A stretch of 50,654 nt of DNA, from contig CACANC010000006.1 in NCBI GenBank assembly GCA_902533755.1, positions 1-50,654 of the forward strand. The letters are read 5' to 3'. Origin of the DNA: an uncultured PS1 clade bacterium. GTDB taxonomy: Bacteria > Pseudomonadota > Alphaproteobacteria > MED-G09. The notes beneath the pieces were generated by a model. The model was not told where the DNA came from. It did not search any database and worked only from the letters and a program-made list of their open reading frames with translations. Position 1 is the first letter of the stretch. Each line of letters begins with the position of its first letter. A program made the translations under genes and the position numbers. Of this stretch, positions 1-50,654 are shown piece by piece.

Positions 1-99
1 AAGAATATCTCTAGCAACATCTAAAGAGCAATTATCAGATAAAAACTTAGAAACCTGTTCTTTAAGCATTTTCTGATCTTCTGAAAAATCGAAATTCAT
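1..99 (-). CDS. Acyl-CoA dehydrogenase family protein, N-terminal part (runs off window)
   Basis: Hand translation from ATG at 99: MNFDFSEDQKMLKEQVSKFLSDNCSLDVARDIL, typical ACAD N-terminus; AAGGA RBS upstream. Confidence 0.75.
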   Translation of the reverse strand, partial: MNFDFSEDQKMLKEQVSKFLSDNCSLDVARDIL

Positions 100-155
100 A
101 ATTTTTTTCCTTAAAAAAATAACAATCTAAACAAAAATAATGAAAATAGCAAAAC

Positions 156-1508
156 TTAGAAACGACAATTCTCATATATTTTTGAAGTATCCTCATTCCA
201 GTTATTTTTGAATTTTTCGATAAGGTTATCAGCAGGGTTTTTCTTAGCGCTAATAATATCTTCTAAATATTTTAGATAATAACTTTCATCTAAATTATTT
301 TTATCTAAATTATTTCTTCTTTTAAGGCCATCTTTTGATATCGATATAACCTCAGATGCCAATTGATAAAGATCTAGTTTATCTAATTTAGAATTTAATC
401 CTTTACTGGGAACTATATTCCTTAATTCTACTAATTCTTGAGGAGATATATTTTTTGTTAATTCTATAGCTGCATCTAGAGAATGATTATCATACATTAA
501 TCCTACCCAAAAAGCCGATAATGCGCATACATGATTTATATTACCTGCATCTGCGCCTCTCATTTCAATAAACTTTTTTAGCCTGGCCTCAGGAAAAATT
601 GTTGTCAGATGAAGCTCCCAATCATCTATAGTTGGATAAAAATCTTTTACTACCTCAATTCTTCTATTAATAAAGTCATCAAAAGTATAGCCAGTTAAAT
701 TAATATACTCTCCATTCCTATTAATAAAATACATAGGAACTTCCATAGCATAATTTACATATCGCTCATAACTCATATCATCATCAAAAATAAAAGTTAA
801 AATGCCTGTTCTATCTGGATCAGTATCCCTCCAAACTTCACTTCTATATGATCTAAAGCCATTAAGAGAGTTTTCACTAAATGGTGAATTAGAAAATAAA
901 GCTGTTGCAACAGGTTGAAGAAGAAATGAAAGCCTTAACTTCTTAACCATGTCCATTTCAGACGAATAATCTAAATTAACCTGAGAAGTGCATGATCTTA
1001 GCATCATATCAAGTCCATGATTACCTTTAGTGGGCATATAACTTCTCATAATATCATATCGTTTTTTAGGCATTATTGGCATTTCATCTCTAGACCAGTC
1101 AGGAGTAAACCCGATAGCTAAAAAATCTAATTCCATTTTTTCTCCAATATTTGATAATTGCTTTTTATGCTCAACTAACTCAAAGAAAGTCTCATGAACA
1201 GTATCTAACATAGCTCCAGAGAGCTCAAACTGACCTGCTGGTTCAAGAGTTATTGAACCTCCGCCTAATTTATTATCCCGAGTGAGAGCAATGACATTTC
1301 CATTTTCATAAACTTGTTTCCACCCATATTCTTCGAAATTCTCAAGAAGCTCTCGAATACCATTCTTGGCGTCATATGAAATTGGTTTGTTTTTATTAAT
1401 ATTGAATGGGAATTTCTCATGCTCTGTTCCAATCTTAAAATCTGATGGGTCTTTTTCTCCATCAGCTATATAACTAATTAATTGATCTTTTGATTCGATT
1501 CTTTCCAT
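156..1508 (-). CDS. gshA: Glutamate--cysteine ligase (alphaproteobacterial/plant type)
   Basis: IGTEHEKF, ITLEPAGQFELSGA, QVNLD, FIEMRGADAG motifs; adjacent to rsmE. Confidence 0.95.
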   Translation of the reverse strand: MERIESKDQLISYIADGEKDPSDFKIGTEHEKFPFNINKNKPISYDAKNGIRELLENFEEYGWKQVYENGNVIALTRDNKLGGGSITLEPAGQFELSGAMLDTVHETFFELVEHKKQLSNIGEKMELDFLAIGFTPDWSRDEMPIMPKKRYDIMRSYMPTKGNHGLDMMLRSCTSQVNLDYSSEMDMVKKLRLSFLLQPVATALFSNSPFSENSLNGFRSYRSEVWRDTDPDRTGILTFIFDDDMSYERYVNYAMEVPMYFINRNGEYINLTGYTFDDFINRRIEVVKDFYPTIDDWELHLTTIFPEARLKKFIEMRGADAGNINHVCALSAFWVGLMYDNHSLDAAIELTKNISPQELVELRNIVPSKGLNSKLDKLDLYQLASEVISISKDGLKRRNNLDKNNLDESYYLKYLEDIISAKKNPADNLIEKFKNNWNEDTSKIYENCRF

Positions 1509-1539
1509 TCTATTTTTTAGTTAATTTTCGCTTAGAAAG

Positions 1540-2280
1540 CTATACCCAATCACCTATAGTTGAATGAAAAAGTGATAAAGAACTAACTATTGCAGTATCA
1601 GATCTTAAAATTCTTGGTCCCAGTGAAATAATACATAAATTTTTAATACTATTAATCTTTTCTCTTTCTTTATCGCTAAAACCACCCTCTGGACCAATAA
1701 GAATAGCCCATTTATTTGATTTGTTTATCTTTTTAATGGATTCAAGTTGTTTTTTTGGATTATTTTCACATTTTTCATCACAAAATATTAAAGTTCGCTC
1801 AGAATCAAAATGATCCCAATTATCAAGTATGTATTCGAGATTTTTTATCTTATTAACCTTTGGAATAAATGTTAAACCGCATTGTTCGGCAGCCTCAATT
1901 GCATTAGATAAGATTTTAGATTCCTTAATAGATTTGTATTGAGTTCTTTCTGTAATAACTGGCCAAATGACTCTAGCGCCTAATTCAGTAATTTTTTGAG
2001 CAATAAAGTCGACTCTTAATTTTTTAACTGGTGCGAAAAGGATCCAAATATCACTAGGCTTATCCTTAAAACCAATTTCTTTTAATGTCTTAACTTTTGA
2101 TATTTTCTTATTTAATTCAAGAAGCTCAACAATCCACTCGCCATCATTTTCATTAAAAATATTAAAATTATCTCCAATATTTAATCGCATAACATTTTTA
2201 ACATAGTGAGTTTGAGATTGATCTAACTCTATAAACCCATTTGTTATTTTTTTATTTATATAAACTCGTATAATTTTCAT
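1540..2280 (-). CDS. rsmE: 16S rRNA m3U1498 methyltransferase
   Basis: QKITELG, EAAEQC, IGPEGGFS, LGPRILRSDTA SPOUT motifs. Confidence 0.95.
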   Translation of the reverse strand: MKIIRVYINKKITNGFIELDQSQTHYVKNVMRLNIGDNFNIFNENDGEWIVELLELNKKISKVKTLKEIGFKDKPSDIWILFAPVKKLRVDFIAQKITELGARVIWPVITERTQYKSIKESKILSNAIEAAEQCGLTFIPKVNKIKNLEYILDNWDHFDSERTLIFCDEKCENNPKKQLESIKKINKSNKWAILIGPEGGFSDKEREKINSIKNLCIISLGPRILRSDTAIVSSLSLFHSTIGDWV

Positions 2281-2343
2281 ATTTCAATATTATAAAGTAA
2301 AAGATAAATGTTAGGTAACTCTAAGAAAATTAAATGACAAATT

Positions 2344-4357
<2,014 letters not shown>

Positions 4358-4398
4358 TTATATTTGGTCAACAAAATATATTCAAAGAATTATTATTT

Positions 4399-4443
4399 GA
4401 TTCAATTATCTATATGTTGAGTCATTAGTCAGCTGAAGGACTC
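4399..4443. promoter_or_regulatory. Three GANTC (CcrM target) sites upstream of ccrM
   Basis: GATTC 4399-4403, GAGTC 4419-4423, GACTC 4439-4443 (the last inside the rnhB 3' end). Confidence 0.55.
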
Positions 4444-5039
4444 AATATCTTGCGAATGGGAGAAAATGATTTTCTGTGATGTTTTGTTACACCATAAGCA
4501 TTTAATGCATTTTGGTGATCTTTTGTTCCATATCCTTTATTTTTTTTCCATTTATATTCTGGGTGTTCGTTATCGATATTTAACATAAATTTGTCTCTCT
4601 CAACTTTAGCAATTATTGATGCTGCAGCAATTGACATTGAGATGCTATCACCTTTTATTATACTTTCATGAGGAATATTAAAATTTGGACTTAAATTCCC
4701 ATCTACAAGTATATAATCAGGTTTTATAATTAAATTTTCTAATGCTCTTCTCATAGAAAGAAATGTAGCCTCAAGAATATTTAATTGATCTATTTCATCT
4801 GGTGAAGCGCAACCTATGCCATATTTATGATTTATAAGAATTTCTTCATATAGCTCTATACGTTTTTTTTCCGAAATTTTTTTAGAGTCATTTATACCTT
4901 CAGGTATATAGTTCCTATTTAAAATAACGATTGCTGAATAAACTGGTCCAGCCCAAGGACCTCTTCCCGCCTCATCTACACCAGCAATATTATTAAAATC
5001 TAATTGTCTTTTTTTATCCTCAACAGAAAAATCGGGCAC
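4425..5039 (-). CDS. rnhB: Ribonuclease HII
   Basis: AGVDEAGRGPWAGPV, DSKK, KGD..S.SIAAASIIAKVERD, NKGYGT; GTG start. Confidence 0.96.
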   Translation of the reverse strand: MPDFSVEDKKRQLDFNNIAGVDEAGRGPWAGPVYSAIVILNRNYIPEGINDSKKISEKKRIELYEEILINHKYGIGCASPDEIDQLNILEATFLSMRRALENLIIKPDYILVDGNLSPNFNIPHESIIKGDSISMSIAAASIIAKVERDKFMLNIDNEHPEYKWKKNKGYGTKDHQNALNAYGVTKHHRKSFSPIRKILSPSAD

Positions 5040-6538
5040 TACTCTGCTGCAATTACATCATTCTTTTGCCATCTTAAAACTGGGTTTCTTGCGGCTTTCG
5101 TTTCATCCAATCTTCTAATGGGAGTATAAATTGGAGCCTTCTTAAAGAAATCTTCTCCATCTTGAGTTTTTGAGGCTAATTCCCTAATGGTTTCAATAAA
5201 TTGATCAATAGAATTCTTTGACTCAGTTTCAGTTGGCTCAACAAGTAATGCTCCATGAACAACAAGAGGGAAATATATTGTCATTGGATGGTAACCTTTA
5301 TCTATTAAAGCCTTTGCAAAATCAATTGTCTCAACACCTGTTCCACTTAAGAAATCATCATTGAATAAAACTTCATGCATACAATATCCTTCATAAGCAG
5401 GTGTCAAAATATCCTCTAATGAAGATTTAATATAATTTGCATTCAGAACTGCGTCTTCTGAAACTTGCCTTAAACCGTCAGAACCATGACTCATCATGTA
5501 AGATAAGGCTCTAACAAACATTCCCATTTGGCCATGAAAAACACAAAGCCGACCAAAAGATTTATCAATATCTTTGTCATTATGATTTTCCACTAAATAA
5601 TAATTTTCTTCATCTTTTTTTAAAAGTGGGGCTGGACAGAAATCCTTTAAAATATTAGAGAAAACTACCGGACCAGACCCTGGTCCACCTCCACCATGGG
5701 GTGTAGAAAATGTTTTATGTAAATTGATATGCATAGCATCAATGCCTAAGTCACCAGGCCTCACTTTGCCAACTAAGGCATTAAAGTTAGCTCCGTCACA
5801 ATACAAATAACCACCTGCATCATGAATATAATTTGCTATTTCAATAATATCATCCTCAAAAAGACCACATGTATTTGGATTTGTAATCATTGCTGCAGCA
5901 AAGTCTTTATCTACATTTTCTTTAAAATCATCAAAATTCAATCTACCATTTTTATCAGATTTTATTGTTACAACATCAAAACCTAAAAAAGCAGCAGTTG
6001 CAGGATTAGTACCATGAGCGGAATCAGGGACTAGAACCTTAGTTCGATTACACTCATTTCTTGCTTCTATCGCTTTTTTAATTGCAAGCATTCCACAAAG
6101 TTCACCTTGAGCGCCAGCTTTTGGAGTCATAGTAACAGCTTTCATTCCTGTTAATTCTTTTAACCAAATAGAAATCTCATCTATAAGTTCAAGAGCACCC
6201 TGGCATGTTGATAAAGGTTGAAGTGGATGAACTTCAGAAAATCCTTTTAATCTTGCTAATTTCTCATTTAGTCTTGGATTATGCTTCATTGTACACGAAC
6301 CCAAAGGGTAAAGACCTGCATCAATAGAGTAGTTCTTTCTTGATAATCTAACATAATGTCTAATTGACTCAGGCTCACTTAATCCAGGTAAACCAATTTC
6401 TCGATCCTCAAAACATTCACCAATAAAATTTTCTTTAAATGTTGGTTCATTAAGATCAACTCCAGATTTATCCATACCACCAATCTCAAACAATATTGGC
6501 TCATCGTGATTTAGACCTTTATTCGAATTTTTCATCAT
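5039..6538 (-). CDS. gcvPB: Glycine dehydrogenase (decarboxylating) subunit 2
   Basis: YPLGSCTMKHNP, SAHGTNPATA, NLHKTFSTPHGGGGPG PLP-lysine motif. Confidence 0.96.
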   Translation of the reverse strand: MMKNSNKGLNHDEPILFEIGGMDKSGVDLNEPTFKENFIGECFEDREIGLPGLSEPESIRHYVRLSRKNYSIDAGLYPLGSCTMKHNPRLNEKLARLKGFSEVHPLQPLSTCQGALELIDEISIWLKELTGMKAVTMTPKAGAQGELCGMLAIKKAIEARNECNRTKVLVPDSAHGTNPATAAFLGFDVVTIKSDKNGRLNFDDFKENVDKDFAAAMITNPNTCGLFEDDIIEIANYIHDAGGYLYCDGANFNALVGKVRPGDLGIDAMHINLHKTFSTPHGGGGPGSGPVVFSNILKDFCPAPLLKKDEENYYLVENHNDKDIDKSFGRLCVFHGQMGMFVRALSYMMSHGSDGLRQVSEDAVLNANYIKSSLEDILTPAYEGYCMHEVLFNDDFLSGTGVETIDFAKALIDKGYHPMTIYFPLVVHGALLVEPTETESKNSIDQFIETIRELASKTQDGEDFFKKAPIYTPIRRLDETKAARNPVLRWQKNDVIAAE

Positions 6539-7878
6539 AAAACCTCATTTGCTGCTTCAATATATGAATTCATATCATCTTCTGTATTAGTTTCCGTACT
6601 AGCAACCACGACAAAATTATCTAATTCCTTATTATTATTAATCAATCTTGATACAGGTATGCCTGCTAGAACACCTTTTTCTGCCATTCTATCAACAAAT
6701 ACTTCGCCCTTAATTGGTAATTCGATAGTAAATTCATTGAAAAAACTTTTGTTTAACAATTTAACTTCTGGGATTTTTAATATTTTTTCTTTCAAATTTA
6801 ATGCTGACTCATGATTAAGTCTTGAAAGGCTCTTAAAACCTTTCTCACCAAGAAGTGTTAAGTGAATTGTAAATGCCAGGCTGCATAGTCCTGAATTTGT
6901 ACATATATTTGATGTAGCTTTTTCTCTTCTAATATGTTGCTCTCTTGCTGATAATGTTAGTACAAAACCTTTTTTTCCATCAACATCTTCAGACTCTCCA
7001 ACAATCCTTCCAGGAATTTGTCTTAAATATTTATTCTTTGTTGATAATAGACCTACATATGGTCCTCCAAAATTCATAGGATTGCCTAGGGACTGACCTT
7101 CGCATGCCACAATATCAGCACCCATTGCGCCTGGGGATTTCATCATTCCTAATGATAAAACTTCAGTTACAACAACAATAAGCAATGCTCCCTTACTTTG
7201 AACAAATTCTGCTAAAGATGATAAATCATAACAAGAGCCAAAAAAGTCTGGATTTTGTACGACTACACAAGCAGTATTTTCATCAACTTCATTAAATAAA
7301 TAATCAATATCAATAGAAAAATTTCTATTATAAAAAAACTCGCTATCTTTAATCCCTGATACAGTTTTGATAACATCTGCATAATGAGGGTGGATTGTAT
7401 TTGATAAAATAACTTCATTTCTTTTAGTTATTCTTTTCGCCATTGATACTGCTTCAGCAGCAGCTGTTGACCCGTCATACATAGATGCATTAGAAATATC
7501 CATGCCAGTTAAGAGAGATACCTGAGTTTGGAATTCATATAGATATTGCAATGTTCCCTGTGATATTTCTGGTTGATACGGGGTATATGAAGTCAAAAAT
7601 TCTGATCTTTGAATAATATGATCCACACTTGCAGGAATATGATGTTTATATGATCCACCACCAATGAAAAAATTGCTATTATCTGCATGGAGATTTTTAT
7701 CAGACAAAAGGGATAAATGTTTTTCTACTTCCATTTCAGTTTTATGATTAGGTAAATCAAATTTTGGATTAATACTTACTTTCTCAGCAATATTAGAAAA
7801 AAGTTCATCAATATTATTCACTCCAATAGTGTTTAACATTTCTTCTCTATCATTTTTAGTTAATGGTAAATATCTCAT
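6535..7878 (-). CDS. gcvPA: Glycine dehydrogenase (decarboxylating) subunit 1
   Basis: YTPYQPEISQGTLQ, NASMYDG, REQHIRREKATSNICTN. Confidence 0.96.
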   Translation of the reverse strand: MRYLPLTKNDREEMLNTIGVNNIDELFSNIAEKVSINPKFDLPNHKTEMEVEKHLSLLSDKNLHADNSNFFIGGGSYKHHIPASVDHIIQRSEFLTSYTPYQPEISQGTLQYLYEFQTQVSLLTGMDISNASMYDGSTAAAEAVSMAKRITKRNEVILSNTIHPHYADVIKTVSGIKDSEFFYNRNFSIDIDYLFNEVDENTACVVVQNPDFFGSCYDLSSLAEFVQSKGALLIVVVTEVLSLGMMKSPGAMGADIVACEGQSLGNPMNFGGPYVGLLSTKNKYLRQIPGRIVGESEDVDGKKGFVLTLSAREQHIRREKATSNICTNSGLCSLAFTIHLTLLGEKGFKSLSRLNHESALNLKEKILKIPEVKLLNKSFFNEFTIELPIKGEVFVDRMAEKGVLAGIPVSRLINNNKELDNFVVVASTETNTEDDMNSYIEAANEVL

Positions 7879-8250
7879 TTAATCACCTATATGTTTCTGA
7901 TATTCTTCTTCAGACATAAGCCCTGAAAGCTCGTCATTATTAGAAATTTCAATTTCGTAAAACCAACCCTTACCAACAGGATCTTCGTTTACTATTTCTG
8001 GGGTTGAATTTAGATCTTCATTGGATTTTATTATTGTACCAGAAACTGGAGAATACACTTCACTTGCTGCCTTTACAGATTCAACAACAGCAATATCTTT
8101 TCCAATTTCTGCAGTTATACCTTCCTCTGGTAGTTCAACAAAAACAATATCTCCCAGTTGCTCACTTGCATATGCAGTGATGCCTACAACACCAATATTG
8201 TCTTCTACTTTTATCCATTCATGATCCTTAGTAAAATAAATTTCAGCCAT
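7879..8250 (-). CDS. gcvH: Glycine cleavage system H protein
   Basis: HEWI, LGDIVFVELP, VESVKAASE lipoyl-Lys; start moved to ATG at 8250, just after the gcvT stop. Confidence 0.95.
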   Translation of the reverse strand: MAEIYFTKDHEWIKVEDNIGVVGITAYASEQLGDIVFVELPEEGITAEIGKDIAVVESVKAASEVYSPVSGTIIKSNEDLNSTPEIVNEDPVGKGWFYEIEISNNDELSGLMSEEEYQKHIGD

Positions 8251-8251
8251 T

Positions 8252-9388
8252 TTATTTGTTACCCCTAAAATATTTATGCTCAACAAAAGGAAGTGAAGTT
8301 ATTTCTGCTGGTATTAAATTACCTCTGACATTTAACAACACTTCACATTCACTTTTTAGGATATCTGAATTAATGTATCCCATAGCAATTGGTGTTTGGA
8401 GTGAAGGTGAATACCCTCCACTAGTGATTTCGCCTATTGTTTTTTCATTTTTATCAAAAATTTGTGTTCCTTCTCTGGCCGGAAGTTTACCTAAAGGCTT
8501 AATACCAACTAATTTTCTTTCAACCCCATTTTCTAAATCCTTTTTGATGTGTTCATGGCCAATAAAACCGCCATTTTCGATTCTTTCTTTTGGAATAGAC
8601 CATATTAAACCAGCTTCGATTGGTGATATAGAAGAAGAAATGTCATTTCCATACAAACAAAGTCCTGCTTCCATTCTTAAAGAATTTCTAGCACCCAAAC
8701 CAGCAAGTCTAACACCTTCGCATTGTAAAAGTTCGTTTATAAATTTTTCTGCATATCTATCTTTTATTGATATTTCAAAACCATCTTCACCAGTATATCC
8801 ACATCTAGAAACAAAAAATTTTTCGTTATCATAATTAAACCAATCAGCTGTCATGAAAGGCATATCATCAATTTCCTGAAAAAAAGTCTTCAAAATATTT
8901 GATGAGTTTGGCCCTTGTAATGCTATTAGAGCTCTATCTTCAATCAATTCAATTTTATAGGCTTTATTTAAGTTGCTATATAAATGATCAAGGTCTTTAG
9001 AGGTACAATCTGCATTAACAACAAGCCAGACATGATCTTCCTCAAAAGATCTATAGATCATTAGATCATCAATAATCTTACCTTCGTTATTAAGAAATTG
9101 TGTATATTTAATTTGACCAGGCGCTATCTTAGAAAAAGAAATAGGAAGTATCTTTTCCATTGCATCATAAACCATTGGTCCTGATATTTTAATCTGCCCC
9201 ATATGTGAAACATCAAAAATACTTACAGAATTTCTTGTATGATTATGTTCAGCAATAATACCGTTTTCATATTGAATAGGTAAATAATATCCAGCAAAAT
9301 TTACTAATTTCGCGCTATTCTCGTTGTGAATTTTGTATAAAGGGGTAGTTTTAAGATTTTGTTCTAAACCCCAATAAGCCTCAGACAT
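8252..9388 (-). CDS. gcvT: Glycine cleavage system aminomethyltransferase T
   Basis: FDVSHMGQ, SRCGYTGEDGFEI, GLGARNSLRMEAG; start moved to ATG 9388 (GGAG RBS) because the longer ORF overlaps the riboswitch. Confidence 0.95.
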   Translation of the reverse strand: MSEAYWGLEQNLKTTPLYKIHNENSAKLVNFAGYYLPIQYENGIIAEHNHTRNSVSIFDVSHMGQIKISGPMVYDAMEKILPISFSKIAPGQIKYTQFLNNEGKIIDDLMIYRSFEEDHVWLVVNADCTSKDLDHLYSNLNKAYKIELIEDRALIALQGPNSSNILKTFFQEIDDMPFMTADWFNYDNEKFFVSRCGYTGEDGFEISIKDRYAEKFINELLQCEGVRLAGLGARNSLRMEAGLCLYGNDISSSISPIEAGLIWSIPKERIENGGFIGHEHIKKDLENGVERKLVGIKPLGKLPAREGTQIFDKNEKTIGEITSGGYSPSLQTPIAMGYINSDILKSECEVLLNVRGNLIPAEITSLPFVEHKYFRGNK

Positions 9389-9423
9389 ATAATCTCCATG
9401 ACAGAATAGTTGTTTCCAACTGC

Positions 9424-9592
9424 CCTCCTCTGTCATTGGACCCTGAGAGATTTGACAACCTTAGTTGCTTACCCCGTCGGAGAAGTATTAAACTTACTTT
9501 CCAGAGTTTTATGATATTTGCGGTCCTTTTGCCTGAGAGTTTCCGAGGGCGGTTGCTCCTTCGGCGCTATAAAAGTCTCTCCCGCAAATATC
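9424..9592 (-). ncRNA. Tandem glycine riboswitch (two aptamers)
   Basis: Minus strand: GCGGGAGAGA..CGCCGAAGGAGCAA..AAACTCTCAGGCAAAAGGACCGC with a 10-bp P1 (9583-9592/9513-9522); second aptamer CTCTGGAAAG..CCGACGGGGTAA..AATCTCTCAGG..GACAGAG; directly upstream of gcvT. Confidence 0.95.
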
Positions 9593-9649
9593 TAGAATCA
9601 ATTGATTCTTTTAATATAATTAAACATATATAAAATTTTGTCAATTTGG

Positions 9650-10102
9650 TTATTCAAGCCCAATAAGAACTTTATATGATGAACCTGTTCTGCCCTCTTC
9701 AATTTTTGATCTGAGTCCCTCTATAGGAACTGAAAAGGAACTTATTTTTTGATTCTTAAGTTTTACAGAAACAATTTTTGACCACTTATCTATAACTGTA
9801 TCATCTGGTCCAACAAATGCTATAAAAAGGTTAATCCTTAAATTTTCTAGTGTCACAGTATCGCTATTAATGACATCACCAAAAATACCAACATCAAAAT
9901 TAATATTCTTCCTTCTTAGGTTATATTCACAAATCATTATTGTTCTATTTAGTTCAATAACTAGATCAGATCTGTCTATCTCTTTTGTCTCACTTCCTTT
10001 TAATATAGCAGCTCTTGGGCATGGACCAGGATCAAAATAAGCAGAATCTGAACAACTAACCAAAAAAACTAAAAAATAGATAATAAAAAAATATTTGAAC
10101 AT
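9650..10102 (-). CDS. Hypothetical lipoprotein
   Basis: Signal peptide plus lipobox FLVSC from ATG 10102; PCPRAAIL motif; divergent from ispH. Confidence 0.7.
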   Translation of the reverse strand: MFKYFFIIYFLVFLVSCSDSAYFDPGPCPRAAILKGSETKEIDRSDLVIELNRTIMICEYNLRRKNINFDVGIFGDVINSDTVTLENLRINLFIAFVGPDDTVIDKWSKIVSVKLKNQKISSFSVPIEGLRSKIEEGRTGSSYKVLIGLE

Positions 10103-10180
10103 TTTGTTTTCCAAAAATATAACTCTTAAATTGAAAATAAAATTGTATAATAAGTATATATTAGTTAAATCAGACATAAA

Positions 10181-11128
10181 ATGAACTTAAAATTAAAAAA
10201 AATGTTATTTTTACCAAATCCAAGAGGGTTTTGTGCTGGAGTAGATAGAGCAATAAATATTGTTGAGTTGTCTTTAAAGAAATATGGACCACCAATTTTT
10301 GTGCGTCACGAAATTGTACACAATCCATGGGTAATAAAAGACTTAGAATCTAAAGGTGTTATATTTATTGAGAATCTTGAAGACGCTCCTGAAGGATCTA
10401 GAGTAATATTCTCTGCTCATGGCATTCCAATAAGTGTTTTGAAAGATGCTGAGAATAGAGAAATGCCATTTATTGATGCAACATGTCCGTTAGTTATAAA
10501 AGTTCATAATGAAGCTAAAAGGCTATTTAAAGATGGGGCGCACATTTTTCTTATAGGTCATGAAGGCCATCCTGAAGTAATAGGAACAATGGGACAAATC
10601 CCTATTGATTCAATTACTTTAATTCAAGAAAAAGAGGATGTTAAAAAAATAAAACCGTCTGATTTTAAAAAAGTAGCATTAATAACTCAAACAACTTTAT
10701 CAGTAGATGATACTAAAGAAATTATCAAAGAATTAAAGAATATCTTTCCAGATATAATACAGCCGCCAAAAGAAGATATTTGTTACGCAACTACAAATAG
10801 ACAGTTAGCTATAAAATCAATAGCAGATAAATGTGATCTGATATATGTAATTGGTGCCAATAATTCTTCAAACTCCCTTAGGTTGGTCGAAGTTGGTAAA
10901 AAATCAGGATGCAGTGATACTCATTTAATTTCGAACATATCTGAAGTTAATTGGTTTGAAATTGAAAAACATAAAAATATAGGTTTAACTGCAGGTGCTA
11001 GTGCTCCTGATATACTAATTCAAGAGTTTATCGGAAAGATGCATGAACTATATAATGTCGAAATAAAAAATATCTCAGTTGCTAATGAAAATATAACTTT
11101 TAAAATACCCAAAGAACTTAATGAGTAA
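10181..11128 (+). CDS. ispH: 4-hydroxy-3-methylbut-2-enyl diphosphate reductase
   Basis: PRGFCAGVDRA, DATCPLV, DICYATTNRQ, NSSNS, TAGASAP. Confidence 0.97.
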   Translation: MNLKLKKMLFLPNPRGFCAGVDRAINIVELSLKKYGPPIFVRHEIVHNPWVIKDLESKGVIFIENLEDAPEGSRVIFSAHGIPISVLKDAENREMPFIDATCPLVIKVHNEAKRLFKDGAHIFLIGHEGHPEVIGTMGQIPIDSITLIQEKEDVKKIKPSDFKKVALITQTTLSVDDTKEIIKELKNIFPDIIQPPKEDICYATTNRQLAIKSIADKCDLIYVIGANNSSNSLRLVEVGKKSGCSDTHLISNISEVNWFEIEKHKNIGLTAGASAPDILIQEFIGKMHELYNVEIKNISVANENITFKIPKELNE

Positions 11129-11131
11129 TAA

Positions 11132-12085
11132 ATGGCAGTTTATACGCATGTATCTTCAGAAGACTTAAGCCTTTTCCTTAAAGATTATGAAATAGGTGAA
11201 TTAAAAGAATTTGAAGGGATATCAGAAGGTGTTGAAAACACTAATTACAAATTAAAAACAGAAAAAAATTCTTTTATTCTAACAATTTACGAAGATAGGG
11301 TAGAAAAAAAAGACATTCCGTTTTTTCTGGAATATATGTTTTATTTATCTTCAAATGGTATTAAATGCCCTCTTCCATTAAGGAATAATAATAACCTTTT
11401 TGCAGAAATCTTGGGTAAGCCAGCATCAGTATTAACTTTTTTAGATGGAAAATCTACTCTCTCTGTTACTGAAGAACAAGCTTATCAACTTGGTTTAATT
11501 TTAGGTAAGATACACAATATTAGCATCAACTTAGAAATTAAAAGAGAAAATCCATTGGGCCTAGATAGCTTTCCGAATCTAATCAAAAATTCAAAATCTA
11601 CTGCGGAAACTTTTTCAAAAGATCTTAGTATAAATATGCTTGAAGAATACAATAGAATAAAATCAAATTGGCCAGAGGGTCTGCCAAAGGGAATTATTCA
11701 CGCAGATCTTTTTCCTGACAATATCCTTTTTCATGAGGGTCAAATTTCAGGTGTTATCGATTTTAGCTTTTCATGTAATGATTTTTTATCTTATGACTTA
11801 AGTATATGCATTAATGCTTGGTGTTTTAAAGATGGTGAGTTTGATCTTTCATTATCTCGAAACCTTTTAAAGGGTTATCAAAAAGAGAGAAAATTAAGTA
11901 ATGCGGAGATCGAAAAATTACCCATATTATGTTCGGGTTCTGCTTTGAGATTTCTATTAACTCGACTTGTTGATTGGGGAGTTAACGATGAAAATGCAAT
12001 GGTAACTCCTAAAAATCCAAATGAATTTATTAAAATTCTTGATTTTCATAAAGATATAAATAATCCTGAAGAATATGGTATTTAA
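11132..12085 (+). CDS. thrB: Homoserine kinase type II
   Basis: [21 protein letters not shown]; conserved ispH-thrB-rnhA order. Confidence 0.93.
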
Positions 12086-12519
12086 TGAATAAAAAAGTTG
12101 ATATATATACTGACGGCGCATGTTCAGGAAACCCTGGTCCTGGTGGCTGGGGTGTTCTTATCGAAATAGATAATGAAAATATAGAGCTATCAGGTGGAGA
12201 TAGAGAAACTACAAATAATCGTATGGAACTTATGGCTGCAATTAAGGCACTAGAAGAAATAGATAAAGATTATGAAATCACCTTATATACGGACTCCAAT
12301 TATGTAAAAGATGGAATAACAAGTTGGATATCGAATTGGAAAAAAAATAACTGGAAAACAGCCAGTAAAAAAGATGTAAAAAATAAGGAATTATGGATAC
12401 GTCTTGATGAAGCTATAAAAGATAAAAATATATCTTGGGTTTGGGTTAAAGGTCACGCTGGTAATGCAGGAAACGAGCAAGCAGATTATCTTGCTCGTTC
12501 AGCATTAGAAAAATTATAA
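12085..12519 (+). CDS. rnhA: Ribonuclease HI
   Basis: [31 protein letters not shown]. Confidence 0.97.
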
Positions 12520-12999
12520 TTGACTAAGAATAGTTTCCGCACTTGATGAGGCAACTTCTCCTGGGTTTTCTTCAACATTAAGTTTTGTTAGCGAATTATC
12601 ATCAATTATCATCGAATATCTTAATGATCTTTTGCCTAGACCAAAACCTGAACCATCCATAGATAAGCCAAGTGCTTCAGTAAGTTCACCATTACCATCA
12701 CCAACCATAAGCATTTTATCACCTGTGCCCTTATCATTACCCCATGCAGCCATTACAAAAGGATCATTTACTGATAAACAAACTATTTGATCTACACCTT
12801 TACCTAGAATTTCATCAGAATTATCTATAAAACCGGGCAAATGATGTATTGAGCAACCTGGAGTAAAAGCACCAGGAACTGCGAAAAGAACTGATCTTTT
12901 TCCTGAGAATAATTCACTTGTTGTTATAGGTGTTGGTCCTGCATCAGTCATATGATGGACAGTTGCTTCAGGAATTTTATCTCCTTCTTGTATAGCCAT
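12514..12999 (-). CDS. Peroxiredoxin (Prx5 type)
   Basis: [21 protein letters not shown]. Confidence 0.93.
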
Positions 13000-13099
13000 A
13001 ATTTTCTCCTAATAAATTAAAATTGATTTTATACCTGCTTATGCAAGTTTCTTAGTATATATATTATGATATAAATTAGTCACTAGTTTTTGAAGAAAA

Positions 13100-13663
13100 A
13101 TGGATAAAAATATTACATTTGAAGGAAGCTTACTAATTGCTTCGAAATCAATGCCTGATCCAAGGTTTTCTAAATCAGTAATATTATTAATTAATTTTTC
13201 ATCCGACGGCGCAATGGGAATTGTATTAAATAGACCGCACAAAATAAATTTAAAAGATGTCCTCAAAGATATGAATATAAGTCAAATAAGTTCAAATGCT
13301 TATATTCCAATTTTTAATGGCGGTCCTGTTTCAATAGATAAAGGTTTTCTATTGCATAATTCAGATATAATTTTGGAAGATAGTATTGAGATCAATGGTG
13401 CAAATTGTTTTCTAAATTCGTCTAAGGATTCTTTGTCTTTATTATGTATGGAAGAAATTAACTCTGGAGTAAATTTATATCTCGGATGTTGTGGTTGGTC
13501 CCCAGGACAACTAGAAAACGAACTTAAATCAAACGATTGGATAATATCAAATGCTAATGAAAATTTAATATTTGATGATAATTATAATAACATGTGGGAA
13601 AGAGCAATTGAAGGAATAGGTTTTAATATAAATAATCTATCAAATGACAGTGGATTAGCTTAA
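13100..13663 (+). CDS. YqgE/AlgH family protein
   Basis: DPRFSKSVI, GAMGIVLNRP, GGPV, GWSPGQLENEL. Confidence 0.92.
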   Translation: MDKNITFEGSLLIASKSMPDPRFSKSVILLINFSSDGAMGIVLNRPHKINLKDVLKDMNISQISSNAYIPIFNGGPVSIDKGFLLHNSDIILEDSIEINGANCFLNSSKDSLSLLCMEEINSGVNLYLGCCGWSPGQLENELKSNDWIISNANENLIFDDNYNNMWERAIEGIGFNINNLSNDSGLA

Positions 13664-14856
13664 GTATTGCTAGCAATATCTTCAACTCTCTTCCAAACAC
13701 GAAGAATATTTCCACCCCAAATTTTTTCAATTTCTTTAGATGAATAACCTCTTTCTTTTAACTTGCGAGTTAATAGTTTAGTCTCTGAGGCATCAATCCA
13801 TCCGCTAATCCCTCCTCCTCCACCAAAGTCGGAGGAAATACCTACATAATCAACACCTATAAGATCAACAACATAGTCTATATGATCTATAAAATCATCA
13901 ATGTCTGGCATTGGGAATTCCATATTTATATTTTCTATTCCCTCAAGATATTCTCTTTTATTTGAGTGTAATGATGGGTTAAAACTTTTATCACCATAAA
14001 GTTTTGCAACCTTATTACCGAGACTGATTATAGAGTTAAATCGATCATTGTTAACTTTAACATAATTTGCAAATGCTGTTATTTGAATAACACCCTCATT
14101 TTCCTTAAGTGCAAAAAGTAATTCGTCAGATATATTTCTAGGGTGGTCTGCAATTGATTTTACACATGAATGAGAGGCAATGACTGGTGCTGATGATAAT
14201 TTTATTGCTTCAAGTGAAGCTTTATCTGAAATATGACTAATATCAATCATCATTCCTAAATTATTCATTCTTTTTATCGCTTTCTTACCAAAAGCTGAAA
14301 TTCCACCATGTAATTCCTCTTCATCATTTAATCTTTTACTTGGTATTGAGCTGTCTGCTATCTGATTATGACCTATATGAGTTAATGTCATATATCGAGC
14401 TCCAAGAGAATAATAATGGTCTAATAATGATAAATTCTCGCCAATTACATATCCATTTTCTATTCCAATTGCTGCTGATAAAAGGTTATTATTTTTTAAT
14501 TGAATAATATCTTCTGGCGCCAAGGCAAGTCCAATTTGATTAGAATATGTTTTAGTCATTTTTGAAATTGCTAGAAATTTTTTTTCAGCAAGAAGCTTTG
14601 CTTTTTTAAATCCTTCTTCGTCCAATGGTCCTTGGGGAACATAAACAACAAAAAAACCAGAATCTAAACCACCCTTTTTCATTTTATTTAAATCAACTTG
14701 CATATCAGTAATTTTACCAGGATCATGTTGAGGGTTTTCCATATAATCAAAAGGAATATCAATATGCGAATCTATTGTAATAACTTGAGACAGCAAAGGC
14801 GTACTTAAGAAGCAAAATAAAAAAAAGAAAAATGTGGGATTTCTATGTTTAAACAT
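13660..14856 (-). CDS. Membrane dipeptidase (M19), exported
   Basis: Signal peptide; IDSHIDIP, IDISH, ASHS, HPRN, SDFGGGG. Confidence 0.9.
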   Translation of the reverse strand: MFKHRNPTFFFFLFCFLSTPLLSQVITIDSHIDIPFDYMENPQHDPGKITDMQVDLNKMKKGGLDSGFFVVYVPQGPLDEEGFKKAKLLAEKKFLAISKMTKTYSNQIGLALAPEDIIQLKNNNLLSAAIGIENGYVIGENLSLLDHYYSLGARYMTLTHIGHNQIADSSIPSKRLNDEEELHGGISAFGKKAIKRMNNLGMMIDISHISDKASLEAIKLSSAPVIASHSCVKSIADHPRNISDELLFALKENEGVIQITAFANYVKVNNDRFNSIISLGNKVAKLYGDKSFNPSLHSNKREYLEGIENINMEFPMPDIDDFIDHIDYVVDLIGVDYVGISSDFGGGGGISGWIDASETKLLTRKLKERGYSSKEIEKIWGGNILRVWKRVEDIASNT

Positions 14857-16225
14857 TTGAGTACTTTCTTATAAAACTTATTAAAGCTTCTGAATTATTT
14901 TCTAATTGAGTAAACTTCTCTTTTTTATTAATTATATTTTTTAGTCTATCAGGAATTTCTGGCTCAAGACCTATTGCATCAATAACTGCTTTAGAAAATT
15001 TAGCCGGATGGGCTGTTCCTAAATTAACCATCGGTACATCCAAATTTAATTCACTTGCAGATGCATAAAATCCCACTGCGGTATGTGGATCAAGAATTAT
15101 ATTAGAAGCTTTATGAATCCGTGAAATCGTATCTTTTACTTTTTCTTCACTAGCCTTACCTGATTTAAAATCATTTCTAATATAGGCAAGAGTATCATTA
15201 CCTATTCTAAAACCATTATTTTTCTTTAATTCTTTAAATAGATTTCTTAATTTTTCTGGGTCCCTATATAAAGATTCAAATAATAACCTCTCAAAATTAC
15301 TTGAAATTTGAATATCCATACTTGGAGATGTAGTAGCCTTTACTTCTTCTTGAAAGTAGTCACCATTAGATATCGCCCGATCTAAAATATCATTATCATT
15401 TGTTGCAACAATTAATTTATCAATAGGTAATCCCATTTTTTTTGCGACCCATCCGGCTAAAACATCTCCGAAATTTCCTGTTGGTACTGAAAAAGAAACT
15501 CTATTCGATTGTAATTGCTGAAATGTTGAAAAATAGTAAACAATTTGGGCTGCTACGCGCGCCCAATTTATTGAATTAATTGCACCAAGACTCACCTCTT
15601 CTTTGAACTCAAGATTTTGGAATAGATGCTTCACAAGGTTTTGACAATCATCAAAAGTTCCGTCAATTTCAATTGGATAAATACTTGCGCTATCAACAGT
15701 TGTCATTTGTTTTCTTTGTATTTCAGATACTCTTCCTTTTGGAAATAATATGAAAACAGTACAATGTTTATTATTTTTAAAAGCTTCAATCGCGGCACTA
15801 CCAGTATCTCCTGAAGTAGCGCCTAATATAGTTATTGATTTATTTTTCTTACTTAAAGAAGTTTCAAAAAATTGAGCTAATAAAAGCATGGCAAAATCTT
15901 TAAAAGCAAGGGTTGGTCCATGAAAAAGTTCTAATAAATAGTTTCCTTTTTCAACTTCTTTCAACCCAATTGCCTCTTTTGAAGGAAAATGACTATAAGC
16001 CTGACTAGCAATGTCGTTTAACTCTTCATAATTTAAAAAGCCTTTAACAAAAGGATAGATAACATATGCTGCCTGTTCAGAATATGATGCTGTAGGTAGC
16101 TCTTTGTAGTCTAACTTTGGCCATTCTTTTGGAATATAAAGACCACCATCATTTGCAAGTCCAGATAAAAGAACATCTTCAAAACCTAACTCAGGAGCAT
16201 TTCCTCTTGTAGAAATATATTTCAT
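14849..16225 (-). CDS. thrC: Threonine synthase
   Basis: MKYISTRG, ELFHGPTLAFKD, ATSGDTG, NSINWAR, DPHTA, AHPAKF. Confidence 0.97.
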   Translation of the reverse strand: MKYISTRGNAPELGFEDVLLSGLANDGGLYIPKEWPKLDYKELPTASYSEQAAYVIYPFVKGFLNYEELNDIASQAYSHFPSKEAIGLKEVEKGNYLLELFHGPTLAFKDFAMLLLAQFFETSLSKKNKSITILGATSGDTGSAAIEAFKNNKHCTVFILFPKGRVSEIQRKQMTTVDSASIYPIEIDGTFDDCQNLVKHLFQNLEFKEEVSLGAINSINWARVAAQIVYYFSTFQQLQSNRVSFSVPTGNFGDVLAGWVAKKMGLPIDKLIVATNDNDILDRAISNGDYFQEEVKATTSPSMDIQISSNFERLLFESLYRDPEKLRNLFKELKKNNGFRIGNDTLAYIRNDFKSGKASEEKVKDTISRIHKASNIILDPHTAVGFYASASELNLDVPMVNLGTAHPAKFSKAVIDAIGLEPEIPDRLKNIINKKEKFTQLENNSEALISFIRKYSNV

Positions 16226-16309
16226 AATATTTATTAATTTATTACTTTAAGTTATTCTTATAAGATTATTATCAGTTTTTGTTTTTTATGGGAAATATTC
16301 ATTAAACTA

Positions 16310-17194
16310 ATGCAACTAGAAAAATTTATAAAATCAATTGAATATGGAGTTTGCGATCAATTAACGCCGCTTGTAAGGAGAGTAATTGCTAACAATCCAG
16401 GAGGTTTTACTTTCACTGGCACAGGTACATATATCATAGGCAATAAAAATATAGCTGTAATAGATCCAGGGCCTATTGATGATGACCATTATAATGCATT
16501 AATGAAGGCAACATTAGGACAAAAAATTACTCATATACTTTTAACTCACAACCATAATGATCACTCACCTCTTGCGAAAAAATTAAAATCTGAAACTGGA
16601 GCAAAGATATATTATAAAAATTTAAGTAATGATGAACTTGCTCAAGATGATTTCGAGGAGGGTTATGATCGAAATATTGAAGGTGATATAGAATTAAAAG
16701 ATGGCGATAAAATAGAGACTAATGAATGGTCAATTGAAGCTATACATACCCCTGGTCACACATCAAACCATATTTGCTATGCATTACTTGATGAAAATAT
16801 TTTATTCTCTGGCGATCATGTAATGGGCTGGTCTACTACAGTTATTGTTCCCCCCGATGGTGATATGGATGATTATATTATTTCTTTAGAAAAATTGCTT
16901 TCTCGAAGAGAAGAGAAGTTTTTTCCAACTCACGGTCCAATTATTGATGAACCTAAAAAGTTAGTCTCAGACTATATATCTCATAGACTAAACCGTGAAA
17001 AACAGATTATTGATGCTATAAAAAAAGGAAACAATAAGATCTCAGAAATAGTAAAGATGATTTATAAAGATGTTGATAAATCGCTTCATCCCGCTGCAGC
17101 AATGTCTACCCTTGCACATTTAAAAAGGATGGAAAATAATCAAGAAGTTACTGTGAAAGGAAGAGATTTAGAAGGTATTTATAATATAGCTTAA
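16310..17194 (+). CDS. MBL-fold metallo-hydrolase (LACTB2-like)
   Basis: ANNPGGFTFTGTGTY, THNHNDH, TPGHTSNH, GDHVMGWST. Confidence 0.9.
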   Translation: MQLEKFIKSIEYGVCDQLTPLVRRVIANNPGGFTFTGTGTYIIGNKNIAVIDPGPIDDDHYNALMKATLGQKITHILLTHNHNDHSPLAKKLKSETGAKIYYKNLSNDELAQDDFEEGYDRNIEGDIELKDGDKIETNEWSIEAIHTPGHTSNHICYALLDENILFSGDHVMGWSTTVIVPPDGDMDDYIISLEKLLSRREEKFFPTHGPIIDEPKKLVSDYISHRLNREKQIIDAIKKGNNKISEIVKMIYKDVDKSLHPAAAMSTLAHLKRMENNQEVTVKGRDLEGIYNIA

Positions 17195-17201
17195 GTCTAA
17201 A

Positions 17202-19199
17202 TTAATTTAAATCTAACCATTGCATTTCCTCTTTGGTCAGTTGAACTTTTAAAGAATTAACAGAGCTTTCAGTTTCTATAAAATTTCTAGGTCCAATCAG
17301 AGGAAACACTGGAAAATCTTGATTTAAAACATAAGCCAGAGCAATCTCTATTGGTTCAAATCCTTTTTTCTTAGCCATTGCAAAACATCTATCTCTTTTC
17401 ATTAAATTTTCTTGACTATGCCATACTCTTTTTTGTTCATCTAAGTTTGGATCTGCAGGATGATAAGATTCTTTTTCTGAAGTATCTTTTAGAAAAAAAC
17501 CTCTAGCTTGACTTGACCAAGGAAACAAAGGAATATTTTTTTTCTTTAAAAATTTCCTAAAATCTTCATCTGAAGAACTTTCACACCCTGGCCAGACAGG
17601 CTCTATCATATGAGCTAAACTAAAATTATTACTCAATGCTCCAAAGGGAGTTTTATTACTCTTATCAGCATAATCAATAGCTTCCTGAAATCTCTTTAAA
17701 GACCAATTAGATGCGCCAAATATTTTTATTAATCCCTCATCCTTTAGTTCATTTAAGACATCAATAAACTCTTTAACAGGAATATCTTGATTATCTCTAT
17801 GTAAGCAATAAATATCTATGCAGTCTATTTTCAATCGAGATAAACTCTTAAGAAGCTGATCGCGAATTATTTCAGGATAACAGTGAGGCGTGTGAGCGCC
17901 TTTACCAAGAACAATAACATGATTTTCTAGGTTTCTAGAATTTATCCATCTACCAAGATGCTCATCACTTTTTCCATCATTATAAATAAATGCAGTATCA
18001 AATACATTTCCTCCAATCGAGTAAAAGTGATCAAACATTGAAAAAGCATGATTTGTATCTATCTGATTATCACATCCGAAAACCAACTTCGAAACTTTAC
18101 TATCTAAACCTTCAATTTTTATTTTGGGAATTACATTTTCTTTATTATTAAATAAAGATTTATTAAAGGATGATAAGTTATTCTCAGGCTCATCAAAATC
18201 ATATCTTACACCTGCAAGCCTTCTCCATTCATCTAGACATACAGCGTTACCATATGAGTCTTTATGAGATATTTTTATGCTTTCAATATTATTTTTTAGA
18301 CATTCATCAAAATGATTGATCTCATTTATATAAATTTTACCCATAGCATCTATATTTATTTCAGAAATCTTTTTATTGCCTTCTTTAAGAATTAGAGAGT
18401 TATTATCCTTCTTATATTCACCACAATGCCAAGGATCTCTGACTAAAAGAGTTCTTTTTCCGTCTGTAACCTCAACAGAATTATCTAAATTTTCTTTTAT
18501 TGATGAGGATAGATAAGCTAATGATCCATCTGAAAAAGTTAATTTCGCTCTAGATGATAAATCAATTCCATGTTCATTTATATCAGATTGAACTTCATAT
18601 TCTTCTGGATCCATAAATTCTTTACCATTTATTAGCCCAACTATCATTCTTGCCATAGATAAAGGGTAGCAACCGATATCTAAAATAGATCCACCCCCAA
18701 GTTTCGGATTAAGTAATCGGTGATCTTTTTTGACTTTAGCTTCAAACCCAAAGCTTGCTTTTATTTCAATTTTTTTACCTTCGAAATTTTCTTGAACTAA
18801 TTCTCTAATTTTATCGGTTTGAGGATGCATCCTATACATAAAAGCTTCCATTAGAAGTAATTGCTTTTTCTTGGCAAGGTTAAATAACAGCATTGCCTCT
18901 GAAGAATTCATTGTAAGAGGCTTTTCACAAAGAACAGATTTGCCATTCATTAATGCCTTATAAGAAAATTCAAAATGTGATGTATGAGGAGTAGAGATAT
19001 ATATAGAATTAATATCTTTATCATCTAAAAGCTTTTGATAATCATCAAAACCAATACAATTATAAGTTGAGGCAAATAAATCTGCAGAATCTTTTGATCT
19101 ACTTCCAACGGCTAATAAAGTTGATCTGTTGGTCTCTTTAATAGCTGATGCGAAAGTTTTAGCTATGTTACCAGTGCCTAGAATACCCCAGTTAGTCAT
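17202..19199 (-). CDS. Gfo/Idh/MocA oxidoreductase fused to an aldo/keto reductase
   Basis: N-terminal WGILGTGNIA, CEKP, GGGSILDIGCY; C-terminal FDTAFIY, LHRDN, GASNWS. Confidence 0.88.
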   Translation of the reverse strand: MTNWGILGTGNIAKTFASAIKETNRSTLLAVGSRSKDSADLFASTYNCIGFDDYQKLLDDKDINSIYISTPHTSHFEFSYKALMNGKSVLCEKPLTMNSSEAMLLFNLAKKKQLLLMEAFMYRMHPQTDKIRELVQENFEGKKIEIKASFGFEAKVKKDHRLLNPKLGGGSILDIGCYPLSMARMIVGLINGKEFMDPEEYEVQSDINEHGIDLSSRAKLTFSDGSLAYLSSSIKENLDNSVEVTDGKRTLLVRDPWHCGEYKKDNNSLILKEGNKKISEINIDAMGKIYINEINHFDECLKNNIESIKISHKDSYGNAVCLDEWRRLAGVRYDFDEPENNLSSFNKSLFNNKENVIPKIKIEGLDSKVSKLVFGCDNQIDTNHAFSMFDHFYSIGGNVFDTAFIYNDGKSDEHLGRWINSRNLENHVIVLGKGAHTPHCYPEIIRDQLLKSLSRLKIDCIDIYCLHRDNQDIPVKEFIDVLNELKDEGLIKIFGASNWSLKRFQEAIDYADKSNKTPFGALSNNFSLAHMIEPVWPGCESSSDEDFRKFLKKKNIPLFPWSSQARGFFLKDTSEKESYHPADPNLDEQKRVWHSQENLMKRDRCFAMAKKKGFEPIEIALAYVLNQDFPVFPLIGPRNFIETESSVNSLKVQLTKEEMQWLDLN

Positions 19200-19211
19200 T
19201 CAAAAACTCTT

Positions 19212-19607
19212 TTACGAAACGATTTTTATAATAAAACCAATTAATGATCCAAGAATATAAATATATATTGGCGGCATACTGAAATATAAACCAGGACCTC
19301 TTTTTTCAGCGTCTTTATAATAATCTAATGCGTACTTTATTCGTCCTATTGGCCATACAATGCCAATAATAAATGCCCAAATAGGATCAACTGCAAATGA
19401 AAATAGCCATAAACCAGGTAAAAACAATACTAAATGCTCAATAGTATTATGATGAACCCTAACTTTTCTTACATATTCTTCAGGGCCATCATGTGAGGGG
19501 GCCTTAATACCATATTTCGCTCTCGCTAATCCTGCTTGTAAAAGTGTAAAATAATAAACCAACAAAGCAATGCTACTTAAAAGACCTGGGTAAATAAAGT
19601 TTTCCAT
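19212..19607 (-). CDS. MAPEG family membrane protein
   Basis: ARAKYGIKAP, RVHHNTIE, GRIKYA. Confidence 0.88.
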   Translation of the reverse strand: MENFIYPGLLSSIALLVYYFTLLQAGLARAKYGIKAPSHDGPEEYVRKVRVHHNTIEHLVLFLPGLWLFSFAVDPIWAFIIGIVWPIGRIKYALDYYKDAEKRGPGLYFSMPPIYIYILGSLIGFIIKIVS

Positions 19608-19621
19608 TTTTAACCTCTTAT

Positions 19622-20695
19622 TTATGAATTATTTGCGTCAAATTCAGATTTTAGAAAATTTGAAATATAATTATTTTTATAAAAATCGCTTTCTAATGGC
19701 ATTATATTATTAAATACAAGCTTCTTTGCAACGCGAACCATTATTACTGAAAACTTTAACAAAGAAAATATTCTATAGTAATTATAATTTTCTGTAGAAA
19801 ATCCAGTATACTCTGACCAAAGTGCTAAAGCTTCCTTATAATCCATTGAGCCTTCCAGCCTATCTACCGTTAATCCTATACTGCTAGCATCATCCACTGC
19901 TAAACCCCATGCGATATCTGAAATTGGATCCCCGTATGATGCCATTTCCCAATCCAACAAAGCAGAAGCCTTGAAATTATCATATAAAATATTGCCTGGA
20001 CGAGAGTCCCCCCAACATAGACTTAATGAATTATTTTTTTTTGGTTTATTTTCTTTCAACCAGCTTAAAACATTATTGCACAAAGGATTATCTTCTCCAT
20101 CCATTCCCCAATCTAAAAAATTTTGATAATAGTCAATATCAATATCCAATGGATCATTGTTTCTATACTTTTTATCTAGCTCTTTTAATTTTAAATCATT
20201 GATATCCAATGTATGAATTCGATTCAAATAATATATCCATTCTGTCCAGATTTTTCTTCTATCTTCTTTATCAGCTTTACCAACCATTCCTTCTGGATCC
20301 ATGTGGTATGGTGGGTTATCAGTTGGAGCTTCGCCATCAATAAAATCCATAAGATAAAACTCAGAACCCAAGATATCATCGTTTGATTCATATAATATAA
20401 TATTTGGCGTAGGAAAACCTCTTTCAAATAAACAATTCATAATATCAACTTGTAATTTTAGGTTGTATTCTGGAAAGACTTGATAATTAGTAGGTTTCAA
20501 TCGTAAAACATAATTTTTAATTTCATCATTTTCATTTAGGCTAAAAATAAAAGTTTCATTTGAAAACCCTGAGGCTATAGAACTTTCATTTGCTATAATT
20601 AAATGACCTTTATCTTTAAAATTATCTTGTTGCGTTAACCATTCTTTAAAGAGATTAAATTTTTTATCAAAATTTTTTTCAGTACTAACTGGCAT
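19622..20695 (-). CDS. APH/phosphotransferase family protein
   Basis: GFSNET, LCWGDSRPGNI, LLDWEMA kinase-like motifs. Confidence 0.85.
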   Translation of the reverse strand: MPVSTEKNFDKKFNLFKEWLTQQDNFKDKGHLIIANESSIASGFSNETFIFSLNENDEIKNYVLRLKPTNYQVFPEYNLKLQVDIMNCLFERGFPTPNIILYESNDDILGSEFYLMDFIDGEAPTDNPPYHMDPEGMVGKADKEDRRKIWTEWIYYLNRIHTLDINDLKLKELDKKYRNNDPLDIDIDYYQNFLDWGMDGEDNPLCNNVLSWLKENKPKKNNSLSLCWGDSRPGNILYDNFKASALLDWEMASYGDPISDIAWGLAVDDASSIGLTVDRLEGSMDYKEALALWSEYTGFSTENYNYYRIFSLLKFSVIMVRVAKKLVFNNIMPLESDFYKNNYISNFLKSEFDANNS

Positions 20696-20697
20696 TT

Positions 20698-21804
20698 TTA
20701 ACGATCAAATAAATCTTTAAATCCACTAGGCAAATGAGGTCCAAGAATTAACTCTTCAAGAATACATGATCCATCATAAATTTTTTCTTTTCTTAATAAA
20801 GTCACATCACTTATTGATTGAATATGCAGAAATGGTGGGTCATGAGGGTCTTCACTTAAATTGTAAGTATCGTAAGTTCTTTCATTTTCACCTTTAAAAT
20901 GACCGTGACCCCATTCTTGATGCATATAACCTAAACCGCACATAAAAACTCTTGTTTTAGGAGTAACCTTCAAATTGATATTATCTTTATTTTTATCTAG
21001 AGCATTAATTTCAAGAAATTTTACTCTTCTTGATCCCTTAAAATATTCAACAGTTTTTTCTAAGTCTGAAAATGTTTCTTTTTCTCTTTTATTTTTATAT
21101 TGTAAAATAGAATGCCCATTCACAATATTTCCTTCAGAGTCATCAACAAAATGAAACTGTGTGGTAAAATCATCAAAATGAGCAGGATTCCATAACCAAT
21201 AAAATTGCGGCAAACTCATTGGAACTGGTGGTTGACTATCGTAAGCTCCAACAGGTCTAACCCCCCAAGATCTATCCCTTGTTCCTACAAATTTTTCTGG
21301 ATTAATATCTATTTTATTATTCTCTATTTTTATTTGCCCCGTCCATGAACCATGTTGAACCATTCTACAGGTATCCATTGTTTTTCTAGGACCGTCATAT
21401 AAATACATTTGAGGCTCCTGCAGAACTTCTGTAAAACCATTAAAAATTATATCTGCATTAATACCTGAATCTTTATCATTAACTAAAACTTGAAGTTTTT
21501 TAAGAGGTTCTAATACTTTAACTTCAATTGGACCTACAAAAGTATCTAATCTCTCTGAATTAAGTATTCGTGATGCCCTTACATTATGTTGAGTATCTTG
21601 ATAAGCGATAGTAAAAGCTGCATCCATTATATTTAAATTAGGATACACACATAAAACAGCTCCAAAAAATATTTCATCATCTTTAGAGTATCCATTAAAA
21701 AAATATCTATCATAAAAATTTCTAGAAGTACCTACCTCCGCCACAGGAGAGGGTTTTTGATGAATAGGATAATCATCTGCTTTTGTTATCATTTTTTTCC
21801 CCAC
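20698..21804 (-). CDS. Conserved hypothetical protein (beta-rich, aromatic-rich)
   Basis: 368 aa, GTG start; DDYPIHQ, NFYDRYFFNG, RDRSWGVRP; 2 nt upstream of the APH gene. Confidence 0.75.
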   Translation of the reverse strand: MGKKMITKADDYPIHQKPSPVAEVGTSRNFYDRYFFNGYSKDDEIFFGAVLCVYPNLNIMDAAFTIAYQDTQHNVRASRILNSERLDTFVGPIEVKVLEPLKKLQVLVNDKDSGINADIIFNGFTEVLQEPQMYLYDGPRKTMDTCRMVQHGSWTGQIKIENNKIDINPEKFVGTRDRSWGVRPVGAYDSQPPVPMSLPQFYWLWNPAHFDDFTTQFHFVDDSEGNIVNGHSILQYKNKREKETFSDLEKTVEYFKGSRRVKFLEINALDKNKDNINLKVTPKTRVFMCGLGYMHQEWGHGHFKGENERTYDTYNLSEDPHDPPFLHIQSISDVTLLRKEKIYDGSCILEELILGPHLPSGFKDLFDR

Positions 21805-22740
21805 TTAATTAGAAACATACTTAACTAAAAAGTCTATCCAATTATCATCATTATTTAAACAAGGTATGAATACAAATTTTTCACCGCCAGCTTCAATAAA
21901 TGTCTCTCTTGCCTCTATATTAATTTCTTCTAATGTTTCAAGATTATCTGCAACAAATGAAGGGCAAACAACAGCTATCTTCTTAATTCCATTTTTAGGA
22001 AGATTTTCTAGTACTTTATCTGTAAATGGCTGTAACCAGCCGGGTCCAATTCTTGATTGAAAAGCAACGCCCCATTGATCATCTTTTAAATCAAGTCTCT
22101 CTGCACATAGTTTAGATGCTAATTTTACTTGTTCCTCGTATGTTGGATTTGTTCTAACATTTTGTCTTTTGGGAATACCATGATAACTAAAAAGTAAAAA
22201 ATCAACATCATCATTTAGGTGTGAATTAATTTGTTTTGACAAAGATTCTATATACCCATCCTCATTATAAAATTCATCTAGAAAAGATAACTTTAAATCA
22301 AGGTCTAACTTATCTTTAACATCTTTTACTTTTAGTTTAGTAGTTAAAGAAGTTGCCTCTGCATAATGAGGATAAAGTGGAAGAACAATTATTTCTTTAC
22401 AGCCTTTTTCTTCTAATGAGATAAGCCCTTTCTCAATTGAAGGGTTTTGATAGCGCATTGCCATTTCAACAGGATATTCGATTTTCTGATCTAATTTTTC
22501 TTTTATCAGGTTAGTATTAATAATTAATGGAGAGCCATTTTTTGTCCAAATAGATTTATATGCTTCTTGTGTTTTTCTTGATCTAAAAGGGACAATGATA
22601 AAATTGACTAATATTTTCCTAATTATCGTTGGAATATCAACAACATAACTATCAGATAAGAATTCTTTAAGATATTTTTTAACTGAAGGTAGCTCTAGAT
22701 TATCTGGAGTTCCTAGATTTATAATTAGAATACCTTTCAT
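21805..22740 (-). CDS. hemH: Ferrochelatase
   Basis: INLGTP, AMRY, PLYPHY, FSYHGIP, FQSR, DNLETLEE, IPCLN. Confidence 0.95.
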   Translation of the reverse strand: MKGILIINLGTPDNLELPSVKKYLKEFLSDSYVVDIPTIIRKILVNFIIVPFRSRKTQEAYKSIWTKNGSPLIINTNLIKEKLDQKIEYPVEMAMRYQNPSIEKGLISLEEKGCKEIIVLPLYPHYAEATSLTTKLKVKDVKDKLDLDLKLSFLDEFYNEDGYIESLSKQINSHLNDDVDFLLFSYHGIPKRQNVRTNPTYEEQVKLASKLCAERLDLKDDQWGVAFQSRIGPGWLQPFTDKVLENLPKNGIKKIAVVCPSFVADNLETLEEINIEARETFIEAGGEKFVFIPCLNNDDNWIDFLVKYVSN

Positions 22741-23051
22741 TCAACATTCCTTTTTTTTACAATTTTCAAAAGATAAAAGCCTAACCAAGTACTAATTATT
22801 ATTTTAATAGCTATCCAAATAATAGCGGGAATTTGCCAAATAAATTGATATATTGGTTTTAAAGGCCATAAATATTTGAAAACCAATTCTTTTATTATAA
22901 ATAAATTCTCTGTTAAGAATTTATCAGTTGAAAGAGATAAAATGCTATAATCGTTTGAAAAAATTATCCAAGAAACCCAAAATAAGAAACCTAATTGGAT
23001 AGGTGTTGTATAAATACAAAGATAAGCAAAACCCAAAAGGAATTTATTCAT
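22737..23051 (-). CDS. Hypothetical membrane protein
   Basis: 104 aa, hydrophobic; ATGA overlap with the hemH start. Confidence 0.65.
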   Translation of the reverse strand: MNKFLLGFAYLCIYTTPIQLGFLFWVSWIIFSNDYSILSLSTDKFLTENLFIIKELVFKYLWPLKPIYQFIWQIPAIIWIAIKIIISTWLGFYLLKIVKKRNVE

Positions 23052-23063
23052 TTAATTTGTCTA

Positions 23064-23333
23064 TCATATTTCTTTAGAAAGAAGAATTCTTTTCACTTTT
23101 GATCCACCTGCAGAATAGCCACCTATTTCACCATTAGATTTAATTACTCTGTGACATGGTATTTCAACAGGATATGGATTTTTACCACAAGCATTTGCGA
23201 CTGCTCTTGAAGATTTCGGCCTTCTGATTGCAATAGCTATTTCCTTATAACTTTTTGTTTTACCTTTAGGTATTTTTAAAATTTCTTTCCAAACTTTTAT
23301 TTGAAATTCAGTCCCGTTTAATTTATGTCCCAT
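23064..23333 (-). CDS. ogt: Minimal MGMT (O6-alkylguanine DNA alkyltransferase, C-terminal domain only)
   Basis: GTEFQIKVW, RAVANAC..NP, IPCHRV active-site Cys. Confidence 0.88.
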   Translation of the reverse strand: MGHKLNGTEFQIKVWKEILKIPKGKTKSYKEIAIAIRRPKSSRAVANACGKNPYPVEIPCHRVIKSNGEIGGYSAGGSKVKRILLSKEI

Positions 23334-24181
23334 GAAACACCAGTCAACTCTTTACTTAAATCCCATAATCTATCTGCATCTACTTTACTTTGTGCCCATT
23401 TAGTTGTTTTTGCCATCTTACAGTTATAAAAATATTCCCCTGATGTATTTGAAACTTCTGGAGAAGAGCACAAATATATTGATGTCTCTGCACCTCTCTC
23501 AGAACTCCGCATAAAGGGTTTAGCAAGAAAAAATAAGTATTTCTGAAGGCTTCCATTGTTTTGCCCAAAAGAGGTGCTTACAACACCAGGATGCAAGCAA
23601 TTAACTGTAATTTTTTCATTTTCAAGGATAGTGGATAGTTTTTTTGTAAATAGTATATTAGCTAATTTAGAATAACCATAAACCTGAAAAGGTTTATAAA
23701 CATCCTCAGATTGAACATCTTCAAAATTAAAACCTTTTACAAAAGCATGGGCTCCTGATGAAACATTAACAATTCTACTATCGTTTCCTTCTTTAAGTTT
23801 ATCAATCAAGAGAGCCGTTAATAAGAAATAAGCTAAATGGTTTATCGCAAAAACTTCCTCATAACCATCAATTGTTTTCTTTCTTTCTTTATTAATTAAT
23901 CCGGCATTATTTAATAAAACATGAAGAGGTAAATTATGTGAATTGAATGTTTCTGCTGCTTTACGAATATCGGATTGCGATGATAAATCAGCAATAATCG
24001 GAATTGCTTCTTTTTCAGTTATTTTATGAATATCGTTAACAAGTATTTGCGCCTTATCTTTATCTCTAGCAACAAAAAATATATTTGCCCCAAGTGAAGA
24101 AAGCTTAATCGCTGCTGCTTTCCCTATACCGCTGGTTGCTCCAGTAATCAAAACATTTTTATTTTCAATGTTAAAAGGCAT
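23318..24181 (-). CDS. SDR oxidoreductase (retinol dehydrogenase-like)
   Basis: TGATSGIG, NNAG, YGYSKLANILF, LHPGVV. Confidence 0.92.
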   Translation of the reverse strand: MPFNIENKNVLITGATSGIGKAAAIKLSSLGANIFFVARDKDKAQILVNDIHKITEKEAIPIIADLSSQSDIRKAAETFNSHNLPLHVLLNNAGLINKERKKTIDGYEEVFAINHLAYFLLTALLIDKLKEGNDSRIVNVSSGAHAFVKGFNFEDVQSEDVYKPFQVYGYSKLANILFTKKLSTILENEKITVNCLHPGVVSTSFGQNNGSLQKYLFFLAKPFMRSSERGAETSIYLCSSPEVSNTSGEYFYNCKMAKTTKWAQSKVDADRLWDLSKELTGVSWDIN

Positions 24182-24290
24182 CTAATAAACTCATAATAAC
24201 AATTATTTTAGCTTTGTGACATAGATATTGCAGTTTTATTCTATCAATATTACATTAAGTCTGTTAACAAAAATAAAAATGCCCTAAATA

Positions 24291-25145
24291 ATGAACATCA
24301 ATTTTAAAAAATTTCGAATTTCACCTACTATACACGGATCAATGATTTGGCCAGTTAATGACTCAGTTATTGGAAAGTGTTTATCTCACTATGGAGAATG
24401 GGCTGAAGGAGAAAATATTGTTATGTCTGAATTTGTAAATAAAGGAGATACGGTAATTGATATTGGCGCTAATATAGGAACTACAGTATTACCAATGTCA
24501 AATAATGTTGGAGATTATGGTAAAGTTATAGCATTTGAACCTCAATCCATAATGTCTCAATGCTTAAATGCTAATTTGACAATCAACGATATCACAAATG
24601 TTGAAGTACATAATTTAGCAATTTCAAATAAAAATGGTTGGGCAAAATTAAATGATCAAAAATTTTGGAAAAACGGTAGATATGGATCAGCAGGAATTTC
24701 AAACGAAGGCACAAGAGTTAAAACAATAACTTTAAATGATGTTGAGGTAGATAAGTGTGGTTTAATTAAAATTGACATTGAAGGTCATGAATGGCAGGCA
24801 ATACAAGGTGGGAAAGATTTTTTTTTAAAACACAAACCTACTTTGTACATGGAAGCAAAAAAAGAAATCAAAAACACTAAGAAATGTTTGAAATGGTTGT
24901 TTGAAAATGACTGGATATGTTACTGGCACTTTTCTTGGTGGGTAAATGAAAAAAAAGTTGCTGAAAAAGATAATATATTCTTTGGAGACGGAGATATGAA
25001 TATATTAGCTATTCATAAAAATAAAGCTCAGCCCAAAAACCTTCTTAAGATTAATAATTTTGATGACGAATGGACTAGAGAAAAATATTTAGGATTTTAT
25101 GAAAAAAACAATTTAGAGTATTTTTTCGACAGTATTACTTTTTAA
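24291..25145 (+). CDS. FkbM family SAM-dependent methyltransferase
   Basis: IDIGANIG, AFEPQ, IKIDIEGHE. Confidence 0.9.
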   Translation: MNINFKKFRISPTIHGSMIWPVNDSVIGKCLSHYGEWAEGENIVMSEFVNKGDTVIDIGANIGTTVLPMSNNVGDYGKVIAFEPQSIMSQCLNANLTINDITNVEVHNLAISNKNGWAKLNDQKFWKNGRYGSAGISNEGTRVKTITLNDVEVDKCGLIKIDIEGHEWQAIQGGKDFFLKHKPTLYMEAKKEIKNTKKCLKWLFENDWICYWHFSWWVNEKKVAEKDNIFFGDGDMNILAIHKNKAQPKNLLKINNFDDEWTREKYLGFYEKNNLEYFFDSITF

Positions 25146-25821
25146 TAAAATCATTATATTGAAAATAATTGATACCTTTTTTATTCTTTTTTGAAATTTC
25201 CACCAAAAACTCTGCTAACTTCTCTGCATTAATACTTCTAAATTTCTTAAAATCGCCCAACATAAAGGGGTCGAGAAATAATGATGCAAAGTCGAATGCA
25301 GAAACATCTATTCTAAAATCATTTTTTTTTCTTTGCCAATCAATTCTTCCCGCTAAGTGACCAGGTTGAAATATATTAATTGTATTAAAAGGAAGTTTTT
25401 TAACCTCATCTTCCAAATCACCTTTTGTTTTAAGATAAAAACTTGAAGAGTTTTTATTTGCACCTACAGCTGATATTAATGATATTGAAGATGCACCCAC
25501 ATCTAAGCTCTTTTTTGCTATATTAAGCGTATATTCATAATCGACTTTATAAAATGACTTTTTTAATTTCTCGGGCATAAATAATAATTCCCAAGCCCTT
25601 AATTCATAACCCAAACATAAAAAAATATGATCTATTTTTGGTAATTCAAATTCTTGAATGGTTTCAAAATCAATAATTAATTCCTCAATATTTTTATGGT
25701 TAAACATATTTGTTCTTCTTGAAAGACAATAAATTTTTGTATCCTCTTTAGACAAAAAATTTAGTACTTTTGATCCAAGAAAACCTGTAGAACCAGCAAT
25801 TAGAAAGGTTTTTTTATTCAT
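25135..25821 (-). CDS. Atypical SDR, TIP30/CC3-like NAD(P)-binding protein
   Basis: AGSTGFLG, FYKVDYEY, ISAVGA, FYLKTKG. Confidence 0.82.
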   Translation of the reverse strand: MNKKTFLIAGSTGFLGSKVLNFLSKEDTKIYCLSRRTNMFNHKNIEELIIDFETIQEFELPKIDHIFLCLGYELRAWELLFMPEKLKKSFYKVDYEYTLNIAKKSLDVGASSISLISAVGANKNSSSFYLKTKGDLEDEVKKLPFNTINIFQPGHLAGRIDWQRKKNDFRIDVSAFDFASLFLDPFMLGDFKKFRSINAEKLAEFLVEISKKNKKGINYFQYNDFIKK

Positions 25822-25855
25822 ATATTTTTTATAGCATTATAAAAAAAAATTTAAA

Positions 25856-26950
25856 TCATAATTTATCAAGAGTTGAAGAAATACTAGTTCCTATCTTTTT
25901 TGCTAAAAGAGGAGGAACTGCATTGCCAATCTGAAGATTTTTCTTTGCTCTAGAGCCGAAAAATTTATAGCGATCCGGAAAACTTTGTAATCTTGCTCCC
26001 TCTCTGGTTGTTAAAGCTCTATCTATTTTAGGATGAATACATCTTGCCGAACTTGGTGTACCAAAGTTTCTAGTAATAGTTGTTGCTGGTTTATTCCACC
26101 ATAATCTTCCATAACTATTTGCGTATCCAGATTTTGGTCTAATTTCATAAGGTAAATCATTTTTCAATCCACCTTCCGGTAAGTAACTCATCATAGTAAC
26201 AAGATTTTCACTGTGTTTTGATGATTTATGATCCATCAAATTATCGGGAGCATTTTTTCTCATAAGTTTTTGATAATTTGTTTTTGGTTTCGATGAATAT
26301 TTTACTGAATTTTCATTGTTTTTTATTTTAGGTAAATCTGAAATTGCATCACTAATTGTTAAAGGTTTTCTTATTGACTTATTTGCATGTGAATATTTAG
26401 GAAAAGAATAATTTAATCCTTTTTTACAACCAATAATAAATATTCTTTCTCTCGATTGAGGAACGCCATAATTAAGAGCATTCACGAGATTTATAGAAAG
26501 GTCGTAACCAATTTTTTCAAATATCTCTTTTAATTGATTAAATATATTTCCTTTTTTGAATGAGAATAAACCTTTTACATTTTCATAAACAAATATCTGG
26601 GGTCTAATTATTTCAATTGCTCTAAAATATTCTAGGAACAAATTAGCTCTTGGATCATCAATATGTCTTTTCCCCGATAGTGAATAAGCCTGACAAGGAG
26701 GTCCTCCAACTACAACATCAATAGTATTTTTCCTAATAATAGAAAAAAAATCTATATCGGATATAGATTTAGATAGTATTTTTGTTTTTGGAAAATTTAA
26801 CGAATATGCTTCGCACATATCCATATCGATATCATTAGCTAAAATTGAGTTGAATCTATTCGTGTCTTTTAGACCAAGAGAAAAGCCTCCTGCCCCACAG
26901 AACAGATCAACTACATTATACTTTTTTAATTTGCTTCTATTGGCGCCCAT
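25856..26950 (-). CDS. C5-cytosine DNA methyltransferase (no cognate endonuclease in window)
   Basis: DLFCGAGG, GGPPCQ, ENV, QSRER, REGARLQSFPD, QIGNAVPP. Confidence 0.95.
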   Translation of the reverse strand: MGANRSKLKKYNVVDLFCGAGGFSLGLKDTNRFNSILANDIDMDMCEAYSLNFPKTKILSKSISDIDFFSIIRKNTIDVVVGGPPCQAYSLSGKRHIDDPRANLFLEYFRAIEIIRPQIFVYENVKGLFSFKKGNIFNQLKEIFEKIGYDLSINLVNALNYGVPQSRERIFIIGCKKGLNYSFPKYSHANKSIRKPLTISDAISDLPKIKNNENSVKYSSKPKTNYQKLMRKNAPDNLMDHKSSKHSENLVTMMSYLPEGGLKNDLPYEIRPKSGYANSYGRLWWNKPATTITRNFGTPSSARCIHPKIDRALTTREGARLQSFPDRYKFFGSRAKKNLQIGNAVPPLLAKKIGTSISSTLDKL

Positions 26951-28005
26951 GCAAGTAAGGTTTTATCATTTGAATTAGAATTTGGAACCAACTTGATACC
27001 GCCTTCTTCAGCCATTGTTTTATAATCCATCCAGGAAACAACAGCCTCAACAGGCGTTCCAGGTCCAGAATCAAAAACTAAAGGACCATATATATTAGCA
27101 GTATAGATTAAATCTTCATCTGTAACTCTTTGTGTTTCCTCATGTCTCGCACCTGCAGGTTCATAGAACCACATACCTGGGCCATATCCTTCAGGAGGGC
27201 CTGCTCTAACGCCTAAAGCTCCGCTCAATACCAAAAAGTCACTAGCGCCAATATGCGAATGCGGAAGAGCAACTCCATTATGTCTAACAATCATAGAAAC
27301 GAATCCAGTTTCTTCACTGACACGCAAAAGCTTTAAACCAACATCAGGCATTGTTGGCATTGTAAACCATGGTACTTCTCTAGTATCAACAAAATGTGGA
27401 TGAGAAATTTCAGATGATAATACTGATCCCACATCAGAATCTACTAATGTCGCAGCATTAGAAGAAGCGATAGCCAAAGGTTCTCCAGGACCATCATATG
27501 ATTGAGGACCTCTTTCCCAGCATTCAGTTGATGAATTAGGGACAAGAGAAATATTTTTTTCAGTTGCAAGCTTCTGTACATCAGTTCCTGTTAAAAGAGA
27601 TTGAAGTGAGCCATCATCTTTCAATAATGCTAATGCGCTATAAAAATTAGCTAGAACTTCAGTTTCTTCAATGGCAGTTATTGAATTAACTCTGGAATTT
27701 GCTGCTATAAAACCCCAAGTTCCTGGAGCTAAAACACTTTCTTTATCCTCTTGAGCATAACTCAGTTGACCCGATAAAACTAACATATCCATTCCGCCAA
27801 GATATACAGAGCTAGGAAACGAACATCCTTTCTCTAATTTATATATCAGAGAAAACATTCCACTTTCTGGACTTACTCTTATTGGCTTAATAAATAATCC
27901 TTTTACATCTTTAACTGATATCCAAGGCATGGCATTAGTATCAATTGATCCTTCAGCGCCAAGAGGATTGTATTCAGGATTAAAACTTTCTTCTTGTTGA
28001 CTCAT
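26926..28005 (-). CDS. Tandem ChrR-like cupin protein (DAD/Dke1-like dioxygenase fold)
   Basis: Two internal repeats (IDTNAMPW..RVSPESG / VDTREVPW..RVSEETG); second repeat has PHSH and EPAGARHE. Confidence 0.7.
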   Translation of the reverse strand: MSQQEESFNPEYNPLGAEGSIDTNAMPWISVKDVKGLFIKPIRVSPESGMFSLIYKLEKGCSFPSSVYLGGMDMLVLSGQLSYAQEDKESVLAPGTWGFIAANSRVNSITAIEETEVLANFYSALALLKDDGSLQSLLTGTDVQKLATEKNISLVPNSSTECWERGPQSYDGPGEPLAIASSNAATLVDSDVGSVLSSEISHPHFVDTREVPWFTMPTMPDVGLKLLRVSEETGFVSMIVRHNGVALPHSHIGASDFLVLSGALGVRAGPPEGYGPGMWFYEPAGARHEETQRVTDEDLIYTANIYGPLVFDSGPGTPVEAVVSWMDYKTMAEEGGIKLVPNSNSNDKTLLAWAPIEAN

Positions 28006-28029
28006 AATATTTCCCCCAATTTCAAATAA

Positions 28030-28058
28030 ATTATAAATATAAATCTTTAAAGTGTCAA
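28030..28058 (-). promoter_or_regulatory. Perfect consensus sigma70 promoter
   Basis: TTGACA (28058-28053), 17 nt, TATAAT (28035-28030), followed by a GGGGGA RBS before ATG 28005. Confidence 0.85.
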
Positions 28059-28083
28059 AAATGTTAAATAAATGAATTATTTC

Positions 28084-28518
28084 TTATGAATAATCTTTAA
28101 GCATCTTTTTTAATTCAATTGTATGCTGTTCTTCTTGACCAATCATTGTTCTTGCATATTCCTCAAGATATACTGATGCATTTTCGACACAATCCAATAG
28201 TTCCTTATATAAGTTTAAAGCATGAATTTCATGCTCGAGACTTTCTTCAAGAATATCCTCTATAGAGTGTCTATTGCTTTCTTCAATTTTAGCAATTTTC
28301 TGACTTGGATGGCCATCTAAGCCCGTCAAAAACTCTCCTGCTTGTTGTGCATGATCTAGGGACTCTGTAGCCTGGCTCTGTAAAAATTCAACTATTGGTA
28401 TTCTATTTGGCCCAGAAACCATTAAAGATGAATGTGTATATCTAACAACACCGGCTAATTCATATTCCATAATCTGATTTAAAATTTCACAGACTTTAGC
28501 TTGATTTAATTCTTCCAT
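28084..28518 (-). CDS. Ferritin-like/bacterioferritin family protein
   Basis: ELAGVVRY, ESLDHA, LEHE, EEQH diiron ligands; start at ATG 28518 behind GGAG. Confidence 0.85.
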   Translation of the reverse strand: MEELNQAKVCEILNQIMEYELAGVVRYTHSSLMVSGPNRIPIVEFLQSQATESLDHAQQAGEFLTGLDGHPSQKIAKIEESNRHSIEDILEESLEHEIHALNLYKELLDCVENASVYLEEYARTMIGQEEQHTIELKKMLKDYS

Positions 28519-28576
28519 AATAAACTCCAATTCAATTTAGAGCGCTTATAACATAGTAATTTTTACTTGTCTGATA

Positions 28577-28593
28577 TTGCAATTTAATTGCAA
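28577..28593. promoter_or_regulatory. 8-1-8 palindrome upstream of the ferritin-like gene
   Basis: TTGCAATT-T-AATTGCAA perfect inverted repeat. Confidence 0.45.
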
Positions 28594-28601
28594 AAACTAA
28601 A

Positions 28602-29276
28602 TTATTTAGAATTGTTTATTCTTTTTGAAAATCCAAAAGATAGTGAGAATACTGTCGCAACTGACATAAATGCTATAAATTTTTGTATTGTAGCAGAAGT
28701 AATCATTGCTTCTTTGTTTGATAAGGGATTTTCTCCAAAATTTAAGTAAATAACATATGCAGTAACAAGAAATAAAAATGAGGCTATAACAGCTATATAT
28801 TTTATACTCAAAGAGCTTCTTAGAAAGACTATTAAATAAATTAACGATGCAGGAATCATTAATCTAAAAGAGTTAAGAGCAAAAAACACATGAAGATCAA
28901 AAAAAACATCGTAAGGCGTAAAACCAACACCAGCAAAAAACATCGACCCGATAAAGAAAAATAAAGAGCCTACAATTGCTAAAATAAAGGTAGGCTTATT
29001 TTCCTTAAATAAAATGGGAACGAACAAAAAAGAAATGCCGATAAAGAAAAAAAGTAACATTGATAAATTAAAAAAAATCGAGGATATAATATTATCTTCA
29101 CCTGAATGAGATTCTAATCCGCCTAAATCACTTAAAAAATTATGAGTAAATGAATATCCCGATTGAGCAGTATCATGAATATTTCCACCTGGATAAAAAT
29201 AAGAGGCAATAATAATTGCAACTACAAAAAAAATTGTAACAAATCTTATTACTTTAACTGTCCAAAAATTTATCAT
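28602..29276 (-). CDS. Membrane protein, DUF998-like
   Basis: YPGG..GYSFTHNFLSDLG, GVGFTP; about 6 TM segments; ATG 29276 avoids overlap with GST. Confidence 0.65.
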   Translation of the reverse strand: MINFWTVKVIRFVTIFFVVAIIIASYFYPGGNIHDTAQSGYSFTHNFLSDLGGLESHSGEDNIISSIFFNLSMLLFFFIGISFLFVPILFKENKPTFILAIVGSLFFFIGSMFFAGVGFTPYDVFFDLHVFFALNSFRLMIPASLIYLIVFLRSSLSIKYIAVIASFLFLVTAYVIYLNFGENPLSNKEAMITSATIQKFIAFMSVATVFSLSFGFSKRINNSK

Positions 29277-29289
29277 CAGAAGATAGCTT

Positions 29290-29901
29290 CTATTGCATTT
29301 CAATAGCTATTTTAAAGGCTGGTCTATTTGTAATATTTTCAACATATTTTTTAAGATTACTCATTTCATCTGGGATACAACCCATTCTATTACTCATAAA
29401 ACATGCATGACCAAGCATAATATCTGCAGCAGAAAAATTACCAATCAAATATTCTTTTCCTGCAAGCGCTTCATCAACAGGAGCCAATGATTTTGTCAGC
29501 AATCTTTGTGCTTGTCCTAATGCAGTTTCATCTCTCCTTTCAGGAGGAAGAAGAATTGTCTGAACAACAATAGTATTAATTGGAGGCATTACCATGCCTT
29601 CGCAATAATGAAACCATTGTAAAAAATCAGGATAATTCGTGTCATCTGAAGAAGGCTTTAATCCTCCATTTTTATGTCTTTCCAGAACATATTCTACTAT
29701 CGCACCAGACTCATAAATTCTAATATCGCCATCATCAAGAACTGGTATTCTTCCTAGAGGATGTCTTTTTCTATGTTCATCTGACTTTAAGTCACTTGGA
29801 TGAAAAGCCATATTATTAACTTCATAAGGAAGAGATAATTCTTCTAACAACCATATAATTCTGCCGGCTCTAGAATTTGGAGCAAAATGAACTTTGAGCA
29901 T
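29290..29901 (-). CDS. Glutathione S-transferase
   Basis: SRAGRIIWLLEEL, HPLGRIPVL, ESGAI, FSAADI. Confidence 0.93.
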   Translation of the reverse strand: MLKVHFAPNSRAGRIIWLLEELSLPYEVNNMAFHPSDLKSDEHRKRHPLGRIPVLDDGDIRIYESGAIVEYVLERHKNGGLKPSSDDTNYPDFLQWFHYCEGMVMPPINTIVVQTILLPPERRDETALGQAQRLLTKSLAPVDEALAGKEYLIGNFSAADIMLGHACFMSNRMGCIPDEMSNLKKYVENITNRPAFKIAIEMQ

Positions 29902-30010
29902 AATTTTAATCCTTTTTTGATAATATTTATTTTATTTAGTAATTTTGTTAATCTGATTGAAAGATTAATGAAAAAAAAGATTTTTACAAATAATTTATAG
30001 GAGATTTAAA

Positions 30011-30421
30011 ATGATTGGACCATTAAATCATGTTGGCGTTGCAGTACCATCAATAGAAAAAGCTATTGAAACATATAAAAACTTATATAACGCAACTGAT
30101 ATTACAGAAATTGGTGAAATGACCGACCAGGGTGTAAGATTTTGCTTTGTTAATCTTCCAAATAGTCAAATCGAGCTGATAGAGCCTCTAGGGGATGGCT
30201 CACCAATTCAAAATTTCCTAGATAAAAATCCCAAAGGGGGACAACATCATATTTGTTTCGAAGTTAAAGATATTCATGAGGCAAAAATTGAAATGGAGGA
30301 AAAAGGAGCTACAGTTTTAAATGAACCAAGAATTGGTGCGCATGGTACCCCTATAATCTTTATTCATCCTAAAGATTCTGATGGCGTATTAATTGAATTA
30401 ATGGAAACTCCAAAAAATTAA
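30011..30421 (+). CDS. mce: Methylmalonyl-CoA epimerase
   Basis: LNHVGVAV, IELIEPL, GGQHHICFEV, FIHPKD..GVLIEL. Confidence 0.9.
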   Translation: MIGPLNHVGVAVPSIEKAIETYKNLYNATDITEIGEMTDQGVRFCFVNLPNSQIELIEPLGDGSPIQNFLDKNPKGGQHHICFEVKDIHEAKIEMEEKGATVLNEPRIGAHGTPIIFIHPKDSDGVLIELMETPKN

Positions 30422-31482
30422 TCCAAAAAAATTTCTACTATTTGCTTAACTGGAACTAATTTAAAGTTTTGATTAATTTTTTTTGCTTGTAAAGAAACCC
30501 CATCCAAATCAAAGGTTGCCATGTTCATATCGTCTTGAGCAATTAATATACCAGATTCATATTCTTCATTAATATAACCAGTATAAATTTCAATTCCATC
30601 TGTTCTTGAGACACCATCAATTTCATTATCTTTACCAATTGAAAATCTTCCTATGAATTTATTCTTATTGCTTAAATTATAAACTGGAAAATCACTTGAT
30701 CCCTGAGATGATGCTATTAATAATTTACCTTCAGGATGATTTAATATGGCTAAGCCTTCAGTATCACCATTTATTTGGCCGCCATTTTCTTTTATACTAT
30801 CTATTATCTTTATTTCATTATCTTTTGGTTCAGCATCAATATAATAAACACCAGAATTTTTATCTTCTTGAGCGAAATATAAAATTCCACTTTCATCATC
30901 AACAACACAACCTTCTGAAGTTGAATCTGTCCTAATTTCCCGAACTAATTGTGTTTTAATAGGAAAGAAATTAAGTACTCTGTACTGATTAATAGTAAGC
31001 GTTATAGCATCGCTAACAAAAATATAAGTAGCTTTAGATTTACTGCTTTTATACATACAAAGACCATAAACACCTTCAAGATTTGTCTTAAATTCATTTT
31101 TATTTAATTTTTCAATTATTCCATCTTCATTAATCAGATAGATTATTATTGAATTATTACTTGCATTTGAACCTGCTAATATAGAAAAGTTTTTCGCACC
31201 AAAACTATAACCACTTCTGCTATCAATATTATTAATTTTTCCAGAAGGAATAAACTGCATCCTTTTTCCACTTAATGAAAATGAATGGAGTCCTGATTTT
31301 TTATCGGTTCCAAAAATAACACTTTTTGAAGGATCTTTCTGATTGTACCAAAAAGCTGGATCATCAGCTGCATCACCAGAAGTAAACACAGGTTCTGTTT
31401 CATCTTTTGGATAAATAATTATTTCTGAGGCTGAAACCTTAGAAAAAAATAAAATCAATAGAAATAATACACTTCTTACCAT
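30418..31482 (-). CDS. Beta-propeller phytase, exported
   Basis: Signal peptide; DAADDPAFW, GTDKKSGL, YGLCMY, EGCVVDD, SSQG, TDGIE. Confidence 0.9.
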   Translation of the reverse strand: MVRSVLFLLILFFSKVSASEIIIYPKDETEPVFTSGDAADDPAFWYNQKDPSKSVIFGTDKKSGLHSFSLSGKRMQFIPSGKINNIDSRSGYSFGAKNFSILAGSNASNNSIIIYLINEDGIIEKLNKNEFKTNLEGVYGLCMYKSSKSKATYIFVSDAITLTINQYRVLNFFPIKTQLVREIRTDSTSEGCVVDDESGILYFAQEDKNSGVYYIDAEPKDNEIKIIDSIKENGGQINGDTEGLAILNHPEGKLLIASSQGSSDFPVYNLSNKNKFIGRFSIGKDNEIDGVSRTDGIEIYTGYINEEYESGILIAQDDMNMATFDLDGVSLQAKKINQNFKLVPVKQIVEIFLD

Positions 31483-31540
31483 CTACAATGATTTATCATC
31501 AATTAAATGATTAATCTATAATAGATAAATGAAATTTAAT

Positions 31541-31572
31541 AAAAAAAAGAGGCAGCTTTCACTGCCTCTTTT
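31541..31572 (-). terminator. Rho-independent terminator after the TonB-dependent receptor
   Basis: AAAAGAGGCAG-ctttca-CTGCCTCTTTT hairpin; U8 tail on the minus strand. Confidence 0.9.
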
Positions 31573-31592
31573 AAATAAAGATTCTTATTAAA

Positions 31593-34034
31593 TTATCTTT
31601 GATAAGATAATTTTAGCGCAATAGTTCTTCCTGGTTTAATATAAGCATATCTATCACCAGCAAAACCAGCTTCTGTACCTGCGCCACCTCCAGTTGAAGG
31701 TGCATCAGAACCTGAAGTTTGAATATATTCATCACCTAGGTTTCTACCAATAAGAGCTAATTTCCAGCCAGCAGCAGGAGAAGATAAACTTATACCTGCA
31801 TCAACAGTATTGTACCTTGGTTGTTTAATGTCTGGAATAGTGTCGCTTAATCTATAATCATCAGATGCCTTAAGATTCATATTAAACCCAAGCTCAAGAC
31901 CGCTTCTTAAAATTGAATTATAGTTAATACCTAAATTTAATCTATTTTCAGGAGCTAGAGCTTTTTTACTACCATTAAGATTTTGTAGTGTTAGTCCGCC
32001 ATCTGGAACATTACAACCCTCTGAAGGTTTTTGACCACCTGCACAAGGACCAACAAATTTTACATAATTTGAATCGTTATAACCATATGCAGCAGTTAAT
32101 CTTAATCCATCAATTAATGGAGGAAGGTAAGCTACTTGTATTTCTAAACCTCTTGATTCAGACTCTTCAGCATTTAGAGTTCTATAAGCAAATGTAGCAG
32201 CGTTAAAGTAATTAAGCTGAAGATCATCATAAGTGTAATCGTAAATATCAAAATTCACTTCAAGACTTCCGTCGTTTAGAAGAGCTTTTATACCAGCTTC
32301 AAAACCACTAACTTTTTCAGGTTGATATGTGATATCTCCAAGTGGATCTGCATTTAAAGTGCTGTCAATTGATCCGTTATCAAAACCACCAGACTTCCAA
32401 CCTTCTTTGTAAGCTAGAAAATATGTAAGTGTTTCGGAAGGCTGATATCGGAAAGTTACTTCTGGGACAAAATCATCAAATGATTGATCAGCAGCTAGTG
32501 TTCTTCCTTCAATAAATAAGAAACCGAAAACAGGGTTAACATATGGTTGAATAAAATATGAATCTTTAGATTCATCGATATAACGACCACCAGCTGTTAA
32601 TTGCATAGTATCATTTATATCCCAGCGCAGTTCACCATAAACAGAGAAGGTTTCTCCATCAGTTTCTGAAATTTTATCATATGCAACATATCTATTAGTT
32701 GGATCAGCAGCAGAATTTTCAGCACCTGCAAAAATAACTTCCTGTGCAAAATATCTTTCTGTTTCCTGCCAATATCCGCCTAGAGCCCAGTTAAGTGATC
32801 CACCACCAGTAGAAACTAACTTTAGTTCTAGAGATAAATTTTCAAAATCATTAACTTCACCAGCAAAACAACTTGTATTTGAGTTGTAATCACAATCAAT
32901 AACCCAAGCTACATTTTGTTCATGAGAATTCAAAATTGCTCTTAGTTGAGCTGTATCAAAATCATGTGTGAAATCTGCAGTGTAAATTTTTGACTCATAG
33001 GTTTCACCTAACTCTCCACCAAATTGCCCTGTTATTTCATAAGCTGCAGCGGGAACAGTTGGTATATTGTTAAAACCTGTAGCTCTATCTTTTTTACACT
33101 CACCTCCAGTTGGAAGAGGATTTGCTACTCCTCCAGTGTTTATTTGGGGAATATCACCTAGATAACAGTCAAATAATTCAGCCATAGTAACTGAAGCCAT
33201 AGATTTATCAGCAAAACTTGCCTTAAGCTTCAAAGTTGATCTATCGCCAAGATCTCCTTTAATAGTTAGTCTTTGATAGGACTCTTCGCTTGCAGGAAAA
33301 TATTTGGTTGTTGGTTCAGGGTTTTCATGTGCTGTAGGAGCAAAACCATTAGCTGCATCAACAGTAGTATAAATTGTGTCAGTTGCAGTATTTTTAAACC
33401 AACCTTTATCCATTTCGCTCTCATAAACAGCCAAACGTGCGCCCCAGTTATCACTTATAGGTCCTGATATCACAAATTCATATGTATCTGACTCATATTC
33501 AAATTCATGTGTTACGCTTCCTGAAATTTCAAATTCATCACCTGGGTCATTAGTTACAATAGAAACAGCACCTGCAGTAGCATTTTTACCAAAGTAAAGA
33601 GCTTGAGGACCTTTTAGAATTGCAACCTGGTTTGTATCAAATAATCCTTCATTAATAACTCTTCCTTGAGGAAAATAAACACCATCTATCATAACAGCAA
33701 CTGATTGCTCAATACCTAAACTACCAGGACTAGATGCAATACCTCTAATTGCTATTTGAACTCCACTACCACTATTGATACGATTAATTTCAAGTGATGC
33801 AGATGACGCAGCTATATCATCAAGAGAATTAATATTAAGATTCTCCATTTCTTCTTCACTATAGGCAGTAATTGCAACAGGTATATCCCTTATAGATTCC
33901 TCTGTAGCACGAGCCGTAACGACAATTTCTTCAATAGATGAAGAAAGTGAACTTACATCAGAATCTTGAGCATTAATTGAAAAAGCAAAAAATACTGAAA
34001 ATACTGAAATAACCAGTTTCTTTATGTTTAACAT
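31593..34034 (-). CDS. TonB-dependent outer-membrane receptor
   Basis: Signal peptide, TonB box IEEIVVTAR, plug ILKGPQALYFGKNATAGAV, GWKSGGF, C-terminal PGRT beta strand. Confidence 0.95.
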   Translation of the reverse strand: MLNIKKLVISVFSVFFAFSINAQDSDVSSLSSSIEEIVVTARATEESIRDIPVAITAYSEEEMENLNINSLDDIAASSASLEINRINSGSGVQIAIRGIASSPGSLGIEQSVAVMIDGVYFPQGRVINEGLFDTNQVAILKGPQALYFGKNATAGAVSIVTNDPGDEFEISGSVTHEFEYESDTYEFVISGPISDNWGARLAVYESEMDKGWFKNTATDTIYTTVDAANGFAPTAHENPEPTTKYFPASEESYQRLTIKGDLGDRSTLKLKASFADKSMASVTMAELFDCYLGDIPQINTGGVANPLPTGGECKKDRATGFNNIPTVPAAAYEITGQFGGELGETYESKIYTADFTHDFDTAQLRAILNSHEQNVAWVIDCDYNSNTSCFAGEVNDFENLSLELKLVSTGGGSLNWALGGYWQETERYFAQEVIFAGAENSAADPTNRYVAYDKISETDGETFSVYGELRWDINDTMQLTAGGRYIDESKDSYFIQPYVNPVFGFLFIEGRTLAADQSFDDFVPEVTFRYQPSETLTYFLAYKEGWKSGGFDNGSIDSTLNADPLGDITYQPEKVSGFEAGIKALLNDGSLEVNFDIYDYTYDDLQLNYFNAATFAYRTLNAEESESRGLEIQVAYLPPLIDGLRLTAAYGYNDSNYVKFVGPCAGGQKPSEGCNVPDGGLTLQNLNGSKKALAPENRLNLGINYNSILRSGLELGFNMNLKASDDYRLSDTIPDIKQPRYNTVDAGISLSSPAAGWKLALIGRNLGDEYIQTSGSDAPSTGGGAGTEAGFAGDRYAYIKPGRTIALKLSYQR

Positions 34035-34149
34035 TCTGTTCCCTCCCCAGGTATATTCAAATTAATTAATAATTATTAATATTATTGGAAATTAAAGAAA
34101 AATATATAAAATGTAAAATAATTATTAATTAATTTTGATTTGGCTTAAT

Positions 34150-34164
34150 TTTATTAGATTATAA
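34150..34164 (+). repeat. 15-nt upstream motif, copy 1 (TTTATTAGATTATAA)
   Basis: Identical to 35980-35994; both precede a TTTAGGGG(G)AAAAA(A)TGG RBS/start. Confidence 0.7.
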
Positions 34165-34180
34165 TAATTTAGGGGGAAAA

Positions 34181-34591
34181 ATGGCTTTTATTGGTCCATT
34201 TGAAGACAGATTAGCAATTCATGAATTAGTTATGGTTTATGGCGATGCCGTAACTAGAAAGGATTCTGATGACTGGGGGTCAACTTGGGATGAAAATGCA
34301 ATATGGAGCGTTCCTAATTTTCCAGGATTAGAAAAAGTTGAAGGAAGAAAAGAAATAGTTAAAAAGTGGGAGGAAGCAATGGAAAATTATAAGTATATTG
34401 TTTTCACAGCCCTTTTAGGTTCCTTAGATATAAATGGTAATAAGGCTTCAGGTACTACCTATACAATTGAAGTGAGCACAGATATTGAAGAGAAAAAATC
34501 TCAAATTCATGGTCAATATCTTGATGAATTTATAAAAAAAGGAAATAAATGGTTTTTCCTAAAAAGAACATTTTCAATTTTACATGATTAA
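34181..34591 (+). CDS. SnoaL-like/NTF2 family protein
   Basis: EDRLAIHEL..YGDAV, WGSTW, GQYLDE, WFFLKR. Confidence 0.88.
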   Translation: MAFIGPFEDRLAIHELVMVYGDAVTRKDSDDWGSTWDENAIWSVPNFPGLEKVEGRKEIVKKWEEAMENYKYIVFTALLGSLDINGNKASGTTYTIEVSTDIEEKKSQIHGQYLDEFIKKGNKWFFLKRTFSILHD

Positions 34592-34608
34592 TAAAAATAA
34601 AGGTAACT

Positions 34609-35958
34609 ATGAGTATTGATTTAAAAAAAGAAAGAGAAAAAATCGTTAGTGGATCAGCTAATGTATTTTATGATGAAGAAGTTAAAATTACTGGAGAAAG
34701 ATACACATCTCATAGCTTTATGGAAAAAGAGATGGATAAAGTTTGGGCCAAAGTCTGGAATATTGGAGGCTGGAGTAATGAAATTCCCGAGTCAGGCGAT
34801 TACATAACCCATGAAATAGGCCGTGAATCTATTTTAATGGTAAGGCAGGAAGATAATTCTATAAAGGCTTTCCATAATGTTTGCCCTCACAGAGGAAATA
34901 GACTAGTTCATGATGATAATGGTTCTTCTCCAAGTTTTACATGCACTTATCATGGATGGAAATTCAACAATGAGGGTATTCTTGTTTATGCTCAGGATGA
35001 GGATGACTTTCCTCAAGGAAATCCTTGTGGAAAAATTAATCTAACTGAAATTCCTTGTAAAATTTATGGTGGTTTTATTTGGTATAATATGGATGAAAAC
35101 TGTACTCCTTTATTTGATTTTTTAGGAGAAGTAAAAAAATACTTCGATATGCATGACCTTAACGGTATGAAAAGAGTTTATTATAAAGTCAGTGAAGTGC
35201 CTTTTAACTGGAAAGCATTAAGAGATAATTTTAATGAGTCTTATCATTTGCCAATGACTCACCCTCAAATTATCGATTACTTTGATGATGATTACAAAAA
35301 CACTGATTTTGAACTTTTTAATACCGGCCACAATTTAATGAAAATGAAAGGATGCCTCCCCTCTTTAAGGGATAAAGGCACTTTCGAAATGAATGAAAAA
35401 CTTGAAGGCGATTTATTAAATTGGAACTTAAACCCAAAAGATTTTGATGGTAAGGCTCATTTGGTAAGAGAGGCCTTACAAAAACAAAAAAGAAAGTTAG
35501 GATCTAAAAGAGGTTTCGACCACTTTGAAAGAATGCCAGATGCTTGGTTAACTGATGCATTTCATTTTAATATTTTTCCAGGTACATCAATAACATTTAC
35601 TGCTGAGGTTTGTACTCTTCAAAGAACTGAACCTCATCCTACCGACCCTAATAAATCAATATATGATCATTGGCAAATGGCTCTAAGAGCAACAGACTCG
35701 GAAAATCCTGAAACCAATCCCACAATGTTGGTTGCTAGTCCAGAAGATATGGTTGAATGGAAAGAGGTTGATAAGCATGTTGTTATATTTGGCGAAGAAA
35801 CATTAAGTGATGTTGCAGATCAAGATCTTGATAGGTCAAGTGCACAACAATTGGGTTTTCATTCAAGGGGTTTTAAGGGAGCATACCTATCCGGACAAGA
35901 AAACAGAGTTCAACAATTTCATAATTTCATAGATAGATATATCTATGATAAGTTGTAA
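34609..35958 (+). CDS. Rieske non-heme iron oxygenase alpha subunit
   Basis: CPH..CTYH Rieske motif; NFNESYHLPMTH and DQD mononuclear iron ligands. Confidence 0.95.
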   Translation: MSIDLKKEREKIVSGSANVFYDEEVKITGERYTSHSFMEKEMDKVWAKVWNIGGWSNEIPESGDYITHEIGRESILMVRQEDNSIKAFHNVCPHRGNRLVHDDNGSSPSFTCTYHGWKFNNEGILVYAQDEDDFPQGNPCGKINLTEIPCKIYGGFIWYNMDENCTPLFDFLGEVKKYFDMHDLNGMKRVYYKVSEVPFNWKALRDNFNESYHLPMTHPQIIDYFDDDYKNTDFELFNTGHNLMKMKGCLPSLRDKGTFEMNEKLEGDLLNWNLNPKDFDGKAHLVREALQKQKRKLGSKRGFDHFERMPDAWLTDAFHFNIFPGTSITFTAEVCTLQRTEPHPTDPNKSIYDHWQMALRATDSENPETNPTMLVASPEDMVEWKEVDKHVVIFGEETLSDVADQDLDRSSAQQLGFHSRGFKGAYLSGQENRVQQFHNFIDRYIYDKL

Positions 35959-35979
35959 AAATATATTTTTTTTGTAAAA

Positions 35980-35994
35980 TTTATTAGATTATAA
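35980..35994 (+). repeat. 15-nt upstream motif, copy 2 (TTTATTAGATTATAA)
   Basis: Identical to 34150-34164. Confidence 0.7.
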
Positions 35995-36017
35995 AAGAAA
36001 TTTTTTTAGGGGAAAAA

Positions 36018-37451
36018 ATGGATAAAATAGTCAAACACCCATCAGTATTAGACGGTAAGAATCCAAATGAATTAAGAGGCGACTCAATAACTAATGATCG
36101 ATATTTTTGTAAAGATTTTATGGATAAAGAATGGAGCCATATGTGGACAAAAGTATGGTTAATAGCTGGAAGAGAAATACAAATTGAAGAACCAGGTGAT
36201 TATATTGTTCATGATTTAGTTAAAGAATCCGTTATCATTGTAAGGCAAAAAGATGGGTCTATAAGGGGTTTCTACAATAGCTGTGCGCATCGAGGTCAAA
36301 GACTAGTTGAATGCGATAGCTCACAAGACTCTTTTCGTTGCCCTTATCATGATTGGCAGTTTGGATTAAATGGCGATGTAATAAGTGTTCCTGATGAAGA
36401 TGATTATCCTCAAGGAAGTCCAGTAGGAAAAAGAAAGTTAGTCGAAGTTAGAGTTGATACATGGGATGGTTTCATTTTTTACACGATGAGTGATGAGGCT
36501 CCTGATCTTATGGATTATTTAGATCCAATTCCTGAGATATATAAAAATCACAATTTTAAAGATCAAATTAGAGCTCAATGGGTTAGAGTTGAGCTGGATG
36601 TTAATTGGAAATTCTTTTGCGATAATTTTAATGAGTCATATCATACTCGATTTGTACATCCTCAGGTACCTTCTGTAATTGACCAAGATCATTTTACTTC
36701 AAGATATGAAATGTTTCCAAAAGGTCATGCGAGAATAATTCAAATGGGTCGTCCATCATTAAGAGATAAAGTGAACGAAGATGAAGATCATCCGTTCAAA
36801 ATGATACTTGAAAGTTGGGGAGTTGATGTGAGTCAGTATCCTGATTATGAAACATTATCTGAGCAAGGTTGGACAGATCTAAAAAAAGCAAAAAGAAAAT
36901 TATATAAAGAAAAAGGTTACCATCATTATGAAAACCTATCTGATGAAGAGTTAACAGAAAGCCCTTTTCAATTTATTTTTCCAAATATTGCTATGGGTGT
37001 ACAAGCAGATGGCTGCATTCTCTTAAACTGGTTTCCACATCCAACTGATCCAGAAAAATGTTTTTTTGATCTATGGGATATGGGATATCCAATTGGTGGA
37101 TCAGCAAAAGGTATAGGTAAAACAGGCAGAGAAAACGATCAAGCATTTACCTCAACTTCTGCAGGCATAGGTAAAAAAGATGAAGCTAACGATCAAGAAT
37201 TTCTTAGTCGCACTAAAGTAAACCCAGTTAAACTTCAAGAAGTTGAATTAGATTTTAGAGATTATGACGGCGGCAAAGGAGTTGAAGACTTATGGGATCA
37301 TGTCGTTTATCAAGATTGGCAACTTACTGATGGTTTAAGAAGAGGTGTAAGATCAAAAGGATACCAAGAGCCTTATCTTGCAGCTCAAGAAACGAGAGTT
37401 AGATACTTTCATGAAACACTACATGATTATCTAAATGGAAAAGAACCCTAA
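36018..37451 (+). CDS. Rieske non-heme iron oxygenase alpha subunit
   Basis: CAH..CPYH; NFNESYHTRFVH; YQD. Confidence 0.95.
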   Translation: MDKIVKHPSVLDGKNPNELRGDSITNDRYFCKDFMDKEWSHMWTKVWLIAGREIQIEEPGDYIVHDLVKESVIIVRQKDGSIRGFYNSCAHRGQRLVECDSSQDSFRCPYHDWQFGLNGDVISVPDEDDYPQGSPVGKRKLVEVRVDTWDGFIFYTMSDEAPDLMDYLDPIPEIYKNHNFKDQIRAQWVRVELDVNWKFFCDNFNESYHTRFVHPQVPSVIDQDHFTSRYEMFPKGHARIIQMGRPSLRDKVNEDEDHPFKMILESWGVDVSQYPDYETLSEQGWTDLKKAKRKLYKEKGYHHYENLSDEELTESPFQFIFPNIAMGVQADGCILLNWFPHPTDPEKCFFDLWDMGYPIGGSAKGIGKTGRENDQAFTSTSAGIGKKDEANDQEFLSRTKVNPVKLQEVELDFRDYDGGKGVEDLWDHVVYQDWQLTDGLRRGVRSKGYQEPYLAAQETRVRYFHETLHDYLNGKEP

Positions 37452-37452
37452 T

Positions 37453-37481
37453 AAAAAAAGCGCCTAAATAGACGCTTTTTT
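37453..37481. terminator. Bidirectional intrinsic terminator between convergent genes
   Basis: AAAAAAAGCGCCTA-AA-TAGACGCTTTTTT hairpin with A and T tails. Confidence 0.82.
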
Positions 37482-37498
37482 CATAAATTTAAAAAAAA

Positions 37499-37909
37499 TT
37501 AATTTTGTTTAGGTAACCAAATCTGAGTTAAAATTATTATTGTAACAACTGCTAAAAAGGCTATACCTAATGGGGTTGGAGTTGTAAGTGCTTCAGTAGT
37601 ACCAACATATTCAAGATAAGCTTGAGCACCTTCTGATATTGATCCATTTTGTTCTTTAAGATCTGTAATTGCTCTTGCAGTAACTATCCATAAATTACCT
37701 CCAAATGTATATTGTTGCCATGCAAATGCTACGACAATAAGACCAAATGCAGTTGATATAATTTTTGCGATAACATTTGCTTCATCTGAAGCCCTTGTTG
37801 CAGCCGCAATTCTTAATGATAGCCAAATAGCTAATATAATCCCTATTGATACTAATGCTGTACCTGCTCTATTGCTCGCCCATAAAGTCCATATCTGAAA
37901 TTCTTCCAT
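37499..37909 (-). CDS. Hypothetical membrane protein (paralog B)
   Basis: 136 aa, about 3 TM segments, AGGAG RBS; aligns with 37961-38362. Confidence 0.8.
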   Translation of the reverse strand: MEEFQIWTLWASNRAGTALVSIGIILAIWLSLRIAAATRASDEANVIAKIISTAFGLIVVAFAWQQYTFGGNLWIVTARAITDLKEQNGSISEGAQAYLEYVGTTEALTTPTPLGIAFLAVVTIIILTQIWLPKQN

Positions 37910-37960
37910 TTTTTTCTCCTTTCTTAAATAATGAATAAATTTATATAATTTTTATTATTT

Positions 37961-38362
37961 TTATTTTTTTACCCAAATTGGCGCAAGAAGAGCAATAACA
38001 ACCACTATCCACCAGACGCCAGTTATTGGATCCCAAGGAATTAAAGAAAATTGAGGAGGTTCAGAAATTGGTAAAAAATCTACAAACCTTTGTGCATGTG
38101 GAGATAAACTATCCAATTGCCCTAAAGAATATGAAGTGCTTCTCCAATTAATAGAAAAGAACCCAGAGATCTGTAAACCACTGTAAACTATGCCAAGTCC
38201 AAATAAAGAACTAATAATTTTTGTAGGTAAATTAGCTCCTTGATCATAAATCCTTAATGATCCTCTTAATGCAGCCCACAAAAGAACAAAAACTCCCAAT
38301 TGAAACATTGCATTACTTATAGCTTGCATCCAAAACATATTTAGAATTTGATATTCAGTCAT
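37961..38362 (-). CDS. Hypothetical membrane protein (paralog A)
   Basis: 133 aa, about 3 TM segments, AAGGAGG RBS. Confidence 0.8.
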   Translation of the reverse strand: MTEYQILNMFWMQAISNAMFQLGVFVLLWAALRGSLRIYDQGANLPTKIISSLFGLGIVYSGLQISGFFSINWRSTSYSLGQLDSLSPHAQRFVDFLPISEPPQFSLIPWDPITGVWWIVVVIALLAPIWVKK

Positions 38363-38387
38363 ATAACCCTCCTTATTATTTTAAAAC

Positions 38388-38402
38388 TGAGAATGATTCT
38401 TA
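38388..38402. promoter_or_regulatory. Fur-box-like 7-1-7 inverted repeat
   Basis: TGAGAAT-G-ATTCTTA versus the Fur 7-1-7 consensus TGATAAT-N-ATTATCA; 25 nt upstream of ATG 38362. Confidence 0.55.
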
Positions 38403-38448
38403 TCTAATAAGAAATTTTGTATTTATGCGATATCTTTTTTTAATTTTA

Positions 38449-38457
38449 TGTGGATAA
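38449..38457 (-). promoter_or_regulatory. Consensus DnaA box
   Basis: TGTGGATAA (TTATCCACA on the minus strand), intergenic; single perfect copy. Confidence 0.35.
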
Positions 38458-38476
38458 CTTTTTTTATTATAATTCC

Positions 38477-38635
38477 TTAAGGTTGAACTAATTTAATCTT
38501 TATTTTTTGTTTTTTAATTTTTAACCTATGAAGGTGAGAGTAAGTATTCTGTGTTCTTTTGCTGATAATCGATTTAATATTAGCTCTTCTTTTTCTGGCT
38601 CTATCTGATCTTGTTAAGCGCCTTGATTTATCCAT
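38477..38635 (-). CDS. Putative small, highly basic protein (52 aa; not in the ORF track)
   Basis: Hand translation MDKSRRLTRSDRARKRRANIKSIISKRTQNTYSHLHRLKIKKQKIKIKLVQP*; no clear RBS. Confidence 0.4.
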   Translation of the reverse strand: MDKSRRLTRSDRARKRRANIKSIISKRTQNTYSHLHRLKIKKQKIKIKLVQP

Positions 38636-38678
38636 AAGAACATTTTATTGATGCTTAAAATTATTTCAAACGAGAATC

Positions 38679-39035
38679 CTACATCTTAGATTCATGTTCC
38701 TCAACAATATAAGTTCTCATTAGAGATAAATCGAAAATTTTTTCCTCATCATCATTTATTTCTTTTTTAATTTCAGTTTTTTGAAGGTTTTCAGCACATT
38801 TTTCGAATGTTTCCATGTCCGGATACCATATTTCCATTAATACATCGAAATCTGGATCATATATTTTTCCTGATCTATCGGGCAAAGGATTGGTAAAGCG
38901 TCTTATATATTTTGTAGCGTATCCTGTTAGATATTTCTCACCTATTATTCTGTGTTTGGTTTCATAGTATTTTCGAAATTCCTCGATTGTCATACCTTCT
39001 TTTCTTCTCATAGGCATTATAACTTTTATCATCAA
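38679..39035 (-). CDS. EthD-domain (dimeric alpha-beta barrel) protein
   Basis: RRKEGMTIEEFRKYYETKH, FDVLMEIWY, DEEKIFD. Confidence 0.88.
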   Translation of the reverse strand: MMIKVIMPMRRKEGMTIEEFRKYYETKHRIIGEKYLTGYATKYIRRFTNPLPDRSGKIYDPDFDVLMEIWYPDMETFEKCAENLQKTEIKKEINDDEEKIFDLSLMRTYIVEEHESKM

Positions 39036-39043
39036 TATTCTCC

Positions 39044-40246
39044 TTAACTATCCATTATCTTAAAAGTAACTCCAGCATTTGGTAAACGATTAATAAGAGT
39101 ATCACCCATTGCAGAAGCAGGAGTCCAAAAACCACCACCAACACTTAAATCATCTTGTGCTAGAGCCATAGCGCTCTCCGATATCATTTTAGCTGTAGAT
39201 TTGTATCCTGGATCTTTATCGCCATGAATCCAAACCCGCATATCTTTATCTCTATCCGTTGGGTGGATACCTAATAATTCGATTTCAAAAAAACCATTTT
39301 CCATTGTTTCTTCTGAAGGTCCTTCACCTGGTTTAGGGAGAAAACTTTTCAAGATAGATCTCGTTGGAGAAAATGCAGCCATTCCTGCCATTCCTCCGGT
39401 CACCATTCCAGATGTTGTTGCACCAATTAAGCCTTTTGGCCCTTTGCCAGTAATACTACCTTCATTATATTCAAAATCATCTCCATAAATATTATTTAGT
39501 AATTCATTTGTTCTTCTAACTACTCTAGTATTAATTCCAGCCATAATAAAAGGGCCAACCCAAGCGTTAAAATCTTCGTCAAAATATGGTGACATTTTAT
39601 CCGGACCATCTAGACCTTTTTCTTTATCATTAAGTGCGTATGGATTTGCAATAATTTTAAGAATAGAAGAATCTTTTTTGGCTTGTTCCATCATTGACAT
39701 AAGGCTATCAACAGTTCCCCCACTGGCACCCCCTGAAAAGCCCCTTGTTCTATATTTTATTTGTTTTGCATTTACACCATGTAACTCACGCATATTTTTC
39801 TGAAGAAAATAAACTCCTATATCTGACGGAATACTGTCAAAACCACAAGTATGAACTATTTTTGCTCCACTTTCTTTAGCGGTATTTTGATATTTAGTGA
39901 TCATATGCCTCATCCAATGCACTTCACCGGTTAGATCACAATAATGAGTTCCATGCTCAGCACATGCTTCTACTAACTCAGATCCATATCTCGCATATGG
40001 ACCAACAGTTGTTAGAATTACCTTTGTTTTCTTAACCAGATCGACCAAGGATTCCTTATCATGGCTATCTGCAATAAGAATTGGCACATTCTTTCCATCA
40101 AGTATCTCTTTAATCTTTGACTCGTTTCTGCCTGCTACAGCCCATGTCAAATTACTGTTATTTTGATTCTTATAAATATAATCGACAGCTAATCTTCCTG
40201 TAAAACCACTCGCTCCCCAGATAATAATATCGTATATTTTTTCCAT
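39044..40246 (-). CDS. Saccharopine dehydrogenase-like oxidoreductase (trans-acting enoyl reductase family)
   Basis: WGASGFTG, VGPYARYG, YCDLTGE, CGFDSIPSDIG, DPGY, TPASAMG. Confidence 0.9.
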   Translation of the reverse strand: MEKIYDIIIWGASGFTGRLAVDYIYKNQNNSNLTWAVAGRNESKIKEILDGKNVPILIADSHDKESLVDLVKKTKVILTTVGPYARYGSELVEACAEHGTHYCDLTGEVHWMRHMITKYQNTAKESGAKIVHTCGFDSIPSDIGVYFLQKNMRELHGVNAKQIKYRTRGFSGGASGGTVDSLMSMMEQAKKDSSILKIIANPYALNDKEKGLDGPDKMSPYFDEDFNAWVGPFIMAGINTRVVRRTNELLNNIYGDDFEYNEGSITGKGPKGLIGATTSGMVTGGMAGMAAFSPTRSILKSFLPKPGEGPSEETMENGFFEIELLGIHPTDRDKDMRVWIHGDKDPGYKSTAKMISESAMALAQDDLSVGGGFWTPASAMGDTLINRLPNAGVTFKIMDS

Positions 40247-40304
40247 AGTTTATTCCTTAAAATCATTATTTGAAAACATATCTATTTAAGACTATATAAT
40301 TTGC

Positions 40305-41279
40305 ATGAGATTACTATTAGTTTTTTTTATAATTCTACTTTCTACTTCAATATCTTTTTCAGAAGATAGATTTTCTAATTCCGATGGTAAGAAGAATGAA
40401 AAAAGTCTTAGTGAAGTTCTAGAATGGAGTTGGAGTCGGGAAGAACCAAAAAAAGAATTTATTGAAACAAGTCAAATAATAGATTCTGAATTTTTTGAAG
40501 ATCGTAAATTTTATGCTTTATGGATTGGCCATTCTACATTTCTAGTTAATAATGGCGATATTACAATTTTATTTGATCCTATATTTTCGGATAGGGCTTC
40601 TCCATTATCTTTTGCTGGACCAAAAAGACTAATTAAACCTGCAATCGATATTAAAGATTTACCAAAAATTGATGTTATTACAATTAGTCATAATCATTAT
40701 GATCATCTTGATATCAATAGTTTAAGAAAAATACAAAAGAGATTTCCTAATGTTAAAATTTTAGTTCCAAAGGGTGATTTAAAGTTACTGAAAAAATATC
40801 AACTTGTTAATGGATACGAATTTATATGGTGGGAAGATAAAATAATAAGCAAAACAAAATTCACTTTCACTCCAGCACAGCATTGGTCAGCAAGAGGTCT
40901 TAGAGATAGAAATAAAAGTTTATGGGGCAGTTGGTTCATTGAAAACGATAATAAAAATATTTTCCATGCTGGTGATACAGGTTATTCAAAAGATTTTGTT
41001 GAGATAAAAAATAAACTTGGGTCAGTAGATTTTGCAATGATACCTATTGGTGCATATGATCCTGAATGGTTTATGAGTTATTCACATGTTACTCCAGAGG
41101 AAGCATTGAATATATCAATAGATCTTGATGCTAAAAAGAGTATAGGAATGCACTGGGGAACCTTTATATTAACTGATGAACCAGTTTTAGAGCCTAGGGA
41201 AAGATTGAAGAAAATAGCCTCTGAAACAAATATTAATTTTTACACAGTTGAGCCTGGAATAATAATTGAATTATATTAA
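40305..41279 (+). CDS. MBL-fold hydrolase, NAPE-PLD/RomA-like, exported
   Basis: WIGHST, SHNHYDHLD, PAQHWSARG, AGDTGY, MHWGTF. Confidence 0.9.
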   Translation: MRLLLVFFIILLSTSISFSEDRFSNSDGKKNEKSLSEVLEWSWSREEPKKEFIETSQIIDSEFFEDRKFYALWIGHSTFLVNNGDITILFDPIFSDRASPLSFAGPKRLIKPAIDIKDLPKIDVITISHNHYDHLDINSLRKIQKRFPNVKILVPKGDLKLLKKYQLVNGYEFIWWEDKIISKTKFTFTPAQHWSARGLRDRNKSLWGSWFIENDNKNIFHAGDTGYSKDFVEIKNKLGSVDFAMIPIGAYDPEWFMSYSHVTPEEALNISIDLDAKKSIGMHWGTFILTDEPVLEPRERLKKIASETNINFYTVEPGIIIELY

Positions 41280-41286
41280 TTAAACC

Positions 41287-42651
41287 CTATCTTCTTCCTT
41301 CAATATAATCATTTAATACCTCATGATATCTTCTAACCCTTCTTTCTTGATTGGTTAAAATTGCATCCGTAAAGCCTTTTGACTTGACGCCTTTTTGTTG
41401 ACCTATAGCCATACTGATATCTTGATCAGTAACATAACCCATGGAGCCTTCCGGATATATTACCCATTCATGCTCAGCAGGTCTCAATGGCCTTGGTCCA
41501 AGAGGTGTCTCGGTCATATTCTCTCCTGCAGTATTTTCAGTTGTATCTGACCCCATAAAAGTTGCTGAGGCTGATAATTGTTCCATATCTGGAACAAGCC
41601 ACCAATGCTCAAAAAGGCACTTTTCTGGATCTTTTGGATGTGGTTGAGGTCTTTGAAACTGAATCCCGTCAGGAGTCATAGTGATATCATAATTAGGAAA
41701 GCAATTATAAAAATAATAATCAGTCAATTGTTCATCGGTTAAAAATTCATAATGCCAAAAACCTCTATCTTTGGCTAATTTCCTCTTTTGCTCTTGTATA
41801 GCTAGTCTTGTTTCTTGAGCTTTACCTTTAAAATCCTTAGGATTGAGATCCCATGCCTCTAACGCAGCATCAAGAGGGAAATTAACTTCATTTGGTGATT
41901 GATCTCCCAATGCAGGTTTATGACCAGGCATAAGCATTCTGTTGTGACCATTATCATACATATCAAATTGCGAAAATTTATAATCATTTTCGATATGAAC
42001 TGATAGCTCAGGATGTAATGTTGGTAAATGATATGACTCATTAAAATTATCGTGAATTATCTTCCAATTACAATCAACTTCGCAAGTGAGATTTAAAACC
42101 CTTATATATTTCTCAGGCTGATAAGGACTCATATGGCTAATTAAGGGGTTAAGAGCTTCTTCAAACTTCTGAGGTTTTTCAGCAAGAGTAACCCAAACAA
42201 AACCGAGAGCAACTTCGCAATGAATTTCTTTTAATTTAATTTTTCCACAAGGGTTACCATCGTCAAAATCCTCAGGATCTTGAAGATTCCTTAAAATTCC
42301 CTCAGTATCGTACTCCCATCCATGATAAGTGCATTTAAATGTATCTAATGATCCATTTTCAACATGAACCAATATATTTCCTCTATGAGGACAAACATTG
42401 TAAAAAGCTTTTATAGAGTTATCTTTTTGACGAACCACTAATACTTCTTCCAAACCAATCTTATAGACAAAAAAATCATCTGGTTCTGGTATTTCAGATG
42501 CAATCCCTGCAATCTGCCATACCTTTGTCCACATATGGTCCCATTCTTTTTGCATAAATTCTTTTGAATAATATCTTTCACCTGAAATCCTATCTCCTCT
42601 TAGTTCAGGATCAGGGTGCTTATCTCTTGGCGTAGGTATAATTTTATTCAT
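41287..42651 (-). CDS. Rieske non-heme iron oxygenase alpha subunit
   Basis: CPH..CTYH; NFNESYHLPTLH; DQD. Confidence 0.95.
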   Translation of the reverse strand: MNKIIPTPRDKHPDPELRGDRISGERYYSKEFMQKEWDHMWTKVWQIAGIASEIPEPDDFFVYKIGLEEVLVVRQKDNSIKAFYNVCPHRGNILVHVENGSLDTFKCTYHGWEYDTEGILRNLQDPEDFDDGNPCGKIKLKEIHCEVALGFVWVTLAEKPQKFEEALNPLISHMSPYQPEKYIRVLNLTCEVDCNWKIIHDNFNESYHLPTLHPELSVHIENDYKFSQFDMYDNGHNRMLMPGHKPALGDQSPNEVNFPLDAALEAWDLNPKDFKGKAQETRLAIQEQKRKLAKDRGFWHYEFLTDEQLTDYYFYNCFPNYDITMTPDGIQFQRPQPHPKDPEKCLFEHWWLVPDMEQLSASATFMGSDTTENTAGENMTETPLGPRPLRPAEHEWVIYPEGSMGYVTDQDISMAIGQQKGVKSKGFTDAILTNQERRVRRYHEVLNDYIEGRR

Positions 42652-42656
42652 TATAA

Positions 42657-43055
42657 TTACTCTCCATAAAGATTGCTAAACGATCTCTTAGAAAATTTCC
42701 ATTCACCATTTTCTATAATGCATTCATCATCATATTGACCACAAGGTCGTAATTCAGTTCCATCAGGTAAAACTGCCGTTTCAATAGTATAGCTTCTCAT
42801 AGAAGCTTTATCGCCATTAATATTTATAAAACCAGGTTGGGCGATCATATGTACAAATGGGTACCCTTTCATGGCTTCATTCCAAACATTAATAATTGTT
42901 TCCTTGCCTTCATTTTTGATATCTAAATGTGGAATTTCCCAGATAGCATTTTCTGACCATGTACTGCCCCAGATGCTAGCATCTCTTTGATTAACACCGT
43001 CACAATATCGATCTAAAAGCTCTCTTATAGCTAATTTTTCTTCCATAATACTCAT
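42657..43055 (-). CDS. SnoaL-like/NTF2 family protein
   Basis: EKLAIRELLDRYCDGV, WGSTW, GQYDDE, WKFSKR; paralog of 34181-34591. Confidence 0.88.
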   Translation of the reverse strand: MSIMEEKLAIRELLDRYCDGVNQRDASIWGSTWSENAIWEIPHLDIKNEGKETIINVWNEAMKGYPFVHMIAQPGFININGDKASMRSYTIETAVLPDGTELRPCGQYDDECIIENGEWKFSKRSFSNLYGE

Positions 43056-43227
43056 AGAAAACCCCCTTTTTTATTAATTACTAAGCTCAATTAATTTATA
43101 GTCTAGGTTAAAATATAATGAAATTACAGTTTTTTTTGAGTAAAAAATTGTTTCAAAAAATATCATTTTTTCTTGCTAAAATTAAAAATTAACATAAAAA
43201 CTAGGGAATGCTATATATAGTGTTGTT

Positions 43228-44646
43228 ATGAGTGAAATAAAAAAAGAAAACCAAAAGCTTTCAGTTGTTAAAACGGGTGACGAAAGATCGCCAGATATAA
43301 GCTATACAGAATACTTAATGGAAGATGCAAAAACAGTACCTGAATTTATGGTTGAAGAAACTTATGAATATCTTGGCTCTGAAGATATAGATACTTCCAG
43401 ATATATTTCTAAAGAATTTTTTGAAAAAGAAAGAGACTGCATGTGGACTAGAGTCTGGCAATTTGCTTGCAGAGTAGAGGATATTCCTGAAGTTGGTGAT
43501 AGTCTTGTTTACGATATACTTGATTGGTCTTTTTTAATTGTGAGATCTGAGGAAGATAAAATTCAAGCTTTTTATAATAGCTGTTTGCACAGAGGAAGAA
43601 GAATTAAGACTGAACGCGGATTTGGTAAAGATTTACAATGTCCTTTCCATGGTTTTTGTTGGAATTTAGATGGATCATTAAAATTTACTCCTGCTCCATG
43701 GGATTTTCAGCACATAAAAGATAGAGATTTTAAACTTCCAGAAGTTAGAGTTGAGATTTGGGAAGGTTTTGTATTTATTAATATGGATGATAAAGCTGTC
43801 TCACTAGAAGAATACCTTGCCCCTCTTCCGGAACATCATAAAAGATGGAATCTAGGTGATTGTAAAAAAGTTATTCATGTTTCAAAAGTAGTTCCAGGTA
43901 ATTGGAAGACAGTTCAAGAAGCATTTATGGAGTCTTTTCATGCAACATTAATTCATCCTGAAATTTTACCTTTCCAGGCAGATGAAAATGCACGTTATGA
44001 TATTTACGGCGATCATATGAATAGAAATATTGCTTTAACAGGAAAACCAAGTCCAAATCTTAAAAATGTAGATGAGCAGGAAATACTAGACACCATTTTT
44101 TACGGATCTGGTCGAATGGCTGCAGATGATAAGATTCTTGTTCCAGAAGGCGAAGAAGCTAGAAAGGTTGCAGCTCAAGCTATGAGAGATGCCTTTAAAG
44201 AATCCGATGGGCATGATTACTCTGATAAATCAGATGCAGAAATGCTTGATGCAATAGTTTATAATGTATTTCCAAATTTTTCACCTTGGGGTGGCTTTCC
44301 AAGAAACCTTATCTATAGATTTCGACCAAATGGAAATAGAGAAGACTCTGCAATAATGGAAGCTATGTTTTTGCAAAGAAATCATAAAGATCCTGATAAG
44401 CAAGAAAAATATGAACCAATCCCAATACATTATCTTAATGAAGATGAAAACTGGGACGATGCTGAAGAATTAACTGGTATAGGTTTTATTTTTGATCAAG
44501 ATATGGGTAATATACCTGAGGTTGAAAGAGGTATTCGAGCTAGTAAATCTGGTAAATTAACATATGCAAATTATCAAGAAAGTAGGCTTAGACATTACCA
44601 TCAAACAATGGATAAATATATTGCAAAGGGTCCTTTTAAGCCTTAA
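43228..44646 (+). CDS. Rieske non-heme iron oxygenase alpha subunit
   Basis: CLH..CPFH; AFMESFHATLIH; DQD. Confidence 0.95.
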   Translation: MSEIKKENQKLSVVKTGDERSPDISYTEYLMEDAKTVPEFMVEETYEYLGSEDIDTSRYISKEFFEKERDCMWTRVWQFACRVEDIPEVGDSLVYDILDWSFLIVRSEEDKIQAFYNSCLHRGRRIKTERGFGKDLQCPFHGFCWNLDGSLKFTPAPWDFQHIKDRDFKLPEVRVEIWEGFVFINMDDKAVSLEEYLAPLPEHHKRWNLGDCKKVIHVSKVVPGNWKTVQEAFMESFHATLIHPEILPFQADENARYDIYGDHMNRNIALTGKPSPNLKNVDEQEILDTIFYGSGRMAADDKILVPEGEEARKVAAQAMRDAFKESDGHDYSDKSDAEMLDAIVYNVFPNFSPWGGFPRNLIYRFRPNGNREDSAIMEAMFLQRNHKDPDKQEKYEPIPIHYLNEDENWDDAEELTGIGFIFDQDMGNIPEVERGIRASKSGKLTYANYQESRLRHYHQTMDKYIAKGPFKP

Positions 44647-45407
44647 GCAGTACTTCCTCCATCAACAGTATAAATAGAGCCTGTAACAAAAGAACTATCA
44701 TCGCTTGCAAGAAAAAGCATTACTTTGGCTACATCTTCGGGTTCACCATATCTACCTAATGGAATATTTGACTCCATAAGACCTTTTGCTTGCTCAGACT
44801 CACCCGGCATCAAGCCTTCCTCTAGACTTCTCATCATTCTTGTCTCAACCGGAGAAGGGTTAACTGTGTTTACTCTTATATTTTTGTCAGCACACTCTTT
44901 TGCAGCAGATTTCATTAAACCAATTACTGCATGCTTACTTGTTGCATAGGCACCTATTTGTGGTGCACCAGATAAACCTGCTATACTAGAAGTTATAATA
45001 AAACTTCCGCCTCCTCTATCAGTTAGTGCCGGAATGGATGCCTTTAAGCCTAAAAAAGGCCCTTTCACATTTACAGCCATGACTTGATCAAATTTTTCAA
45101 TATCATAATCTTCTAAATTTTTAACATCACCTTCAATACCAGCATTTGCAACAAAAATATCAAGACCGCCAAATTTCTCTTTTGCTATTTCTACAGCTCT
45201 TAAATTATCCTCAATAGATGTTACGTCACCTGCGCAATAGCTGAGGTGATTAGAGCCAATTTCTTGGCACAAGTTTTTTAAATCGTTTTCATTTAAATCA
45301 AAAAGTAATACATCAGAGCCTTCATTTAAAAATTCTAATGCTGTTGCTTTTCCTATTCCGCCAGCACCGCCAGTAATTATCGCTACCTTATTATCTAATT
45401 TTTTCAT
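44643..45407 (-). CDS. Classical SDR oxidoreductase
   Basis: TGGAGGIG, ANAG, YATSK, NIRVN, DGG. Confidence 0.93.
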   Translation of the reverse strand: MKKLDNKVAIITGGAGGIGKATALEFLNEGSDVLLFDLNENDLKNLCQEIGSNHLSYCAGDVTSIEDNLRAVEIAKEKFGGLDIFVANAGIEGDVKNLEDYDIEKFDQVMAVNVKGPFLGLKASIPALTDRGGGSFIITSSIAGLSGAPQIGAYATSKHAVIGLMKSAAKECADKNIRVNTVNPSPVETRMMRSLEEGLMPGESEQAKGLMESNIPLGRYGEPEDVAKVMLFLASDDSSFVTGSIYTVDGGSTA

Positions 45408-45419
45408 CGTAAAAATATA

Positions 45420-46307
45420 CTAAGAAGTGTCTTTAACTAAATTGCTTTGTGAGGGAAGTGATGAAAAATCATCTCTTTCTTCACCAAAAATTCTTTCAGG
45501 ACTTACTGAATCCATTGTTCCTTTTTTATCATCAGGGTCAGTGTAAAAACCAAGAACATATCCACCTTTTGAATATCCAATAAGGGCTCTTAATTCAGGT
45601 GAAAAATTCTTAGCTACTTCAGGAGGGTGAGATAGATATTGATTCTCCTCTTGCCTTAGCCAGTTCAAGGCATAATGCATAAAAACTCCAGTTCTAATCT
45701 CATTATTAGTAGAGTTTTTTCCACCTCCGTGAAGAACAGTTCCAGTATATAGCAATACTGAACCAGAAGACATTTCAGCATAAGCAATTTCATCCTTGTC
45801 AGGAACTCTATCTTTATCCCAATTATGTGAACCTGGAACAACTTGTGTAGCACCATTTTCTTTTGTGAAATCAGTTAAAGCCCAAATTGTACTGAAATGA
45901 GTTTCTATTTTTCTTGGAATATATCCACCCCATATTCCTCTATCTCGGTGAAGTATCTGTTTTGATTCTCCAGGACCAATACTGACAGCAGAAGTGAAGT
46001 GAAGTTGGTACCCATCACCATAAGGTTCAAGGAAATTACAAGCTAGATTATTTATTAGGGGATGAAGAGCTAGATTTTGACAACCTACTGATCTTGCTAA
46101 CAAGCCTCCTACTCTTTTAGTCTCAAAACCAGTAAATTCAGTCTTTCCTTTAATATAATTATTTAAATATGGATCTAGTTCATCTTTAATCTGACTTAAT
46201 AAATCATTATCTAGAACATCATCTAAGATTAATGCCGCATCTTGATCAATGACACTCAAAATATCCTCTTGAGATGCATCTGCTTTCAAGTGTTTTATAT
46301 CAGCCAT
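45420..46307 (-). CDS. Phytanoyl-CoA dioxygenase (PhyH) family Fe(II)/2OG enzyme
   Basis: QILHRD, ALTDFTKENGATQVVPGSH, LHGGG, WLRQEENQYL. Confidence 0.92.
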   Translation of the reverse strand: MADIKHLKADASQEDILSVIDQDAALILDDVLDNDLLSQIKDELDPYLNNYIKGKTEFTGFETKRVGGLLARSVGCQNLALHPLINNLACNFLEPYGDGYQLHFTSAVSIGPGESKQILHRDRGIWGGYIPRKIETHFSTIWALTDFTKENGATQVVPGSHNWDKDRVPDKDEIAYAEMSSGSVLLYTGTVLHGGGKNSTNNEIRTGVFMHYALNWLRQEENQYLSHPPEVAKNFSPELRALIGYSKGGYVLGFYTDPDDKKGTMDSVSPERIFGEERDDFSSLPSQSNLVKDTS

Positions 46308-46310
46308 TTA

Positions 46311-46763
46311 TCAAATCCATCGCCTAACTTTTTTCATATATACTGTGAATTCTTCACCAAAAAGCTCAAGCATCGCATTCTCTTCAGGAATAATTTGAAA
46401 ATAAGTAATATATCCAACAAATAAAGGTAAGAATATTAAACCTACAATTAAACCGTTATAAATAGATAAACCTAATAAAAACAATAACATACCTAAATAC
46501 ATAGGGTTACGTGTAATCTTAAAAAAACCATCAGTTACTAATTTAGATGTCTCATTAGGCTTCATAGGATTAACTGTTGTATCTTTCTTTTTAAAATTTC
46601 TTGCTGATGAAAAAGTTACAATAAAACCTAATACTATAAAAAATATTGAAATATATATTTTAAAAGGTAAATTGATATATGCAAAATTGTCTGAAAAATA
46701 GAAAATCATAATAGCAAATAATATTGTTACTATTGGTGGTGGTATTTTTGTATTCAAAAACAT
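46311..46763 (-). CDS. Isoprenylcysteine carboxyl methyltransferase family membrane protein
   Basis: KIPPP, TTVNP, TRNPMYLG, QIIPEE, VRRWI. Confidence 0.9.
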   Translation of the reverse strand: MFLNTKIPPPIVTILFAIMIFYFSDNFAYINLPFKIYISIFFIVLGFIVTFSSARNFKKKDTTVNPMKPNETSKLVTDGFFKITRNPMYLGMLLFLLGLSIYNGLIVGLIFLPLFVGYITYFQIIPEENAMLELFGEEFTVYMKKVRRWI

Positions 46764-47173
46764 TATTGCTGACGAACTCCTCTAGAAACTAATCTATGAC
46801 GATATATTTTCCAATCCCCATCAACTCTCCTCATATCTGTTTCATATGTTGCCCAAAGAGTAAGTATTTCACCCTCGGGTTCTTTAAGGTAATGTAAAGC
46901 CTGAACATCTGTTCTGCAGTGGGCGTCATCGCCATTAATTGAGGCAAGTTGGGGGCCTAGCATATGTTGAGTAGGACCATAATTTGAGAGTGCACCTTTC
47001 ACATATTCAACCCAATTATCTCTTCCATTTATAGCTTCTTCACCAAAATCTAAAATCTCGACATCTTCGATAAAACATGAAGAATAAAGATTAAAATCAC
47101 GCTCATCAACACCTGCTGCATATCTAAGCATAACATCTTGTAAAGCAATTCTATCCGCTACATGATCAGTCAT
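46763..47173 (-). CDS. SnoaL-like/NTF2 family protein (LinA/BaiE-like)
   Basis: DRIALQD..YAAGVDERD, TQHMLG, WKI; start moved to ATG 47173 behind AGGGGAA. Confidence 0.88.
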   Translation of the reverse strand: MTDHVADRIALQDVMLRYAAGVDERDFNLYSSCFIEDVEILDFGEEAINGRDNWVEYVKGALSNYGPTQHMLGPQLASINGDDAHCRTDVQALHYLKEPEGEILTLWATYETDMRRVDGDWKIYRHRLVSRGVRQQ

Positions 47174-47253
47174 AGTCTTCCCCTTTAAAAATATATTTTT
47201 ATTTAAGCATAAATTTTGGCATAATTTAAATAATAAGTGAGAATAATAAAACA

Positions 47254-48411
47254 ATGCCAGAAATAAAACCTTTCAAAATTGAAGTTACTGATCAAGATAT
47301 AAATGAATTAAGAAACAGAATCGAATATACCCGATGGCCAGAAAAAGAAACTGTAAACGACTGGAACCAAGGTACCCCTTTATCTTATATGAAAGAAGTT
47401 AGTGAATATTGGATTAATAACTATAACTGGAGAGAAAGAGAAAAATATTATAATTCTTTTGATCAGTATATTACGACTATAGATGAACTTAATATTCATT
47501 TCGTTCATGTTAAAAGTGAAATTGAAAACGCAACACCATTAATTATGAGTCATGGTTGGCCTGGTTCAATTGTAGAATTTCATAAAATAATAAAACCTCT
47601 TGTTGATCCTCTTAATTATGGAGGAAAGAAAGAGGATGCATTCCATGTTGTTTGCCCTTCTCTTCCTGGATACGGATTTTCTAGTAAACCGACAAAGAAC
47701 GGAACAGGAGTTGATAAAATTGCTGACATTTGGGATCAACTAATGATTAAAATTGGTTATAAAAATTACTTCGCACAGGGTGGTGATTGGGGCTCAGCCA
47801 TAACAATTGCTATTGGAAAGCAAAACAAAGGTAATTGTTTAGGACTACATGTTAACATGCCTTTTGCTCCACCAACTAAGGAGGCTATAGAAAATCCAAG
47901 TGAAAGAGATAAAATTGCATTTGAAGGCTTAAATTATTATCAAGAATGGGGTTCTGGTTATTCAAAGCAACAAAGTACAAGACCACAAACCTTAGGGTAT
48001 AGCTTAGTCGACTCGCCAATAGGTCAAGCAGCTTGGATAATTGAAAAATTTTATGAATGGACTGACTGTGATGGTCATCCCGAAAATATACTCACAAAGG
48101 AAGAATTAATTGATAATATTATGTTTTACTGGTTAACAAAAAGCGGTGCGTCTTCAGCACGCCTTTATTGGGAGAGCTTTGGATCATTTGGAGGTAATCC
48201 TGATGAAAAACTTTCATTACCAATTGGTTGTAGTATCTTTCCAAAAGAAATTTCTCGTACGCCCAGAGCCTGGGCAGAGCAAGTTTATTCTAATATTGTC
48301 TATTGGAACGAATTAGACAAAGGGGGTCATTTTGCAGCCTTTGAGCAACCCGAACTTTTTATAAATGAAATAAGAAATTGTTTTAGAACAATACGAGACA
48401 ATTTGTCTTAA
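47254..48411 (+). CDS. Epoxide hydrolase (microsomal type, EHN domain)
   Basis: HGWPGS, PSLPGYGFS, QGGDWG, GGHFAAFEQP. Confidence 0.93.
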   Translation: MPEIKPFKIEVTDQDINELRNRIEYTRWPEKETVNDWNQGTPLSYMKEVSEYWINNYNWREREKYYNSFDQYITTIDELNIHFVHVKSEIENATPLIMSHGWPGSIVEFHKIIKPLVDPLNYGGKKEDAFHVVCPSLPGYGFSSKPTKNGTGVDKIADIWDQLMIKIGYKNYFAQGGDWGSAITIAIGKQNKGNCLGLHVNMPFAPPTKEAIENPSERDKIAFEGLNYYQEWGSGYSKQQSTRPQTLGYSLVDSPIGQAAWIIEKFYEWTDCDGHPENILTKEELIDNIMFYWLTKSGASSARLYWESFGSFGGNPDEKLSLPIGCSIFPKEISRTPRAWAEQVYSNIVYWNELDKGGHFAAFEQPELFINEIRNCFRTIRDNLS

Positions 48412-48474
48412 TTAATTAATTGTACTTTAAATAAAAAAACATATTTTCCATTATTAGTAGGTAGGGAGCAGCTA

Positions 48475-49581
48475 ATGATTAGAGTATTCTTAATTTTTTC
48501 AACTTTATTTTTCTCATACAACCTTTCGGCTATGTCGAAAGCTATTGGACATGGCCCTATAGGTTTAATGGCTGACCATTTTCATAAAAAAGGGGAATGG
48601 ATGATATCTGTTAAAGTATCAAATATGGAAATGAAAAAAAATATGCTTAACGGTAATACAGTTGCTGATAAAGAAATTCTACAACAGCCAAATCCATTTT
48701 CTGAAATGCCAATGATGCATAATGATTCATATTTTAAAACTCATAGACACCCACATATGGATGAACCTAAAATGCCGGCTGAACTTAGTGTTATTCCTAG
48801 AAAAATGACAATGAAAATGATTATGCTTGGCGCAATGTATGCGCCATCTGATAAAGTAACTCTGATGGGCATGGTCATGTTCAATGATAAAGAAATGAAT
48901 TTAGATACATATAGAGGAATGATGAATAGAAATTATTTAGGTTCTTTCGAAACTTCATCTTCAGATTTATCAAAAATATCATTATCAGCATTAATTAATC
49001 TTCATGAAAATGAAAGTGTAAGATGGCATTTAATAGGCGGATTGGAAAAAAGTATTGGCGAAAATGCAAAAAAGGGAATGGTATTAACGCCAATGAATAC
49101 AAATACTTCGATTACTTTACCATACGGCATGCAACCAAGCGATAAAGCTTTAAGGTTATTAACTGGAATTACAAATGTTAACAACATAAATGGTTTTGTT
49201 TTAGGGAATCAGATTTTGTTTAGAAAAAGTATAGAAGAAGAAAACTGGAATTTTGGCGATGAATTTGAATATAACCTGTGGTTTCAAGGCTCTTTTAATA
49301 ACAATATTTCGTATTCATTAAGGTTAAATTATTTAGATACCGATACAATAGAAGGTAAAGATAAAAATATCATGGCTCCAATACAAACAGCAAATCCATA
49401 TAATTATGGCGGTGAAATTTTAAATCTTGGTGTGGGGTTGAATTTCATAACTAATTTTTTACCTGGAAAACACTCTGATCGATTGGCAATCGAATTCATA
49501 CTTCCAATTGATCAAGATAAAAATGGTTTACAGATGAAGAATGAAGCCAAATTTATAATAGGTTTTCAAAAATCATTATAA
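48475..49581 (+). CDS. Putative outer-membrane beta-barrel transporter with a Met/His-rich N-terminal half
   Basis: Signal peptide; HGPIGLMADHFHKKGEWM; MLGAMYAPSDKVTLM; LPYGMQ; C-terminal NGLQM..IGFQKSL. Confidence 0.65.
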   Translation: MIRVFLIFSTLFFSYNLSAMSKAIGHGPIGLMADHFHKKGEWMISVKVSNMEMKKNMLNGNTVADKEILQQPNPFSEMPMMHNDSYFKTHRHPHMDEPKMPAELSVIPRKMTMKMIMLGAMYAPSDKVTLMGMVMFNDKEMNLDTYRGMMNRNYLGSFETSSSDLSKISLSALINLHENESVRWHLIGGLEKSIGENAKKGMVLTPMNTNTSITLPYGMQPSDKALRLLTGITNVNNINGFVLGNQILFRKSIEEENWNFGDEFEYNLWFQGSFNNNISYSLRLNYLDTDTIEGKDKNIMAPIQTANPYNYGGEILNLGVGLNFITNFLPGKHSDRLAIEFILPIDQDKNGLQMKNEAKFIIGFQKSL

Positions 49582-49582
49582 G

Positions 49583-49915
49583 TTAGATTTTTATATAAAG
49601 ATTGAGAATTGTCACAGAAATCACTGTTACTAAAATGCTAATTAAAAAAGCTATAAAAAAACCAAATTTTGAAATGGCAAAAGGAAAAATTAAGAACATT
49701 GGTATAGTTGGTATAATATAAAGTAATGTATAAGAAATATGCGATGAAATTTTTTCATCAGAATTTCCTTCATAATACATCCATAAAATAACAAGCAGTG
49801 TCATAATTGGCATTGCAGCTATTAAGCCACCTAACTTATCATTAACTTTAGCGATTTCACTAATCAGGACAATAAGAGCAGCAGTCACAAGAATTTTAGT
49901 TATTAAAAAAAACAT
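49583..49915 (-). CDS. DUF3147-like small membrane protein
   Basis: ISEIAK..GGLIAAMP..WMYYE. Confidence 0.75.
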   Translation of the reverse strand: MFFLITKILVTAALIVLISEIAKVNDKLGGLIAAMPIMTLLVILWMYYEGNSDEKISSHISYTLLYIIPTIPMFLIFPFAISKFGFFIAFLISILVTVISVTILNLYIKI

Positions 49916-49917
49916 AT

Positions 49918-50654
49918 TTAATTTATTTTTTTGATTTCAATCTTATTAGAATTAAGAGGTAAAATTACCATTGTTCCATCATCAGATAATGTCCATTCCT
50001 CTCTTACCTCATTTACACCTCTAACAAACATATTTTTCATAATATTATTTCTTGGTGCGGGAGTAAGGTGATAAAAGACCAAATGTCGAACATTAGCTTT
50101 ATTTGCAATTTCTGCCGCCTCAACTGGTGTCGTATGATAGGTAACAATATCCGACATAACTTTAGCCAACAAAAGATTGCCTAACTTTACATTTTCATTT
50201 TCCATAATTTTAATCATATGATTTGCTTGAGCCTCGTGAAATAAAACATCAGCGTCTTTTGAGTTTTTGATTACATTATCATGATAAATTGTATCACCAC
50301 TTATCACTATTGATCTTCCTTTATAATCAAAACGGTATCCTAGAGCTGGCTCAACAGGGTCATGAATCACAGAGAAGGCTGTAACTTTTAAGCCATTATC
50401 ATCAATAATAATTGGACTTGTTAAATCGATAATATTTGGTTCGTAGCCAGCAGAATCAAGTGACGCAACATCATCGCCATGGTGTTCGTTTCTAAACTGA
50501 TAATCTAATTTGTATGCAGCATCAAAACCATTAACAACTTGATCAACTCCTTTTGGCCCAAAGACATCTAATTTCTTTGATCTTTTAGGATTCATAATCC
50601 AAGAATTTAAATGTAAATCGGCAAGGTCAGATATATGATCAGAGTGTAGATGTG
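49918..50654 (-). CDS. RNase Z/AtsA-like MBL-fold hydrolase, 5'-truncated by the window edge
   Basis: Frame stays open to the window end, with HLHSDH upstream of the track start; ISGDT, HEA, YHT, YHL. Confidence 0.85.
   Translation of the reverse strand, partial: HLHSDHISDLADLHLNSWIMNPKRSKKLDVFGPKGVDQVVNGFDAAYKLDYQFRNEHHGDDVASLDSAGYEPNIIDLTSPIIIDDNGLKVTAFSVIHDPVEPALGYRFDYKGRSIVISGDTIYHDNVIKNSKDADVLFHEAQANHMIKIMENENVKLGNLLLAKVMSDIVTYHTTPVEAAEIANKANVRHLVFYHLTPAPRNNIMKNMFVRGVNEVREEWTLSDDGTMVILPLNSNKIEIKKIN

Follow-up and report, generated by a model that had tools for sequence, protein, structure and literature searches.

The window analysed here (a 50,654-nt stretch of DNA from an uncultured PS1 clade bacterium, a marine alphaproteobacterium with a small genome) encodes, within about 17 kb, a TonB-dependent receptor (TBDR; 31593–34034, minus strand; Pfam Plug and TonB_dep_Rec_b-barrel) that is divergent from three plus-strand genes, specifying a SnoaL_4/NTF2-fold protein of 136 aa (Sno1; 34181–34591) and two Rieske oxygenase (RO) alphas, RO1 (449 aa; 34609–35958) and RO2 (477 aa; 36018–37451). 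On the minus strand follow two small membrane proteins of 136 aa (37499–37909) and 133 aa (37961–38362), recognised by eye from their hydrophobic segments, and a reductase with a Sacchrp_dh_NADP domain (saccharopine-dehydrogenase-like; 39044–40246) that precedes an EthD gene (38679–39035) by 8 bp. Beyond these lie an MBL-fold hydrolase (Lactamase_B_2; 40305–41279, plus), RO3 (41287–42651, minus) with the SnoaL_4 gene Sno2 (42657–43055, minus), and RO4 (43228–44646, plus), which is divergent from Sno2. A tightly packed minus-strand string (44643–47254; gaps of -1 to 12 bp) then carries Sno3 (SnoaL_4; 46763–47254), a PEMT/ICMT-like membrane methyltransferase (46311–46763), PhyH (45420–46307) and an SDR (44643–45407), and is followed by an epoxide hydrolase (EHN plus alpha/beta hydrolase; 47254–48411, plus) and a 368-aa signal-peptide protein (48475–49581, plus). 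All four RO alphas match Pfam Rieske and Ring_hydroxyl_A. The TBDR, four RO alphas, three SnoaL/NTF2 proteins, EthD, SDR, PhyH and epoxide hydrolase named in a preliminary description are confirmed as intact ORFs with Pfam matches above curated cut-offs; its “enoyl-reductase-like” and “NAPE-PLD-like” labels are corrected by Pfam to the Sacchrp_dh_NADP-domain protein and the Lactamase_B_2 hydrolase, and it had overlooked the membrane methyltransferase, both small membrane proteins and the outer-membrane-like 368-aa protein. Outside the region lie a beta-propeller phytase (30418–31482, minus, co-directional with the TBDR) and a 136-aa VOC protein (30011–30421).

Several of these genes carry features of their own. 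The two small membrane proteins are paralogues of each other with no Pfam or NCBIfam match; the 136-aa protein occurs as two allele types, three related loci show no sign of the 133-aa protein in the equivalent interval, and a further paralogue adjoins three tandem TBDRs on contig C7. The MBL-fold hydrolase is probably periplasmic, since its N-terminus reads by eye as a signal peptide. No family was found for the 368-aa protein; an Atlas lead points to the outer-membrane family PF13557 (17% share of members), and the protein is possibly an outer-membrane channel. Sno3 probably starts at its internal Met27, since the listed TTG codon lies right against the start codon of the epoxide hydrolase.

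Four of the 14 RO alphas in the 1.08-Mb assembly fall within 10 kb here; under a Poisson model, by our own calculation, 0.13 would be expected in a 10-kb interval, and the chance of four or more in a given interval of that size would be ~1e-5. In alignment, RO2, RO3 and RO4 are 27–44% identical to RO1, RO4 being the most divergent (27%), and no substitution affects the Rieske ligands (C92/H94/C112/H115) or the iron histidines (H213/H218) in any of the four; RO2 has a catalytic-domain insertion, and its Ring_hydroxyl_A match falls into two stretches. The AF2 model of RO1 (pLDDT 87.7) has as its nearest structure CntA (6y9c; Foldseek TMq 0.64, 20% identity; sequence match E 1e-32), with stachydrine demethylase (3vca) also among the best structural and sequence matches. 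The best NCBIfam model is GbcA for RO1, RO3 and RO4, and for RO2 GbcA tied with HcaE. CntA, stachydrine demethylase and GbcA are alpha-only Rieske monooxygenases for quaternary amines, a group to which RO1–RO4 do not belong: identity is only ~20%, GbcA scores reach 109–133 bits against a cut-off of 670, and sequence matches to CntA-type enzymes span only the Rieske half (residues ~30–230). RO1 has 1235 homologues at E≤1e-20, with generic names throughout among those shown for the best 120. Judged by sequence, the region's proteins include no orthologue of any characterised enzyme: none reaches an NCBIfam equivalog, solved ROs are only 17–21% identical in Foldseek alignments, and a literature search found no paper tying these proteins to a named pathway. 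The initial statement that the cluster matches no named pathway is thus borne out, and the alphas are not close orthologues of enzymes from a described one.

Four congeneric genomes (G003, G008, G006 and G004) have the identical gene order from TBDR to epoxide hydrolase; this order, kept over ~20 kb throughout the genus, could still reflect one pathway. The linkage expected from the preliminary description is lost in part in the sister genus g3 (G021, G024 and G023), where the RO2, RO3 and RO4 orthologues are found on separate contigs or at a distance of 230 kb from one another; there, RO2 orthologues (85–87%) sit in other multi-RO clusters, RO3 orthologues (74–88%) have no NTF2 neighbour in four of four loci, and Sno2 stays divergent to RO4, with RO4, Sno2, hyp136 and EthD together in all three loci and a TBDR beside them in G023. 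RO4 orthologues at ≥76% occur in 22 of 25 family genomes, an RO1 orthologue in only 13. Sno1–RO1 occurs in some genomes and is missing from others regardless of the adjoining genes, and the TBDR is 57–97% identical to its relatives compared with 96–99% for flanking genes. TBDR–NTF2–RO1 is a hypervariable segment in which the TBDR, Sno1 and RO1 alleles reassort between strains. Our preferred reading, at roughly even odds, treats the region as an aggregation, specific to the genus, of semi-independent oxidation modules (an “oxygenase island”) and not as one obligate pathway; the conserved order within the genus counts against it.

The principal alternative, put forward in the preliminary description, is one dedicated multi-step pathway in which four oxygenases act in succession on a single complex hydrophobic compound of terpenoid, steroid, lipid or alkaloid type. 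The families do span uptake, oxygenation, elimination, epoxide opening and alcohol oxidation and could make a chemically coherent series; besides the shared order in four genomes, a similar mix (TBDR, NTF2–RO pairs, SDRs and P450) is clustered on Novosphingobium pNL2 and ES2-1 p1. We nevertheless consider a single pathway unlikely, given the dispersal in g3, the independent presence or absence of RO1 and Sno1, the reassortment of alleles, a strand and spacing pattern that divides the region into eight or more transcription units, with no DNA-binding domain match in 20 scanned proteins, and the presence in the same assembly of ten other RO loci that have SDRs or TBDRs of their own. The substrate class named above is a guess.

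The receptor itself might instead belong with the phytase in phosphorus or metal scavenging, unrelated to the oxygenases, whose compounds would enter by other routes. Phytase–TBDR pairings occur in other bacteria, the two genes here are co-directional and 110 bp apart, and G023 has a TBDR orthologue (80%) without an RO1 orthologue. In the interval separating the TBDR stop codon from the phytase gene, however, a consensus scan finds a terminator-like hairpin (31545–31572, minus strand; 12 pairs, then a T-run), which suggests that the two are not co-transcribed. Furthermore, the TBDR adjoins Sno1/RO1 without phytase in G012, G013, G018 and a Pseudomonadales (gammaproteobacterial) MAG, and Sno1 lies between TBDR and phytase in G003 and G008. 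In the Pseudomonadales MAG, TBDR, Sno1 and RO1 recur at 55, 59 and 67% identity, with the TBDR 14 bp downstream of RO1 and MFS, TetR and P450 genes nearby. An assignment to the phytase therefore appears improbable. The TBDR (813 aa, with an N-terminal signal peptide by eye) scores under every NCBIfam siderophore and heme receptor cut-off.

A similarly low probability attaches to the proposal that the cluster encodes classical alpha3beta3 aromatic ring-hydroxylating dioxygenases, with Sno1 and Sno2 as beta subunits of RO1 and RO3 in the first step of aromatic degradation. The two NTF2 genes lie 17 bp upstream of RO1 (Sno1) and 5 bp upstream of RO3 (Sno2), the 3b8l protein of pNL2 is encoded immediately upstream of an RO1 homologue, and sphingomonad RO1 homologues have a beta-like (3eby-like) NTF2 gene directly upstream in four of five loci, by analogy with which Sno1 could be a divergent small subunit and not an enzyme. 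Against this, Sno1 and Sno2 fall below PF00866, and the AF2 model of Sno1 (pLDDT 96.8) has a predicted fold nearer the dehydratase/isomerase branch than RO beta subunits, Foldseek ranking 3b8l, LinA and a scytalone-dehydratase-like protein (TMq 0.81–0.85) above RO betas (0.67–0.70); 3b8l is its best match by both sequence and fold. An opposite-strand TBDR splits Sno1 from RO1 in G003, G008, G012 and G013, 4 kb separate them in L008, RO2 and RO4 have no co-oriented NTF2 gene, and none of the four RO3 loci in g3 has an NTF2 gene beside it. No canonical RO beta subunit exceeds the cut-off in the genome itself; marginal matches of at most 31.6 bits occur in 14 of 25 family genomes, and at least 7 of the 15 places listed coincide with a SnoaL_4 match among the matches listed. 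Opposite LinA D25/H73 in the alignment, Sno3 has an Asp and a His, and the conserved polar set of Sno1 and Sno2 differs from this pair.

The aromatic proposal also meets a lack of ring-cleavage enzymes. LigB, intradiol and gentisate dioxygenases were found in none of the 25 family genomes, and catechol 2,3-dioxygenase exceeded its cut-off in none, with weak matches in four; the search covers these four family models, and other cupin or VOC enzymes could serve. The initial observation that no ring-cleavage dioxygenase lies inside the cluster thus extends, for these families, to all 25 genomes. This makes oxidation of the monooxygenase type a likelier route than classical aromatic degradation, and the result favours non-aromatic or incompletely degraded substrates, naming none. 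The reductase family PF00175 is absent from the genome itself and from five of five near-complete relatives; candidate electron partners are a Rieske ferredoxin (126 aa; C2:61292–61672) and a Fer2 protein (106 aa; C1:25787–26107) that adjoins a Pyr_redox_2 protein (C1:26104–27174).

Finally, it is highly improbable that the cluster tailors a secondary metabolite during biosynthesis: RO, SnoaL, EthD, methyltransferase and epoxide hydrolase families are often employed in polyketide or terpenoid tailoring, and 3b8l-like proteins have N-terminal similarity to the epoxide-opening enzymes MonBI/MonBII, but no PKS, NRPS or terpene synthase occurs in the 51 Pfam/NCBIfam-scanned of 60 listed window ORFs ≥90 aa, the scanned ORFs outside the region are housekeeping genes, the TBDR and secreted hydrolase point to import, and the same families are multiplied genome-wide.

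The nearest look-alike is an uncharacterised multi-oxygenase cluster on pNL2 of Novosphingobium aromaticivorans DSM 12444 (record 145.8–166.5 kb), which shares a TBDR, several SDRs, an RO1 homologue (44% identity) immediately preceded by an NTF2 gene, whose product is the solved structure 3b8l, and further RO alphas with NTF2 partners. It also has an RO beside a ThuA protein, a pairing that recurs in the present genome at C2:58859–63258. Our literature search found no paper mentioning Saro_3534–3540. Plasmid p1 of Novosphingobium sp. ES2-1 carries a copy that has the same core of P450, RO–NTF2, RO, VOC and NTF2–RO, but the 19 kb shown contain no TBDR, no RO–ThuA pair and a single SDR-type gene. 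The Novosphingobium clusters differ from the island by including P450s, an FAD oxidoreductase and an acyl-CoA dehydrogenase and by having no EthD, PhyH, epoxide hydrolase or membrane methyltransferase. In SAR202, paralogue expansion of flavin monooxygenases in marine oligotrophs has been proposed to act against diverse recalcitrant dissolved organic matter; the present lineage likewise holds many divergent paralogues of one oxygenase family, but here RO alphas, SnoaL_4 proteins and TBDRs are expanded, in alphaproteobacterial genomes of ~1.3–1.4 Mb. The Sphingobium sp. SYK-6 pathway starts with a Rieske-type demethylase and proceeds to ring cleavage, whereas the lineage here is without the ring-cleavage families searched. 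By description, uptake in this strain resembles the TBDR import of an organic compound proposed for our locus: DdvT-type uptake is dedicated to a lignin-derived compound taken up for catabolism and not to a siderophore (PMC6874591).

Under the oxygenase-island reading, the substrate, either a single organic compound of hydrophobic or bulky character or a set of related ones, would cross the outer membrane via the TBDR, with the porin-like 368-aa protein perhaps a second entry. It would then be oxygenated in the cytoplasm by alpha-type Rieske oxygenases from an uncharacterised subfamily, with hydroxylation, demethylation or desaturation likelier than aromatic cis-dihydroxylation, and a ferredoxin and a reductase whose genes lie in other parts of the genome would supply the electrons. 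NTF2-fold enzymes, SDR, PhyH, epoxide hydrolase and reductase may then modify the oxygenated products. Four marine RNA libraries from four studies contain contigs at least 92% alike (23–28 of 30 bins), which marks presence only and is not proof of transcription. Besides its 14 RO alpha ORFs, the assembly, 62% complete, holds 13 TBDR-like and at least 25 listed SDR-like ORFs. All 25 family genomes, only eight of them ≥90% complete, have 5–16 RO matches at E≤1e-30 and 5–14 SnoaL_4 occurrences each, and five genomes of 1.3–1.4 Mb, each ≥95% complete, have 15–20 PF00848 matches. On this reading the island is one part of a co-expansion across the family that takes in RO alphas, SnoaL_4 proteins and TBDRs, in small genomes without the classical ring-cleavage families searched.

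Across the oxygenase island (~31.6–49.6 kb of the window), gene order was read from the ORF listing and Pfam matches, and both bore out the gene content given in the preliminary description. A TonB-dependent receptor gene (TBDR; 31593–34034, minus strand) is followed on the plus strand by genes for Sno1, a SnoaL_4 protein of the NTF2 fold (34181–34591), and for two Rieske oxygenase (RO) alpha subunits, RO1 (34609–35958) and RO2 (36018–37451). Two small membrane proteins, recognized in the ORF listing (37499–37909 and 37961–38362), an EthD protein (38679–39035) and a Sacchrp_dh_NADP protein (39044–40246) are encoded on the minus strand, and an MBL hydrolase with a signal peptide (40305–41279) on the plus strand. 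Next come RO3 (41287–42651) and Sno2 (42657–43055), both minus, RO4 (43228–44646, plus), and a minus-strand series of SDR (44643–45407), PhyH (45420–46307), a PEMT/ICMT-like membrane methyltransferase (46311–46763) and Sno3 (46763–47254). An epoxide hydrolase (47254–48411) and a 368-aa signal-peptide protein taken from the ORF listing (48475–49581) complete the island on the plus strand. The epoxide hydrolase appears to be of the microsomal type, judging by its EHN (PF06441, 132 bits) and alpha/beta hydrolase (PF00561, 54 bits) domains; for the 368-aa protein, an Atlas cluster in which 17% of members carry PF13557 offers a lead to that family and nothing firmer. Sno3 is listed with a TTG start that abuts the epoxide hydrolase start codon, and its SnoaL_4 match begins at residue 31; its first 26 residues look spurious, the true start probably being Met27.

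Strand changes and spacing divide the island into at least eight transcription units. A promoter scan was no help in delimiting them, since sites were no commoner than in shuffled sequence (85 versus 90 ± 10), and none of the 20 proteins scanned matched a DNA-binding domain in Pfam. The source assembly (1.08 Mb, 61 contigs, 62% complete) contributes the window as contig C6, with a low G+C of 29–36% per 2 kb. Family scans covered 51 of the 60 window ORFs of at least 90 aa; outside the island, the scanned ORFs serve housekeeping functions (glycine cleavage, LytB, UbiA, threonine synthase, ferrochelatase). A glycine riboswitch aptamer (9511–9594, minus strand; 68 bits versus a gathering score of 32) sits just upstream of the gene for the glycine-cleavage T protein (8252–9436, minus strand), followed by two P-protein genes in an ordinary layout, and a GFO/IDH/MocA oxidoreductase fused to an aldo/keto reductase domain (665 aa; 17202–19199, minus strand) is encoded next to MAPEG and APH-family kinase genes.

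All four alphas exceed the Pfam cut-offs for PF00355 and PF00848, and the Rieske [2Fe-2S] motif CxH...CxxH (C92/H94/C112/H115) is invariant in all of them and in 48 RO1-family sequences. The iron histidines H213/H218 are invariant in the four alphas; D406, invariant both there and in the RO1-family alignment, is a candidate carboxylate of the 2-His-1-carboxylate iron site, and the acid preceding the first iron histidine is D206 in RO1–RO3 and Glu in RO4. With identities to RO1 of 27–44%, the island alphas are old paralogues. Placement against characterized oxygenases was based on curated-model scores, which rejected each class considered. The GbcA model for glycine betaine/carnitine/stachydrine monooxygenases gave 133, 113, 126 and 109 bits against a cut-off of 670, with matches confined to the N-terminal half; large subunits of the HcaE/BenA/AntA/AndAc dioxygenases gave best scores of 50–114 bits against 672–830, and the sterol-type 4beta-methylsterol monooxygenase model (NF052579) 17–34 bits against 600. 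In a PDB sequence search, the best solved relatives of RO1 were CntA, 3n0q and classical dioxygenases, aligned over the Rieske half only, and its AF2 model (pLDDT 87.7) matched solved relatives in Foldseek at a TMq of about 0.6–0.65 and 17–21% identity. Neither these searches nor NCBIfam or plasmid tblastn returned a close characterized relative, and the names listed among the best 120 of 1235 RO1 homologues (E ≤ 1e-20) are all generic. The statement that the cluster matches no named pathway stands as well, as no NCBIfam equivalog cut-off was reached among the 20 proteins tested; the sole NCBIfam pass was that of the SDR, through a generic "glucose 1-dehydrogenase" subfamily model.

The NTF2-fold protein Sno1, encoded beside RO1, could be an enzyme in its own right or an oxygenase subunit. 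The predicted structure of Sno1 (pLDDT 96.8) is matched best by 3b8l (TMq 0.85), LinA (0.82) and a scytalone-dehydratase-like protein (0.81), followed by bile-acid 7-alpha dehydratases (0.70–0.78) and RO beta subunits (0.67–0.70), and its family holds eight polar residues invariant (E15, Y20, D22, Y94, E97, Y113, D115 and R129). That Sno1 is a separate enzyme is, in our judgment, about an even bet. Roughly half as probable is that it is a divergent small subunit, a role in keeping with the beta-like NTF2 protein encoded upstream of RO1 homologues at four of five sphingomonad loci; yet rather than PF00866 (Ring_hydroxyl_B), the small-subunit family of classical alpha3beta3 ring-hydroxylating dioxygenases, Sno1–Sno3 match SnoaL_4, and the best PF00866 scores are 14.3 bits in the own genome (contig C2) and 31.6 bits family-wide. 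Other roles take up what probability remains. Sno3 may resemble LinA, whose catalytic pair we take to be D25/H73: in an HMMER alignment to 3s5c, with an E-value of only 1.3e-3, an Asp and a His of Sno3 coincide with that pair, its GVDERD aligning with GVDKRQ and the His of its PTQHM with that of ETIHY. Sno1 and Sno2 carry Thr or Asn at the LinA Asp position.

The preliminary description had proposed one uncharacterized pathway attacking one complex hydrophobic compound, and gene linkage across 25 family genomes (three genera, 0.9–1.6 Mb, 8 of them at least 90% complete) bears on this directly. Within the own genus, g1, the full order from a ChrR-like gene through the island to a second MBL gene is kept in four genomes (G003, G008, G006 and G004), and the same order is found on shorter stretches of G001, G010, L001 and L002; outside g1 the order breaks up. 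RO4 orthologues (≥76% identity) occur in 22 of 25 genomes and RO3 matches at E ≤ 1e-150 (67–100% identical) in 20 of 25, RO1 orthologues (≥74%) in only 13 of 25. In three g3 genomes RO2, RO3 and RO4 orthologues are unlinked, lying respectively on contigs C19, C12 and C23 of G021, on C8, C6 (at 231 kb) and C6 (at 0.2 kb) of G024, and on C8, C6 and C3 of G023. What all three g3 loci retain is a group of RO4, divergent Sno2, an SDR-like gene, EthD and hyp136, the 136-aa membrane protein encoded at 37499–37909; Sno3 (73–75%) lies within 10 kb of it in two of the three, and in G023 a TBDR 80% identical to that of the window adjoins the RO4/Sno2/hyp136/EthD genes. No NTF2 gene was found within 10 kb of g3 RO3 orthologues (0 of 4 loci). 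An older scaffold of TBDR, EthD, hyp136, Sno2, RO4 and Sno3 has thus gained RO1/Sno1, RO2 and RO3 in genus g1. The original proposal is half right: an uncharacterized, import-linked oxidative set with no ring cleavage survives from it; a single pathway for a single compound sits poorly with the modules and their dispersal in g3, although the conserved order in g1 could still reflect one pathway.

Even within g1, one segment departs sharply from its surroundings. DNA identity to G003 is 92.5% over 25148–31426 and 91.3% over 35046–48402, and only 67–73% over 31588–35042, where Sno1 and the TBDR are swapped in position. The corresponding G003 proteins are 58% (TBDR), 74% (Sno1) and 78% (RO1) identical to those of the window, with neighbors at 96–99% (RO2 97%, RO3 96%, RO4 99%, GST 99%, ChrR 99%), and G008 gives 57, 75 and 77% with similar neighbors. 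The pattern differs among other strains (TBDR/Sno1/RO1 of 79/96/99.6% in L001, 93/80/75% in G006 and 97/95/96% in L002), and we therefore conclude that receptor and oxygenase alleles reassort. The trio extends further, to genus g2 (66/67/81–82%), to G018 of g3 (79/77/74%) and to a Pseudomonadales MAG (L008; 55/59/67%), in which RO1 and the TBDR are spaced by 14 bp and adjoin P450, Zn-ADH, two MFS transporter and TetR genes. In this MAG a Fic/DOC-family gene (13925–15133, minus strand) lies between the RO1–TBDR pair and the Sno1 homologue, having perhaps broken up the trio by inserting there; at L009, another locus from Gammaproteobacteria, RO1 occurs without TBDR or Sno1.

Other parts of the window also vary among strains. 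The 133-aa membrane protein (37961–38362), a paralogue of hyp136, is present at 95–98% in G001, G003, G008 and G004. No copy was seen at the corresponding position of L001 or G006, and L002 shows only a weak 25% match to the neighboring paralogue; hyp136 itself falls into two allele types, at 99% identity in G008 and 54–61% elsewhere. DNA alignments to L025, L027, L001 and L002 break at 24170–25147, and as the break spans an FkbM-type methyltransferase gene (24291–25145), this gene looks strain-variable. Adjoining it is a C5 cytosine DNA methylase (25856–26950), with no restriction enzyme recognized nearby.

The receptor has the domains of a TBDR (Plug PF07715, 51 bits; 22-strand barrel PF00593, 120 bits). 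Siderophore and heme receptor models fell below their NCBIfam cut-offs (TIGR01783, 102.7 versus 223.5; TIGR01785, 88.2 versus 316.85), and no riboswitch was found beside the gene or elsewhere in the island. As a phytase gene lies downstream, the TBDR may belong with phytase rather than with the oxygenases, and G023 indeed keeps a TBDR without RO1. We disfavor this assignment: a strong terminator-like hairpin separates the TBDR and phytase genes, the TBDR is still linked to Sno1/RO1 where phytase is absent, and RO1 and TBDR have operon-like spacing in L008.

The own 1.08-Mb assembly as a whole holds 14 RO alpha, 13 TBDR-like and at least 25 SDR-like ORFs, along with 10 SnoaL_4 matches. All 25 family genomes have RO matches at E ≤ 1e-30 (5–16 per genome) and SnoaL_4 matches (5–14 per genome). 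Five genomes that are at least 95% complete (1.3–1.4 Mb) each give 15–20 PF00848 matches; the number of genes differs from this, as an RO2-type gene matches twice. Other RO loci in the own assembly carry their own partners: a second oxygenase locus (L045, C2:58859–68873) encodes ThuA, an RO, a 126-aa Rieske ferredoxin, SDR, ThuA, SDR and two TBDRs. On contig C7 (34383–42573), three tandem TBDR genes are followed by a paralogue of the island small membrane proteins, which suggests that these proteins are recurrent TBDR companions.

Consistent with the earlier remark that no ring-cleavage dioxygenase lies in the cluster, four family models, which do not cover every ring-cleavage family, gave no accepted match in the 25 genomes, only 8 of which are at least 90% complete: LigB-type PF02900, intradiol PF00775 and gentisate dioxygenase TIGR02272 were each found in 0 of 25, and catechol 2,3-dioxygenase TIGR03211 was over cut-off in none, with weak matches in four (all three g2 genomes and one of g1). 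The family genomes have no more than marginal matches to canonical beta subunits, and the FNR-type reductase domain PF00175 was found neither in the own genome nor in any of 5 near-complete relatives. Electrons would instead probably come from a ferredoxin and a Pyr_redox_2 reductase, candidates being the Rieske ferredoxin at C2:61292–61672 and a Fer2 protein (C1:25787–26107) with a Pyr_redox_2 protein (C1:26104–27174). Together, these findings argue that the database name "ring-hydroxylating dioxygenase" is misleading for the oxygenases of this lineage, which, given the ring-cleavage result, are unlikely to act as aromatic ring-hydroxylating dioxygenases; their more likely task would be to monooxygenate, demethylate or desaturate imported compounds, stopping short of complete aromatic degradation. 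Close relatives are present in seawater RNA libraries: 9–20% of sampled words of 34101–44100 were found in 20 marine metatranscriptome runs from 14 studies, and contigs at least 92% alike in four runs of four studies cover 23–28 of 30 bins of 31001–50654. Being assembled contigs, these data show that presence, not transcription, co-expression, gene ranking or operons, and no meaning attaches to uncovered bins.

Catabolic clusters that combine Rieske oxygenases with uptake through a TBDR are a known kind of system, and a sphingomonad look-alike exists. On Novosphingobium aromaticivorans plasmid pNL2, 3b8l is the protein encoded directly upstream of an RO1 homologue (44%), in a cluster, SARO_RS18525–18615, with a TBDR, three more RO alphas, a 3eby-like beta-type NTF2 protein, SDRs, a P450 and an RO–ThuA pair; plasmid p1 of strain ES2-1 carries the RO and NTF2 core again. 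The RO–ThuA pairing is common to pNL2 and the own C2 locus. Our literature search returned nothing on Saro_3534 to Saro_3540 and nothing on Rieske or ring-hydroxylating oxygenases of the PS1 clade/Parvibaculales; the literature searched held no account of the RO subfamily or its NTF2 partners, of an expansion on this scale in genomes so small, or of the allele reassortment.

Ultimately, the island is best seen as a genus-specific set of modules, with one hypervariable segment, within a lineage-wide Rieske/NTF2/TBDR expansion. A broader reading, which we hold only tentatively and think rather less likely than its negation, is that this family has replaced classical aromatic catabolism by ~14–20 alpha-type Rieske oxygenases with NTF2-fold enzymes and TonB importers, partially oxidizing many alicyclic or refractory dissolved organic molecules without ring cleavage. 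The TBDR–NTF2–RO1 trio would then be a swappable specificity cassette, its alleles reassorting between strains and crossing to Gammaproteobacteria, and would serve to partition substrate niches or evade receptor-using phages. Practical handles are this compact conserved trio, the candidate electron donors, and the genetically tractable N. aromaticivorans look-alike, for which a crystal structure of the NTF2 partner (3b8l) is available; the function of one such oxygenase, once solved, would annotate more than 1000 homologues. Planktonic bacteria with genomes of ~1.3–1.4 Mb are thought to retain only what pays. By our estimate from the 15–20 PF00848 matches per genome, about one gene in a hundred is spent on Rieske oxygenases, and this investment, together with that in matching NTF2 proteins and TBDRs, points to a major carbon source.
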